Source: Hydrolagus colliei
Lineage: Eukaryota
DNA length: 64,000 bases
Direction: 5' to 3'
Assembly (NCBI GenBank): GCA_035084275.1
Contig: CM068757.1
Coordinates: 9,672,001 to 9,736,000, forward strand
Shown here: one piece after another, positions 1 to 64,000 of the stretch
Layout of the letters: every line of letters starts with the position of its first letter
Numbering within the stretch: position 1 is the stretch's first letter
Made by a program: the position numbers and the translations under genes
The notes under the pieces: generated by a model
What the model was told of the DNA's origin: nothing
The model's input: the letters and a program-made list of their open reading frames with translations, nothing else
Databases searched by the model: none

Positions 1-523
1 CCTTGCGCCAGTTTCTTTACTCCACACGCCTGATAATAATCCCTCAAAAAAAATTGGTCAATTCAATCTACATCTGTTTGTGAGACACTCCTGTTTGCAA
101 TTGGCTTATCACCCACAAAATATACAGACAATTCACTAACAGTATATTCTGTGAAGTGCTTTGAGATGCCTGGAAGACGTGAAAAACCATGATATCAAAT
201 GCAAGGATTAATCAGACCTTAGATAAAGAAATACTACCTGGTGTCTGTCCTGAAATTGTCCTTTTCAATTTGTTGTCAGACTCCACAACTGTGAGGCGCT
301 CTGGGTTGCACTCCTTTGTGAAGTGCACTATACTATGAAAAGGCAAGCTGTTGTTGTTAAACCTATTTCCTCTTGTTCTACCAGCTGGATACATAACATT
401 TAGTTTTGGCTTTATTTTTTCAATCCCATTTGAAATGTTTTCTATATATTCCGCTCAGCGCAAGTTATTTTGACATCTCTCAAGACGGAAAAGACTTCAG
501 ATTGTCTCATCGTTGCTCCTAGC

Positions 524-1178
524 CATGGACAATAGAATTTTGCAGAAATATTTGCCCCAAATTGGGGGGTATTTCGGCTTATGATGCAAGGGAATTTGGC
601 AAATTTGTGAAAAATTGCAAGGATTTTTGCTATTGAGAGGTACATAGCAACAATGTACTGCCAAGCCATTTTGTTCACTTCATTGATTAAAAACTACAGA
701 TAAAGAAACAACAACAAAAACAATTTGCATTTATACAGTGCCCTTCACACTTGTTAGCATCCCTGAGTAATCCCAACGCAGGCTTGAATGGGGAAATGGG
801 CTTTGCTCATTCCCGAGGCCCCGCTGTTGTGACTGTGGGTGTCGCTCTCTCTCACCTGAGTGTGTGTCCCTCTGTGAGTATGCGTCTCAGCGTCTGTGTG
901 TGTCAGTGTGTGGTGGCGAGCCCCGAGAGGCAGGAGGTGGTGATCTCCTGGAGCCCCCACCCCCAAATCGAGTGGGTCACCCAGGCTTGTTAAAGGAAGC
1001 ATTTTTTTTGGCAGCAATTTAACATGTGTTATTTCTTAATGTTTCGTTTTCATCAATGAAATGTAATAATGTAGGTTGGCAGTAAAATATACCTCAATAG
1101 CACCAATCAATCCCCCGCAGCCCTGCAAATTTCCTCGCAATTTTGGGCAAATATTTGCACAATTTTCTATTGGCCTTG
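524..1178. mobile_element. Possible old MITE with imperfect terminal inverted repeats
   Basis: catggacaatagaattttgcagaaatatttgcccc (524) is an imperfect inverted repeat of gggcaaatatttgcacaattttctattggccttg (ending 1178). Confidence 0.35.
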
Positions 1179-2362
1179 ATTATGATAGGGTAAATAGTAA
1201 CATGTTATTTCCACTGGTTGGTGAACCAGTAACAAGATAACACAGGTTTAAGCTAACCACAAGAAGAATGCTGGAGATGTACACAATTAGGAGAGGTTTT
1301 TGACAGTTCAAATGGGAAGAAACATTTCCATGAGTTGGGGTGTCAAGTGACTAGGTAGTATAAGTGTCATAAGATGAGTGATAAGAGAGGTTAGGCAAAC
1401 ATTTGTCACTCCGAGGTGTTGGGGTGTGGAATAGACTGCCACGGAAGGTGGTAAGAGTCATAACAAGAGTAAAAAGCAGAGTCCATTGTGTTTCCAGATG
1501 TTAATATGGGAGGCTTGAAGGGGTTGGGAGAAAAAGAAAACGCAGTGGAATTCAATGAAAAACATGAGTTGAAAGCTAGAGAGAGACTTGATGGGCCAAA
1601 TGGCCACCTTCCGTAATGCAAATTGATACGATTCTGTGAATTGAAGGGGAGGGTAGAAAAAACGTTTCACCAACCAGCTGCTGTGATGTGGAACTCTCTG
1701 CCGTTATCCATTCTTGAGGCAGAGTCCGTAAATTCTTTCTGATGCGGGATTAGATGCAACAGCTTGTAATTATACAGCACCCCTTGAGCATGGTAGCCTC
1801 CCAGAGCGCTCAAAAAGAGGAAATTTGTGGGAGTGCAAAGGAAAGTGGCATTAGTTGTGTTCATGGTAAGTAAAGCAGCAGTGCATTTGATGGATGATCG
1901 ACCTGTTTCTTGCCTGTAACATTCTATCAGACATTTACACAACTTGATAAGGTGCTCTATCAAATGCAAAGATTATTATTTCACAATATTGTCTTCCAGT
2001 TTGCACTCATGAGCCAAATCATCTTTTGTTTGCCCTTCAATTCCCACTCTCCCACCATCATAATTATCATGTCCAAACGAAATATTCCTACAGTGTGTTA
2101 ACCACAAAGCTCAGTTAAAACACATTGATTAGCGTAATTGTAATTAACCTCTCTGCTTAAGCAAGCACTGTTACCACTTAAAATTTCTTAGATGAACTAG
2201 CAATAATTTCTAGGTCTGCAGTACCTCGGGATTTCTAAAGATGAGGTGCAATTCCTGGTTTCCCGTTGCTGAGGCTGGAGTAAGTATGTATGTTGTGGGG
2301 AGAAGATAAAAATGCTGCTCCAACGAAAATATTAATACAGAGCACTTTTGCGATCTCTACAG

Positions 2363-2812
2363 CTAAGCCAAAGGTTATCTTGTCTCCACATCACATCAAA
2401 ATCAACAATGGTTCAGAGGCCACTTTGACGTGTGATGTTAATGAATTTTACCCTGAGATGCTCAAGATCAGCTGGGTCAAGGTATCGCATGGTGCGGAGA
2501 TGCAAATTACAACAGGTATCTTGACACGAGATGTAGTTACCAACAAGGACAGCACGTTCAGTGTTTCCAGCAAGTTGACAATCAGACCAACCGTGGACGA
2601 CAATGGTAATCAGTACAGGTGTGTGGTGCAGCACAGAACATTCAGTGATACTCTTACACTGGAGACAGAGCTGACTGTGGTGATTGAGAATCCACAGGAA
2701 CCTGCAGGATATGGACCTGGAGCTGTTATTGGAGGTGTAATCGGTGTTGTCCTGATGGTGATTGTGGTCTTTGTTTTAGCGGCACTTTACTTTTGGAAGA
2801 AAACGAAGCAAG
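2363..2812 (+). CDS. ncr3lg1-like: Copy A exon: extracellular Ig C1 domain + stalk + transmembrane helix + KKTKQ
   Basis: ctctacag|CT acceptor and CAAG|gtaag donor, 450 bp. LTCDVNEFYP, ISW, YRCVVQH give the canonical C1 Cys-Trp-Cys; TM is GAVIGGVIGVVLMVIVVFVLAALYFW. Confidence 0.9.
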
Positions 2813-3235
2813 GTAAGGATCTTCACAGCCCTAAACAACAACGGCAGACGTGGGGGTGATTTATTATACACTAAATGGTCTTGTGCACATTTTCTATTAA
2901 TAGAGAACAGTCAGCTGACACTTGATCAACTGAAATAGATATTATCCTAATGACAGGCAAAAAGTTTATGTCGAGGCCTCTGCTCTCTGGGACATTTACC
3001 TGAATCTTTTCTAAAGACTTACCTGCTTGATCGTGCTTTTGATCACGAGCAGCATTCCCTGCTTCCTCTTGCCACCTCACTCAGTGATCCACACTGTAAA
3101 GTACTTGTAAGGTACTTTGAGATGACATCAAAAGATACTGCATTAGGGCAAATTGTTGTTATAACTGTGGTGATCATTACCCAGGTTTCTTGAGAGAATT
3201 AGAATATTTGATGTTACTTTTTGTATGTTCCACAG

Positions 3236-3655
3236 CTCCTCCCAAGATCAATGAAATCAACAAACCCACTCGCTTTATACATGGGCAGCGTGTCGATCTG
3301 AGATGGGAAGTGACTGGTTTCAAACCAAAAGAGATAGAGATCATGATATTACTGACGAGGAAAGGAAAACAGCCACTGGAGCTATTTGTCTGGAAATTCA
3401 CAAAGAATAAAAATGAAGGTCAGGTTGAAGAAGGTTTTCATCTCCTGAAAACAAAAAATGGATCTGACGGGGATAATTCGTTCTCTGCTGACACCCCACA
3501 ATGTGATCAGCTCGAAAAAGGGACCTTCAGGGTAAGGTGTCACTTATGGTTCTGTCCTGATGTATCTGAGGACGATGGAGCTCAAATAACAATGCAAGTT
3601 CATCACAAGGCTCTGAAACAGCCTCTCAAAAAATCTGTAACATTAGATGTTGAAG
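3236..3655 (+). CDS. Copy A post-TM Ig C1-like domain D1
   Basis: ccacag| to GAAG|gtaag, 420 bp, phase 1/1. APPKI..LRWEVTGFKP..GTFRVRC..GAQITMQVHH. Confidence 0.85.
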
Positions 3656-4984
3656 GTAAGATTTGCATTGTGCACCTCCCTACCTCCACCTAACCACACC
3701 CACATGTCAATGTGCAAACAATGGCAAGAAATAAAAACATGGAAATCCGGGGTATTGATCCTTTCTAATAATAAAAAAAAAAAATTTGGTCACTCAATCC
3801 AGAATGACAGTGTGAAATTGGCTGCCGGGTTACGCCCATAAAATATGCACTCAATACACTTTACAGTGTATTCTGTTGAGTGCTTTGAGACGTCTCAACA
3901 GTGGGATAAGGCACGATATCAAACACAATAATTATTATTATAATTAGAGGAAACAAGGTTATTCACCCCATCGAGCCTATACTGGTGGTCACTCATCCAC
4001 TGGAGCTATCTCCCTGTATCCCAATTTTCTACTCTTCCCGCTTACCCAATGATGAGCTGCTTCAAAACCACTGCAACATTGTTGAGCTCCAAGAGTTACC
4101 TTATGCCCAGTAACCCTGTGTGGTCAGTTGACAGATTGACTCAGTTGGTGACGCTCTCTCCTGTGGGACAGAAGGTCGTCAGTATTTCAATTGGCATCTG
4201 AAAACCTGCCCTTCACCTCTGGCTATATAGAAGCTACCATAATCTCTGTCACTCTTACTGTGTGTCACTCTCTCTTTCGTTCCCTCTCAGCTTCGGAGAG
4301 AGAAGAGAATAGATTGAGAGGAGAAACAAAAGGGGAGAGAGAAGAGAGAGAGACAGGGAGGGAGAAAGAAGAACACATAAAAACACGGACAGTTTGTGTT
4401 CATACAACGTTTATATGAACATGGAAGTTCTCAGACAATAATAGCCTTGCACATGACATATCACCTGATCATGCCTTTGAGACTTCACAGAATAAACTGT
4501 AAACAGAGGAATGTGGAGTAAGGAAACTTGCACAATATTTCGCCTGCTGGAAATCGTACCCAGGTCTCTCGCTTATGAGCTACAGGACTCCACAGAATAT
4601 ACTGTAAAGCAGATTGATTGTGTAATTTGTGTGCGACGAGCAGCAGCCAATTGTGCACAGCAGTGTCACACAAATAGTCATGGATTAAGTGACCAATTTA
4701 TTATTTTAAAATATTTTTGAAGCAATTATTATCCCTGAAGTACAATCTGAGAATCTACTAATAACCAGGTTCCTACATACAGATGGGTAAACAGAGGCGT
4801 GTGGATCAAGATAATTTAAGGCCCACCATTTCCAGGAATCAAACGAAACCTGAGGTTGAAGTGCGAACGGAATCCAGGGGATCAATGTGAGACCCCAGTG
4901 TGAGCCCCTAGATTGATTTTATGATTTGTAACTGGACACAGTGTGGCCCGTTGTAGAATTACAGCATAATGTTAATAATGTTTG

Positions 4985-5275
4985 TGGAGTCCTGTAGCTC
5001 AGTGGTTAGAGCACTCGCCTTACAAGCGAGGGACTTGTGTTCAGTTCAAGCATGGTGAAACCTTGGGCAAGTTTCCTTGCTCCACATGCCTGATAATAAT
5101 CCCTCAAAAAAAAATTGGTCATTTTAATCCACAATTATTTGTGGGGCACTGCTGTGCGCAATTGGCTGCCACAATTCACCCACAGTTAATTCACTTTACA
5201 GTATATTATGTGCAGTGCTTTGAGATGTCTTGAAGACGTGAGAAGCGCTATATAAAACACAAGGATTATTATTAA
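4985..5275 (+). mobile_element. tRNA-derived SINE, second family; other copies at 1-210, 4485-4690(-), 47631-47830(-), 48117-48410
   Basis: A-box-like gtagctcagtggttagagc, degraded B box, body shared with other copies, tail gcgctatataaa..attattatt. Confidence 0.7.
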
Positions 5276-5298
5276 TAACATGCTACTTGTGTTTACAG

Positions 5299-5706
5299 CT
5301 CCTCCCACGATGATTGAAATCAACATACCCTCTGGTATTGTGCACGGTGTCAATGTGCCTCTGACATGGGAGGTTAATGGCTTCAACCCACGGGCCATTG
5401 TAATTGCTGTATTGGTGAAGAGGAAAGTGGATCAGGAAGCAAAGCAACTGTTTGATTGGCAGATCCCAGAGAAAGAAAAGCAGCCAATCCCACATGATAT
5501 TAACCCCAGCATTGCTACACAAGTTAACTCCTTCACTGCTGAGGTGGCGACGATTGAAAAGACAGATAAAGGGACTTTCAGTGTGAAGTGCAGCGTTGCC
5601 ATGTGTGCTGATGTAATCAGGGATAATGATGCTGAATTCACTGTTGAAGTTAAACATCAGGCTGTGGATAATCCTCTCACTAAAGCTATAACATTATGTG
5701 TCGCAG
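5299..5706 (+). CDS. Copy A post-TM Ig C1-like domain D2
   Basis: tttacag| to GCAG|gtaaat, 408 bp. LTWEVNGFNP..TFSVKC..DAEFTVEVKH. Confidence 0.85.
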
Positions 5707-6589
5707 GTAAATTCTACCTCTGTATTTTCTCTCTCTCTCTGGTGCTAATATGTGTGTTGAAGTGCAGCATGCTGCTGTGTGTGTCCCTCTATGCTACAAT
5801 AGTTATTTTTGTTTGTGACAGTGACGTTCTATCACATAGACATCTGTGCCGACAGCCACCCCCCTTCCCCTCTCTATCCAGGCTCAGTGGATGACTCTGT
5901 CACTTTAAATCGCTCAAACACATTAGCTGAAGTGAACAATGCCATACTAATGCATGTTATTGCTGTTGTGTTTGGGGGCAGCTCTGTTGCAGGTTGATGG
6001 GGAGGTGATGGGCTCTGTGGTAACAGTCCAGCCCAACATCAGCCTGAAATCTCATCTGTTTTCTTGAGAAACTTAAACAAATCGATTTTGAGATCCTCAG
6101 ACTTGCCTACAATTCACTTCTTGCTCTCACACCTCGCTACCTCTCCAATCTGCAAACACCCACTTCTCAACCCACTCCGTTCGCTTGCTCAAACCTTTGG
6201 CATCTTCCTTGACCTGTCCACGAAACTATCGGCAGCCAGGCATTCAACAACGATACCCTGAACCTCTGAAACTCCCTTCCCCAAACTCCAGCTCGCCCTC
6301 CATCTCCATCAATCATTGGATCACAGCTGAAGGTTCTACTCTCTGACCATGTCTACCATCACCTCCCCTCTCTCCCCAGCTCAGTATTAAACTACAATAT
6401 TGCGAAGCTAATCAAGACGTTACCCTGCATGAAAGTTGCTATGTTAAATGGAAGTTGCTATTGTTGAAAGAGTGTGTAACTCTGTCTGAAGCCTTGCTGC
6501 AGATTCTCATTGTAAATTGTGTGTGAGGCTGTGTGGTGTGTCCTGTAACTGGATTTAATCTTTACATGATATTTGTGTTTGTGTTATAG

Positions 6590-7003
6590 CTCCTCCCATA
6601 ATTACTGAATGGCCGGCAACCCCTGATATGACACATGGTGACACCTCCACTCTGAGTTGGTCAGTGACACGGTTCAATCCACGTCCCATTGTAATTGCTG
6701 TATTACTGAAGAGAAAAGGGGAGTCAAGATCACAGAAGCTGTGTTATTGGCAGATGGAGAAAGAACAACCAGCAGGAAATCAACCAGTAAACATTCCTGT
6801 TAGCCATGACACAAAGGATGACTCCATCAATCCAGAGATGGCAACGATTTTACAGGGAACAAATGGGACTTTCAGTATGAAATGCAGTGTTACCATAAAT
6901 GCTGATGTATCCAGGGATGATGGCGCTGAGTTCACTGTTGAAGTTCAACATGAGGCTCTGGAGAATCCTCTCACTGAATCTGTAACATTACGCGTTAAAG
7001 GGG
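6590..7003 (+). CDS. Copy A post-TM Ig C1-like domain D3
   Basis: gttatag| to GGGG|gtaagt, 414 bp. LSWSVTRFNP..TFSMKC..GAEFTVEVQH. Confidence 0.85.
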
Positions 7004-7974
7004 GTAAGTGCTGCCTCTGTCTGTTCTCTTCTCTCTCTCCCTCACACATCAGTGTAGAAATATTCAGGTGAAGGTGATGATTTTACAAACAGAGGAGTTT
7101 GAAATGATCTGTTAATCTCCAGAGTGAGTTTTGCGGCTGTGTGTGAAGAGAGGCCACATTATTCAGGGCTCCACAGTCACATGGTCAAAATTATTTTGTA
7201 CACAATAAATAATCTGGTGATTTCTGACAAATTTGTAACGTTAAAATATAAAATCGAATGTGTATATATGCACTCATATGGGTGTCAGCTCCGAGCATGA
7301 AGCACTCTAACCTCTCGTCCATAAGGTTGTGGGTTCACATCACATCAGGATCTGAACCTACAGTCTAGTAGGGACTTGTAATGAGGAAATTAAATGATAA
7401 TATCTTAAAGAATTTGATTGTTGACAATGGTTTCAATTTCAAATAATAATTCCCTTTATTACCATCTAGGATGACACTGCAGTGTGTGCTGGGGGGGCTC
7501 TGTAATGCTGGAGTCTGTTATTTCAGATGTTAAACCATGATCTCATCTGGGTGTTCAGCTAAATGGCCGGCAACCCCTGATAAGACACACTTCAGCACTA
7601 AAACAATTTCTCCAGTGTTGTGTCCTTCATCTCTTGCTCTATGTGTATGTCTAGCTCTCTCTCTGTCTCCCTTTCCCCCTTTCTCTCTTCCTTTCTCTTG
7701 TAATCAGTCGGGATAAAATGTAGAATTTGAAATTATTTATTTGTCAAAAGGCCAGTGTGCACCCTGTCTGGGGGCAGCTCTTGCAGGTTACTGGAGGCTT
7801 AGACAGGCTGAGTGCTTATGATGGAGTTTAACATCACTCTACAGCTCCAGCCTGGTGTCCTCTGTCATGACTTGCAGGCTTTTCACTCGTTTCTGTGGAT
7901 TCAGTTTCCAATTTGTATCTGACACAGACATGGACTTGAATGTTTTTATGTGGATTTGTCATTTTGTTTTGTAG

Positions 7975-8397
7975 TTCCTCCTAAAATTACATTTCCAAAT
8001 CAAAAGAAAATGAAACATGGTAAGAATGCTGAGCTGCAATGGACAGTGACTGGGTTCACTCCTGGGAAGATCTCGATTGTTTCCAGTCTTCGAAGGAAAG
8101 GAGAGGAAGTAAGACAACTGTTTCACTGGGAAATTCCAAATAAGGAAGCATTTCAAAGGAAGAGAATCCCCTGGAATCTTGAGGACAAATCAGAGAGATC
8201 CAACAATGTTGCCTCCTTCACTGCAGTGGTGCCTAAATGTGAACACGACACCAAAGAAGGAACCTTCAGAGTAAATTGCAAAATCAACATGACTCCTGAT
8301 GTGTCCACGGATGATGGAGCTGAATTAATTGTTCAGGTTCAGCATGAGGAATTTCCTGAGTTTGTCACTGACAGTTTAAAAATAAACATTGCTGGAG
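7975..8397 (+). CDS. Copy A post-TM Ig C1-like domain D4
   Basis: ttttgtag| to GGAG|gtagg, 423 bp. LQWTVTGFTP..PKCEH..TFRVNC..GAELIVQVQH. Confidence 0.85.
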
Positions 8398-9741
8398 GTA
8401 GGTTCTGCCGTCAATATTGTGTCCTCTCTGTCCCATATGCTCTGTGGCAGTGTTTAGAATAAAGTAACAGTTTCCTCCACAATGGTTCAGCAACTGAGAT
8501 CACCACTCAGTGAAACCCAGAGCCTCTCAGTCCAGAAGGTGGCAGGATATGGCATCTGAGAAATCTCGTCATAGTGCTTAAGATTATCCAAACCAGAGAG
8601 TTCATATGTGCCATCTACATGTGGAAATTTCCCTTTTTCCAGAATGGAATGCTCACAGTAGTAAACAAACGTGGATCAAGAACTTGACTAATAGGACTAC
8701 CTCAGGATTGATTTTACTCCGATATTGTCAAGTGCGTTATTGTTCAAACAGAGAGTGAGTTTGTCCCAGTGTCCTGGCCAACGATCCCCATTATAAAATC
8801 TGTCACTTAATTCATCGCTATTTACAAAATGTATGCATCCTGTTTACCTGTTACCAGAGAGCATCAGCTGCACGTTGGCAAGATACAAAGCTTGGAGGTC
8901 ACAGAGTATGTGCTGGAATACTGTGGGAATTTAAGAAGGGAAATGCGCATAGTTTGCTATTTCTAGTTAGGACCACACCACCTGTTAAGGCTTTGGTTTG
9001 CAGGGTTAACAAGACCTGAATAGGTAGAATCCCTGCTCTCAGTGACTGGTCTTGCTGTCCCAGGCCTGCTGATGAGCCAGGCCGACTGGTTTATAATGCT
9101 GTGTACAAGTTGGCTGACACATTTGACTTCAAGTACAGAGCCAGTGAACTTCACACACAAATTTTGTGATGCGCTCTGAGACGTCTCAGTGATGTGATAA
9201 GGTGTTATATCAGTTGCAAGAATTATAAGGATTATTAGAATGTTGTAGCCATCTTATCTCAGAGGAGATACTGCACACCTCTGTTCCCCCTCCCCCCAGG
9301 TGGGCTGAGTTGAGCTGAGGCAGTAGCTGTGCAGCTCTGTTTGGTCTCTGTGGGTGAATTGTCTGCCCACATTGATAGTCTGGGCTGAGACATGAGAAAC
9401 CCTGGTAATTAATAGAGAAAATAATCCAAGCTCACCTCCTGATCAGCACCTTGGATACCTCTCACCTTCACAATATCGGACAGGTCAGATCTCTGCAGCT
9501 GGGAAGTACACACACCACACAGAGGGTTTACAGGCTGAGTAACATTATTACAGAGTGTATGTTATACAGGACTCATTTACAGTTTGGTTCCACTGGGTGC
9601 TGTGTTCATGAGTCCGTCCGGCACAGTTGGCAGTGCTCTTGTCTCTGTGTCAGAAGGTATTGAGTTCAAGCCCCACATTGACACACTGGCTGTCACTCCA
9701 GTGCAGTGCTGCAATGCTTATATTGTGTTTCTGTTTGATAG

Positions 9742-10173
9742 CTCCTCCTCAAATTTGTGGACCTTATCCACCCGGGAAAAGTCTGCATGCTGTGAAAGAC
9801 ACAGTGACATGTGTAGTTATTGGTTTCACTCCTGGGAAAATGACCATAATTTTCAGCCTGAAGAGGAACGGGCAGCAACAGCAAATACAACGACTGTTTC
9901 ACTGGGAAATTCCCAACAAGGAAATATTTCAAGAGTCGATAGGAGGAGCTTTTCCTCTGCAGGACCGATCGGATAGAGACAATAAAGATGCGTCCTTCAC
10001 TGCTTTGGTGCCAAAGTGTGAACCTCTTGGCGATGGGACTTTCAGAGTAATTTGCATCATTGATATGATTCCTGATATTGATATGGATAATGGAGCTGAA
10101 TTATCTGTTGAGGTTCATCATGATGTTATTGTTGGCTCTCTCACTAATACTGCAATATTACTCATTACTCCAG
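9742..10173 (+). CDS. Copy A post-TM Ig C1-like domain D5
   Basis: tttgatag| to CCAG|gtagg, 432 bp. VTCVVIGFTP keeps the B-strand Cys; F strand GAELSVEVHH has no Cys. Confidence 0.85.
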
Positions 10174-10394
10174 GTAGGTTCCTCGATCATTGTTGTGTCT
10201 CTCTGTCTCTGTGACAATGTTTAGGACATTGTAATGATTTGCTCCCCGATGGCCCAGCAGCTGAGGTCATTGCTCAGTACAGGGTTGAGTCGAGTCTCTC
10301 AGGCCAGAAGCTCTGAGATTCGAGTTCTGGTCTGGGAGCTGATCTGAGCTGACCTGGGCCAGTAGCTGTGCTGGTCTGTTTGTATGTCAGCCTG

Positions 10395-10790
10395 GAGGTT
10401 TGGTAGCACTTTTGCCTCTGACTCAGAAGGTTGTGAGTTTAAGCCCCACGTCAGGACTTGGAATCACATCGTCTAAGCTGACACTCACTCCAACGCAGTG
10501 CTGGATGTCTGTGCATTATCGGTGGTGCCGTCCGTTAAATGAGATGTTAAACTGACGTTCTACCCGCTAGTTCAGGTAGACATTGTAGATCCCATAGCGC
10601 TATTCAAAAAGAAAAGGGAAGTTTCTTCAATCCCACAACTAACATAGGTCACTCATCCCATGGTTGTTTCTGGGACATTACAGTATGCAAACTGGTTGCT
10701 GTGTTCGCCAACAAAATATGCAGTGAATCCACTTCACAGTATAACCTGTGTAGCACTTTGAGACATAATAAGGTCTATTTCAAATGATAG
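10395..10790 (+). mobile_element. Near full-length tRNA-derived Deu-domain SINE (SacSINE1-like); paralog at about 53872-54290
   Basis: ggtagcacttttgcctctgactcagaaggttgtgagtttaagcccc head, ggtgccgtc..gagatgttaaac core, L2-type tail. Confidence 0.7.
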
Positions 10791-10920
10791 GATATTAGAG
10801 AATATAATCAAAGCTCACGATCACCACAGTGGATATCTCTCACCTCAGATGTATCAGGTCTCAGATGAGATCTCTGCAACTGGGAAGCAACAGCCTTAAT
10901 GCAGTGTGCACAGTATGCAG

Positions 10921-11070
10921 AGGATAAGACCATAAGATTTAGGAGCAGCAGTAGGCCATTAGGCCTCTCGAGCCTGCCACGCCATTCAATAAGATCATGG
11001 CTGATGTTCTAATCTAACTCCACCTGCCCACCTTATCCCTTAAAACCTTTATTCATAAGAAATCTATCAG
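10921..11070 (-). mobile_element. CR1 3'-UTR fragment
   Basis: cataagatttaggagcagcagtaggccatt..aagatcatggctgat, a typical CR1 3' end in reverse. Confidence 0.5.
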
Positions 11071-11347
11071 GATGTAAGTACTCGGTGTACATTTTACAGG
11101 ATGTTGTAGTTTTTTCTGGGGCAGCTCTATTGCAGGTTGATGGAGAGATGTTGGTGCTCTGTGGTCATGGTGCAGCTTAACACCAGGCTACAGCATTGTC
11201 TGCTGTCCTCAGGAATAATGCGCACATCTGTCTGAAGGTTTGCAGCAGATTTGGATTGTAAATATTGTGTGAAGCAATGCGTGGGTGGTGCAGTGTGTCC
11301 TGTAACTGGAATATAATCTACATTTGCTGCTTGTGTTTGTTTTATAG

Positions 11348-11758
11348 CTTCTCCCACAATTACTAAAATCCAGGTCCCCCCGAATATTAAGCACGGTGCC
11401 ACCTACACTCTGAATTGGTCAGTGACTGGGTTCCATCCATGGGCCATTGTAATTGGTGTAAAACTGAAGAGAGGAGGGGAGACGAAAGAAAAGAAGCTGT
11501 TCAAGTGGAAGACGACAGAGAAAATTCCACCACCTGGAGTGATGCCAGTAAGGATCCCTATTGAATCCCAATCAAAGGATGATCTCATCACTTCTGAGGA
11601 GGCGATGATTATACAGGAGAAAACTGGCAATTTCAGAGTGAACTGCAGTGTTACCATGGTTCCTGATCTATCCAGCGATGATGGCGCTGAGTTCATTGTT
11701 GAAGTTAAACATCAGAACAAAGCGCTCACCGAAAAAGTAACATTACACGTTAAAGGCG
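11348..11758 (+). CDS. Copy A post-TM Ig C1-like domain D6
   Basis: tttatag| to GGCG|gtaagt, 411 bp. LNWSVTGFHP..NFRVNC..GAEFIVEVKH. Confidence 0.85.
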
Positions 11759-12017
11759 GTAAGTGCTGACACTGTCTGGTCTCCACACTCTCTCCCTTGC
11801 ACATCACTGTAGAAATGTTCTGCTGAATGCAATGACTTTAACAACGAGAAGAGTTTGAAATGATCTGTAACTCTCGAGTGAACATTGAGGCTGTGTGTGA
11901 CGAGAGGGCTTGATTCTATTCATTTATTATTAATCCATGACTGTTTGTGGGACACTGCCATACGCAATTGGCTGCTGCCTTTTGCCCACAAATATACAGT
12001 GAATTCACTTTGCAGTA

Positions 12018-12660
12018 CCGTATATCTCCGCATATAAGGCGCACTTTTTTTCAGGTCGGAAGATCTCGAAAGTGGGGGGTGCGCCCTATACACAGGTACA
12101 AGCAATTTTGAGCCTCGGAGATACAGTAAACAGGAGGGGCGGCCGGCGCGCTGTCAGCCGGGGTTTGGTCAGTGTCCGGCGGGGGTTGGGAGGAGCGGGT
12201 GACGGGGCTTCGGCCTCGGCCGCCCGGGCAGCGGCAGCAGCAGCGGACTTCAGTGCTGTGCATACCTTCTGCCGAACCCAGTCTGCCTCACTCCCTGCCG
12301 CTCTCCCCCTCTCTCTCTCCCGGGCTGCCGGCCTGCCGCTCTCCCCCCCCTCGCTCTCCTGGGCTGATGGCCTGCCTCTCTCCCCCCCTCTCTCTCCCGG
12401 GCTGCCGGCTGCCTCTCTCTCTCTCTCTCTCCCTCTCTCTCTCTCTCCCGGGCTGCCGGCCTGCCTCTCCCTCTCTCTCTCCCGGGCTGACGGCCTGCCT
12501 CTCTCCCTCTCTCCCTCCCTGGCTACCTGGCTGCCTGCCTCTCTCTCTCTCTCTCTCCCTACCTCCCTTCTGCCGACAATATCATTGAAAATGTTTCCGT
12601 TTTTTTTCACCAAGAAAAGGTCAAAAACGAGGGGTGCGCCTTATACGCGGAGATATATGG
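12018..12660. mobile_element. Tc2/pogo-like MITE inserted in a SINE
   Basis: 27-bp TIRs CCGTATATCTCCGC(A/G)TATAAGGCGCAC with TA duplicated at 12016 and 12661. Interrupts the SINE tail ttcactttgcagta|cattctgtg. Confidence 0.85.
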
Positions 12661-13989
12661 TACATTCTGTGAAGAGCTTTGAGATGTCTAGAAGACATGA
12701 GAAGCACTGTATCAAATGCATTATTATTATAAGTCACGTCACAGGCAGATGTTCAATGGGGATTTATTATTTTATACATGGTGGTAAATAATCTGGTGAT
12801 TTCTAGGAAATATTTAATATTAAAACACGATATCTTACACCATTATATATGCATAACTATGGGTGTCAGCTCTGAGCATGTTATCCTGTTGTCCCTTGTC
12901 CAGAAGGTTGTGGGTTCACATCATATCAGGACCTGAACTTCCAGTCTAGTGCAGAGACTTGTAATAAGGAAATGAGTGGATCATATCTTATAAGGAATTT
13001 AATTGTTGATGGTTTCAATTTCAAATGACAGTTTCCTTTATTGTAGACTTTCTCAAGTCAATGGATATACTAGTACTAGGCAGTATAGTATCTAGATAAA
13101 GTAGTGCCTAACTCAGGAGAAGCAACCGTGATCAGTTACCCATCGCTTGGGAGAACTCAGGCATTCTCTTACTTATCAGTTTATTTTCCTCGTCTCCCTC
13201 TCTCTCCCTCTCTCTCTCTCCCACGTTAGCAGTCCATACTTATATGCAGCCTGTTTCAGGAATGTCTCATCGTTAACTCCAAACGTTCCAAGTTTGTTCC
13301 CAGGTGCAAGGTACATAACTGAAATTATAAACACCCGTACATTAAGTTTGCTCATCTTGCTCATTATGCACTTGATGTACCAAGAAACAATATCTGTGAG
13401 ATCAGTCAGCTTTTTAAGATTGGGGATTTGAACAAAATCAACAGTATCTGTGAGTTGAATTAGCTCGTGTCTCCTGAAAGTTGTTTTCTCACACTCAATT
13501 TTCAGTTATTCTTTACCCAAGATTACGCCTTGTACGAGAATCAAACCTGACTTGAGACACAAGTGCTCTAACCACTGCCCTACAGGACTAAAACAATCTT
13601 GAATTTTGGTGTAGATCCATATCATGTCTAGAGGACTATCTCAAAGTGCCTCACAAGATTCAAAGTGAAATGGAGTAACTGTATCAGTAGACAAATGTGG
13701 CTTCACGATAGCACACAGCAATGTCTCACAAACAGTGATGGAGTGAGTGATCAATTGTATTTGGGTATTTGATGGCCAAAACACCAGAAGAACTTTGTTC
13801 GCTTTTTGAGTAATGCCACATGTGCTTTAATGTCCACCGGAAGAGGCAGGTGGTACTTCGGATTAACATCCATTCGTGGGATGTATCTGTGCAGCTGGGA
13901 AGGAACAGCCTTAATATTGTCAACACATTGTGTAGAGGATATAAAGACTTCAAGTAACATATTACAGTGTGAACGTTTTACAGGATGAT

Positions 13990-14200
13990 GATGCAGTTGT
14001 GTCTGGGGGCAGCTCTGTTGCAGGTTGATGGGGAGGGGATGGGGTTCTGTGGTCAGGGTGTAGAAATATCACTGTAGAAATATCGAGGTGAAGAATGGCT
14101 TTATTCACAGCTTCACACTCACATGGTCAAAGGAGGTTTATTATATTGTACACAGTAAATAATTGGTGATTTCTGACAAGAATGTAATATTATAATATTA
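13990..14200 (+). pseudogene. Exon-deleted D7-type unit in copy A
   Basis: The pre-exon flank (gcaggttgatggg..ctgtggtcagggt) joins at about 14059 to the post-exon flank (cactgtagaaatat..gaggtgaagaatggc) with no exon between. Confidence 0.7.
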
Positions 14201-15201
14201 AAACCATTATATATGCATGTACTGTATATGGATGTGAGCTCAGAGCATGTAGCATCTCTTGTCAGAAGGTTGTGGGATCGCATCACATCAGGACCTGAAC
14301 TTACAGTCTTGCATGACACTGTGCAGTGTGTGCTGGGGGAGGCCTGTAATCCTGGAGGTGCCATCTTTTGGTTGAGGTGTTGAACCGCTGTCCCGTCTGC
14401 CTGTTCAGCTAAACGTTAAAATTCCTACAGCACGATCAAAAAGAGAAGGGAGTTTCTCCCATTGTCTTGGCCTCTATATATATCTCTCCGGCTGTGTGTG
14501 CGAATCTCTCTCTTTGTGTCTCTCTATCGCTATATCTCTCATTATCTCGCTCATTCCCACTTTCTTCTTTTCTCTCGTATTTATTTAGGGAAAAATTTAG
14601 AACTTTATTATTCATTTGAATAATGAAATTATTAAATTATTCATTTGTTGAAAGGCCAGTGTTCACCCTGTCTGAGGGCAGCTATTGTATGTTACTGGAG
14701 GCTCAGACAGGCTGTGTGCTAATGATATAGTTTAACATCACTCTGCACCTCCAGCCTGGTGCCTTCTGCCATGACATGCAGGCTTTTCACTTGTTTCTGT
14801 GGATTTTGTTTCTAGTTTGAGTCTGACACAGACATAGACTAGAAATGTGGTTGTCTATAGCACACAGGTGTTTCCCACAAATATTCCCGGATTGAGTGAC
14901 CAGATTATTATATTTGTTTAGCTATTATGTGCTGCAGAGAGTGATTGGCCAATCCATGAACCATCTAACATCTGCTTACTGCTGGGTAAACAGAAGCATG
15001 TGGAATAATGAAATTTTTGCCCTCGTTAAGTGAAAATTTCATTAGGCGGGAGGGAGGTCCCTACTGTGTTTCTGTGCATGAAGATAATCAGTTTCATTCC
15101 CAGTAATGCCTTGCTCGTAGCCTAGCGCCTAGCGCTACTAATTGCGGTGTACCAACGACGCATAAGGCAGGTAGAACTGCTATTGGAGAGAGACTGGGAG
15201 T

Positions 15202-16945
15202 TAGGGAATGGCGATATGGGATTTTTGCGGATATGGATATATCGGTTTGCTCATACCTGCTTAAACCGATCTATCGAGTTTTTGTACTGCGCATGCGCGT
15301 GCATTCGAAGTGCGCGTGCATTGATGGCGCGCGCGCATTTATGGTGCGCGCTCAGTCGCGGTGCGCGCGCATTGACGGTGCGTCCGCACTGACGATGCGC
15401 GCACAGTCGCGGTGCACGCACATTTCGAAATGCGTGCTCTAGGTCCAGAAAGTTTGTAATGTTGTTGTCAAGGTCTGTTGATTTATACGATGTTGTTTGC
15501 TCCCTACCTCCCCCTCTCCTTCTCTCCCTCCTCTCCTCTCTCCTTCNNNNNNNNNNNNNNNNNNNNNNNNNNNNNNNNNNNNNNNNNNNNNNNNNNNNNN
15601 NNNNNNNNNNNNNNNNNNNNNNNNNNNNNNNNNNNNNNNNNNNNNNNNNNNNNNNNNNNNNNNNNNNNNNNNNNNNNNNNNNNNNNNNNNNNNNNNNNNN
15701 NNNNNNNNNNNNNNNNNNNNNNNNNNNNNNNNNNNNNNNNNNNNNNNNNNNNNNNNNNNNNNNNNNNNNNNNTCCCCTCGCTCCTTCTCTCCCTCCTTTC
15801 CCCCTCTCCTTCTCTCCCTCCCTCTCCTCTCTTCCTCTCTCCTTCTCTCCCAACTTTCCCCCTCTCCTTATCTCCCTCCACCTCTAAACACAAAATAGAA
15901 CACACACACACCAAAAACAAAATCTAGAGATTTATTCTCCTCCATTTCTTGCTTGAAACTAGCATGTAATGTCCACGTGTAAATGAGATCTATTACAATA
16001 GAAAAGAGAGAGACAGACAGTCTGACTGTTAGTTAGAAGCCAGATTATCACTGCTGTGTGTGTCTGACTAGACCCACACATAGAAACAGTGATAATCTGG
16101 CTTCTAACTCTCTCCCACACAAAAATAACACTTACAGCCACAAAATGCCACTTATTTTTATGTAGTCTGAAGTCTGAATTAATGTCCTTCGCCATTGGCA
16201 AGCTCTCCTTTGCTATGCAAAAAGTGACAGCGTTCGTGATACTTTGCCACTTTTTGTCCCCTCTCTGGTACAATGTTCTCTCCTCTTAAATAAAGCAGGA
16301 ATTGTTTGAGCTGCACTGGCCCCACTACCTGTCGCTTTCTCCGAAGCGCTGGTTCGACTTCCTGCTGTTGTCGACAATGATTTCGCTCTGAGGGCAGCGT
16401 GCTGGGCGGGGTGGTGCTGCTTAATGTGTTGTCGCAGGTTGCTCGTGCTCGAATCAGATGTCTTAACCAAGACCTTGCAAACTGTACATCTATACACACC
16501 ATTACTGACTGCATTGTTTTCAAAGTAGTCCCATACGGGGCTTCTTTTCCCCATGATGAGAAAGGTAAATTTTCAAACTACAATTTTCAGCGATGCCACT
16601 TTGTTAACACGCCACGACTCACGTCGAGTATACACGGTAAAGTGTGCGCGCGCATCGGATGAGCGTGCCCGTTAATTGTGCGCGCGCACCGAATGTACGC
16701 GCATTCCATGCTCTAGATCTAGGAGGTTGCAATGCTGGCGACAAGGTAAGCTGGAAAAGATCGCATTACACTGATAATACCAACAATATTGATATATTGC
16801 CAGGAACGATATTAAAAATATATCGATGTATATTTTTAAAATCGAATCTCTCGATATAACAGTTTTTTTAGAATCACCATATCGGCATACCGATCTGAAA
16901 ATCATATCGGGTTTAATCGAAAAACCGATTAATCGCCGTTCCCTA
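15202..16945 (-). mobile_element. Internally deleted hAT DNA transposon with a BED-finger transposase remnant (contains an N gap)
   Basis: TIRs TAGGGAATGGCGAT / ATCGCCGTTCCCTA. 8-bp TSD ctgggagt/ctgtgagt; the empty site ctgtgagt is seen in three paralogous units. ORF 16554-16213 has SPVWDYF..CTVC..STSNLRQHIKQHH, with a frameshifted ITNAVTFCIAK. Confidence 0.88.
15547..15772. other. Assembly gap (others at 20617-20760 and 58291-58493)
   Basis: Runs of N inside CT/GA microsatellites. Confidence 0.99.
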
Positions 16946-17979
16946 CTGTGAGTGAGATTGTGACAGTGAGAAACTCAGAGAGAGAGAGAGAAAGAGACAC
17001 AGAGAGAGAGACTGGGTCAGAGATAGAAATAGAGAGAGAGAGATCGCGACCGAGACAGACAGAGAGAGAGAAAGAGACACAGAGAGAGAAATAGAGAGAG
17101 AGAGACACACAGAGGGAGACTGAGACAGAGAGAGAGAGAGATGGAGAAAGAGAGAGACAGGGAGAGGGAGAAACAGACAGACAGAGAGAGAGAATGTAGC
17201 TTGTATCGCTTTTGGAAATGATCAAGCCGCCCGCTGCTAGCAGTAAAAGTCTCCGCTGGCTTTTTCACAGTAGCGTCATATAGTTGCCTAGCATCCTGCT
17301 GCTTAACCTCCTCTCATACTGCACTGCTTTCTCTTGGATTAGGTGGCATGCTGAACTAAGTGTGTGTATGTATGTAGCTTCCTCGACTGAGACTGCGCTT
17401 GTGTTGCGGAGGCTGCCGGGAGACGAGAAGCGCGCAAAATTTAAACTTTCTTTATAGCGAGCACAGCCTTCACTAAGCGCATGGGGGGGTACAAATAGAA
17501 ACCATCTTTATAGTGAAGTTTCATTAACAGGGCGTGTGTTAAGCGGGGGCTGCCTGAAGTGACACAGGATTCCTTAACATCCACCTGTGGAGGCAGATAG
17601 GACTTTGGTTTAAAATCTCATCTGTGGGACGTGTCTGTCGTGGGAAGGAACAACCTCAATACTGTCAGCACATCGTGCATGTATTGTAAAGACTAGTGTA
17701 AAGAGTAACAGTGTGAATATTTTACAGGATGTGTAGTTGTGCCTGGGGGCAGCTCTGTTGCAGGTTGATGGGGACGTGATGGGCTCTGTGGTCAGGGTCC
17801 AGCTTAACACCAGCCTGCAACATCGTCTGCTGTCCTCAGCAATAGTGTGCAGCTCTGGATGTCTGAAGCTTTGCTGCAGATTTAGATTGTAAATTGTGTG
17901 TGAAGCAATGTGTGAGGCAGTGTCGTGTGTCCTGTAGCTGGAATATAATCTTGACATGCTGCTTGTGATTGTTTTGTAG

Positions 17980-18396
17980 ACCCTCCCACAATTACTGAAG
18001 TCAATATACCCTCTGATATTAAACACGGAGCCCAAACCACTCTGAGCTGGTCAGTGACTGGGTTCAATCCACGGCCCATTGTAATTGGTGTATTCCTGAA
18101 AGAATGGGAGCAGAACGCACAGCTGCTGTTTTGTTGGCAAACAACAGAGAAAACACAAGCAGAAAGAAAGAAGTCAGTGAAGATTCCAGGAAGCTCTGAC
18201 AGAAACAATGTCGCCATCACTTCGAAGGAGGCAACGATTGAACGGGAGGCAACTGGGAATTTCAGGGTGAAGTGCAGCGTTACCATGGTTGCTGATATAT
18301 TCAGGGACAATGGTGCCGAGTTCATTATTCAAGTTGAACATCAGGCTATTCTTGGGAAACCTCTCACCAAATCTGTACCACTACACGTTAAAGGGG
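17980..18396 (+). CDS. Copy A post-TM Ig C1-like domain D7a
   Basis: ttttgtag| to GGGG|gtaagt, 417 bp. DPPTITEVNIP..LSWSVTGFNP..GAEFIIQVEH. Confidence 0.8.
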
Positions 18397-19053
18397 GTAA
18401 GTGCTGCCTCTGTCTGGTCTCCTCTCTCTCCCTCACACATCACTGTAGAAATACTGAGGTGAAGAGTGGCTTTATTCACGGCTCCACACTCACATGGTCA
18501 AAGGGGATTTATTATATTTTACGCAGTAAATTATTGGTGATTTCTGACAAATATGTAATATTATAATATAATATTGAAACCATTGTATAGTCATAAATAT
18601 GGGTATGAGCTCAGTGCATGTAGCATCTCTTGTCAGAAGGTTGTGGGATCGCATCACATCAGGACCTGAACTTACAGTCTGGCATGACACTGTGCAGTGT
18701 GTGCTGGGGGAGGCCTGTAATCCTGGAGGTGCCGTCTTTTGGTTGAGGTGTTGAACCGCTGTCCCGTCTGCCTGTTCCGCTAAACGTTAAAATTCCTACA
18801 GCACGATCAAAAAGAGAAGGGAGTTTCTCCCTTTGTCTTGGCCTCTCCGGCTGTGTGTGTGTCTCTCTTTATGTCTCTCTCTTGCTATCTCTCTCGTTCG
18901 GTCTCTCATTCCCAATTCCTATCGACCTTTCTCTTGTATTTATTTCGGATATAATGTAGAACGTTAAGTTATTTATTTGTCAGTGTGCAATTTGTCTGGG
19001 GGCAGCGTTTGCAGGTTACTGGAGGCTCAGACAGGCTGTGTGCAAATGATGTA

Positions 19054-19729
19054 CCGTATATCTCCGCGTATAAGGCGCACCCGCGTATAAGGCGCACCCC
19101 CCGTTTTTGACCTTTTCTTGGTGAAAAAAAACGGAAGCATTTTCAATGATATTGCCGGCAGAAGGGAGGAGAGACAGGTAGGTAGGGAGAGACGCAGGCA
19201 GGCAGGGAGGGAGGGAGGGAGGGAGAACGGCAGGCTAGCAGCCCGGGAGAGAGAGAGTGAGAGCGGCAGGCCGGCAGCCCGGGAGAGAGAGACGGAGAGC
19301 GGCAGGCAGGCAGGGAGAGAGAGAGTGAGAGAGGCAGGCCGGCAGCCCGGGAGAGAGAGAGGGAGAACGGCAGGTCGGCAGCCCGGGAGAGAGAGACGGA
19401 GAGCGGCAGGCAGGCACGCAGGCAGGGAGGGAGGGAGAGAGAGTGGCAGGGATGGAGAGAGGCAGACTGGGTTCGGCAGAAGGTAAGCACAGCACTGAAG
19501 TCCGCTGCTGCTGCCGCTGCCCGGGCGGCCGAGGCCGAAGCCCCGTCACCCGCTCCTCCCAACCCCCGCCGGACACTGACCAAACCCCGGCTGACAGCGC
19601 GCCGGCCGCCCCTCCTGTTTACTGTATCTCCGAGGCTCAAAATTGCTTGTACCTGTGTATAGGGCGCACCCCCAACTTTCGAGATCTTCCGACCTGAAAA
19701 AAGTGCGCCTTATACGCGGAGATATACGA
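19054..19729. mobile_element. Second copy of the Tc2/pogo-like MITE, opposite orientation
   Basis: Same TIRs and TA TSD; interior is the reverse complement of 12018-12660. Empty site at about 57126. Confidence 0.85.
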
Positions 19730-20192
19730 TAGTTTAACATCACTCTACACCTCCAGCCTGGTGCCCTCTGCCATGATGTGCAGGCTTTTCACTTGTTTCT
19801 GTGGATTTTGTTTCTACTTTGTGTCTGACACAGACATAGACTAGAAATGTGGCTGTCTACAGCACACAGGTGTATCCCACAAATATTCTCGGATTGAGTG
19901 ACCAGATTATTTGTTGAGCTATTATGTCCTGCAGAGAGTGATTGGCCAATCCACGAACCATCTAACATCTGCTTACTGCTGGGTAAACAGAAGCATGTGG
20001 AATAATGAATTTTTTGCCCTGTAGAGGAATCTAACCTGAGGTTGGATTGAGAGGCGAGTGTTCTAACCAATATGCTACAGGACTCCAATGATAATCCTTG
20101 CATTGTGGTACAGCTCCTTATGATGTCTTCATTAGATTCACTGTGAAATGGAGTAACTGTGTATTTGTAGGCAAATATGGCAGTACAAATGG

Positions 20193-20290
20193 TAATGTCA
20201 CACAAGCAGCCATGCTGATAATGTCTCACAAGCAGCCATGCTGATAATGTCTCACAAGCAGCCATGGTGATAATGTCTCACAAGCAGTGG
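20193..20290 (+). repeat. 26-bp minisatellite (taatgtctcacaagcagccatgctga)
   Basis: About 4 copies here, about 3 at 23353-23422, about 2 at 57590-57635. Confidence 0.8.
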
Positions 20291-20375
20291 TCAATTGTAT
20301 TTGTGGTGGGGGGGATGGGAGCGGGGGTGGATTGATGGCCAGGACACGGGGAGATCTCCCTTCTCTTTTCGAATA

Positions 20376-21345
20376 CAGGTAGTCCCCGCTTAACGAAGGG
20401 GTTGGGGACTTCGAAACTCCTCGTTAAGCGAAAAGTTTGTTACGCGGGAGGGAGGTCCCTACTGTATTTCCGTACATGAAGAAATTCAGTTTTGTTCCCA
20501 GTAATGCCTTGCGCGTAGCCTAGCGCTACTAATTGTGGTGTACCAACGATGCCATAAGGTAGGTAGAACTGCTATTGAAGGCTGCTATTGAAGAGAGAGA
20601 CTGTGAGTGAGATTGTNNNNNNNNNNNNNNNNNNNNNNNNNNNNNNNNNNNNNNNNNNNNNNNNNNNNNNNNNNNNNNNNNNNNNNNNNNNNNNNNNNNN
20701 NNNNNNNNNNNNNNNNNNNNNNNNNNNNNNNNNNNNNNNNNNNNNNNNNNNNNNNNNNNNGACAGAGAGAGAAATAGAGAGAGAGAGCGCGACCGAGACA
20801 GAAAGAAAGAGATACAGAGAGAGAGACTGGGACAGAGAGAGAAATAGAGAGAGAGAGCGACCGAGACAGACAGAGAGAGAGAAAGAGACACAGAGAGAGA
20901 AAGAGACACAGAGGCAGATTGAGACACAGAGAGAGAGAGACTGAGAAAGAGAGAGGGAGAAACAGACAGACAGAGAGAGAGAATGTACCTTGTATCGCTT
21001 TTGGAAACGATCAAGCCGCCCGCTGCTAGCAGCAAAAGTCTCCGCTGGCTTTTTCACAGTAGCGTCATATAGTTGCCTAGCATCCTGCTGCTTAACCTCC
21101 TCCCATACTACACTGCTTTCTCTTGGATTAGGTGGCATGCTGAACTAAGTGTGTGTATGTATGTAGCTTCCTCGACTGAGACTGCGCTTGTGTTGCGGAG
21201 GCTGCCGGGAGACGAGAAGCGCGCAAAATTTAAACTTTCTTTATAGCGAGCGCAGCCTTCGCTAAGCGCATGGGGGGGTACAAATAGAAACCATCTTTAT
21301 AGTGAAGCTTCATTAACAGGGCGTGTGTTAAGCGGGGGCTGCCTG
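20376..21345 (-). mobile_element. Tigger-like non-autonomous element (contains an N gap)
   Basis: TA-flanked TIRs CAGGTAGTCCCCGCTTAAC / GTTAAGCGGGGGCTGCCTG; QLYD..FAASSGRLDRFQKRY remnant; GA-rich interior. Confidence 0.8.
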
Positions 21346-21768
21346 TAGTGACACAGGATTCCTTAACATCCACCTGTGGAGGCAGATAGGACTTTGGTTT
21401 AAAATCTCATCTGTGGGTCGTGTCTGTCATGGGAAGGAACAGCCTCAATACTGTCAGCACATCGTGCATGTATTGTAAACACTAGTGTAAAGAGTAACAG
21501 TGTGAATATTTTACAGGATGTGTAGTTGTGCCTGGGGGCAGCTCTGTTGCAGGTTGATGGGGACGTGATGGGCTCTGTGGTCAGGGTCCAGCTTAACACC
21601 AGCCTGCAACATCGTCTGCTGTCCTCAGCAATAGTGTGCAGCTCTGGATGTCTGAAGCTTTGCTGCAGATTTAGATTGTAAATTGTGTGTGAAGCAATGT
21701 GTGAGGCAGTGTCGTGTGTCCTGTAGCTGGAATATAATCTTGACATGCTGCTTGTGATTGTTTTATAG

Positions 21769-22185
21769 ACTCTCCCACAATTACTGAAGTCAATATAACC
21801 TCTGATATTAAACACGGAGCCCAAACCACTCTGAGCTGGTCAGTGACTGGGTTCAATCCACGGTCCATTGGAATTGCTGTATTGCTGAAGAGAGAACGGG
21901 AGCAGAACGCACGGCAGCTGTTTTGTTGGCAGACAACAGAGAAAACACAAGCAGAAAGAAAGAAGTCAGTGAAGATTCCTGTTACCTCTCACGTTAACGA
22001 TGTCGCCATCACTTTGAAGGAGGCAACGATTGAACGGGAGGCAACTGGGAATTTCAGTGTGAAGTGCAGTGTTACCATGGTTGCTGATATATTAAAGTAC
22101 AATGGCGCCAAGTTCATTATTCAAGTTGAACATCAGACTCTTGGGAAACCTCTCATCAAATCTGTACCACCACATGTTAAAGGGG
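21769..22185 (+). CDS. Copy A post-TM Ig C1-like domain D7b
   Basis: ttttatag| to GGGG|gtaagt, 417 bp, open. Tandem copy of D7a. Confidence 0.8.
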
Positions 22186-23510
22186 GTAAGTGCTGCCTCT
22201 GTCTGGTCTCCTCTCTCCCCCTCACACATCACTGTAGAAATATTGAGGTGAAGAGTGGCTTTATTCACGGCTCCACACTCACATGGTCAAAGGGGATTTA
22301 TTATATTTTACGCAGTAAATAATTGGTGATTTCTGACAAATATGTAATATTATAATATAATATTGAAACCATTGTATAGGCATAAATATTGGTATGAGCT
22401 CAGAGCATGTAGCATCTCTTGTCAGAAGGTTGTGGGATCGCATCACATCAGGACCTGAACTTACAGTCTGGCATGACACTGTGCAGTGTGTGCTGGGGGA
22501 GGCCTGTAATCCTGGAGGTGCCGTCTTTTGGTTGAGGTGTTGAACCGTTGTCCCGTCTGCCTGTTCAGCTAAACGTTAAAATTCCCACAGAATGATCAAA
22601 AAGAGATGGGAGTTTCTCCCATTTTCTTGGCCTCTATATACATATCTCTCCGGCTGTGTGTGCGAATCTCTCTCTTTATGTCTCTCTATCGCTATATCTC
22701 TCATTGTCTCGCTCATTCCCACTTTCTCTCTTCTTTCCTCTTGTATTTATTTGGGGAAAAATTTAGAACTTTATTATTCATTTGAATAATTAAATTATTA
22801 AATTATTAATTTGTTGAAAGGCCAGTGTTCACCCTGTCTGAGGGCAGTTATTGTATGTTACTGGAGGCTCAGACAGGCTGTGTGCTAATGATATAGTTTA
22901 ACATCACTCCAGCCTGGTGCCCTCTGCCATGACATGCAGGCTTTTCACTTGTTTCTGTGGATTTTGTTTCTAGTTTGTTTCTGACACAGACATAGACTAG
23001 AAATGTGGCTGTCTATAGCACACAGGTGTATCCCACAAATATTCCCGGATTGAGTGACCAGATTATTATATTTGTTGAGCTATTATGTCCTGCAGAGAGT
23101 GATTGGCCAATCCACGAACCATCTAACATCTGCTTACTGCTGGGTAAACAGAAGCATGTGGAATAATGAAATTTTTGCCCTGTAGAAGAATCTACCCTGA
23201 GGTTAGATTGAGAGGCGAGTGCTCTAACCAATATGCTACAGGACTCCAATGATAATCCTTGCATTGTGGTACAGCTCCTTATGATTTCTTCATTAGATTC
23301 ACTGTGAAATGGAGTAACTGTGTATTTGTAGGCAAATATGGCAGTACAATTGATAATGTCTCACAAGCAGCCATGCTGATAATGTCTCACAAGCAGTCAT
23401 GCTGATAATGTCTCACAAGCAGTGGTCAATTGTAATTGTGGTGGGGGGGATGGGAGGGGGGGTGGATTGAGGGCCAGGACACGGGGAGATCTCCCTTCTC
23501 TTTTCGAATA

Positions 23511-23923
23511 CAGGTAGTGCCCACTTAACGAAGGGGTTGGGGACTTTGAAACTCCTCGTTAAGCGAAAATTTCATTAGGCGGGAGGGAGTTCGCTACTGT
23601 GTTTCTGTACATGAAGAAAATCAGTTTCGTTCCCAGTAATGTCTTGCGCGTAGCCTAGCGCCCAGCGCTACTAATTGCGGTGTACCAACGACGCCATAAG
23701 GTAGGTAGAACTGCTATTGAAGGCTGCTATTGAAGAGAGAGACTGTGAGTGAGATTGTGACAGTGAGAGACTCAGAGAGAGAGAAAGAGAGAGAGAGAAA
23801 GAGACACAGAGAGAGAGACTGGGACGGAGAGAGAAATAGAGAGGGAGAGAGAGAGAGAGAGCGACCGAGACAGACAGAGGGAGAGAAAGAGATACAGAGA
23901 GAGAGACTGGGTCAGAGAGAGAA

Positions 23924-23961
<38 letters not shown>

Positions 23962-24668
23962 AAACAAACAGAGAGAAGGAGATACAAAGAGAGAGACTGG
24001 GACAGAGAGAGAAATAGAGAGAGACAGACAGCGCAACCGAGACAGACAGCGAGAAAGAGATACAGAGAGAGAGAGAGAGAGAGAGAGAGCGTGATCGAGA
24101 CAGACGGAGAGACAGTAAGAGACCAGGGAGAGAGACTGGGACAGAGAGAGAAATAGAGAGAGAGAGAGCGCATGACCGAGACAAACAGAGAGAGAGAAAG
24201 CGACACAGAGAGAGAAAGAGACTCAGAGGGAGACTGAGACAGAGAGAGAGAGACTGAGAAAGAGAGAGACAGAGAGAGGGAGAAACAGACAGACAGAGAG
24301 AGAGAATGTACCTTGTGTCGCTTTTGGAAACGATCAAGTCGCCCGCTGCTAGCAGTAAAAGTCTCCGCTGGCGTTTTCACAGTAGCGTCATATAGTTGCC
24401 TAGCATCCTGCCGCTTTACCTCCTCTCATACTGCACTGCTTTCTCTTGGATTAGGTGGCATGCTGAACTAAGTGTGTGTATGTATGTAGCTTCCTCGACT
24501 GAGACTGCGCTTGTGTTGCGGAGGCTGCCGGGAGACGAGAAGCGCGTGCAATTTAAACTTTCTTTATAGCGAGCGCAGCCTTCGCTAAGCGCATGGGGGG
24601 GTACAAATAGAAACCATCTTTATAGTGAAGTTTCATTAACAGGGCGTGTGTTAAGCGGGGGCTGCCTG
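23511..24668 (-). mobile_element. Tigger-like element, duplicated with the D7 unit
   Basis: Same flanks and TIRs as 20376-21345, with a longer GA microsatellite. Confidence 0.8.
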
Positions 24669-25091
24669 TAGTGACACAGGATTCCTTAACATCCACCTGT
24701 GGAGGCAGATAGGACTTTGGTTTAAAATCTCATCTGTGGGACGTGTCTGTCGTGGGAAGGAACAGCCTCAATACTGTCAGCACATCGTGCATGTATTGTA
24801 AAGACTAGTGTAAAGAGTAACAGTGTGAATATTTTACAGGATGTGTAGTTGTGCCTGGGGGCAGCTCTGTTGCAGGTTGATGGGGACGTGATGGGCTCTG
24901 TGGTCAGGGTCCAGCTTAACACCAGCCTGCAACATCGTCTGCTGTCCTCAGCAATAGTGTGCAGCTCTGGATGTCTGAAGCTTTGCTGCAGATTTAGATT
25001 GTAAATTGTGTGTGAAGCAATGTGTGAGGCAGTGTCGTGTGTCCTGTAGCTGGAATATAATCTTGACATGCTGCTTGTGATTGTTTTATAG

Positions 25092-25511
25092 ACTCTCCCA
25101 CAATTACTGAAGTCAATATACCCTCTGATATTGAACACGGAGCCGAAACCACTCTGAGCTGGTCAGTGACTGGGTTCAATCCACGGCCCATTGGAATTAC
25201 TGTATTGCTGAAGAGAGAACGGGAGCAGAACACACAGCAGCTGTTTTGTTGGCAGACAACAGAGAAAACACAAGCAGAAAGAAAGAAGTCAGTGAAGATT
25301 CCTGTTACCTCTCACGTTAACGATGTCTCTATCACTTCGAAGGAGGCAACGATTGAACGGGAGACAACTGGGAATTTCAGTGTGAAGTGCAGCGTTACCA
25401 TGGTTGCTGATATATTCCGGGACAATGGTGCCGAGTTCATTATTCATGTTGAACATCAGACTATTCTTGGGAAACCTCTCATCAAATCTGTACCACTGCA
25501 TGTTAAAGGGG
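25092..25511 (+). CDS. Copy A post-TM Ig C1-like domain D7c
   Basis: ttttatag| to GGGG|gtaagt, 420 bp, open. Tandem copy of D7a/b. Confidence 0.8.
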
Positions 25512-27341
25512 GTAAGTGCTGCCTCTGTCTGGTCTCCTATCTCTCCCTCACACATCACTGTAGAAATATTGAGGTGAAGAGTGGCTTTATTCACGACTCC
25601 ACACTCACATGGTCAAAGGGGATTTATTATATTTTACGCAGTAAATAATTGGTGATTTCTGACAAATATGTAATATTATAATATAATATTGAAACCATTG
25701 TATAGTCATAAATATGGGTATGAGCTCAGTGCATGTAGCATCTCTTGTCAGAATGTTGTGGGATCGCATCACATCAGGACCTGAACTTACAGTCTGGCAT
25801 GACACTGTGCAGTGTGTGCTGGGGGAGGCCTGTAATCCTGGAGGTGCCGTCTTTTGGTTGAGGTGTTGAACCGCTGTCCCGTCTGCCTGTTCAGCTAAAC
25901 GTTAAAATTCCTACAGCACGATCAAAAAGAGAAGGGATTTTCTCCCATTGTCTTGGCCTCTATATATATCTCTCTGGCTGTGTGCGCGAATCTCTCTCTT
26001 TATGTCTCTCTATCGCTATATCTCTCATTATCTCGCTCACTCCCTCTTTCCCTCTTCTTTTCTCTTGTATTTATTTTGGGAAAAATTTAGAACTTTATTA
26101 TTCATTTGAATAATTAAATTATTAAATTATTCATTTGTTGAAAGGCCAGTGTTCACCCTGTCTGAGGGCAACTATTGTATGTTACTGGAGGCTCAGACAG
26201 GCTGTGTGCTAATGATATAGTTTAACATCACTCTACAGCTCCAGCCTGGTGCCCTCTGCCATGACATGCAGGCTTTTCACTTGTTTCTGTGGATTTTGTT
26301 TCTCGTTTGTGTCTGACACAGACATAGGCTGGAAATGTGGCTGTCTATAGCACACAGGTGTATCCCACAAATATTCCCGGATTGAGTGACCAGATTATTT
26401 GTTGAGCTATTATGTCCTGCAGAGAGTGATTGGCCAATCCACGAACCATCTAACATCTGCTTACTGCTGGGTAAACAGAAGCATGTGGAATAAGGAAATT
26501 TTTGCCCTGTAGAAGAATCTACCCTGAGGTTAGATTGAGAGGCGAGTGCTCTAGCATGTGGATTAGGTGTTGAGCCTTTCAGACCAGAAGCCCCAAGTTT
26601 CAAGCGCTGGTCTGGTAGCTGATCTGAGCTGTATGGGACAGAAGCTGTGCTGCTCCATTTGGTTTCTGGGACCCTATGTGTGAAGAGTCTGACGTCGTTC
26701 ACAATCTGGACTGAAATGTGAGAAACCCAGTGATTAAGGGAGAAAATTATTAAAGCTCATCTTACGATCAGCAACGTAGATATCTCTCACCTTTCAGATA
26801 TTGGGCAGATCAGATATGATAATAATAACTTGCATTTGCGTATAATGCCTTATATCTGAAGGATGGCTTAAAGTTCTTAATTTAGTGTGAAATGGATTGA
26901 TTGATTGTGTATTTGAAGCCATACTCGGCAGCACAATTGCATACAGCAAAGTCCCACAAACATTCATGGAATGAGTGAGCAATTTTATTCGGTGTAATAA
27001 TTATAGACCAAGACATCAGGAGGATTCCCTTCTCTCTTCGAATATTCCTGTGAGATCTTTAACATCCACTTGAACACGCAGACGGGACCTCGGTTTAACA
27101 TCTCATCCAAAGGATGTTTCGCTGCAGCTGGGAGGGAACAGCTTTAATCCTATCAACACATTTTACAGAGAATATAAAGATTTTGAGCAAATTATACAGG
27201 ACAGAATTACTATAGCGTGCTGTGCTTATGTATCATCCTGGCCCAGTTGGTAGCACTCTTGTCTCTCTGTGTCAGAAGGTAATGGTTGACCCTCTCAGTG
27301 CAGTGCTGCTGCAATGTTTACAACATGTTTCCATTTGATAA

Positions 27342-27425
27342 TTCCTGCTTAAAAAATACCCAGGGTGTGTCTGTGAGACCATAGTGTCCTGTTACTATAT
27401 ATGTCACTCCGGGGACATATAGGAT
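27342..27425 (+). pseudogene. Decayed D5-like exon relic (also at about 61170-61255)
   Basis: Same upstream SINE-head flank as D5. Acceptor tttgatag is changed to tttgataa; residual similarity to the D5 5' end; early TAA. Confidence 0.45.
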
Positions 27426-28458
27426 GTTTCAAAAGTCTTTACTGGGGTGATTCTGAGCCCGTGCTTTGAGGGATGTGACAGCTGAGAACGAAAGGGGGGC
27501 AGATGAGATTGAAAATAAAGGTCTAAAAGGCAAATCCACATGATCGTAATCTCTCATTTATCGTGTTTTCTCTCATTTATTAACAAATTCACAGAATGGC
27601 AGGGACAGGATTCACATTGAAGCCACCCCAGAACATCAGAGATCAGTCCTCTGGTCTATCGTTTAATCTTTTTTGCTAATTCGATAAATAACATAGATAA
27701 AAAGTTTGAGAGAAAAAACTTTAAAATTCTTAATTGTCTTTTACACAGCTGTGAAACTGAAGATATAGGATGTTTTATATAAAGTTAAAAATTGAATGAT
27801 ACAGAGCAACAAACAGAAGCTTCAGTGTATATTTGTGCATGTGTTAAAGTCGGAAGAGAGAGTGTGTATGTGAGTGAGGGAGAGTGTGTTTATAGACAAG
27901 CGAGAGATCGTGAAGGAGCCTGGGAATGAAACAAAGAGTAAGAGAGTGAATGGAAGAGAGAGCTCAGGCGGGAAGAGATAGAAGGAGTGACATAGAGAGG
28001 TACTGTTTCACGCAGATAATAACTGTATCGATAAAACACACGTATTGCTAGTCAGAGTTGGGAAGTCACAGAGAGAATGGAAATGAGAGTTAAAGAGTGA
28101 ATGAAAGAGAGAATGGGGAGGGAGGGCTAGAGAGAGTAATCAAAGTGCATCTCTTGAGTGGTATTGTCGATATCTCTCCTTTCGGATATGGGGCAGATCA
28201 GATCTCTGTAGCTGGGAAGCTCTCCCCACCACTAACTCAGACTCACCCATAATATCTGCCATCCGGCTACCTCCCTCTTCCCCTTCTCTCTTATTCAGGG
28301 TTGTACCCCATCCCTGAAAGCACTTTGGAGGTATTTACCTGTGTGAAGGACACATTAATCATGTTAATTTATTGTTGTTCAATTTTGAGTATATTAATAT
28401 TGTTTTCTCAATATTAATCCTTTCTGAATAACTTTCTCGCAAATTGTTTCCATTTCAG

Positions 28459-28493
28459 AGCCAACAACAGCAGCTGGTTCAGAAGGGCAGTGA
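28459..28493 (+). CDS. Copy A putative terminal coding exon (EPTTAAGSEGQ*)
   Basis: ttccatttcag| acceptor. Phase-1 reading gives 11 aa then TGA; AATAAA at 28580. Same sequence in copy B. Confidence 0.55.
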
Positions 28494-28579
28494 CTGAACA
28501 CTACCAGTAGATCAACAACAGGGTAACTAGCTATGTCACTTGCTGTCTTCCAGTTCTCTCCAGTCACTTTGTTAATTAA

Positions 28580-28585
28580 AATAAA
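28580..28585 (+). promoter_or_regulatory. Candidate polyadenylation signal, copy A
   Basis: AATAAA 87 nt after the putative stop, followed by T/GT-rich sequence; conserved at 62398. Confidence 0.45.
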
Positions 28586-31500
28586 CTTTATTGATAAAAT
28601 TAAGAGCTATGATGATGTGTTTGGGGATTAGAATGTGTTGTTTGGGTGATTAATATTTAGGAAATTCCTTTGCTTTAGATGGTGCAAATAATCGGTCTCC
28701 CAGGTACCAGACACGTGGTATCCCAAGAAAGCATGATGGCCAGTCTAACTTCTCGTCACACAAATACTGAGTGTTCGCTACAGCCACTGTCATCATCTCA
28801 GCTTTCGATTCTGACAACCACAATGTGAATATTGATCAGCTTTGTCAATCGCTGAACAGCGATTAGTAATGTGTCAATTTTTCAGAAATATAAAGAATCT
28901 CTGAAATGGTAATTTGTTAAGACCTAAGGCTTAAAGTGGCGATGCTCTGCTTGTATCTCTTGATTAAGACGCTCGCATATTAATTTTGTTTTTGACTAAG
29001 GTGCTTCGGTTGGATGTTTCCCAGATTCCCGCTCTGAGTCAGTCAAATGATTCCCAAACCATAATACCTGTGAAGTGGGCACAGTGCTGTCCAGGGACAT
29101 GCTGCCGGGTTGTCGGCGGATCTGGCTTTGTGACTGTGGCTTCCTTTCAATCCTGAGCATAAATTGGATCAACTTCCACATATATGCTTGGGACGTCCTC
29201 CTGATGAGAAAGGCACTCTATAAATGTAATTGTGTTGTTGTTGTTTTGTTGTGACTGCACTGCACTCTCCTGGTTTGTGTCCTACATAACTAACAGCCAT
29301 CACTTGTCTCTGCAAATTATTTTTCCTATTGTCACCTGTGACGTACACCAAGGTTTCATCTTTGGTCCCCTACTTTTCTTTGTATATATGCTCTGCAGAG
29401 ATTGGATCAACTTCCACATGTATGTTACTTCTCCTCCAGCTGCAACTCCAGGTCCACCAGTGTATGCAGGTTGCTGCTGTTTAATCCATAAAGCCATGGG
29501 TTTTGACAGCATGTGTGGTTTAGTGGCTTGACCTGGATTCATTTCTTGAAACAGTGGGCCCTTTTGTGTCATGTTATTTAGATGAGATATTAAACCCTCT
29601 TTGTACTTGTGCAGATGGCAAGAAGTTGGCTACAATGCTGTATTTTACTGTCATCTTGACTGGTGTTTTATTATTATGTATTATTATTGTATTATTATGT
29701 AGTACTATTACGTAAATATATAATTTTAAGCCAATTTTTGGTGTGGAAGCTGCACTTCTTTATCCAAGTCTCTTGTTCACCAATGTGGTCAAGAAGCAGT
29801 GAGTGGGAGAAGGAATGTTTTATGATAGTTTTTGTGCTATAAACCAGTGGTGGTGTTGCAGCTTGTGAGTTGAAGAAAATGTAAAGTAAGTAAGTATAAA
29901 GATATCTGTCGTAGCTGCTGCACTTCATGCAGGACAGTCGAAAGATAAAGAAACAAGAATACTCCCAAGAAGAAGAAAGAAACACAAGTTTTGCTGTGGT
30001 AAAATACCTTTCTGTATCTCACACATTGCTGTATACCGTATAAACTTTTCTTAAAAGGTTTTCTGTGAGCTTGATTATCTCCGTGTCCATAAACATAACA
30101 AGACTTAATGTCAAAACAGGTCAATCGTTTCAATTCAATGAAACATAAATAAATGAAACTAAGGGAAGCAGCAGTGGGAGTTGCAGAAATGAAGAGGGTA
30201 GGAATCATATTCTGCTTGTCAAACAGTGAAGTTTTTGGGTCGTGGGAGGTCAGTCTGATGTCCAACACATATTGAAACCCACCACCAGGCTTAGGAGTAA
30301 CTGTGATTTCTATACATTCTATCTGTATGGAAATCCCAGAGATAGATTGTTGGAACGCCATGCACACTGTCTCCCTGGAGGGATGCATTCTGCTCAACTA
30401 ATTCTGGAAAGTATGAGGCGCAGATGGGGAAGAGCCATTCTATGGGGAACATGCGTTGGGGTAACTGCTGGAGTTTAACCAGCTAAAGCCAGCATAGCTT
30501 GCCATTGATATTGCTGCCTGGCAAGCTTTCTCACAACATATCCAGCTAGGACCACCATACCGGATAATAGCCAAGCCTTTACATACCCCAGAGTGGACAC
30601 ACGTAAAGCAAAAATATGAATAATAAATTGGTCACTAAATCCCTGACTGTTTGTGGGACATTATTTGTGTGCAATTGGCTGTCACGTTTTGCCTACAATA
30701 TATATAATCAATATATATATGTAAATGTGAGATGGCTTGAAGACATAATCGGTTAGTATATCAAATTCAACGATTATTATGACATATTGTATGGAATGTA
30801 ACTATCCCCAAAACCAGGCCTGGCATCTCTCTGAGCCACTGGTGATCTTCAGACAGTTTGTTGGATGGGAAGGACCTGCGCCTGCGCCTGTCTGGGTTGG
30901 GCACTGATCAAGGAGCCTCTTTAAGGAAGGAATGTCACTGATTGTGTGAGTCTCCGGACAAGCGATGCCTGGAGCCCAGAAAGGAGTCTTTGCTTCAAGT
31001 GCAAATGAACAGTGATGTTTCAGGGCTGTGACTGGGTGTTGGCAGAAGCCAGAACAACACGAGAGGAATGTCAGGGCTGTGTGTGCTGTGGTCACACGCA
31101 TCCCTGAGTCTGTTGCTGGGGTGTCTGATCTCACCGGCAGGTAAAGTGTGTCAGCAGAGGCGGCCAGAGGTGTCCAAGCCAGAGGGTAGAGCAGCCTCCC
31201 TGCTGCCTTTGTAACATGAACACCCGGAGTAGCCCCGCTGTGTGTTAATGAGAGTCGCTGCAATGGACTTCGTTATCACTCTGGAAACTGAACCTGATGT
31301 CAACTTACATCACAACCCTCACACACCTGTACATCCACACAACATATACGCACAACATATGCACACCCACAACATATACACACACCACTCACATGTAACA
31401 TACACACACAAACCATATATACACACACAAACAACATACACATATTCACTCACCAGCTAACATTAACCTATGTGTACTTTGCTGGACTTTCCAAAGCTTG

Positions 31501-33002
31501 GAAAGTGTTGAATCCTCAACTTGCGAAAAAATCATACGACTTTTCTATATTCTGCTAAATGACAAGTTTAAACTCCTGTCTGGGTTGGGAACTGATCATG
31601 GAATTGATCCAAAGTGGCCGGAGAGGCCGAAGGGACATCGATTATTGTAGAGCAGTGATTCTCGGTCAGGCGGCTGCGTTTCAGAGGATTTGGTAACGAT
31701 CCGATCAATATACTAATGGGCTTCTTGTCACCATGTGTTGTATGTAACCTTAATGTTTGTTGGCAGTGTTTGCTGACACAGTAAGTACAGTACTGCCACC
31801 TCCTGTTAATAATACAATATATAATAATCCTGTATTTCATATAGCGCCTTATCATGTATAGACACTCACACACATATACATTGTCACATCTGGATCTTTG
31901 GATCTAACATTAGGAAACCCAACCCCTCGCTCAGTAGATTTACTGAATAAATCAGAGCTTCTCTCAGAAAATGGAACAGAAGTTGGCGAGATCTGTTTGT
32001 GGATTACAATGTGTTGTTTGGGTGATTAATATATTGAAATTCCCTTTGGTTTAGATGGTGGATATTAAGGTTCAGTTTTCTAGCCGCCAGGCGGATGGTT
32101 TGTGAGGAGAGCGCGATCCCAATCTCTACTTGCTACACACACACACACTACACATCCACTGAGTGTTCGCAACAGCCACAGTCATCGTCACGACTTTTGA
32201 TTCTGACAACCACATTGTGAATATCGATCAGCTTTGTCAGTCACTGAACGGTGATTAGAAATGTATCCGTTTTGCAGAATTTTGGAGAATCACCGTGAAT
32301 TGTGTTTATGCCCTTCAGGCCATTTGTTCGACAGTAAATTAGCTGTAATCTTTGCTGTGATCTTAGGGTTAATGTATAAATGCTTTGCTGTAGTCTGTTA
32401 TTAAACGCTCACACACTAGTTGTGTTTTTCACTGAGGTGCTTCGGCTGCATGTTTCCCAGATTCCTGCTCCGTGTCCGTTGGTAGAAAGAATCCCAAACC
32501 ATGACACACCATGGCCTGTGCCCTGTGAACAACTACAGCAAGTTACATTGGTATAGCTGGATGTGGCTTCATAAATGTGACTTCTTGTCAACGCTGAGTA
32601 ACAAGGCTGATATCTTCCAGGGGGCATCCTGTTTAACTCATGCCACAGATTGGAGACCCCAGTGTGTGCGTTGGGATATTGCTGGAGTTTAACCAGCGAA
32701 ATTCCTGTAGCTTGCCATTCACAACATCATCTGGTGTGAATGGCAAGGGCCCAGCAGGGCAAAACTTTGGACAATATTTTTTACTCTATACGCGTCTGAT
32801 TACCTAGCAGTAAGTAGGAACCTGGGTATTATTTGATTGGCAGATCACTTTACGGGGGGGGGGGGTAATAATCCCTTTCAAAAAGAATTATAATAGTAAT
32901 TTATTTGCTCACTCAATCCACGACTGGCTGTGGGACACTGTTGGTACGATTGGCTGCCGTGGTTCACCCACAAAATATAGTCAACATATTTTACACTATA
33001 TT

Positions 33003-33833
33003 CTGATTGGCTCGTATCAGCGCCTCCGCACCTCAGGCACTGGCAACATCAGCATTCAAGGCTGCACTCTCCACCTCTCAAAGCCAGTCAAGAATTTGGG
33101 CGTCTTGTTCGACCCCGAATTGTCCTTCCTCCCCCAAATCTGCGCCATGACCGGTACAGCCTTCCACCACCTCTGCAACATTGCCAGTCTCCGCCACCAC
33201 CTCCCCACCATGCTGCCGAAATACTCATCCACGTATTCATCACATCTAGGCTTGACCACAGGAATTCTTTCCTGGTCAGCCTTCCCAGCTCCTCCCTTCG
33301 CGAGCTGCAGATCATTCAGAATTCTCTCCTGTGTACTCTCCTGCACTAGACTCCGCGACATCACATCACTCCCACCCTCGCCCCTGTCCACTGGCTCCCC
33401 ATCCCCCAGAGGATCAAATTCAAGATCCTCGTCCTCACTTTCAAGGCCATTCACGGCCTTGTCACCGCCTATCTCTCCGACCTACTATCTCCCTATCAGC
33501 CTGTCCGCGCTCTCCGCTCAGCGAGCTCCACGTCTCCCGGCCGAACCGCCCTACCATCGGTGGCCGGGCTTTCAGCCTCTCTGTCCCCGCACTCTGGAAC
33601 TCCATCCCTCAACCCCCTCGCTTTGCTTGCTCCCTTTGCTCCTCCAAGGCCGGTCTCAAGACCTTCCTCTTCGACTCTGCCTTCTGCTCCCCTCCGAACT
33701 CTCCCCCCTCTCCCCCCTACTCTCCTTCCCCGACCCTTCCCCCTCTGCTCGGGTCCCGACCTAACTGTTCAGCACCTTGGGATGTCCTCCCGTCGTGAAA
33801 GGTGATCTATAAATGTAATTGTATTGTTGTTGT
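33003..33833 (+). mobile_element. 5'-truncated, frameshifted L2 LINE
   Basis: LGVLFDPELSF, HWLPIPQRIKFKIL-type frames; L2-type 3' end with (TTG)n tail. Confidence 0.8.
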
Positions 33834-34008
33834 GATTGTAAGGCGCTGTAGCCAATACAGGGATTATTATTATTATTTTTCCAACAATCTCTACATTGCA
33901 AAGGTTATTGTTGCTGTAAACATCACTACGATTAAATAAGTTGATCTGTCAAGTGCTTTCACACACTATATCTCCCTGCTGTGCTTCTCCTCGGCTCCTC
34001 TTTTCTTT

Positions 34009-34156
34009 TTCCCAGAAATGACGATAACTCGGGATCTGTGTTCCCATCTTACAGGAAATCTGCTGTGAATGCAATGGCTATCATTGTATTCACAGCAGAT
34101 TTCCTGTTAAACACCATCCCTTTCCGAGAAATCATACACGAGAGTGAAAGTGAAAG
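34009..34156 (+). promoter_or_regulatory. Candidate interferon-responsive promoter of copy B (GAS, hairpin, GAS, ISRE)
   Basis: TTCCCAGAA at 34009-34017, TTCCGAGAA at 34122-34130, AGTGAAAGTGAAAG at 34143-34156; 70-220 bp upstream of the leader ATG. Confidence 0.6.
34051..34107. repeat. 26-bp inverted repeat with 5-nt spacer
   Basis: acaggaaatctgctgtgaatgcaatg / cattgtattcacagcagatttcctgt, with one G:T mismatch. Confidence 0.9.
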
Positions 34157-34228
34157 CACAGCCCCAGTCAGTGCGGCTGGAAGCTGGAGAGAGAGACAGA
34201 CATGTTGAGGGGGACAAACTCGGCTATA

Positions 34229-34301
34229 ATGTCCTCACCCGGTGGAGCTGCCAGGGCGCTGACCCTCGTCCTGATCCTCGGGGCTTGGATTGCAGGATCA
34301 G
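34229..34301 (+). CDS. ncr3lg1-like: Copy B signal-peptide exon (MSSPGGAARALTLVLILGAWIAGS)
   Basis: ATG, hydrophobic core, phase-1 donor TCAG|gtacag matching the phase-1 V acceptor. An in-frame upstream ATG at 34202 is an alternative start. Confidence 0.75.
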
Positions 34302-34604
34302 GTACAGAAAATGCGCAAACGTTAGACTGATTTGCTGTCTCTCAGCGTGGGGAGGGGGTGGAGGGGGGGGTTGGGGGAGGTTGTGGGGGAGTCACAGCCT
34401 GAAGCGTTCTGTGTTTGGAGTTTAGCTGATAATATCAAACACTGTATGAAGAACCCAAAACGGTGTTTTGGGTTGTACAACTGGCGACCCGTGCATTCAT
34501 TTGTTCATTCATTGATTTCTTTAGAGGCTTGGGACGATTAGATAATATTAAAGCAGAATATTATGAGTAGTAACCATACAGTGTCTTTCATTAACAGATT
34601 ATAT

Positions 34605-35996
34605 TCTTTCAACTCACTCACTCCTTGAACCCCTCCAATCAGGTTTCCGCCCTGTTCACAGCATGGAAACTGCCCTGGTCAAGGTCACTAATGACATCTT
34701 AACCACCTGCGACCAGGGCTCCCCCTGCCTCCTCGTCCTCCTTGACCTGTCTGCTGCGTTCGACACAGTCGATCACACCATCCTCCTCCAACGTCTTTCC
34801 TGCCACCTCAACCTTCAAGGCACAGTCCTTGACTGGTTCCATTCCTACCTGACCCACCGCCTATACTTTGTATCTTCCAACGGTTTCTCCTCAAACCCCC
34901 GCACAGTTTCTCACGGCGTCCCTCAGGGCTCTGTCCTCGCCCCCTCCTTTTCACCATTTACACGCTCCCTCTGGGCGATGTCATCCGCAAACATGGGGTA
35001 AATTTCCACGTGTATGTGGATGACACATACACGTACCTTTCTGCCTCATCCCTCAACCTCCAGACCATCGATGTTCTGACAGCATGTCTGTCCGACATTG
35101 AGTCCTGGACGAGGGACAACTTCCTCCAATTGAACGTGAGGAAGACCGAGGCCCTCCTGATTGGCTCAAGCCAGCGCCTCTGCACATCGGGCGCTGCCAG
35201 CCTCAACATCCAAGGCTATTCTCTCCACCTCACAAAGCCAGTCAGGAACCTCGGCATCAAGTTCGACCAAAAACTCTCCTTCCTCCCCCACATCCGTGCC
35301 TTGACCGGCACCGCTTACTTCCACCTGCGCAACATTGCCAGGCTCCGCAACTATCTTACCCCCCACGCTGCCGAAACACTCGTACATCACCTCAAGGCTG
35401 GACTACGGAAACTCTATCCTCGTCGGCCTCCCCAGTTCCTCCATTCACAGGCTGCAGGCCATTCAAAACTCTGCAGCCCGTGGTATTATCCCGCACCCGC
35501 CTCCTCGACCACATAACCCCCACCCTCGCCCGTCTCCACTGGCTCCCCATCCTCCAGAGGATCGAGTTCAAGATCCTCGTCCTCACCTTCAAGGCCTTAC
35601 ATGGCCTTGCCCCGCCCTATTTAGCCAACTTACTCTCCCCCTACAAGCCCACCCAGACCCTCCGTTCAGCAGCACTTGGCTTGCTCCAAGACCGCCGCCC
35701 GAACCGCCCCACCATCGGAGGCCGGGCCTTCAGTTTTTCTGCTCCGACCTTATGGAATTCCATCCCCCAATCCCTGCGTCTTGTTTCTTCCCTTTCCTCT
35801 TTCAAGGCCGGTTTGATGACTTTCCTCTTCGACCGTGCCTTTTGTTCCACCCCGAATTCTTCGACCTCCCCTACGCGTTTCACCCCTTCCCGTACACTCC
35901 CCTCCCAGCTCGGGTCACACGCCTACTGTGCAGCGCCTTGGGACGTCCTCCCGGCGTGAAAGGCGCTTTATAAGTGTAATTTGTTGTCGTTGTTGT
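34605..35996 (+). mobile_element. 5'-truncated L2 LINE with RT remnants
   Basis: [43 protein letters not shown] over several frameshifts; (TTG)n tail. Confidence 0.88.
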
Positions 35997-36559
35997 TCCT
36001 TGCCTGACACCATGGAGATGTGAAGAGGTGACAAATGGATGCTTGGTCAAGCTGTTCACAACATAAATAGAAAAGGAAATTGGAAACTGCTGGGAATCGC
36101 TCTGGACTGTTACACAATGTTCTGCTGTGTGTTGGCGGTGAGGTCAGGTCTATAACTCAATGTTCAGCAACGTCTCTCTTCAGTCTTTCTATTCTCTCCC
36201 CACAGTACCCCCCCCCCCCCCCCCCCCACCACCCCCCTGTTATTTCAGGGGCCACCAGCGCAAACAGGAAGCGTTTTGGAGCTGGAGCAAGGAACAGACA
36301 TTTTGTAATCTCAGTTTCTAATTTGCTCTATCAGCAGTTGGCTATCAGGTTAACATGGAGGGGAAATCGGGTGGGGTTTTAACTCCAAAGTTCAATAGAA
36401 CTCTCTGCAGCCTGTGTAAATTACGTTGTTGTGATGGATACTGTATGATATTAAGTTGAAGTATTACGCAGTGGGGTAAACTTGTTCAAGGTGAGCAAAG
36501 TCACATGCGCAGTCAAGAAAATAATGAAACTACCCAATTGAGCATTTACCAACAACAAA

Positions 36560-36778
36560 TTGGAATTGTATAAACCCTTTAATGTGGGTAAAATATCACA
36601 AGGCACTGGGCAAACAGGGTTACGACCGAAGCAGGGGTTGGGATCAGTAGGGATGGAGATCAGGTAGGATAGGGGTAAAATGGTGACCAAAGGCACGGTT
36701 GAACAGGAGGTTCTTGAGACTTGCTTTAAAGGAGGTAAGTGAGTGCACAAGGCTGCAGGTTCTGAATGAATAGCATTC
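36560..36778 (-). mobile_element. L2 3' fragment abutting the duplicated leader
   Basis: Minus-strand HSLTSFKASLKNLLFNRAF resembles the other L2 3' ends here. Confidence 0.55.
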
Positions 36779-36803
36779 ATGTGGGGGCACAAACTCGGCT
36801 ATA

Positions 36804-36864
36804 ATGTCCTCACCCGGTGGAGCTGCCAAGGCGCTGATCCTCGGGGCTTGGATTGCAGGATCAG
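36804..36864 (+). pseudogene. Duplicated leader exon with a 12-nt in-frame deletion in the hydrophobic core
   Basis: 36779-37038 copies 34201-34440. MSSPGGAAKALILGAWIAGS with the same donor. No GAS/ISRE block upstream; upstream ATG at 36779 is out of frame. Confidence 0.65.
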
Positions 36865-37289
36865 GTACAGAAAATGCGCAAACGTTAGACTGATTTGCTG
36901 CTGGATCCCACCGCTGAGCGAGACACAGAGTCGTGTTATCAGCACCGCTAACTGGAGGCTGCCCTCGGGGAGGGGTAGGGGTGGTGGGGGACACAGCCTG
37001 AAGGGTCTGTGTTTGGGGTTTAGCTGATAATATCAAATATCAAGGGCCTCTTGGATGGTAAACTGGCGGCCCACAGGCCGGATTCCTTTATCAATTTGTT
37101 TGTTTTGAACGTTATAATTGGAAACAGCGACAAAATTGCTCTGGGCTGATGGGGATTCTCCCCAGCAAGTTATAAGGGAAAAAACCAAGCCCTGTTTTGT
37201 GTGGGAGGCGAGGTCTTCAACTTAATGTTCAACAAGGACTCTCTTCAATCTGCACAAATTGTATTGTTGCTATGTGCTGTATATAATAT

Positions 37290-37699
37290 TAAGTTACAGT
37301 GAAGCACTGGGGCAGATACATTGGAAAGATTGAAGAGTCTCAGTTATGAGAACCAATAGTGCCCTTGATGAAGGAACCATCTTGGTGCAATCAACAAGGG
37401 ACAGTGAGGCTAGGGAAAAGAGAGTGACTGAAGGCGTGGTTGAATTGAAGGGTCTTGAGACTTGGCTTGATGGAGGCAAGGGAGTGAGCAAGGCAAAGGG
37501 AATGTGGGATGGAGTTATAAAGAGTGGGGGCAGAGAGGCTGAAGGGTGGTGGAGCGTGCAGGGCGGAGGACACAAATGAGGCCAGAGCCTGCTGAGTGGA
37601 GGAGAAGACAGATCCAATTGGAGTTAGCACGTCTCAGACACAGGGAGGAGCAAAGCCGTGGAGGGCTTTGAAGGTGATGAAAAAATAATTTTTACTTCT
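37290..37699 (-). mobile_element. Old L2, 3' part (host of the CR1)
   Basis: Reverse complement matches the L2 3' region (PTLYNSIPHSL..SIKPSLKT). Confidence 0.6.
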
Positions 37700-37797
37700 A
37701 TCATAGAATCATAGAATCATAGAATCATAGAATTTTACGGCACAAAAGGAGGCCATTCGGCCCATCTAGTCTGTGCCGGCTCTTTGAAAAGAGCGAT

Positions 37798-40584
37798 TCA
37801 ATCCCATTGCCCTGCCCGCTCCCCATAGCCTAATAGACCCGTTCTTCCTAAATAAAGATCTAATTCCCTTTTAAAAGTTGTTATCGAATCAGCCTCCACC
37901 ACCTTTTCAGGCAATGCATTCCAGATTCGAACAACTCGCTGAGTGAAAAAATTTCTCCTCAGCTCCCCTCTACTGCGCCTTGAAACTATTTTAAATCTGT
38001 GACCACGAGTCACAGATTCACCCACGAGTGGAAATAGTTTTTCTCTATTTGCCCTGTCGAAACCCCTCATGATCTTATAAACCTCTATTAGGTCTCCCCT
38101 CAATCTTCTCTGCTCCAGAGAGAATAACCCTAGCCTATCTAGCCTCTCCTCATAGCTGAAGTCCCTCAATCCTGGCACCATCCTAGTAAATCTTCGTTGT
38201 ACCCTTTCCAATGCCTTCACATCCTTTCTGTAGTGTGGTGACCAGAATTGAACACAGTATTCCAGCTGAGGCCTCACCAAAGTCCTATAGAGGTTAGTCA
38301 GCACTTCCTGACTTTTGTACTCTATACCCCTATTTATAAAGCCTAGTATCCCATATGCCTTCTTAACAGCCTTGTCTACCTGTCCTGCCACCTTCAACGA
38401 GTCACTAACACAAATCCCCAGGTCTCTCTGTTCCTTCACACCATTTAAAATTGTACTATCTAGCCTATATTGCCTCCCTTCATTTCTTCTCCCAAAATGC
38501 ATCACCTCACACTTCTCTGCATTAAACTTCATCTGCCATGTGTCTGCCCACTTTACCAATTTGTCTATATCCTCTTGCAGATGGCTACTATCCTCCTCAC
38601 TGTTTACTATTCTCCCTAACTTAGTGTCATCTGCAAACTTGGAAACTGTACTCCGTACACCCAAGTCCAGATCATTGATGTAGATTACAAACAGCAATGG
38701 TCCCAAAACCGATCCCTGTGGCACACCACTGCTCACTTTCCTCCAATCTGAAAAACAGCCGCTCACTACAACTCTCTGCTTTCTGTCTCGCAGCCAGTTG
38801 TGGATCCACGCTGCCACTGTCCCTTTTACGCCATGGGCCTTTAATTTCATAATAAGTCTCTCATGTGGCACTTTGTCAAATGCCTTTTGAAAGTCCATGT
38901 AAACTACATCAACTGCGCTACCATTATCCACCCATTCCGTTACCTCATCAAAAAATTCTATCAGATTTGTAAGGCAAGATTTGCCTTTAACAAATCCATG
39001 TTGACTGTCCTTTATTAGCCTATATCTTTCTAAGTGAAGATCTACCTTGTCCCTGATTATGGACTCTAGAATTTTGCCCACTACCGACGTTAGACTGACT
39101 GGTCTGTAGTTACCAGGCTTGTCCTTCTGCCCCTTTTTATACAAGGGAGTAACATTAGCTATCCTCCAGTCCTCTGGCACGACCCCTGTGTCCAAGGAAG
39201 ATTGAAAGATCGTGGCCAGAGTCCCTGCTATTTGCTCCCGTGCCTCACTTAGTAACCTAGGGTGCATCCCATCCGGACCAGGTGACTTATCCACCTTGAG
39301 CGACATCAACCTTTTTAGCACTTCCTCTCTGGTTATAATTATTCTATCCATTTCTCCTACCCTCTCCTCTAATACCATGGCATTGGCTGTATCATTTTCT
39401 TTTGTGAAGACAGAGGCGAAGTACTCATTCAGTACATCAGCCATGCCCTCTGCCTCCACAATGAGATTTCCTCCTAGGTCCCTAATTGGCCCCACCCTCT
39501 CCTTGACCAACCTTTTACTCTTAATATGTTGGTAAAAAACCTTAGGGTTCCCCTTAATCTTACTCGCTAATTGTTTTTCATGCAGTCTCTTTGCCCCTCT
39601 AACTTCCTTTTTTAGTTCTATCCTACACTTCCTATATTCTGCTTGGTTCCCTTCTGAATTTTGAGCCTGACACTTATCATAAGCCTCTTTTTTTTGTTTG
39701 ATTTTGGCCCCGATTTCCTTAGTCATCCAGGGAGGTTTGGATGCCTTACATTTCACCTTTGTGGGGATGCTTTTGACCTGTGCCTGAACTATCTCCTCTT
39801 TGAACGCTGCCCACTGCTCGTTAGTTGTCTTACCTGCCAATTTTTCTTTCCAATCCACCTTGGCTAGGTCCCACCTCAACTCATTGAAATTAGCCCTTTT
39901 CCAGTTGAGTGTCCTCACCTGTGATCGTTCCTTATCCCTTTCCATAATTATTCTGAATCTAACGATATTGTGGTCACTATTCCCTAGATGCTCACCTACA
40001 GAAACCTGTTGAACTTGCCCTACCTCATTTCCCAAAACTAGATCCAGCAATGCTTCTTTCCTCGTTGGACTGGAAACATACTGATCAAGAAAGTTGTCCT
40101 GCACACACTTCAGGAATTCTTCTCCCTCCTTGCCCTTTACTCTACTATTCTGCCAGTCTATGTTGGGATAGTTGAAGTCACCCATTATCACTACTCTATT
40201 AGCTCTGCATTTCTCCGTGATACGCTTGCAGATCTGCTTGTCTATCTCCTCCCCACTATTTGGTGGTCTATAGTATACCCCTAACAGTGTAACTGCACCT
40301 TTTTTATTCCTCAATTCTAACCAGATAGATTCGGTTTTTAGTCCTTCTTCCACCTCGTTCCTTTCTAAGGCAGTCACTGAGTCCTTAACTAAAATTGCCA
40401 CCCCGCCCCCTTTTCTCCCTTCTCTATCCCTCCTGAATACATTATAACCAGGAATGTTCAACTCCCATTCCTGCCCATGCTTGAGCCAAGTCTCTGTTAC
40501 TGCTATAACATCATATCGCCTCGCAGCAACCTGAGCCTGCAGCTCACCAATTTTATTTCTCAAACTTCGTGCATTTACATACAT
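37798..40584 (-). CDS. CR1 ORF2: APE endonuclease + reverse transcriptase, 928 aa, uninterrupted
   Basis: YVNARS, AVTETW, GDFNYP, SDHN (endonuclease); [31 protein letters not shown] (RT). Confidence 0.95.
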   Translation of the reverse strand: MYVNARSLRNKIGELQAQVAARRYDVIAVTETWLKHGQEWELNIPGYNVFRRDREGRKGGGVAILVKDSVTALERNEVEEGLKTESIWLELRNKKGAVTLLGVYYRPPNSGEEIDKQICKRITEKCRANRVVIMGDFNYPNIDWQNSRVKGKEGEEFLKCVQDNFLDQYVSSPTRKEALLDLVLGNEVGQVQQVSVGEHLGNSDHNIVRFRIIMERDKERSQVRTLNWKRANFNELRWDLAKVDWKEKLAGKTTNEQWAAFKEEIVQAQVKSIPTKVKCKASKPPWMTKEIGAKIKQKKEAYDKCQAQNSEGNQAEYRKCRIELKKEVRGAKRLHEKQLASKIKGNPKVFYQHIKSKRLVKERVGPIRDLGGNLIVEAEGMADVLNEYFASVFTKENDTANAMVLEERVGEMDRIIITREEVLKRLMSLKVDKSPGPDGMHPRLLSEAREQIAGTLATIFQSSLDTGVVPEDWRIANVTPLYKKGQKDKPGNYRPVSLTSVVGKILESIIRDKVDLHLERYRLIKDSQHGFVKGKSCLTNLIEFFDEVTEWVDNGSAVDVVYMDFQKAFDKVPHERLIMKLKAHGVKGTVAAWIHNWLRDRKQRVVVSGCFSDWRKVSSGVPQGSVLGPLLFVIYINDLDLGVRSTVSKFADDTKLGRIVNSEEDSSHLQEDIDKLVKWADTWQMKFNAEKCEVMHFGRRNEGRQYRLDSTILNGVKEQRDLGICVSDSLKVAGQVDKAVKKAYGILGFINRGIEYKSQEVLTNLYRTLVRPQLEYCVQFWSPHYRKDVKALERVQRRFTRMVPGLRDFSYEERLDRLGLFSLEQRRLRGDLIEVYKIMRGFDRANREKLFPLVGESVTRGHRFKIVSRRSRGELRRNFFTQRVVRIWNALPEKVVEADSITTFKRELDLYLGRTGLLGYGERAGQWD

Positions 40585-40706
40585 GCACTCTAAGGCACAA
40601 ATTACTTCCTCTGCATTTTTCTCCCGTCTTCCCTTTACCCCTGTCCTCCTTATTACCCCTCCTGTATTTGAACTACTGATCAGTTTCCCACCCTCACCCC
40701 CCGGGA

Positions 40707-41621
40707 TTAGTTTAAAGCCCCCCCCACAAAACTCGACAACCTCCCTGCAAGAAGATTGGTTTCAGCCCTGTTCAGGTGTAACCCATCCATTTTGTACAGG
40801 TTCCACCTACCCCAGAATTGGTCCCAATGGTCTAGGAACCAGAAACCCTCCTTCCTACACCACTTCTCCAGCCATGCATTGATGTGCCTTATTCTAGCAT
40901 TCTGGAACTGGCTTGCTCGAGGCACTGGAAGCAACCCAGAGATCACCACTCTCGAAGTTCCACTTTTCAATTTACTCCCTAGTCTCTGGTACTCTCCCTG
41001 GAGCATCTCAGGTCTTTTCCTCTCAACTTCATGGGTCCCAACATGGACCACCACAAGTGGATTTTCCCCTTCCCCTTGCAGAATTTCCTGGACCCGCTCA
41101 GTCAAGTCTTCAACCCTGGCACCTGGTAGGCAACACACCTTCCGAGATTCGCGTTTCCGTTCACAAAAACGCCTATCTATACCTCGGACAGTTGTATCTC
41201 CTATTAAAATGGTCTTGGTGGAGTTGGTTTGTCCAACCTCCTCACAGACCTCCTTTTCCAAACAGGTTGAAAGTACTTCATACCTGTTGGCAATGTTTAC
41301 AGTCTGGGGTTTCTCTGCACCAGTCTTGTGTTTCCGTACACGCGGTCGTCTGACTGTCACCCAGTCCTGACCGTGGCTGGCAACAGCGCACTCTTGTTCC
41401 CTCGGTCTTGGTGGAGTGTCAGGCTCTAGGATAAAACTATCTAAAAAGCTCTCCCCTTCCCTGATGCACCGCAATGTCTCCACCTGATACTCCAGCTCAG
41501 CTATTCTAAGCTGGAGCTTCCTCAGGTGCAGACATTTGCTGCAGATGAAGTCACCTTGGCTCAGGTTGCCCTCCATCAACTCCCACATCCCACATTCCTC
41601 GCACATCACATGCCAGGTCAT
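40707..41621 (-). CDS. CR1 ORF1: CxxC..CxxC zinc finger/coiled coil + SGNH esterase-like domain, 304 aa
   Basis: CEEC..CSKC, LQLRIAELE, ILIGDT, CLPGARV, VHVGT, DGLHLN. Confidence 0.9.
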   Translation of the reverse strand: MTWHVMCEECGMWELMEGNLSQGDFICSKCLHLRKLQLRIAELEYQVETLRCIREGESFLDSFILEPDTPPRPREQECAVASHGQDWVTVRRPRVRKHKTGAEKPQTVNIANRYEVLSTCLEKEVCEEVGQTNSTKTILIGDTTVRGIDRRFCERKRESRKVCCLPGARVEDLTERVQEILQGEGENPLVVVHVGTHEVERKRPEMLQGEYQRLGSKLKSGTSRVVISGLLPVPRASQFQNARIRHINAWLEKWCRKEGFWFLDHWDQFWGRWNLYKMDGLHLNRAETNLLAGRLSSFVGGALN

Positions 41622-41760
41622 TATCTTGACTTACTTCCCTGGGATATATATAACCTGCAGCTACTTCCCCCTCTGCACCTAATTCCCACTCTCACCCAAT
41701 TCCTTCTCACTCTGTCCTCGCCTCACTCCGTCCGTAGCTCACTCTGGCTGGCTCTCGGCT

Positions 41761-42070
41761 CATCTGGGGAATGGGGAGCCAGAGCAGCCGAGTCAGGGTG
41801 ATAGGGTCAAGGATTCCGGTGTGGGAGAGAATACAAGCTGCAGGTTGTGAATGAATGGCTGCTTGAGGAGGGAAGAGTTGGGAAACCGATGAGCAGGAAT
41901 TTGGGGTTGTCCAATCTAAATGTAAATAAATGCATGGATGAGGAACTCAGTGGGTGGGGGGGGGGGAGAGTCAGGTGATTAGTACATGGAAGTAGGGTGC
42001 CATCGAGGGTGGAGGCAGAGAGATGGAGTTGGGTGTCATCTGCATACATTTGGAAGCTAACCCCGTGTAG
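41761..42070 (-). mobile_element. Old L2, upstream part (host of the CR1)
   Basis: YADDTQL RT motif at the 42049 end; continues into the HWLP region at the CR1 junction. Confidence 0.6.
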
Positions 42071-42560
42071 ATAACATCGTGGTGGGGTATGAGCAGCATG
42101 GAGAGGTGGGGAGGGGCCAGGGCGGGAAGTGATTTGAAAGTGAAAAGGAGGATATTCTAATCAATCCATTCTGCAACAAGCAGCCAGTGAGGGCTTGCAG
42201 ACACGGGGGAAATGGGGGTGCGGAGTCTCAAATACGTGAGGCACAGTCAGCAGAATTTTGACACAAGCCTCAACCCCTCATTCTCTGGATAACCTGTGGG
42301 GTATAATTCTATAGGCACGAGCTGTGCTCCAGTGCTCTGCCTAAATGGCCATTAATGCTGTTTAACATTCACCCCTTGGTATTGTCACCAAACCCTTGGG
42401 TAGGACTAGATTTTCTTGCTTCAATATTCTTGAAGCAGTATCTCATCCCAACCTATGAATTTTAACCTGTTTCTAATCTCAGATAATCAAAGCTGCTATT
42501 CTGGTGTTTAAAATGCTCAGTTGTCATCAATGTTTTGGAATGCCTCTTGTTTTTACACAG

Positions 42561-42902
42561 ATGCTTTGGCAATGACAATATTTAAAGACCCATTCGAGGT
42601 CTTATTGAATGAAGATGTTGTCCTTCAATGTAACGTAACCCTCAAGACTCCGGAGGAACCCAGCCTTGAAATAATTGCAGTTCGGTGGTTTTGGGGGTTG
42701 AAGGAAGTGTATGTATACAATGGAGGGATATTTAAAGCTATCAGAAACGGATCAAAGATAATAGTAGAAAATCTGCAAAGGGGAGATGCCTCACTACATC
42801 TTCCTAAGGTTCAGATATCTGAAGCAGGAGTGTACAAGTGTATGGTTTACTTGATGCCGACCACATCACAAGAAGAAAAGAGTTCAACCTTAATAGTGTC
42901 AG
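42561..42902 (+). CDS. ncr3lg1-like: Copy B IgV exon, B7-family-like
   Basis: ttttacacag| to TCAG|gtaagc, 342 bp. VVLQC..VRWFW..RGDASLHLPKVQISEAGVYKCMVYLMP resembles B7-H6 (GDASLRLP..EAGEYRC, from memory). Confidence 0.85.
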
Positions 42903-43204
42903 GTAAGCACAGTAATCTTGCCATGTGTTGTGTTGCGGCTTGTAATGCTGTATTCACCAGATCACAAGATAAGTTGAGATGATTCGCCCACAAATATACA
43001 GTCAATTCACTTTACAGTATATTCTGTGAAGCGCTTTGGGACGTCGATAAGATGTGAAAAGCGCTGTATCAAATGCAAGAATTATTATTATTATGAATAA
43101 TTATGAGTTATGATGTTCAGACCATCTGAGGTCAAGCATCCAGGAAACCCATAGTCACATCACTGCATCAAACTATTCCAGTGTCCTATCTTCAACCACC
43201 CTTC

Positions 43205-44735
43205 TGTAAGGGTCGAGTGCAATAGTCAGCAATGAACAGCACACATTAAAAGTTAAATAACACAAGTTTATTGCTTGGTAATAAGGCTAGTAACTTAAAT
43301 AAGGACACAGACAAAATGCATCAAGATAAACAAACTTATACTCTAAAATTAGTAACTAACTCATCTATTCCGCACACGCGTACTGCTCCACCCCGCAGTG
43401 TATGGATGCGTGAGTGTGTGAATATACTACCGGGTTCTGGGTGTCTGTCAATAATAATATTCCTTAAGTTTATATAACACTTTCCACGACTAATTGTCGC
43501 CTCAAAGCGCTTCACAGAATACACAACGACCTAAGTTGGGACAGAAGCAGTGGGGGAAGGTTCGTGGTTGGGGGAAGGAAAGTAGGAATATTGACTGCAT
43601 TGACCGTTTGTGGGCGAAACGCGGCAGCCAAATTGCGCACAGCGGTGTCCCACAAACAGTCGTGGAAATGGAGCCAGGGGAGAAAGGGGGAAAAGAGGAT
43701 AAGAGGGAGAGGGAGGCGAAGGTGGGGAACAGTCAGATAGGAAAAGGGGAGAGAAAGGTGGCAAGGGAGAGAGGGAGGGCAAGGTGGGTGGGGGGCAAAA
43801 TCACGGAGAAATGGGGGCAAGAGGAAGAGGGAGAGAAGGGGAAAAGGAGGGGAGAGAAAGTGGGGAAAGGGAGTAAGGGAAGAAGGGGGGGGGGGGTGGG
43901 GGGAAGGCCGGGGCAGGGGGGATTAAATAACAACAATAAACAACAAAATCAACAACAATAAACAACAAAATCAACAACAATAAACAACAAAATCAACAAC
44001 AATAAACAACAAAAGCAATAATATTAATAACAAAAATAATAACCATCAAAAATAGTCCAGAAGCACCACCTCAAGGTCCAGTTTCCCTCTGCTTGTAGAT
44101 TTCCTTGACTCTTTGCTCTGCCCTGCTTGCCTTTTACTCAACTTCTGTATGTCTCTCTCTCTTGCCAAGCTGTGTTTTAGGTTCGTTGATTGGGCTGATA
44201 TTCTGCTTGACAGTCAATCAAGGCTTCTCTCTTTCTCTGTCTCTCTCACTTTTGCCAGTTAACCCTTCACTGCTATTATCCAGGCTGCAGTACCTGGACA
44301 ATAACAATTGTCCTGGCTGATCACACAACAGCTGGACTCTCTCAGCAGCTAGTCTGACATTTGGTGTTGGCTGACCACAAACAACCAGACCTCCCCTCTT
44401 CTAACTGTTGGCTCACTGCTCCACTGTGCACTGTCCTCCTGCTAGCCTGACCTCTCACTCTCCTGCTGGTTCTCTTTCCTTCTTTTGATTGTTGAAATGA
44501 TTGTTGGTTCTTGGTTGATTGTTGAAATGATTGTGCCTTTACCCCTCAAACCTTCCTATCTTTGTACTGTTTTTGCGGCATCAGGACAATAACCAGATTT
44601 CTCCTGTTAGAACTGGCCATGCACCCACAAGAATCTGTTTATTGATCTTTGTCCAAGTCATTCTCAAACTCATTAAGTTTTAAAAAGAATGTGTATTCTT
44701 AATCATTGTCCCTTAGTACTCCATAAACCCTTGCA
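43205..44735 (-). mobile_element. Possible solo LTR in the V-C1 intron of copy B, interrupted by SINE and simple repeats
   Basis: Ends TGTAAGGG...CCCTTGCA; minus-strand AATAAA near the 3' end. The TSD is not clean (ccttc/cctga). Confidence 0.3.
43929..44014 (+). repeat. 22-bp tandem repeat (aacaacaataaacaacaaaatc) x about 4
   Basis: Read directly from the sequence. Confidence 0.85.
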
Positions 44736-45788
44736 CCTGACTAGGTCAGTTCAATCCACGACTGTTTGTGGGATACAGAGGGTTGGTGGATCGCTACTCG
44801 GGGCATTAATCCCATTACAAAAAGTTCTAATAATAATTTAGTGCTGAACACGTCTTATCAATGTCTCAAAGCTCTTCATAGAATATATTGTAAAGTGAAT
44901 TGACTGTATATTTGTGGGCAAAATGCGGCAGCCAATTGCGCACAGCAGCGTCCCACAAACAGTCGTGGATTGAAATGACCAATTTTTATTATTTTTTAAT
45001 TGGTAATTTTGTCATTGGATTTGAGTTTCTACCTTGGATTATTTTACTAATTTCAACTTTAAACCTTTAACCTCTTGTTCTACCATCTTGGTGCATCATG
45101 TTTTACACATTTATGCACCATCTGAGAAATCGTCTCTCAAGACTGATGAGCCCTATCTCATTTTGGCTGAAAGTCCCAGTTAATAAACAACCCATCAGTC
45201 AGAGTGATTGTTATTAACCCCTCTGCTTAAGCAACCATTGATGCCATCTAAAATGGGTCAGATGAACTGGTAACCATGCATTGGTCTCCAACACACCTGT
45301 CCATTTCTATCTCGGTGAGATGCTTCATTTGGGGAAACACAGTTACCCCATTCTTCTGTTGACCTATAGTGATGTAAATTGTTTCGTTAACTTGCCAAGA
45401 TTAGATGTATGTAGCTCACTGGTATTAGTTCATAAATCTTGGGGTTGAAATTCAAATTAGTCTTAATTCATATGGTATTGTTGTTGTTGTTTGTTGTTGT
45501 TGTTATGTTGTAAAATCTAAGTGTTGTGCAAAATTGTTCCATTGAATTAGAAAGCCATTACTTCTAAGAAGTGGGAATCATTGATTTTTTAAGGAATTTT
45601 TCTTAATTTTGTGCAATTCAAAGTTCCAGGGTAGACAAGGTGGAATTTCTGTCTGCCTGTTGCTGTGTCTGAAGTAAATACAAGTTGTATTATTATTCTC
45701 ACGTGTGTGTATGTTGTGGGTAGGAAATAAAAGTGCTGCTTGAAAGACAATACTATATTCATGTAAAGAAATGTGATAACCTCTACAG

Positions 45789-46238
45789 CTCAGCCAAACG
45801 TCACCTTGTCTCCACATCGCATCAATGTAATCAATGGTTCAGTAGAAGACTTGATGTGTGATGTCAATGGATTTTACCCTGAGATGCACAGCATCAGCTG
45901 GGTCAAGGTATCGCGTGGTGTGGAGACGGAGATTACAACAGATATCTTGACGCAAGATTTAGTTATCAATGAGGACAAAACATTTAATCTTTCCAGCAAG
46001 TTGAAGATCAGACCAACCCTGGCTGTCGATGGTGATAAATACAGGTGTGTGGTGAAGCACAGAACATTCAGTGATAGTCTTACACTGGAGGCAGAGCTGA
46101 CTGTGGGAATTGAGAATCCCCAGGATCCTGAAGGATATGGACCTGGAGCTGTTATTGGAGGTGTAATCGGTGTTGTCCTGATAGTGATTGTCGTCTTTGT
46201 TTTCGCGGCACTTTACTTTTGGAAGAAAACGAAACAAG
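45789..46238 (+). CDS. ncr3lg1-like: Copy B exon: extracellular Ig C1 + stalk + TM + KKTKQ
   Basis: ctctacag| to CAAG|gtaag, 450 bp. LMCDVNGFYP, ISW, YRCVVKH, then TM. Confidence 0.9.
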
Positions 46239-46666
46239 GTAAGGATCTTCACAGCCCTAAACAACAACGGCAGACGTGGGGGTGATTTATTATACACTAA
46301 ATGGTCTTGTGCACATTTTCTATCAATAGAGAACAGTCAGCTGACACTTGATCAACTGAAATAGATATTGTCCTAATGACAGTCAAAAAGTTTTTGTCGA
46401 GGCCTCTGCTCTCTGGGACATTTACCCGAATCTTTTCTAAAGACTTACCTGTTTGATCGTGCTTTTGGTCACTAGCAGCATTCCCTGCTTCCTCTTTGCA
46501 CCTCACTCAGTGATCCACACTGTAAAGTCCTTGTAAAGTACTTTGAGATGACATCAAAAGATACTGCATGAGGGCAAATTGTTGTTATAACTGAACTGTG
46601 TTGATCATTACCCAGGTTTCTTGAGAGAATTAGAATATTTGATGCTACTTTTTGTATGTTCCACAG

Positions 46667-46798
46667 CTCCTCCCAAGATCAATGAAATCAGCAAACCCAC
46701 TCGCTTTATACATGGGCAGCGTGTCGATCTGAGTTGGGAAGTGACTGGTTTCAAACCAAAACAGCCTCTCAAAAAATCTGTAACTTTAGATGTTGAAG
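46667..46798 (+). CDS. Copy B D1 exon with a 288-bp in-frame internal deletion
   Basis: Same splice sites as copy A D1. GFKPK joins directly to QPLKKSVTLDVE; 132 bp. Confidence 0.75.
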
Positions 46799-48433
46799 GT
46801 AAGATTTGCATTGTGCACCTCCCTACCTCCACCTAACCACACCCACATGTCAATGTGCAAACAATGGCAAGAAATAAAAACATGGAAATCCGGGGTATTG
46901 ATCCTTTCTAATAATAAAAAAAAAAAATTTGGTCACTCAATCCAGAATTAGAGTGTGAAATTGGCTGACGGGTTACGCCCATAAAATATGCAGTCAATAC
47001 ACTTTACAGTGTATTCTGTTGAGTGCTTTGAGACGTCTCAACAGTGGGATAAGGCGCGATATCAAACACTAATTATTATTATAATTAGAGGAAACAAGGT
47101 TATTCACCCCACCGAGCCTATGCCGGTGGTCACTCATCCACTGGAGCTATCTCCCCGTATCCCAATTCTCTACTCTTCCCCCTTACCCAATGATGAGCTG
47201 CTTCAAAACCACTGCAACATTGTTACTATGTGAGCTCCAAGAGTTACCTTATGCCCAGTAACCCTGTGTGGTCAGTTGACGGATTGACTCAGTTGGTGAC
47301 GCTCTCTCCTATGGGACAAGGTCGTCAGTATTTCAATTGGCATCTGAAAACCTGCCCTTCACCTCAGGCTATATAGAAGCTACCATAATCTCTGTCACTC
47401 TTACTGTGTGTCACTCTCTCTTTCTTTCCCTCTCAGCTTCAGAGAGAGAAGAGAATAGATTGAGAGGGTAAACAAAAGGGGAGAGAGAAGAGAGAGAGAC
47501 AGGGAGGGAGAAAGAAGAACACATAAAAACACAGACAGTTTGTGTTCATACAACTTTTATATTAACATGGAAGTTCTCAGACAATAATAGCCTTGCACAT
47601 GACATATCACCTGATCATGCCTTTGAGACTTCACAGAATAAACTGTAAACAGAGGAATGTGGAGTAAGGAAACTTGCACAATATTTCGCCTGCTGGAAAT
47701 CGTACCCTGGTCTCTCGCTTATGAGCTACAGGACTCCACAGAATATACTGTAAAGCAGATTGATTGTGTAATTTGTGTGCGACGAGCAGCAGCCAATTGT
47801 GCACAGCAGTGTCACACAAATAGTCATGGATTAAGTGACCAATTTATTATTTTTAAATATTTTTGATGCAATTATTATCCCTGAAATACAATCTGAGAAT
47901 CTACTAATAACCAGGTTCCTACATACGGATGGGTAAACAGAGGCGTGTGGATTAAGGAAATTTAAGGCCCACCATTTCCAGGAATCAAACGAAATCTGAG
48001 ATTGAAGTGCGAATGGAATCCAGGGGGTCAATGTGAGCCCCTAGATTGATTTTATGATTTGTAACTGGACACAGTGTGGCCAGTTGTAGAATTACAGCAT
48101 AATGTTAATAATGTTTGTGGAGTCCTGTAGCTCAGTGGTTAGAGCACTCGCCTTACAAGCGAAGGACTTGTGTTCAATTCAAGCATGGTGAAACCTTGGG
48201 CAAGTTTCCTTGCTCCACATGCCTGATAATAATCCCTCAAAAAGAAAATTGGTCATTTTAATCCACAATTGTTTGTGGGGCACTGCTGTGCGCAATTGGC
48301 TGCCGCATTTCACCCACAGTTAATTCACTTCACAGTATATTATGTGCAGTGCTTTGAGATGTCTTGAAGACGTGAGAAGCGCTATATAAAACACAAGGAT
48401 TATTATTAATAACATGCTACTTGTGTTTTACAG

Positions 48434-48841
48434 TTCCTCCCACGATGACTGAAATCAACATACCCTCTGGTATTGTGCACGGTGTCAATGTGCCTTTGAC
48501 ATGGGAGGTTAATGGCTTCAACCCACGGGCCATTGTAATTGCTGTATTGGTGAAGAGGAAAGTGGATCAGGAAGCAAAGCAACTGTTTCATTGGCAGATC
48601 CCAGAGAAAGAAAAGCAGCCAATCCCACATGATATTACCCCCAGCATTGATACACAAGTTAACTCCTTCACTGCTGAGGTGGCAACGATTGAAAAGACAG
48701 ATAAAGGGACTTTCAGTGTGAAGTGCAGCGTTGCCATGTGTGCTGATGTAATCAGGGATAATGATGCTGAATTCACTGTTGAAGTTAAACATCAGGCTCT
48801 GGATAATCCTCTCACTAAAGCTATAACATTATGTGTCGCAG
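48434..48841 (+). CDS. Copy B post-TM Ig domain D2
   Basis: ttttacag| to GCAG|gtaaat, 408 bp. 6 aa differences from copy A D2. Confidence 0.85.
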
Positions 48842-49724
48842 GTAAATTCTACCTGTGTATTTTCTCTCTCTCTCTGGTGCTAATATGTGAGTTGAAGTGC
48901 AGCATGCTGCTGTGTGTGTCCCTCTATGCTGCAATAGTTATTTTTGTTTGTGACAGTGACGTTCTATCACATAGACATCTGTGCCGACAGCCACCCCCCT
49001 TCCCCTCTCTATCCAGGCTCAGTGGATGACTCTGTCACTTTAAATCGCTCAAACACATTAGCTGAAGTGAACAATGCCATATTAATGCATGTTGTTGCTG
49101 TTGTGTTTGGGGGCAGCTCTGTTGCAGGTTGATGGAGAGGTGATGGGCTCTGTGGTAACGGTCCCGCTCAACATCAGCCTGAAATCTCATCTGTTTTCTT
49201 GAGAAACTTAAACAAATCGATTTTGAGATCCTCAGACTTGCCTACAATTCACCTCTTGCTCTCACACCTCGCTACCTCTCCAATCTGCAAACACCCACTT
49301 CTCAACCCACTCCGTTCGCTTGCTCAAACCTTTGGCATCTTCCTTGAACTGTCCACGAAACTATCGGCAGCCAGGCATTCAACAACGATACCCTGAACCT
49401 CTGAAACTCCCTTCCCCAAACTCCAGCTCGCCCTCCATCTCCATCAATCGTTGGATCACACATGGAGGTTCTACTCTCTGACCATGCCTACCATCACCTC
49501 CCCTCTCTCCCCAGCTCAGTATCAAACTACAATATTGCGAAGCTCATCAAGACGTTACCCTGCATGAAAGTTGCTATATTAAATGGAAGTTGCTATTGTT
49601 GAAAGAGTGTGTAACTCTGTCTGAAGCCTTGCTGCAGATTCTCATTGTAAATTGTGTGTGAGGCTGTGTGGTGTGTCCTGTAACTGGATTTAATCTTTAC
49701 ATGATATTTGTGTTTGTGTTATAG

Positions 49725-50138
49725 CTCCTCCCATAATTACTGAATGGCCGGCAACCCCTGATATGACACATGGTGACACCTCCACTCTGAGTTGGTCAGT
49801 GATACGGTTCAATCCACGTCCCATTGTAATTGCTGTATTACTGAAGAGAAAAGGGGAGTCGAGATCACAGAAGCTGTGGTATTGGCAGATAGAGAAAGAA
49901 CAACCAGCAGGAAATCAACCAGTAAACATTTCTGTTAGCCGTGTCACAAAGGATGACTCCATCAATCCAGAGATGGCGATGATTGTACAGGGAAAAAATG
50001 GGACTTTCAGTGTGAAATGCAGTGTTACCGTGAATGCTGATGTATCCAGGGATGATGGCGCTGAGTTCACTGTTGAAGTTCAACATGATGTTCTGGAGAA
50101 TCCTCTCACTGAATCTGTAACATTACGCGTTAAAGGGG
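49725..50138 (+). CDS. Copy B post-TM Ig domain D3
   Basis: gttatag| to GGGG|gtaagt, 414 bp, open. Confidence 0.85.
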
Positions 50139-51117
50139 GTAAGTGCTGCCTCTGTCTGTTCTCTTCTCTCTCTCCCTCACACGTAAGTGTAGAAATATTC
50201 AGGTGAAGGTGATGATTTTACAAACGGGAGTTTGAAATGATCTGTTAATCTCCAGAGTGAGTTTTGCGGCTGTGTGTGAAGAGAGGCCACATTATTCAGG
50301 GCTCCACAGTCACATGGTCAAAATTATTTTGTACACAATAAATAATCTGGTGATTTCTGACAAATTTGTAATGTTAAAATATAAAATCGAATGTGTATAT
50401 ATGCACTCATATGGGTGTCAGCTCAGAACATGAAGCACTCTAACCTCTCGTCCACAAGGTTGTGGGTTCACATCACATCAGGACCTGAACCTACAGTCTA
50501 GTAGGGACTTGTAATAAGGAAATGAAATGATGATATCTTAAAGAATTTGATTGTTGACAATGGTTTCAATTTCAAATAATAATTCCCTTTATTACCATCG
50601 AGGATGACACTGCAGTGTGTGCTGGGGGGGGGGCTCTGTAATGCTGGAGTCTGTTATTTCAGATGTTAAACCATGAACTCATCTGGGTGTTCAGCTAAAT
50701 GGCCGGCAACCCCTGATAAGACACACTTCAGCACTAAAAGAGTTGGGAATTTCTCCAGTGTTTTGTCCTCCACCTCTTGCTCTATGTGTATGTCTAGCTC
50801 TCTCTCTGTCTCCGTTTCCCCCTTTCTCTCTTCCTTTCTCTTGTAATCAGTCGGGATAAAATGTAGAATTTGAAATTATTTATTTGTCAAAAGGCCAGTG
50901 TGCACCCTGTCTGGGGGCAGCTCTTGCAGGTTACTGGAGGCTTAGACAGGCTGAGTGCTTATGATCGAGTTTAACATCACTCTACAGCTCCAGCCTGGTG
51001 CCCTCTGCCATGACTTGCAGGCTTTTCACTCGTTTCTGTGGATTCAGTTTCCAATTTGTATCTGACACAGACATGGACTTGAATGTTTTTATGTGGATTT
51101 GTCATTTCGTTTTGTAG

Positions 51118-51540
51118 TTCCTCCTAAAATTACATTTCCAAACCAAAAGAAAATGACACATGGTGAGAAGGCTGAGCTGCAATGGACAGTGACTGGGTTC
51201 ACTCCTGGGAAGATGTCGATTGTTTCCCATCTACAGAGGAAAGGAGAGGAAGTAAGACAACTGTTTCACTGGGAAATTCCAAATAAGGAAGCATTTCAAA
51301 GGAAGAGAATCCCCTTGTTTCTTGAGGACAAATCAGAGAGATCCAACAATGTTGCCTCCTTCACTGCAGTGGTGCCTAAATGTGAACACGACACCAAAGA
51401 AAGAACCTTCAGAGTAAATTGCAGAATCAGCATGACTCCTGATGTGTCCACGGATGATGGAGCTGAATTAATTGTTCAGGTTCAGCATGAGGAATTTCCT
51501 GATTTTGTCACTGACCGTTTAAAAATAAACATTGCTGGAG
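51118..51540 (+). CDS. Copy B post-TM Ig domain D4
   Basis: ttttgtag| to GGAG|gtagg, 423 bp, open. Confidence 0.85.
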
Positions 51541-53104
51541 GTAGGTTCTGCCATCAATATTGTGTCCTCTCTGTCCCATATGCTCTCAGGCAGTGTTTAG
51601 AATAAAGTAATAGTTTCCTCCACAATGGTTCAGCAACTGAGACCACCACTCAGTGAAACCCAGAGCCTCTCAGTCCAGAAGGTGGCATGATATGTGCTAC
51701 TCTGGCATCTGCGAAATCTCGTCATAGTGCTTAAGATTATCCAAACCAGAGAGTTCATATGTGCCATCTACATGTGGAAATTTCCCTTTTTCCAGAATGG
51801 AATGCTCACAGTAGTAAACAAACTTGGATCAAGAACTTGACTTACAGGACTACCTCAGGATTGATTTTACTCTGATATTGTCAAGTGCGTTATTGTTCAA
51901 ACAGAGAGTGAGTTTGTCCCAGTGTCCTGGCCAACTATCCCCATTATAAAATCTGTCACTTCATTCATCGCTATTTACAAAATTTACGCAACCTGTTTAC
52001 CTAATACCAGAGAGCATTAGCTGCACGTTGGCAAGATACAAAGCTTGGAGGTCACAGAGTATGTGCTGGAATACTGCGGGAATTTAAGAAGGGAAATGCG
52101 CATAGTTTGCTATTTCCAGTTAGGACCACACCACCTGTTAAGGCTTTGGTTTGCAGGGTTAAAAAGACCTGAATAGGTAGAATCCCTGCTCTCAGTGACT
52201 GGTCTTGCTGTCCCAGGCCTGCTGATGAGCCAGGCCGACTGGTTTATAATCAGCAATGGCCTGAAGAGCTGGGAAACCACTTGGAACAGGAACTGAGACT
52301 GAAAAGACTGTCTCAGGATTGATTTGGTTCCGATAATGCATTCTCAAGTGCATTATTGTTCAAACAGAGAAATGAGTTTGTCCCAGTGTCCTGGCCAACA
52401 ATCCCCGTTATAAAATACATTACTTAATTCACTGCTGTTTGTGGGGCACTGCTGTGTACAAGTTGGCTGACACATTTGCCTTCAAGTACAGAGCCAGTGA
52501 ACTTCACACAAAGATTCTGTGATGCGCTCTGAGACGTCTCAGTGATGTGATAAGGTGTTTTATCAGTTGCAAGAATTATAAGGTTTATTAGAATGTTGTG
52601 GCCATCTTATCTCAGAGGAGATACTGCACACCTCTGTTCCCCCTCCCCCCAGGTGGGCTGAGTTGAGCTGAGGCAGTAGCTGTGCAGCTCTGTTTGGTCT
52701 CTGTGGGTGAATTGTCTGCCCACATTGACAGTCTGGGCTGAGACATGAGAAACCCTGGTAATTAATAGAGAAAATAATCCAAGCTCACCTCCTGATCAGC
52801 ACCTTGGATACCTCTCACCTTCACAATATCGGACAGGTCAGATCTCTGCAGCTGGGAAGTAGCAGCTTTTACACACACCACACAGAGGGTTTACAGGCTG
52901 AGTAACACTATTACAGAGTGCAAATTATACTGGACTCATTTACATTTTGGTTCCACTGGGTGCTGTGTTCATGAGTCCGTCTGGCTCAGTTGGCAGTGCT
53001 CTTGTCTCTGTGTCAGAAGGTATTGAGTTCAAGCCCCACATTGACACACTGGCTGTCATTCAGGTGCAGTGCTGCAATGCTTATATCATGTTTCTGTTTT
53101 ATAG

Positions 53105-53644
53105 CTCCTCCTGAAATTATTGGACCCAACCTACCCAAGGAAATTCTGCATGCTGTGAAAGACAGAGTGACATGTCTAGTGACTGGGTTTACTGCTGGGA
53201 AAATGACCATCATTTTCAGCCTGAAGAGGAAAGGGCAGCAACAGCAAATACAACAAACAAAAACAGTTGCTGGGAAAACACAGCCGGTCAGGCAACACTC
53301 ATGGAGAAAGGAAAGTGAATCAACATTTCAGGACCACGGCACTTCGTCAGAACAGCAAATGCAACAACTGTTTCACTGGGAAATTCCCAACATGGAAAAA
53401 TTCAAGTCGAAAGAAGGAGCTTTTCTTCTCCGTGACAGATCAGATGGAAACAATAGTGATGCCTCCTTCACTGCTGTGGTGCCAAAGTGTGAACCTGTTG
53501 GAGATGGGACTTTCAGAGTAAATTGCATCATCGATATGATTCCTGATATTTATACGGATGATGGAGCTGAATTATATATTGTGGTTAGTCATGATGTTCT
53601 TCATGGCTCTCTCAATAATAGTGCAATATTACACTTTACTACAG
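53105..53644 (+). CDS. Copy B post-TM Ig domain D5 with a 37-aa insertion
   Basis: ttttatag| to ACAG|gtagg, 540 bp, open. Extra 111 bp bounded by a 17-bp direct repeat. Confidence 0.8.
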
Positions 53645-54799
53645 GTAGGTTCTTATATCAGTGTTGTGGTCTCTCTGTCCCATGTGCTCTGTGACAATGT
53701 TTCTGACATTGAAATGATTTGCTCCCCGAGGGCCCGGCATCTGAGGTCACTGCTCAATACAGGGTTGAGTCTCTCAGGCCAGAAGCTCTGAGATTCAAGT
53801 GCTGGTTGGGAGCTGATCTGAGCTGACCTCGGTCAGTAGCTTTGCTGGTCCATTTGTATGTCAGCCTGGAACAGTGGTAGCACTTTTGCCTCTGAGTCAG
53901 AACGTTGTAGATTCAGGCCCCATGTCAGGACTTGGAATCATATTGTCTAAACTGACATCCCCAAAACAACACTGGGAGTTGTTGCATTGTTGGTGGTGCC
54001 GTCCTTTAAATGAGACGTTAAACTGAGGTTCCACTCTCCTGTTCAGTTGTACATTAAAGATCCCACAGCACTGTTCGAAAAGAGGAGGGAATTCCTCAAG
54101 GTGTCAAGGCCAACAATCACCCAACTAAAATTGGTCACCCGTTCTATTGCTGTTTCTGGGACACTGCAGTGCACAATTTGTCTGTTATGTTTGCCCACAA
54201 AATTGTCAATCCACTTCACATTATATTCTGTGAAGCACTTTCGGACAAAATAAGTCAAGGATAAAAGAGAATATAATCAAATGCAAGGATAATAGAGAAT
54301 ATAATGAAAGCTCACATTATGATCACCACAGTGGATATCTCTCATTTCAAGAATATCAGGCAGATCAGATAATAATAATGAATAATAATTATTCCATTTG
54401 ATGTAGCTTACCATGTCTTTGAGACGTCTCGAAGCTCTTCACAGAAAATACTATCAAAATGTGAAATTTCTGTAGTTGAGAAGGAATAGCCTCCATAATG
54501 TGTGCACTCCATGCAGCGGCTATAAAAACTCTGAGTAACAATATTACAGTGTGTACATTTTACAGAATGTTGTTGTAGTTATGTCTGGGGCAGCTCTGTT
54601 TCAGGTTGATGGAGAGATGATGGGCCTCTGTGGTCCAGTTTAACACCAGTCTGTTTTCTTCAGTAATAGTGCGCAGCTATGTCTGAAGCCTTGCTTCAGA
54701 TTTAGTTTGTAAATTGTGTGCGAAGCAATGCATGGGGCAGTGAGGTATGTCCTGTAACTGGAGCATAATCTTTACACGGTGCTTGTGTTTGTTTTACAG

Positions 54800-55219
54800 C
54801 TACTCCCACAATTACAGAAATCCATGTGTCCCAGAATATTAAACACGGTGACACCTCCACTCTGGATTGGTCAGTGATTGAGTTCAATCCGCAGCCTATT
54901 GTAATTAATGTAAGACTGAAGACGGAAGGGGATAAGAATCCAAAGAAACTGTTTTGTTGGATAATGTCAGAGGAAAAACAGCCATCAGCAACGATGCCAT
55001 TCAACCTTCCTTTTAAATTTGACATAAAGGAGTCAAAATTCATCACTCCTGTGGAGGCGACGATTCGACAGGAAAAAAACAAGAATTTCAAAGTGAACTG
55101 TAAGGTTACCATGGTTGCTGATGTATCCAGGGATGATGGCGCTGAGTTCATTGTTAAAGTTAAACATACGGCTCTGAAGGAATCTATCACCAAATCTGTC
55201 CAATTGCATGTTAAAGGGG
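54800..55219 (+). CDS. Copy B post-TM Ig domain D6
   Basis: ttttacag| to GGGG|gtaagt, 420 bp. LDWSVIEFNP..NFKVNC..GAEFIVKVKH. Confidence 0.85.
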
Positions 55220-55580
55220 GTAAGTGCTGATCCTGTCTCTCTTCCTCACTCATCACTGTAGAAATAATTACTTGGCCAACGAGGAGAGTTTGAAATGATC
55301 TGTTAATCTCCATACTGAGCGTTAAAGCTGTGTGTGAAAAGAGGCTTTAATCAGAGCTCCACAGTCACGTAGTCAAAGGGGATTTATTATTTTATACATG
55401 GTAGTAAATAATCTAGTGATTTCTGACGAATACTTAATATTACAATATCATATTTTACATCATTCTATATGTATAAATGTGGGTATCAGCTCTGAGCATG
55501 TAGCACGGTTATCTCTTGTCCAGAGAGAGTTGTGGGTTTGCATTACATCAGGAGCTGAACTTACAGTCTAGTGTAGGGAT

Positions 55581-56628
55581 CACTCAATCCTCCTCCACCG
55601 ACTCTCCTCCCACCTCAACCTTCAAGTTTCTGTCCTTGACTGGTTCTGGTCCTATCTTTCACACCACCCAACTTTACCGTTCCATTTCCACCCTTAACTC
55701 CAGGATTAGAGGCGTCCTGACTGTCTGCCCGTCTGACATTGAGTCCTGGATGAGAGACAACTTTCTCCAGTTGAATGCTGGCAAGACTGAAACCCTTCTG
55801 ATTGGCTCGCATAGGCGCCTCCGAACCTCAGGCATCAGCACCCAAGGCTGCACTCTCCACCTCGCTAAGGCAGTCAGGAACCTGGGCATCTTGATTGACC
55901 CTGAACTGTATTTCCTCCCCCCCATCCACACCATGATCAGTACTGCCTTTCATCACCTTTGCAACATCATCAGACTCTGCCATTGCCTCACCCCTCAGGC
56001 TGCCAAAACCCTAGTCCATGCATTCGGCACATCAAGGCTCGAATATGGAAACTCCCTCCTCATCGGCCTTCCTGGTTCTTCCTTCAGAAGCTGCAGATCA
56101 GCCAGAACTCTGCAGTTTGTGTCCTCACCCGCACCAAGCTCCGTGACCACATCACTCACACCCTCGCTCGGCTCTATTGACTCCCCATCACCCAGAGGAT
56201 CGACTTGAATATCCTTGTCCTCATTTTCATGGCCGTGCCACCCCCTACTTTCTGACCTCCTGTCACCATATGAAACTGCTCGGCCCCTCCGTTCATGTCC
56301 CAAGACTTGGTGCGAGATGCCTGCTCCATGTCCCATGCCCGATCTGCCCTACTATCGGCAGATGGGCTTTCAGCCTCTTTGCCCCCACACTCTGGAACAC
56401 CATCCCACAGTCCCTTCACCTCGCTCTCTCAATGGCCTTATTCAAGGCCGGTCTCAAGACTCTGTTCTACAATCGTGCCTTCTGCTGCCCTCCCAACGCT
56501 CTCCCTCCCCCTCCTAACTCTCTCCCGCCACTTCCCCCTACCCTGACCCTCACCCTTGCTCGAGTCCTGACCTGACTATTCAGGGCCTTGGGCCTGATGT
56601 GAAAGGTGCTCTATTAATGTTGTTGTTG
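55581..56628 (+). mobile_element. 5'-truncated L2 inserted in the D6-D7 intron of copy B only
   Basis: DIESWMRDNFLQLNAGKTE..NLGILIDPEL; TTG tail. The equivalent copy A site (about 12950-12965) is empty. Confidence 0.82.
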
Positions 56629-56799
56629 TAATAAGGAAATGAGTTGATAATATCTTATAAAGAATTTGATTGTTGACAATGGTTTCAATTTCAAATGACA
56701 AGTTCCTTCATTTCAGAAGTTCTCAAGTCAATCTTTATGTACGTATTTGACAGGATCTAAGTTACTAGAGAAGGTAGCAACTAACTCAGGAGAAGCTCC

Positions 56800-56900
56800 A
56801 GTTGTGTCTCAGGGCAGTTCTTTGCAGGTTGATGGAGAGGTGATGGAACTCTCTGGTCATGGTCCAAATCCCACAGCACAATGAAAAAGAGAGGAAGTTT
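56800..56900 (+). pseudogene. Exon-deleted D7-type unit in copy B
   Basis: The pre-exon flank (gcaggttgatggagaggtgatgg..ggtcatggtcc) joins at about 56865 to the SINE that normally lies about 400 bp downstream of the exon. Confidence 0.6.
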
Positions 56901-57722
56901 CTCCCTTTGTCTTGGCCTCTCCGGCTGTGTGTGTGTCTCTCTTTATGTCTCTCTCTTGCTATCTCTTTCGTTCGGTCTCTCATTCCCAATTCCCATCGTC
57001 CTTTCTCTTGTATTTATTTCGGATATAATGCAGAACGTTAAGTTATTTATTTGTCAGTGTGCAATCTGTCTGAGGGCAGCGTTTGCAGGTTACTGGAGGC
57101 TCAGACAGGCTGTGTGCAAATGATGTAGTTTAACATCACTCTACACCTCCAGGCTGGCGCCCTCTGCCATGACATGCAGACTTTTCACTTGTTTCTGTGG
57201 ATTTTGTTTCTTGTTTGTGTCCGACACATACATAGACTAGAAATGTGGCTGTCCATAGAACACAGGTGTATCCCACAATTATTCATGGATTGAGTGACCA
57301 GATTAATATATTTGTTGAGCTATTATGTCCTGCAGAGAGTGATTGGCCAATCCACGAACCATCTAACATCTGCTTACTGCTGGGTAAACAGAAGCATGTG
57401 GAATAATGAAATGTTTGCCCTGTAGAAGAATCTACCCTGAGGTTAGATTGAGAGGCGAGTGCTCTAACCAATATACCACAGGACTCCAATGATAAGCCTT
57501 GCATTGTGGTATAGCTCCTTATGATGTCTTCATTAGATTCACTGTAAAATGGAGTAACTGTATTTGTAGGCAAATATGGCAGTACAATTGATAATGTCTC
57601 ACAAGCAGCCATGCTGATAATGTCTCACAAGCAGTGGTCAATTGTATTTGGAGTGGGGTGGATGGGAGGGGGGGTGGATTGATGGCCAGGACACGGGGAG
57701 ATCTCCCTTCTCTTTTCGAATA

Positions 57723-57974
57723 CAGGTAGTCCCCGCTTAACGAAGGGTTTGGGGACTTCGAAACTCCTCGTTAAGCGAAAATTTTGTTACGCGGGAGGGA
57801 GGTCCCCACTGTGTTTCTGTAGATGAAGAAATTCAGTTTCGTTCCCAGTAATGCCTTGCGCATAGCCTAGCGCTACTAATTGCGGTGTACCAACGACGCT
57901 ATAAGGTAGGTAGAACTGCTATTGAAGGCTGCTATTGAAGAGAGAGACTGTGAGTGAGATTGTGACAGTGAGAG

Positions 57975-58011
<37 letters not shown>

Positions 58012-58842
58012 CACAGAGAGAGAGACTGGGTCAGAGAGAGAAACAGAGAGAGAGAGATCGCGACCGAGACAGACAGATAGAGAGAAAGAGACACAGAGAG
58101 AGAGACTGGGACGGAGGGAGAAATAGAGAGAGAGAGAGAGCGCGGCCGAGACAGACAGAGAGAGAGACTGGGTCAGAGAGAGAAATAGAGAGAGTGAGAG
58201 AGAGAGAGAGCGACCGAGACAGACAGAGAGAGAAAGAGATACAGAGAGAGAGACTGGGACAGAGAGAGAAATAGAGAGAGAGACAGCGCGNNNNNNNNNN
58301 NNNNNNNNNNNNNNNNNNNNNNNNNNNNNNNNNNNNNNNNNNNNNNNNNNNNNNNNNNNNNNNNNNNNNNNNNNNNNNNNNNNNNNNNNNNNNNNNNNNN
58401 NNNNNNNNNNNNNNNNNNNNNNNNNNNNNNNNNNNNNNNNNNNNNNNNNNNNNNNNNNNNNNNNNNNNNNNNNNNNNNNNNNNNNNNNNNNNNGCTTTTG
58501 GAAACGATCAAGCCGCCCGCTGCTAGCAGCAAAAGCCTCCGCTGGCTTTTTCAGAGTAGCGTCATATAGTTGCCTAGCATCCTGCCGCTTAACCTCGTCT
58601 CATACTGCACTGCTTTCTCTTGGATTAGGTGGCTTGCTGAACTAAGTGTGTGTATGTATGTAGCTTCCTCGACTGAGACTGCGCTTGTGTTGCGGAGGCT
58701 GCCGGGAGACGAGAAGCGCGTGCAATTTAAACTTTCTTTATAGTGAGCACAGCCTTCGCTAAGCGCATGGGGGGGTACAAATAGAAACCATCTTTATAGT
58801 GAAGCTTCATTAACAGGGCGTGTGTTAAGCGGGGGCTGCCTG
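57723..58842 (-). mobile_element. Tigger-like element at the equivalent site in copy B (contains an N gap)
   Basis: Same TIRs and flanks (ttttcgaata|cagg ... cctg|tagtgacac). Confidence 0.8.
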
Positions 58843-59244
58843 TAGTGACACAGGATTCCTTAACATCCACCTGTGGAGGCAGATAGGACTTTGGTTTAAA
58901 ATCTCATCTGTGGGACGTGTCTGTCGTGCGAAGGAACAGTCTCAATACTGTCAGCACATCGTGCATGTATTGTAAAGACTAGTGTAAAGATAACAGTGTG
59001 AATATTTTACAGGATGTGTAGTTGTGCCTGGGGGCAGCTCTGTTGCAGGTTGATGGTCAGGGTCCAGCTTAACACCAGCCTGCAACATCGTCTGCTGTCC
59101 TCAGCAATAGTGTGCAGCTCTGGATGTCTGAAGCTTTGCTGCAGATTTAGATTGTAAATTGTGTGTGAAGCAATGTGTGAGACAGTGTCGTGTGTCCTGT
59201 AGCTGGAATATAATCTTGACATGCTGCTTGTGATTGTTTTGTAG

Positions 59245-59664
59245 ACCCTCCCACAATTACTGAAGTAAAAATACCCTCTGATATTAAACACGGAGCCCAA
59301 ACCACTCTGAGCTGGTCAGTGACTGGGTTCAATCCACGGCCCATTGGAATTACTGTATTGCTGAAGAGAGAACGGGAGCAGAACGCACGGCAGCTGTTTT
59401 GTTGGCAGACAACAGAGAAAACACAAGCAGAAAGAAAGAAGTCAGTGAAGATTCCAGGAAGCTCTGACATTAACGATGTCTCCATCACTTCGAAGGAGGC
59501 AACGATTGAACGGGAGACAACTGGGAATTTCCGTGTGAAGTGCAGCCTTACCATGGTTGCTGATATATTCCGGGACAATGGTGCCGAGTTCATTATTCAA
59601 GTTGAACATCAGACTATTCTTGGGAAACCTCTCATCAAATCTGTACCACTGCATGTTAAAGGGG
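59245..59664 (+). CDS. Copy B post-TM Ig domain D7 (single copy)
   Basis: ttttgtag| to GGGG|gtaagt, 420 bp, open. Confidence 0.8.
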
Positions 59665-62276
59665 GTAAGTGCTGCCTCTGTCTGGTCTCCTATCTCTCCC
59701 TCACACATCACTGTAGAAATATTGAGGTGAAGAGTGGCTTTATTCACGGCTCCACACTCACATGGTCAAAGGGGATTTATTATATTTTACGCAGTAAATA
59801 ATTGGTGATTTCTGACAAATATGTAAGATTATAATATAATATTGAAACCATTGTATAGGCATAAATATGGGTATGAGCTCAGAGCATGTAGCATCTCTTG
59901 TCAGAAGGTTGTGGGATCGCATCACATCAGGACCTGAATTTACAGTCTGGCATGACACTGTGCAGTGTGTGCTGGGGGAGGCCTGTAATCCTGGAGGTGC
60001 CGTCTTTTGGTTGAGGTGTTGAACCGTTGTCCTGTCTGCCTGTTCAGCTAAACGTTAAAATTCCCACAGAATGATCAAAAAGAGACGGGAGTTTCTCCCA
60101 TTTTCTTGGCCTCTATATATCTCCAACTGTGTGTGCGTCTCTCTCTTTATGTCTCTCTATCTCTACATCTCTCGTTATCTTGCTCATTTCCACTTTCTGT
60201 CTTCCTTTCCCTTGTGTTTATTTGGGGAAAAGTTTAGAATTTCTAATTATTTATTTGTCAAAAGGCCAGTGTTCACCCTGTCTGGGAGCAGCTGTTGCAG
60301 GTTACTGGAGGCTCAGACAGGCTGGGTGTTTATGATAGAGTTTACATCACTACAGATCTAGCCTGGTGCCCTCTGCCTTGACATGCAGGCTTTTCACTTG
60401 TTTCTGTGGATTAGGTGTTGAGCCTTTCAGACCAGAAGTCCCAAGTTTCAAGCGCTGGTCTGGTAGCTGATCTGAGCTGTACTGGGGCAGAAGCTGTGCT
60501 GCTCCATTTGGTTTCTGGGACCCTATGTGTGAAGAGTCTGACGTCGTTCACAATCTGGGCTGAAATGTGAGAAACCCAGTGATTAAGGGAGAAAATTATT
60601 AAAGCTCATCTCACGATCAGCAAGGTAGATATCTCTCACCTTTCAGATATTGGGCAGATCAGATATAATAATAACTGTTGCATTTGGGTATAGTGCCTTA
60701 TATCTTAATTTAGTGTGAAATGGATTGATTGATTGTGTATTTGAAGCCATACTCGGCAGCACAATTGCACACAGCAAAGTCCCACAAACATTCATGGAAT
60801 GAGTGAGCAATTTTATTCGGTGGAATAATTACAGACCAAGACATCAGGAGGATTCCCTTCTCTCTTCAAATATTCCTGTGAGATCTTTAACATCCACTTG
60901 AACACGCAGACGGGACCTCGGTTTAACATCTCATCCAAAGGATGTTTCTCTTCAGCTGGGAGGGAACAGCTTTAATCCTATCAATACATTATACAGAGAA
61001 TATAAAGATTTTGAGCAAATTATACAGGACAGAATTACTATAGCGTGCTGTGCTTATGTATCAGCCTGGCCCAGTTGGTAGCACTCTTGTCTCTCTGTGT
61101 CAGAAGATAATGGTTGACCCTCTCAGTGCAGTGCTGCTGCAATGTTTACAACATGTTTCCATTTGATAATTCCTGCTTAAAAAATACCCAGGGTGTGTCT
61201 GTGAGACCATAGTGTCCTGTTATCATATATGTCACTCCGGGGACATATAGGATGTTTCAAAAGTCTTTATTGGGGTGATTCTGAGCCCGTGCTTTGAGGG
61301 ATGTGACAGCTGAGAAAGAAAGGGGGGCAGATGAGATTGAAAATAAAGGTCTAAAAGGCAAATCCACATGATCGTAATCTCTCATTTATCGTGTTTTCTC
61401 TCATTTATTAACAAATTCACAGAATGGCAGGGACAGGATTCACATTGAAGCCACCCCAGAACATTAGAGATCAGTCCTTTGGTCTATCGTTTAATCTTTT
61501 TTGCTAATTCGATAAATAACATAGATAAAAAGTTTGAGAAAAAAAACTTTAAAATTCTTAATTGTCTTTTACACAGCTGTGAAACTGAAGATATAGGATG
61601 TTATATATAAAGTTAAAAATTAAATGATACAGAGCAACAAACAGAAGCTTCAGTGTATATTTGTGCATGTGTTAGAGTCGGAAGAGAGAGTGTGTATGTG
61701 AGTGAGGGAGAGTGTGTTTATAGCCAAGTGAGAGATCGTGAAGGAGCCTGGGAATGAAACAAAGAGTAAGAGAGTGAATGGAAGAGAGAGCTCAGGCGGG
61801 AAGAGATAGAAGGACTGACATAGAGAGGTACTGTTTCACGCAGATAATAACTGTATCCATAAAACACACGCATTGCTAGTCAGAGTTGGGAAGTCACAGA
61901 GAGAATGGAAATGAGAGAATGAAAGAGAGAATGGGGAGGGAGGGCTAGAGAGAGTAATCAAAGTGCATCTCTTGAGTGGTATTGTCGATATCTCTCCTTT
62001 CAGATATGGGGCAGATCAGATCTCTGCAGCTGGGAAGCTCTCCCTACCACTAACTCAGACTCACCCATAATATCTGCCATCCGGCTACCTCCCTCTTCCC
62101 CTTCTCTCTTATTCAGGGTTGTACCCCATCCCTGAAAGCACTTTGGAGGTATTTACCTGTGTGAAGGACACATTAATCATGTTAATTTGTTGTTGTTCAA
62201 TTTTGAGTATATTAATATTGTTTTCTCAATATTAATCCTTTCTGAATAACTTTCTCGCAAATTGTTTCCATTTCAG

Positions 62277-62311
62277 AGCCAACAACAGCAGCTGGTTCAG
62301 AAGGGCAGTGA
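62277..62311 (+). CDS. Copy B putative terminal coding exon (EPTTAAGSEGQ*)
   Basis: Same acceptor and sequence as 28459-28493; AATAAA at 62398-62403. Confidence 0.55.
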
Positions 62312-62397
62312 CTGAACACTACCAGTAGATCAACAACAGGGTAACTAGCTATGTCACTTGCTGTCTTCCAGCTCTCTCCAGTCACTTTGTTAATTAA

Positions 62398-62403
62398 AAT
62401 AAA
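62398..62403 (+). promoter_or_regulatory. Candidate polyadenylation signal, copy B
   Basis: AATAAA at the position equivalent to 28580. Confidence 0.45.
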
Positions 62404-64000
62404 CTTTATTGATAAAATTAAGAGCTATGATGATGTGTTTGGGGATTAGAATGTGTTGTTTGGGTGATTAATATTTAGGAAATTCCTTTGCTTTAGATGG
62501 TGCAAATAATCGGTCTCCCAGGTCCCAGACACGTGGTATCCCAGGAAAGCATGATGGCCAGTCTAACCTCTCGTCACACAAATACTAAGTGTTCACTACA
62601 GCCACTGTCATCATCTCAGCTTTCGATTCTGACAACCACAATGTGAATATTGATCAGCTTTGTCAGTCGCTGAACAGCGATTAGTAATGTGTCAATTTTT
62701 CAGAAATATAAAGAATCTCTGAAATGGTAATTTGTTAAGACCTAAGGCTTAAAGTGGCGATGCTCTGCTTGTATCTCTTGATTAAGACGCTCGCATATTA
62801 ATTTTGTTTTTGACTAAGGTGTTTCGGTTGGATGTTTCCCAGATTCCCGCTCTGAGTCAGTCAAATGATTCCCAAACCATAATACCCATCACAGTCTATA
62901 AACCCATAGACTGTGATTGTGAAGTGGGCACAGTGCTGTCCAGGTACATGCTGCTGGGTTGTCGGTGGATTTGGCTTTGTGACTGTGGCTTCCTTTCAAT
63001 CCTGAGCATAAATTGGATCAACTTCCACATATATGCTTGGGACGTCCTCCTGATGAGAAAGGCACTCTATAAATGTAATTGTGTTGTTGTTGTTTTGTTG
63101 TGACTGCACTGCACTCTCCTGGTTTGTGTCCTACATAACTAACAGCCATCACTTGTCTCTGCAACTTATTTTTCCTATTGTCACCTGTGACGTACACCAA
63201 GGTTTCATCTTTGGTCCCCTACTTTTCTTTGTATATATGCTCTGCAGAGATTGGATCAACTTCCACATGTATGTTACTTCTCCTCCAGTATTAAACCCTC
63301 TTTGTACTTGTGCAGATGGCAAGAAGTTGGCTACAATGCTGTATTTTACTGTCATCTTGACTGGTGTTTTATTATTATGTATTATTATTGTATTATTATG
63401 TAGTACTATTACGTAAATATATAATTTTAAGCCAATTTTTGGTGTGGAAGCTGCACTTCTTTATCCAAGTCTCTTGTTCACCAATGTGGTCAAGAAGCAG
63501 TGAGTGGGAGAAGGAATGTTTTATGATAGTTTTTGTGCTATAAACCAGTGGTGGTGTTGCAGCTTGTGAGTTGAAGAAAATGTAAAGTAAGTAGGTATAA
63601 AGATATCTGTCGTAGCTGCTGCACTTCATGCAGGACAGTCGAAAGATAAAGAAACAAGAATACTCCCAAGAAGAAGAAAGAAACACAAGTTTTGCTGTGG
63701 TAAAATACCTTTCTGTATCTCACACATTGCTGTATACCGTATAAACTTTTCTTAAAAGGTTTTCTGTGAGCTTGATTATCTCCGTGTCCATAAACATAAC
63801 AAGACTTAATGTCAAAACAGGTCAATCGTTTCAATTCAATGAAACATAAATAAATGAAACTAAGGGAAGCAGCAGTGGGAGTTGCAGAAATGAAGAGGGT
63901 AGGAATCATATTCTGCTTGTCAAACAGTGAAGCTTTTGGGTCGTGGGAGGTCAGTCTGATGTCCAACACATATTGAAACCCACCACCAGGCTTAGGAGTA

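What the first reader, a model, noticed from the sequence alone, without database searches (positions are those of the whole stretch)
2363..28493. B7-H6-like receptor with a large cytoplasmic array of Ig domains
Seen: signal peptide, V, C1 and TM (complete in copy B) end in KKTKQ. A phase-1 donor then splices 423 bp downstream into a run of open Ig C1-like exons (9 in A, about 1265 aa; 6 plus a truncated one in B, about 930 aa) and a short stop exon. Established: with a cleaved leader and one TM, sequence after the TM is cytosolic. B7-family tails are usually short, and human B7-H6 has a Gag-related tail. Inference: this is a type I immune receptor/ligand whose tail is a chain of Ig domains, acting as a scaffold, a spacer, or bait for pathogen effectors. 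I do not know a characterised B7 protein with this layout, but I cannot search to confirm novelty.
Basis: partly seen in the sequence, partly recalled or inferred. Interest (0 to 1): 0.93.

Follow-up and report, generated by a model that had tools for sequence, protein, structure and literature searches.

The report
B7-H6-like receptor with Ig-domain tail
Two neighbouring genes in this cartilaginous-fish sequence encode a B7-H6-type immune surface protein whose part behind the membrane anchor is a chain of seven to nine antibody-like domains. The same layout appears in sharks, coelacanth, lungfish and frogs, and I found no published description of it.

Summary
Two tandem + strand genes each have a C1+TM exon ending in KKTKQ. 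A consensus phase-1 donor follows, then a 423/428-bp intron. After it come 9 (copy A) or 6 plus one truncated (copy B) symmetric phase-1 exons of about 138 aa ("D" domains), an 11-codon stop exon and a polyA signal. I also found copy B's leader exon at 31068-31140.

All three assembly gaps lie in introns, so the frame does not depend on them. The D count in copy A is a minimum.

The V-C1 part matches human B7-H6 best. D is a confidently predicted Ig sandwich (pLDDT 92.7) and is homologous to the gene's own C1 domain (hhalign 96%). It lacks the canonical disulfide.

The layout leader-V-C1-TM-D... recurs in gene models from chimaera, sharks, skate, bichir, coelacanth, lungfish and frogs. One of these is an independently derived full-length elephant-shark sequence. 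Mammalian B7-H6 tails are unrelated.

N-glycosylation sequons are enriched in the ectodomain but at chance level in the tails, with none conserved there. This fits a cytosolic array.

Open points: topology is inferred, not shown. TM-less isoforms are predicted in two other species. Function is unknown. The two key B7H6 evolution papers could not be read.

The parts
2363..2812 (+). Copy A exon: Ig C1 domain, connecting peptide, transmembrane segment and KKTKQ. The V and leader exons of copy A lie upstream of the window.
   Evidence: Pfam C1-set E 3.9e-12 for the copy B equivalent. Single strong hydrophobic 19-mer, KD 3.16. Phase-1 acceptor and donor.
3236..3655 (+). Copy A D1 exon (140 aa Ig-like domain), 423 bp after the TM exon
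   Evidence: Pairs with D1 of Callorhinchus LOC103173843 in the tree, support 100/98.
5299..5706 (+). Copy A D2 exon
   Evidence: AlphaFold model pLDDT 92.7. Ig-like by Foldseek.
6590..7003 (+). Copy A D3 exon
7975..8397 (+). Copy A D4 exon
9742..10173 (+). Copy A D5 exon. With copy B's D5, the only D type here that keeps the B-strand cysteine.
   Evidence: Weak Pfam C1-set hit, 1.6e-3..
11348..11758 (+). Copy A D6 exon
15547..15772 (.). Assembly gap inside the D6-D7 intron of copy A
   Evidence: Lies 3.8 kb from the D6 donor and 2.2 kb from the D7 acceptor. A zf-BED transposon remnant is next to it.
17980..18396 (+). Copy A D7 exon, first of three recent tandem repeats
20617..20760 (.). Assembly gap inside the D7-D8 intron of copy A
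   Evidence: Its flanks are colinear with the D8-D9 repeat unit.
21769..22185 (+). Copy A D8 exon
25092..25511 (+). Copy A D9 exon
28459..28493 (+). Copy A terminal exon (EPTTAAGSEGQ, stop); polyA signal at about 28575-28585
31068..31140 (+). Copy B leader exon (MSGLCVLWSHASLSLLLGCLISPA), phase-1 donor CAG|GTAAAG
   Evidence: Resembles the leader of Callorhinchus XP_042197527.
42561..42902 (+). Copy B V-domain exon
   Evidence: Pfam V-set E 1.4e-7. Aligns to the human B7-H6 V domain.
45789..46238 (+). Copy B C1 + TM exon
46667..46798 (+). Copy B D1 exon with an in-frame loss of 96 codons. At 44 aa it is too short to fold as an Ig domain.
48434..48841 (+). Copy B D2 exon
49725..50138 (+). Copy B D3 exon
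51118..51540 (+). Copy B D4 exon
53105..53644 (+). Copy B D5 exon with a 111-nt in-frame insertion in the loop after strand C
54800..55219 (+). Copy B D6 exon
58291..58493 (.). Assembly gap inside the D6-D7 intron of copy B
59245..59664 (+). Copy B D7 exon, of the same type as copy A D7-D9
62277..62311 (+). Copy B terminal exon, identical peptide to copy A; polyA signal at about 62393

Best explanation
The window holds two tandem paralogues of a B7-H6 (NCR3LG1)-family gene. The source is a cartilaginous fish closest to the elephant shark.

Product. Each gene encodes a type I membrane protein: cleavable leader, IgV, IgC1 and a single transmembrane helix. This is followed in the same transcript by 7-9 tandem 'D' domains and an 11-residue end.

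The D domain. D is an Ig sandwich of about 138 aa that arose from the gene's own C1 domain. It gained about 35 residues between strands C and E and lost the canonical B-F disulfide (Cys to Trp, and Cys to Val). One leader and one TM with KK.K after it place the D array in the cytosol.

Shown: the exon structure, the Ig fold prediction, homology of D to C1, the B7-H6 affinity of V-C1, conservation of the V-C1-TM-D order across non-amniote jawed vertebrates, and selection for open frames.

Inferred: the cytosolic location.

Proposed function, weakly supported. The ectodomain is displayed to NKp30-type receptors on lymphocytes. The intracellular D chain is a modular protein-binding platform that couples events inside the cell (anchoring, clustering, or capture of cytosolic host or pathogen proteins) to ligand display. 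This would parallel the way butyrophilins use an intracellular B30.2 domain. Rapid turnover of D exons and amino-acid change at about the neutral rate, with frames preserved, fit a fast-evolving interaction surface.
For: Gene structure and splice phases.

Only 423/428 bp separate the TM exon from D1, with no polyA signal in between.

In this window, and in Callorhinchus gene LOC121850342, C1 and TM are one exon. The TM therefore cannot be skipped without losing C1.

Domain identities:
- V-set and C1-set by Pfam.
- Best solved relative is human B7-H6, E 4e-26.
- D fold: pLDDT 92.7 with Ig matches.
- D versus C1 by hhalign: 96%, E 3.7e-9.

Family evidence:
- The D profile finds 237 proteins. Those looked up come from chimaera, sharks, skate, manta, bichir, coelacanth, lungfish and frogs.
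- A TM ends at most 48 aa before D in 82 of 106 proteins, most often 9-11 aa.
- The independent full-length sequence V9K7L7 carries the TM and the tail.

Evidence on location:
- Sequon observed/expected is 1.60 in ectodomains and 1.10 in tails.
- No sequon position is conserved in the tails of 23 long forms.
- In the window: 5 sequons in a 219-aa ectodomain, against 8 in 1265 aa and 4 in 930 aa of tail.
- The F-strand cysteine is Val or Ile in essentially all D domains.

Selection:
- No stops where about 13 are expected, and only in-frame indels.
- D1-D5 pair one-to-one with Callorhinchus D1-D5.
Against: No transcript or protein data exist for this species, so topology is not demonstrated.

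TM-less isoforms are predicted in Bombina and Heterodontus. In Xenopus the TM is a separate 114-nt exon. Secreted forms with D outside the cell may therefore exist in some species.

In the long-form relatives, tail domains 2 and 3 keep both canonical cysteines and the Trp in about 22 of 23 sequences. That would be expected of disulfide-bonded, non-cytosolic domains.

dN/dS between copies A and B is about 1, so recent amino-acid constraint is not visible.

Copy B has a crippled D1.

Nothing tested here bears on the proposed function.
Confidence: 0.62

Rival explanations
1. The D domains work outside the cell. The transmembrane piece would be removed by alternative splicing, giving a secreted V-C1-D...D chain. 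The TM-containing long form would be rare or non-productive.
For: - Isoforms lacking exactly the TM piece are annotated in Bombina (X2 versus X1, 34 aa) and Heterodontus (X3, 31 aa).
- The TM is a separate exon in Xenopus.
- Invariant Cys pairs are kept in tail domains 2 and 3 of long forms.
- A phase-1 GT lies inside the TM coding sequence at 2734 and 46160.
Against: - In this window, and in a Callorhinchus paralogue, C1 and TM are one exon.
- The internal GT (GGAG|gtgtaa) is a poor donor.
- Most models, and the independent sequence V9K7L7, keep the TM.
- Tails carry no enriched or conserved sequons.
- All D domains lack the disulfide.
- Skipping a TM exon is a common way to make soluble receptors. 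It does not show where the tail normally works.
Confidence: 0.15
2. The long open reading frame is an annotation illusion. Real messages would end after the TM exon, or jump straight to the stop exon. Read-through of the donor gives GKDLHSPKQQRQTWG and a stop. The D exons would belong to another transcript or be unused.
For: All exons are phase 1, so any combination stays in frame. The read-through tail is open and identical in both copies. No transcript data are available for this species.
Against: - There is no leader or start exon for a separate D gene within the 423 bp, and no polyA signal there.
- D exons have intact splice sites and are kept open against expectation.
- D always follows the TM, from sharks to frogs.
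- A full-length independent sequence joins them.
Confidence: 0.08
3. One or both copies are decaying duplicates, no longer functional, in a fast-turnover gene cluster.
For: - Pooled dN/dS between A and B is 1.0.
- Copy B lost two thirds of D1 and gained 37 codons in D5.
- Transposons fill intron 1 of copy B.
Against: - No stop codon, no frameshift and no lost splice site in 21 exons.
- All indels are in frame.
- D3 and D4 diverged 1.8 times more than their flanking introns (P 0.008). That points to diversifying change rather than decay.
Confidence: 0.1

Closest known systems
Human B7-H6 (NCR3LG1), ligand of NKp30
   Same: Leader, IgV, IgC1, one TM. It is the best sequence match among solved structures (E 4e-26). 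NCBI names the frog relatives NCR3LG1 or NCR3LG1-like.
   Different: Mammalian tails are short, or (from my own knowledge) Gag-related with ITIM/SH2/SH3-type motifs. The D profile touches only the extracellular C1 of 48 mammalian sequences, never a tail. Here the tail is 930-1265 aa of Ig domains.
Butyrophilins (e.g. BTN3A1), B7 relatives with an intracellular B30.2 sensor domain
   Same: A B7-type V-C ectodomain and one TM, joined to a folded intracellular domain that was acquired as phase-compatible exons. This is an analogy for inside-out signalling (from my own knowledge).
   Different: The intracellular domain is B30.2/SPRY, not Ig, and is present once, not as an array. No ligand is known for D.
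UrIg2 of elasmobranchs (V plus 9-11 C1 domains)
   Same: A long chain of C1-type domains built by recent exon duplication, with copy number varying between species (PMC12227049).
   Different: In UrIg2 the TM is at the C-terminal end, so all domains are extracellular, and every domain keeps the canonical disulfide and Trp. Here the TM comes after the second domain and the D domains lack the disulfide.
Intracellular Ig arrays of titin, obscurin and filamin type
   Same: Tandem Ig-like sandwiches without linkers or obligatory disulfides, working in the cytosol as rods and binding platforms (from my own knowledge).
   Different: Those are I-set or filamin-type domains in soluble cytoskeletal proteins. 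D derives from the C1-set of immune receptors and is tethered to the membrane.

Membership tests
B7-H6 / B7 family | Leader + IgV + IgC ectodomain followed by a single TM | tested here: met
   V-set 32.1 bits (cut-off 26) and C1-set 46.8 bits (cut-off 21). Leader exon 31068-31140. One TM.
B7-H6 / B7 family | Closest to B7-H6 rather than to other B7 members | tested here: met
   PDB search: B7-H6 E 4e-26, CD276 1e-18, TAPBPR 1e-10. The only mammalian word-search hit is hamster NCR3LG1, E 2e-24. No full B7-family tree or synteny analysis was done, so strict orthology is open.
B7-H6 / B7 family | C domain of C1 type (a B7-H6 peculiarity) | tested here: met
   C1-set is the top Pfam hit for the second domain, ahead of CD80-like C2-set.
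B7-H6 / B7 family | Binds NKp30 | not testable with these tools
   No binding data. No NKp30-like gene in the window.
B7-H6 / B7 family | Cytoplasmic tail like the mammalian one | tested here: not met
   The D profile does not match mammalian tails. This is a lineage feature of mammals, not a defining feature of the family.
Ig C1-set domain (for the D domains) | Reaches the Pfam C1-set threshold | tested here: not met
   Of the 7 copy A D domains scanned (D1-D7), 6 give no Ig hit. D5 gives 19.2 bits against a cut-off of 21, over its first half only.
Ig C1-set domain (for the D domains) | Homology to bona fide C1 domains by profile comparison | tested here: met
   hhalign of D versus the family's extracellular C1: probability 96%, E 3.7e-9, 95 columns from strand B to strand G. 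Weak hits to IgM/IgA constant domains and beta-2-microglobulin, E 3e-4 and above.
Ig C1-set domain (for the D domains) | Ig beta-sandwich fold | tested here: met
   AlphaFold pLDDT 92.7, pTM 0.86. 131 PDB matches at E<=1e-3; the 50 best listed are Ig-fold proteins (nanobodies, Fabs, MPZL1, nectins), mostly TM-score about 0.5-0.64. The strand count is closer to V-like because of the insert.
Ig C1-set domain (for the D domains) | Canonical B-F disulfide and C-strand Trp | tested here: not met
   The B-strand Cys is Trp in 13 of 15 window D domains. The F-strand Cys is Val in all of them, and Val or Ile in 95% of 126 family D domains.
Cytosolic location of the D array | Lies on the cytosolic side of the membrane | tested here: inconclusive
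   For: leader plus one TM with basic residues after it; sequons at chance level and not conserved; no disulfide. Against: TM-less isoforms elsewhere; Cys pairs kept in tail domains 2 and 3 of long forms. No experiment available.

The most novel reading that the evidence does not exclude
C1-type immunoglobulin domains are thought to work only outside the cell in adaptive-immunity molecules. Here they would form an ancient intracellular module of the B7-H6 lineage. A D domain directly behind the membrane would be the ancestral tail in jawed vertebrates, multiplied into arrays in cartilaginous fishes and replaced in mammals. It would act as an inside-out sensor or bait that links cytosolic events, such as infection or stress, to display of an NKp30 ligand, in parallel to butyrophilin B30.2 sensing.
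Probability: 0.22. Interest if true: 0.9.

Novelty: new variant of a known kind. Interest (0 to 1): 0.72.

Why it matters
B7-H6 and NKp30 form an old ligand-receptor pair of innate lymphocytes. How display of the ligand is controlled from inside the cell is poorly understood.

This work defines a domain family that Pfam does not recognise. It sits directly behind the membrane anchor of B7-H6 relatives in every non-amniote group examined. In chimaeras and sharks it is amplified to 3-9 copies by ongoing exon duplication.

If the array is cytosolic:
- It breaks the rule that C1-derived Ig domains are extracellular.
- It offers a second example, after butyrophilins, of a B7-type protein with a folded intracellular module.
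- It gives a concrete handle (D-domain partners) on what these ligands sense.

If instead the domains are extracellular through TM removal, the family is still an undescribed class of very long soluble B7-H6-like proteins.

Either way, dozens of genes now labelled 'uncharacterized', 'CD276-like' or 'poliovirus receptor-like' can be annotated coherently.

Tried and rejected
- **Separate gene for the D exons.** Rejected: only 423 bp lie between the TM exon and D1, with no start or leader exon and no polyA signal.
- **Donor that removes the TM.** No phase-compatible donor lies between C1 and the TM. The only in-phase GTs inside the TM are weak.
- **Pfam on D domains.** No family found.
- **D profile against PDB sequences.** Only weak C1 hits.
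- **Viral fold library.** Only generic viral Ig proteins, no specific mimic.
- **Extra D exons or pseudo-exons elsewhere in the window, either strand.** None.
- **Relation of D to mammalian B7-H6 tails.** None.
- **dN/dS as a test of constraint between A and B.** Uninformative at about 1. Replaced by the stop-codon and indel tests.
- **Literature.** Five full-text searches found no description of Ig domains in B7-H6-family tails. Flajnik et al. 2012 and Ohta & Flajnik 2015 are not held, so earlier mention there cannot be excluded.
- **Genomic look-up of the Heptranchias protein.** Failed.
- **Second structure job.** Not used, because a multi-domain model would not settle topology.

Full report
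**What is in the window.**
The sequence is vertebrate genomic DNA with two tandem genes on the + strand.

Copy A starts inside the gene. Its first exon in the window (2363-2812) encodes an Ig C1 domain, a short connecting peptide, one transmembrane segment and KKTKQ. It ends at a consensus phase-1 donor. After a 423-bp intron come nine exons of 408-432 nt, then a 35-nt exon (EPTTAAGSEGQ, stop) and a polyA signal.

Copy B is complete:
- Leader exon at 31068-31140. I found it by scanning for a hydrophobic ATG exon with a phase-1 donor. It resembles the leader of an elephant-shark relative.
- V exon at 42561-42902.
- C1+TM exon at 45789-46238.
- A D1 exon with an in-frame loss of 96 codons.
- Six full D exons, and the same stop exon.

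All internal exons are multiples of three, in phase 1 on both sides, with good splice signals.

**The gaps.**
The gaps at 15547-15772 and 20617-20760, and a third at 58291-58493, lie deep in introns between complete D exons. Every D exon is symmetric, so the frame across a gap does not depend on its true length or on a hidden D exon.

The flanks of the second gap run colinear with the next repeat unit. The first gap sits beside a zf-BED transposon remnant. D7, D8 and D9 differ by 5-9%, so they are real separate copies. The gaps lie inside a 3.3-3.8 kb tandem repeat, so nine is a minimum. No other D-like exon exists in the readable sequence on either strand. I did not infer any gap letters.

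**What the parts are.**
Pfam calls the first two domains V-set and C1-set. Against all solved structures the V-C1 part matches human B7-H6 best (E 4e-26), then CD276 (1e-18) and TAPBPR. The only mammalian protein reached by the word search is hamster NCR3LG1.

Pfam does not recognise the D domains. An AlphaFold model of D2, built on the 15 window D domains, is a confident beta sandwich (pLDDT 92.7, pTM 0.86). Its PDB matches are Ig domains. A profile-profile comparison of D with the extracellular C1 domain of this same family gives 96% probability (E 3.7e-9) over strands B to G.

D is therefore a C1 derivative, most simply a duplicate of the gene's own C1 exon. It carries about 35 extra residues between strands C and E. 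The canonical disulfide is gone. The B-strand Cys is Trp in 13 of 15 domains, and the F-strand Cys is Val in all.

**Is the tail really joined to the membrane anchor?**
Within the window:
- The D1 acceptor lies only 423/428 bp after the TM donor.
- There is no start or leader exon and no polyA signal between them.
- C1 and TM are one exon, so the TM cannot be dropped by exon skipping.

Outside the window, a profile of the D domains finds 237 proteins among 1.84 billion representatives. The thirty I could look up come from these groups:
- Cartilaginous fishes: Callorhinchus, Heterodontus, Scyliorhinus, Stegostoma, Cetorhinus, Amblyraja and Mobula.
- Lobe-finned and basal ray-finned fishes: Latimeria, Protopterus and Erpetoichthys.
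- Many frogs.

They are named 'uncharacterized', 'NCR3LG1(-like)', 'CD276 homolog' or 'poliovirus receptor-like'.

Of 106 proteins with a full D domain, 91 have a TM upstream and 82 have it within 48 residues, most often 9-11.

The closest relatives are elephant-shark XP_042197504 (C1-TM-D1...D9) and XP_007886037 (leader-V-C1-TM-D1-D3). In another elephant-shark paralogue, C1 and TM are again one exon, with D1 260 bp downstream.

UniProt V9K7L7 is a full-length elephant-shark sequence with leader, V, C1, TM, D and further C1 domains. It differs at 8 and 15 residues from the two genome-derived models, so it is an independent sequence. From my own knowledge, this accession series comes from the elephant-shark transcriptome. 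That makes it transcript-level support.

**Two subfamilies.**
One has only D domains after the TM, often with acidic linkers. It includes this window, Heterodontus with 7, Scyliorhinus with 3, Stegostoma with 2 and Callorhinchus with 3-9. The other has one D followed by five to eight ordinary C1-set domains (Callorhinchus LOC103174895, Heptranchias, Amblyraja, Latimeria, Protopterus, Erpetoichthys, Xenopus, Bombina). Many frog genes have a single D as the whole tail.

Mammalian B7-H6 tails show no D similarity. The D profile touches only their extracellular C1.

**Which side of the membrane?**
The proteins have one leader and one strong hydrophobic segment, flanked by acidic residues before and KK.K after. 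This predicts a type I protein with a cytosolic tail.

Three indirect tests agree:
1. N-glycosylation sequons, judged against composition-matched shuffles in 55 non-redundant family members, are enriched in ectodomains (163 observed against 102 expected) but not in tails (184 against 167).
2. In 23 long forms, the only sequon positions shared by five or more sequences lie in V and C1. None lies in about 800 residues of tail.
3. All D domains lack the disulfide. Four of the six following tail domains have lost one partner cysteine in most species, while V and C1 keep theirs in 23 of 23.

Two facts pull the other way:
- Tail domains 2 and 3 of the long forms keep both cysteines and the Trp almost invariably.
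- Isoforms lacking exactly the TM piece are annotated in Bombina and Heterodontus. The TM is a separate 114-nt exon in Xenopus.

From my own knowledge, some cytosolic titin Ig domains also keep such cysteines, and TM-exon skipping is a common way to make soluble receptors. I therefore weigh these as cautions, not refutations. Topology remains an inference.

**Evolutionary behaviour.**
Between copies A and B, dN/dS is about 1. Yet none of 333 exon differences creates a stop, where about 13 are expected. All seven exon indels (3 to 288 nt) are in frame, against one of ten in introns. D3 and D4 diverged 1.8 times more than their flanking introns (P 0.008).

Similarity between the copies is mosaic, which points to gene conversion:
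- 96.5% over D1(3')-D4.
- 90% at C1TM.
- 77-80% at D5-D6.
- 99.7% downstream of the genes.

A tree of D domains pairs window D1-D5 one-to-one with elephant-shark D1-D5 (support 99-100). The terminal repeats arose independently in each lineage, and elasmobranch repeats are species-specific.

The fold and the open frame are thus maintained over long times, while sequence and copy number change fast. This pattern is usual for immune interaction surfaces.

**How it probably works.**
I commit to a type I B7-H6-family ligand whose ectodomain is read by NKp30-type receptors. Its cytosolic D chain would be a modular binding platform that ties ligand display to intracellular partners. The nearest functional analogy is the intracellular B30.2 domain of butyrophilins.

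My estimates:
- That the architecture is transcribed as one unit: about 0.8.
- That the array is cytosolic: about 0.65.
- The functional proposal is a weakly supported inference.

Rivals are a secreted form with extracellular D domains (0.15), short-tail messages only (0.08) and decaying duplicates (0.1).

**Novelty.**
Five full-text searches found no description of Ig domains behind the membrane anchor of a B7-H6 relative. UrIg2, the nearest published long C1 chain, has its TM at the end and keeps all disulfides. The two most relevant papers on B7H6 evolution are not in the library, so an earlier mention cannot be excluded.

The gene models are public but carry no functional name. I file this as a new variant of a known kind: a B7-H6-family protein with a previously undefined tail domain family.

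Noticed in passing
window 37801-41630 (- strand), inside intron 1 of copy B: Apparently intact LINE. ORF2 is 987 aa with endonuclease and reverse transcriptase domains. An overlapping 307-aa ORF1 carries a GDSL esterase domain, as in CR1/L2-type elements. Further RT fragments lie at about 33000-36000 and 55500-56500.
   Followed up: partly
window 16216-16572 (- strand): Open frame with a BED zinc finger (E 1.8e-8) next to the first assembly gap. It is probably a hAT-type transposon remnant in the D6-D7 intron.
   Followed up: partly
window 14068-15023: This stretch is 93.5% identical to the sequence that follows the D8 and D9 exons, but no D exon precedes it. It may be a remnant of a lost repeat unit, or a sign of assembly trouble near the gap.
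   Followed up: partly
window 3616-9097 vs 46759-52250; 9873-11712 vs 53348-55167; 29588-30299 vs 63289-64000: Identity between the two gene copies is mosaic: 96.5%, 77-80% and 99.7% in different segments. This suggests gene conversion or unequal crossing-over within the cluster.
   Followed up: partly
window 6590-7003 and 7975-8397 vs copy B 49725-50138 and 51118-51540: The D3 and D4 exons differ between copies 1.8 times more than the introns around them (P 0.008). Their dN/dS is 1.3-1.6, which is not significant alone. This is possibly diversifying selection.
   Followed up: partly
window 2813-2856 and 46239-46282: Read-through of the donor after KKTKQ stays open for 15 codons (GKDLHSPKQQRQTWG, stop), identical in both copies. 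It is a possible short-tail product if the intron is retained.
   Followed up: no
window 12003-12790, 19030-19710, 23674-24425, 57879-58271: Long CT/GA-rich low-complexity tracts in the introns of the D7-type repeat units, next to two of the three gaps (20617-20760 and 58291-58493). They are the likely cause of those assembly breaks.
   Followed up: no
L001 (Xenopus laevis CM030346.1, about 0.82 Mb) and L003 (Callorhinchus MU249848.1, about 5.72 Mb): In both species the D-tailed genes sit in tandem clusters of B7-H6-like genes. In Xenopus a 272-aa short-tail gene and a 995-aa long-tail gene flank the 1019-aa one.
   Followed up: partly
relatives P0003, P0004, P0012, P0015 and others (long forms): After the D domain, these proteins carry 5-8 ordinary C1-set domains and end without any further anchor. 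Tail domains 2 and 3 keep the canonical Cys-Trp-Cys almost invariably, while the other four tail domains have usually lost one cysteine. No single location explains this cleanly.
   Followed up: partly

Follow-up and report, generated by a model that had tools for sequence, protein, structure and literature searches.

Tandem B7-H6-like genes of Hydrolagus colliei encode arrays of C1-derived domains that lack the canonical disulfide and follow the transmembrane helix

The 64-kb stretch of Hydrolagus colliei DNA that we analyzed (the window) contains two B7-H6-like genes in tandem, gene A and then gene B, both on the forward strand. Gene A is incomplete at its 5' end within the window: it consists of an exon that encodes an ectodomain C1 domain and a transmembrane (TM) helix, followed by D1 through D9. 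Gene B runs from a leader exon through a V exon and a C1+TM exon to a shortened D1 and then D2–D7. We refer to the type of domain that lies past the TM helix as D-type; the window has 15 full D-type domains plus the remnant of D1 in gene B. For 19 of 19 exons, we found flanking AG|…|GT sites, a length divisible by 3, and phase 1-1, and the spliced exons of genes A and B encode 1404 and 1183 amino acids without stops. No additional family exon was found downstream of D9 before the leader of gene B, and no flanking genes are present in the window.

The C1+TM exon of gene A (2363–2812, phase 1-1) was identified from its splice sites, including the donor CAAG|GTAAGG, and from its match to the C1-set family of Pfam (PF07654; E = 2.2e-15; 57.2 bits, above the cut-off). 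It encodes the ectodomain Ig C1 domain, a hydrophobic stretch of 26 residues, and a basic anchor (…FWKKTKQ). D1 (3236–3655) lies 423 bp downstream, begins right behind …KKTKQ, and is the ortholog of domain 1 of Callorhinchus P0173 (support 100/99). D2 (5299–5706) was chosen for modeling with AlphaFold2 (pLDDT 91.4, pTM 0.85). D3 (6590–7003), D4 (7975–8397), D6 (11348–11758, of a D3-like lineage), and D8 (21769–22185) were identified from motifs, splice sites, and the tree. D5 (9742–10173) retains the B-strand cysteine (TVTCVV) and has a weak match to C1-set (19.1 bits, where the cut-off is 21). D7 (17980–18396) opens a series of three recent repeat units, each 3.3–3.8 kb long, and D9 (25092–25511), identified from motifs and splice sites, is the last recognizable exon of gene A. 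The interval singled out in the preliminary description, 3236–25511, extends exactly from the first base of the D1 exon to the last base of the D9 exon.

Two assembly gaps fall within gene A. One (15547–15772) is in a CT-rich microsatellite in the intron between D6 and D7, 3.8 kb past D6 and 2.2 kb ahead of D7. The other (20617–20760) lies 2.2 kb past D7 and 1.0 kb ahead of D8, where an (AG)n-like array begins within the intron that separates these two exons. We considered whether the gaps disrupt exons and ruled this out: both are in intronic CT/AG microsatellites, at least 1 kb from every exon. In the third repeat unit, which is free of gaps, the same flank leads into an (AG)n array. The number of D7-type units could be an underestimate.

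In gene B, the leader exon (31068–31140) encodes a signal peptide (MSGLCVLWSHASLSLLLGCLISPAG) and ends in a phase-1 donor; it was identified by tblastn against residues 1–25 of protein P0002 (76% identity). The V-set exon is at 42561–42902, and the C1+TM exon (45789–46238) was identified from motifs and splice sites. The D1 remnant (46667–46798) has an in-frame internal deletion of 288 bp (96 codons) and retains both splice sites. D2–D7, placed by their splice sites, are at 48434–48841, 49725–50138, 51118–51540, 53105–53644, 54800–55219, and 59245–59664; D5 has 36 extra codons.

When V and C1 were searched together, human B7-H6 was the top match; it is the best solved relative of the ectodomain (E = 3.8e-26), with CD276 next. 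With a signal peptide, a V domain, a C domain, a single TM helix, and an ectodomain that is closest to B7-H6, these proteins belong to the B7-H6 (NCR3LG1) branch. Relatives with the same kind of tail from Alligator, Lacerta, Bombina, and Rhinophrynus carry the NCBI name NCR3LG1.

The profile search for relatives that had been proposed for these domains returned 243 proteins, nearly all of which are computational gene models. In 52 of the 243, a full-length D-type match starts within 60 residues past the TM helix, and in the window D1 likewise sits directly behind it. The order signal peptide, V, C1, TM, D-type recurs in about 110 cluster representatives, and the named species range from sharks to reptiles. 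Callorhinchus V9K7L7, which we take to be a transcript-derived entry, has this order with 6 more Ig domains behind the D-type domain, and it is continuous through the TM helix. With the spliced product of gene B as the query, we found 7 chondrichthyan proteins, none of them from Hydrolagus colliei itself. A word-indexed homology search with the juxtamembrane domain of Latimeria recovered only the query. Literature searches for cytoplasmic or intracellular Ig or C1 domains, for shark or Xenopus B7H6, and for the LOC identifiers returned nothing on post-TM Ig domains; an earlier description is possible.

The D-type domains differ from the ectodomain C1 at the core positions that the preliminary description had pointed out. 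The ectodomain exon is canonical (...ATLTCDV...KISW...YRCVV). The site of the B-strand cysteine is tryptophan in 13/15 D-type domains (LRWEV, LTWEV, LSWSV, LQWTV, LNWSV, LDWSV) and cysteine in the other two, which are D5 of each gene (TVTCVV and RVTCLV). The F-strand cysteine is gone from all 15 (AEFTVEV, AQITMQV, AELIVQV), with valine, methionine, or isoleucine in its place. The site of the C-strand tryptophan is never tryptophan (V, I, S, F, or R instead), and the tryptophan further on (LFxW) is invariant, with D3 having the form LCYW or LWYW. The other C1 signatures were looser than had been claimed: GFxP becomes RFNP, EFNP, or GFTA in three domains, several domains have GNF, RTF, or KNF instead of GTF, and the terminal TL is missing from D4, D5, and D7–D9. 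We also found an invariant E-strand cysteine (GTFxVxC) and invariant His16, Asp105, and His120, none of which had been mentioned. Altogether, 14 core positions are invariant across the D-type domains of the window, which are 137–145 residues long.

We mapped residues by profile-profile alignment instead of by eye. Aligned with hhalign, the D-type profile matches the family's own canonical C1 domains with a probability of 99.1% (E = 6.8e-19), and its weak profile matches in the PDB are exclusively to C1 domains (IgM, IgA, beta2-microglobulin, and MHC). These results bear out the C1 origin that had been suggested. In the alignment, W24 corresponds to the B-strand cysteine, V38 to the C-strand tryptophan, V116 to the F-strand cysteine, and C98 to a serine site in the E strand. 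Relative to C1, about 30 residues are inserted, and LFxW lies within this insertion. When we scanned seven D-type domains with Pfam, D5 had the weak hit given above and the other six had no match to C1-set; nor did D-type domains match the I-set or filamin models. The suggestion of a distinct subfamily is supported: these domains make up a separate and ancient type, undetected by any Pfam model.

C1-set domains have a seven-strand ABED/CFG topology without C' or C'' strands and are about 95–105 residues long. The AlphaFold2 model of gene A's D2 is a confident Ig sandwich, and the substituted residues lie mid-strand in B, C, and F, so they do map to the core positions, in agreement with hhalign. 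However, the model is not a plain C1 fold. It has extra strands at 49–56, 66–68, 79–81, and 84–88, and the nearest structures among the best 50 Foldseek matches are V-like (MPZL1, nanobodies, and CD8, with TM-scores of ~0.55–0.62); no titin or filamin chains are among these 50. Because of the extra strands, we conclude that the D-type domain is descended from C1 but has a different topology. It is homologous to members of PF07654, yet it scores below the gathering threshold and lacks both the B–F cysteines and tryptophan pin and the C1 topology. From strand position and homology, W24, V116, C98, and W54 probably pack in the core.

In the juxtamembrane domains of the 52 relatives, the F-strand cysteine is present in just 4/52 and the C-strand tryptophan in 6/52, while W54 (42/52), C98 (36/52), H16 (45/52), and H120 (47/52) are usually conserved. 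The B site is cysteine in 29/52 and tryptophan in 12/52. The tryptophan that had been proposed to fill the disulfide site is derived within one subfamily, and in this respect the idea was not supported.

In a phylogenetic tree, the window's 15 domains form one clade, as paralogs from a single juxtamembrane domain, so the loss seen in 15 of 15 domains is one inherited loss instead of 15 independent ones. D1–D5 each have an orthologous domain in Callorhinchus P0173. The reading frames are open despite 57–140 substitutions per pair; under neutrality, the probability of seeing no stop would be 0.02–0.2 per pair. Between the A and B copies, dN/dS is 0.66–1.6, as compared to 0.73 for the ectodomain exon. 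Because the changes are too few or evolution is too fast, these ratios are uninformative, and recent purifying selection is not demonstrated.

Structural disulfides do not form in the reducing cytosol, and intracellular Ig folds generally lack them. The preliminary description took the missing disulfides as independent support for a cytosolic location, but within the window, a single inherited loss in one domain type is weak evidence for location. The broader family is more informative. Among 150 relatives, both cysteines are kept in 127/140 pre-TM domains (91%) versus 238/525 post-TM domains (45%), and exactly one cysteine is left in 5% versus 28%. Cysteine retention is lower after the TM helix than before it in 98/105 proteins. 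Also, N-glycosylation sequons are enriched in the pre-TM regions of the relatives only (observed/expected of 1.73, versus 1.15 post-TM). In the window, there are 5 pre-TM sequons versus 1.6 expected and 12 post-TM sequons versus 13.8 expected. Lysine plus arginine averages 3.26 past the TM helix and 1.73 ahead of it, which is a positive-inside pattern. These sequence comparisons suggest that the tail is in the cytosol, and the family as a whole backs this better than the window alone. Because 45% of the relatives' post-TM domains have both cysteines, a cytosolic location does not force their loss. Beyond the first post-TM domain, about half (50%) have both cysteines and 96% have the tryptophan pin, which is also compatible with an oxidizing compartment.

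Could the D-type domains be outside the cell or in the lumen, because an isoform skips the TM helix or because they form a separate downstream gene? The loss of the disulfide would then be particular to a single Ig subtype, comparable to other extracellular Ig domains without disulfides. Extracellular Ig domains typically have phase 1-1 exons, the cysteines and tryptophan pins that persist in the relatives would fit, there is a weak phase-1 GT within the TM-coding part, and D1 has an in-frame ATG 8 codons upstream. Against this, C1 and TM share one exon, whose sole strong donor is past the basic anchor, and the short peptide led by the ATG is not a signal peptide. The recurrence of the whole domain order across the cluster representatives, the unbroken V9K7L7, the chance level of post-TM sequons, and the frequent orphan cysteines also argue for a tail that is attached and inside, and we consider an extracellular array to be improbable. 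It is similarly doubtful, if slightly less so, that the tail is cytosolic but the disulfide loss says nothing about location, having been one accident in a juxtamembrane domain that was then copied by exon duplication. This would explain why the window's domains trace back to one juxtamembrane domain and why 48/52 juxtamembrane domains across the family are already missing the F-strand cysteine. However, domains beyond the first have lost cysteines as well (both are kept in 50%, versus 91% for the ectodomain C1), and frequent losses of a single cysteine are expected only if the bond does not form.

The D exons might instead be decaying or unused relics, with the working protein being short and B7-H6-like and ending by read-through past the TM exon (…KKTKQGKDLHSPKQQRQTWG*), where there is a stop 15 codons into the intron. 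The dN/dS near 1 between A and B, the 96 codons lost from D1 of gene B, and the 36 gained by its D5 could be signs of decay. Yet the frame and both splice sites are kept in 15 full exons and in the truncated one, which neutral drift would seldom leave free of stops, and the 14 invariant core positions and the domain-by-domain orthology of D1–D5 to Callorhinchus also argue against decay. Because the ectodomain exon shares the high dN/dS, fast-evolving immune genes fit better than decay, and we view relics as quite unlikely.

We favor, with moderate confidence, the reading that both tandem genes of the window encode type I membrane proteins from the B7-H6 (NCR3LG1) branch, each with a cytosolic tail of tandem D-type domains that has a scaffold role. 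Each protein would have a signal peptide, V and C1 domains, one TM helix, a basic anchor, and then the D-type copies. The D-type domain would descend from a C1-set domain, and a repacked central core would allow it to fold without the B–F disulfide: tryptophan (ancestrally cysteine) at the B site, an aliphatic residue in place of the F-strand cysteine, a small aliphatic residue at the site of the C-strand tryptophan pin, and a conserved cysteine in the E-strand core, with the ~30-residue insertion bringing the new conserved tryptophan (LFxW) and extra strands. From sharks to reptiles, the whole family would have it as a conserved juxtamembrane domain, and it was probably amplified in a holocephalan/bullhead-shark subfamily by duplication of symmetrical phase-1 exons. 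The tail, which we infer to be in the cytosol, would most likely be a rod-like scaffold, variable in length and independent of disulfides, that links a surface ligand of an NK receptor to intracellular partners.

Human B7-H6 is a ligand of the NK receptor NKp30, and its tail is short, with signaling motifs and a Gag-like segment but no Ig domains. The tails in the window have 6–9 Ig domains instead; the likeness lies in the V + C + TM plan, the best ectodomain match, and the name NCR3LG1 on reptile and frog relatives with the same tail. Human B7-H6 is a type I protein whose V domain is membrane-distal and whose C domain is membrane-proximal (PMC6514059). Long arrays of C1 domains from duplicated exons, together with a non-rearranging V, are also found in the cartilaginous-fish genes UrIg and UrIg2 of sharks (PMC12227049). 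We rejected this identity: in UrIg2, the TM helix follows all of the C1 domains, the disulfide and tryptophan pin are canonical, and the V is of the VJ type. The D-type domain shares GFxP, xVxH, and phase-1 exons with canonical C1-set domains (Ig and TCR constant domains, MHC, beta2-microglobulin, tapasin, and the C domain of B7-H6), but it lacks the B–F disulfide and the C-strand tryptophan, has the insertion, scores below the threshold, and is C-terminal to the TM helix. Like the intracellular Ig domains of titin, obscurin, and filamin, which form rods and scaffolds, D-type domains are in tandem arrays and would be free of disulfides in a reducing compartment. Those proteins are soluble and cytoskeletal with I-set or filamin-type domains, while D-type domains derive from C1 and are part of a membrane-anchored ligand.

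The C1-set Ig domain is considered a hallmark of the molecules that adaptive immunity deploys outside the cell, and we know of no C1-set domain in the cytosol. If the tail is cytosolic, this would be, as far as we are aware, the first C1-set fold to be placed there. It would also be a natural re-engineering of an antibody-type domain to fold without its disulfide, which is relevant to intrabody design. The D-type profile is now available for a domain type that Pfam misses. More tentatively, and with close to an even chance of being right, we propose that C1-set domains inside the cell make up a cytoplasmic tail that is ancestral for the B7-H6-type NK-cell ligands of jawed vertebrates, from sharks through to reptiles. 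This tail would have its own disulfide-free domain next to the membrane and would change rapidly in length over evolution. If the tail is cytosolic, B7-H6-type ligands outside of mammals would have a large, conserved, fast-evolving, and unstudied intracellular module, and such a tail could be an intracellular sensor or an anchor that controls the display of the ligand.

The sequence of the window is vertebrate and contains two tandem copies of a B7-H6-like gene (gene A and gene B) on the plus strand, about 43.4 kb apart. The 5' end of gene A is truncated by the start of the window; what remains is a combined exon for the C1 domain and the transmembrane segment (2363-2812) and nine exons for the domains behind the membrane, D1 to D9. 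These nine exons run from 3236 to 25511, precisely the interval in the preliminary description. Gene B has a leader exon (31068-31140), a V exon (42561-42902), a C1 plus transmembrane exon (45789-46238), and, after a shortened D1, exons D2 to D7, all on the plus strand. Each of the 19 exons is flanked by a pyrimidine tract with AG and a G|GTAAG or G|GTAGG donor, is in phase 1-1, and has a length that is a multiple of three. The spliced products are free of stops (1404 amino acids for gene A, which is partial, and 1183 for gene B). A homology search with the spliced product of gene B gave no Hydrolagus colliei protein among its matches.

Relative to D1 of gene A (3236-3655), D1 of gene B (46667-46798) is shorter by exactly 288 bp (96 codons), through an in-frame deletion that leaves both splice sites intact; judging from the sequence, the product of this exon would be a 44-residue linker and not a domain. 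Also, D5 of gene B (53105-53644) has an in-frame insertion of 108 bp relative to D5 of gene A (9742-10173), in the loop that precedes LFxW (…QQQIQQTKTVAGKTQPV…SSEQQMQQLFHW). If the last donor, after D9, is not used, the frame stays open for 46 codons (25512-25648; GKCCLCLVSYLSLTHH…) and then reaches a stop. The multi-domain gene model P0173 from Callorhinchus ends by a similar read-through.

The motifs that were originally quoted for the 15 intact D domains are all found in the window. Of the 15, 13 have Trp at the B-strand site, Cys being limited to the D5 of each gene; the F strand lacks Cys; the C-strand Trp site is occupied by V, I, S, F, or R; and the new Trp of LFxW is invariant. The signatures GFxP, GTF, and terminal TL are present, but not in every domain. 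The preliminary description overlooked an invariant E-strand Cys (GTFxVxC) as well as His16, Asp105, and His120, which are also invariant. The E-strand Cys98 (5587-5589 in D2) adjoins the former disulfide site and is probably buried. In D5 it occurs together with a B-strand Cys, as it does in 38 related domains.

Pfam assigns the ectodomain to the C1-set (E = 2.2e-15) and does not detect the D domains; the best of these, D5, reaches 19.1 bits, under the cut-off of 21. Against the PDB, a profile of the 15 domains had only weak hits, all to C1 chains (IgM at 2.9e-4, then IgA, beta2-microglobulin, and MHC). The decisive argument for homology to C1, as judged from sequence profiles, is a profile-profile alignment with 30 canonical C1 domains from within the family (probability 99.1%, E = 6.8e-19). 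In this alignment, Trp24 corresponds to the B-strand Cys, Val38 to the C-strand Trp, Val116 to the F-strand Cys, and Cys98 to an E-strand Ser, while about 30 extra residues, inserted between strands C and E, carry LFxW. An AlphaFold2 model of D2 (pLDDT 91.4, pTM 0.85) has strands B (19-29), C (34-41), C' (49-56), E (94-103), F (113-120), and G (127-132), with three short strands between C' and E. Homology and predicted strand positions thus place the substituted residues at the core positions of strands B, C, and F, as had been proposed. Foldseek matched the model to Ig folds; the best were V-like (MPZL1, nanobodies, and CD8; TM 0.5-0.62), and the C1 domain of MHC class II beta scored similarly. 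Given the alignment, the strands, and these matches, the D-type domain is C1 in descent but not in topology.

Among solved structures, the V and C1 ectodomain is most similar to human B7-H6 (3.8e-26), with CD276 second. Searching with the D-type profile found 243 proteins (133 at E ≤ 1e-10), with named examples in sharks (Heterodontus, Scyliorhinus, and Pristiophorus), rays (Pristis, Amblyraja, Narcine, and Hemitrygon), other fishes (Callorhinchus, Latimeria, Protopterus, and Erpetoichthys), amphibians (frogs, one newt, and one caecilian), and reptiles (Alligator and Lacerta). D-type-tailed proteins are already in the databases as unnamed predictions. Every one of these examples bears the label "uncharacterized" or "natural cytotoxicity triggering receptor 3 ligand 1." Among 150 representatives listed, 110 have a transmembrane segment at about residues 230-300 followed by Ig domains, and in 52 of these, a full-length D-type match begins within 60 residues of the membrane. 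Most of them continue with 4-8 domains that Pfam calls C1-set. V9K7L7 from Callorhinchus, which we take to be derived from a transcript, has the same domain order and is continuous through the transmembrane segment. In the part of the literature that was covered, we found no description of Ig domains behind the transmembrane segment of B7-H6-like proteins.

The hallmarks of the juxtamembrane D-type domain are family-wide. Among the 52 juxtamembrane domains, the F-strand Cys is present in 4 and the C-strand Trp in 6, Trp54 of LFxW is found in 42 and Cys98 in 36, and the B site is Cys in 29, Trp in 12, and Phe in 8. Across all 109 full-length D-type matches, B-site Trp never occurs together with C-strand Trp (0/31), which fits a relocated "pin."

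In a tree of D-type domains, the window domains and the multi-domain genes of Callorhinchus and Heterodontus form one clade (support 100/98), apart from the single juxtamembrane domains of genes with canonical tails. Because all of the window domains lie in this clade, the disulfide loss in the 15 domains is one ancestral event. Each of D1 to D5 has its ortholog in one domain of P0173. D6 to D9 arose within the lineage as copies of a D3-like exon, and in Callorhinchus a different exon, related to D4/D5, was amplified; tail length changes rapidly via exon duplication. The divergence of genes A and B is a mosaic: 3616-9097 and 46759-52250 differ by about 3.5% over D2-D4, dS is 0.18-0.32 for the C1 plus transmembrane, D5, and D6 exons, and 29588-30299 and 63289-64000 are 99.7% identical. 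The pattern points to gene conversion or unequal crossing-over.

Two assembly gaps lie between the exons of gene A and leave the exons and reading frame untouched. One (15547-15772), at a CT-rich microsatellite, is 3.8 kb past D6 and 2.2 kb ahead of D7. The other (20617-20760), 2.2 kb past D7 and 1.0 kb ahead of D8, is where the third repeat unit, which is free of gaps, runs into an (AG)n-like array (23774-24305). The 3.3-3.8 kb D7-type unit could have extra copies hidden in the gaps. Adjoining the first gap, 14068-15023 is 86-92% identical to the usual 3' flank of a D7-type exon yet has no exon ahead of it, and looks like a relic of another unit. Intron 1 of gene B contains an apparently intact LINE (37798-41621, minus strand), with an ORF1 of 304 amino acids (GDSL esterase-like domain) and an ORF2 of 928 amino acids (endonuclease and reverse-transcriptase domains). 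GC-rich minisatellite blocks at 12051-12800 and 19118-19700, in mutually opposite orientation, account for long spurious reading frames on either strand (Ser/Leu/Pro-rich and Arg/Glu/Gly-rich).

The disulfide loss had been read as support for a cytosolic location. The window alone hardly supports this, and family-wide comparisons are a better test. Both canonical cysteines are present in 127/140 domains (91%) before the transmembrane segment and in 238/525 (45%) after it, neither in 4% and 27%, and exactly one in 5% and 28%. Orphan cysteines are common behind the membrane, as expected if the bond does not form. The fraction with both cysteines is lower after the segment in 98 of 105 proteins. 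The ratio of observed to expected sequons is 1.73 before and 1.15 after (in the window, 5 observed vs. 1.6 expected before, and 12 vs. 13.8 after), and Lys plus Arg within 15 residues of the segment average 1.73 and 3.26. None of these family-wide figures is adjusted for common descent, and most of the data are predicted gene models with transmembrane segments called by simple hydropathy. On the other hand, half of the post-transmembrane domains (50% if the first is left out) keep both cysteines, and the Trp pin persists in 96% of those after the first, which argues against the cytosol.

We also considered whether the locus is decaying. Between the copies in genes A and B, dN/dS is 0.66-1.6 (0.73 for the ectodomain exon), but the probability of acquiring no stop under neutral substitution is just 0.02-0.2 per domain pair, and 14 core positions and every splice site are retained. 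Together, these fit functional, fast-evolving immune genes better than decay. The analysis shows how the genes are built, their homology, where the substituted residues map, the predicted fold, and the spread of the family. Beyond this, we infer that these genes would place a B7-H6-like ectodomain on the cell surface and a tail of disulfide-independent Ig domains in the cytosol, and we speculate that this tail may act as a variable-length rod or scaffold.
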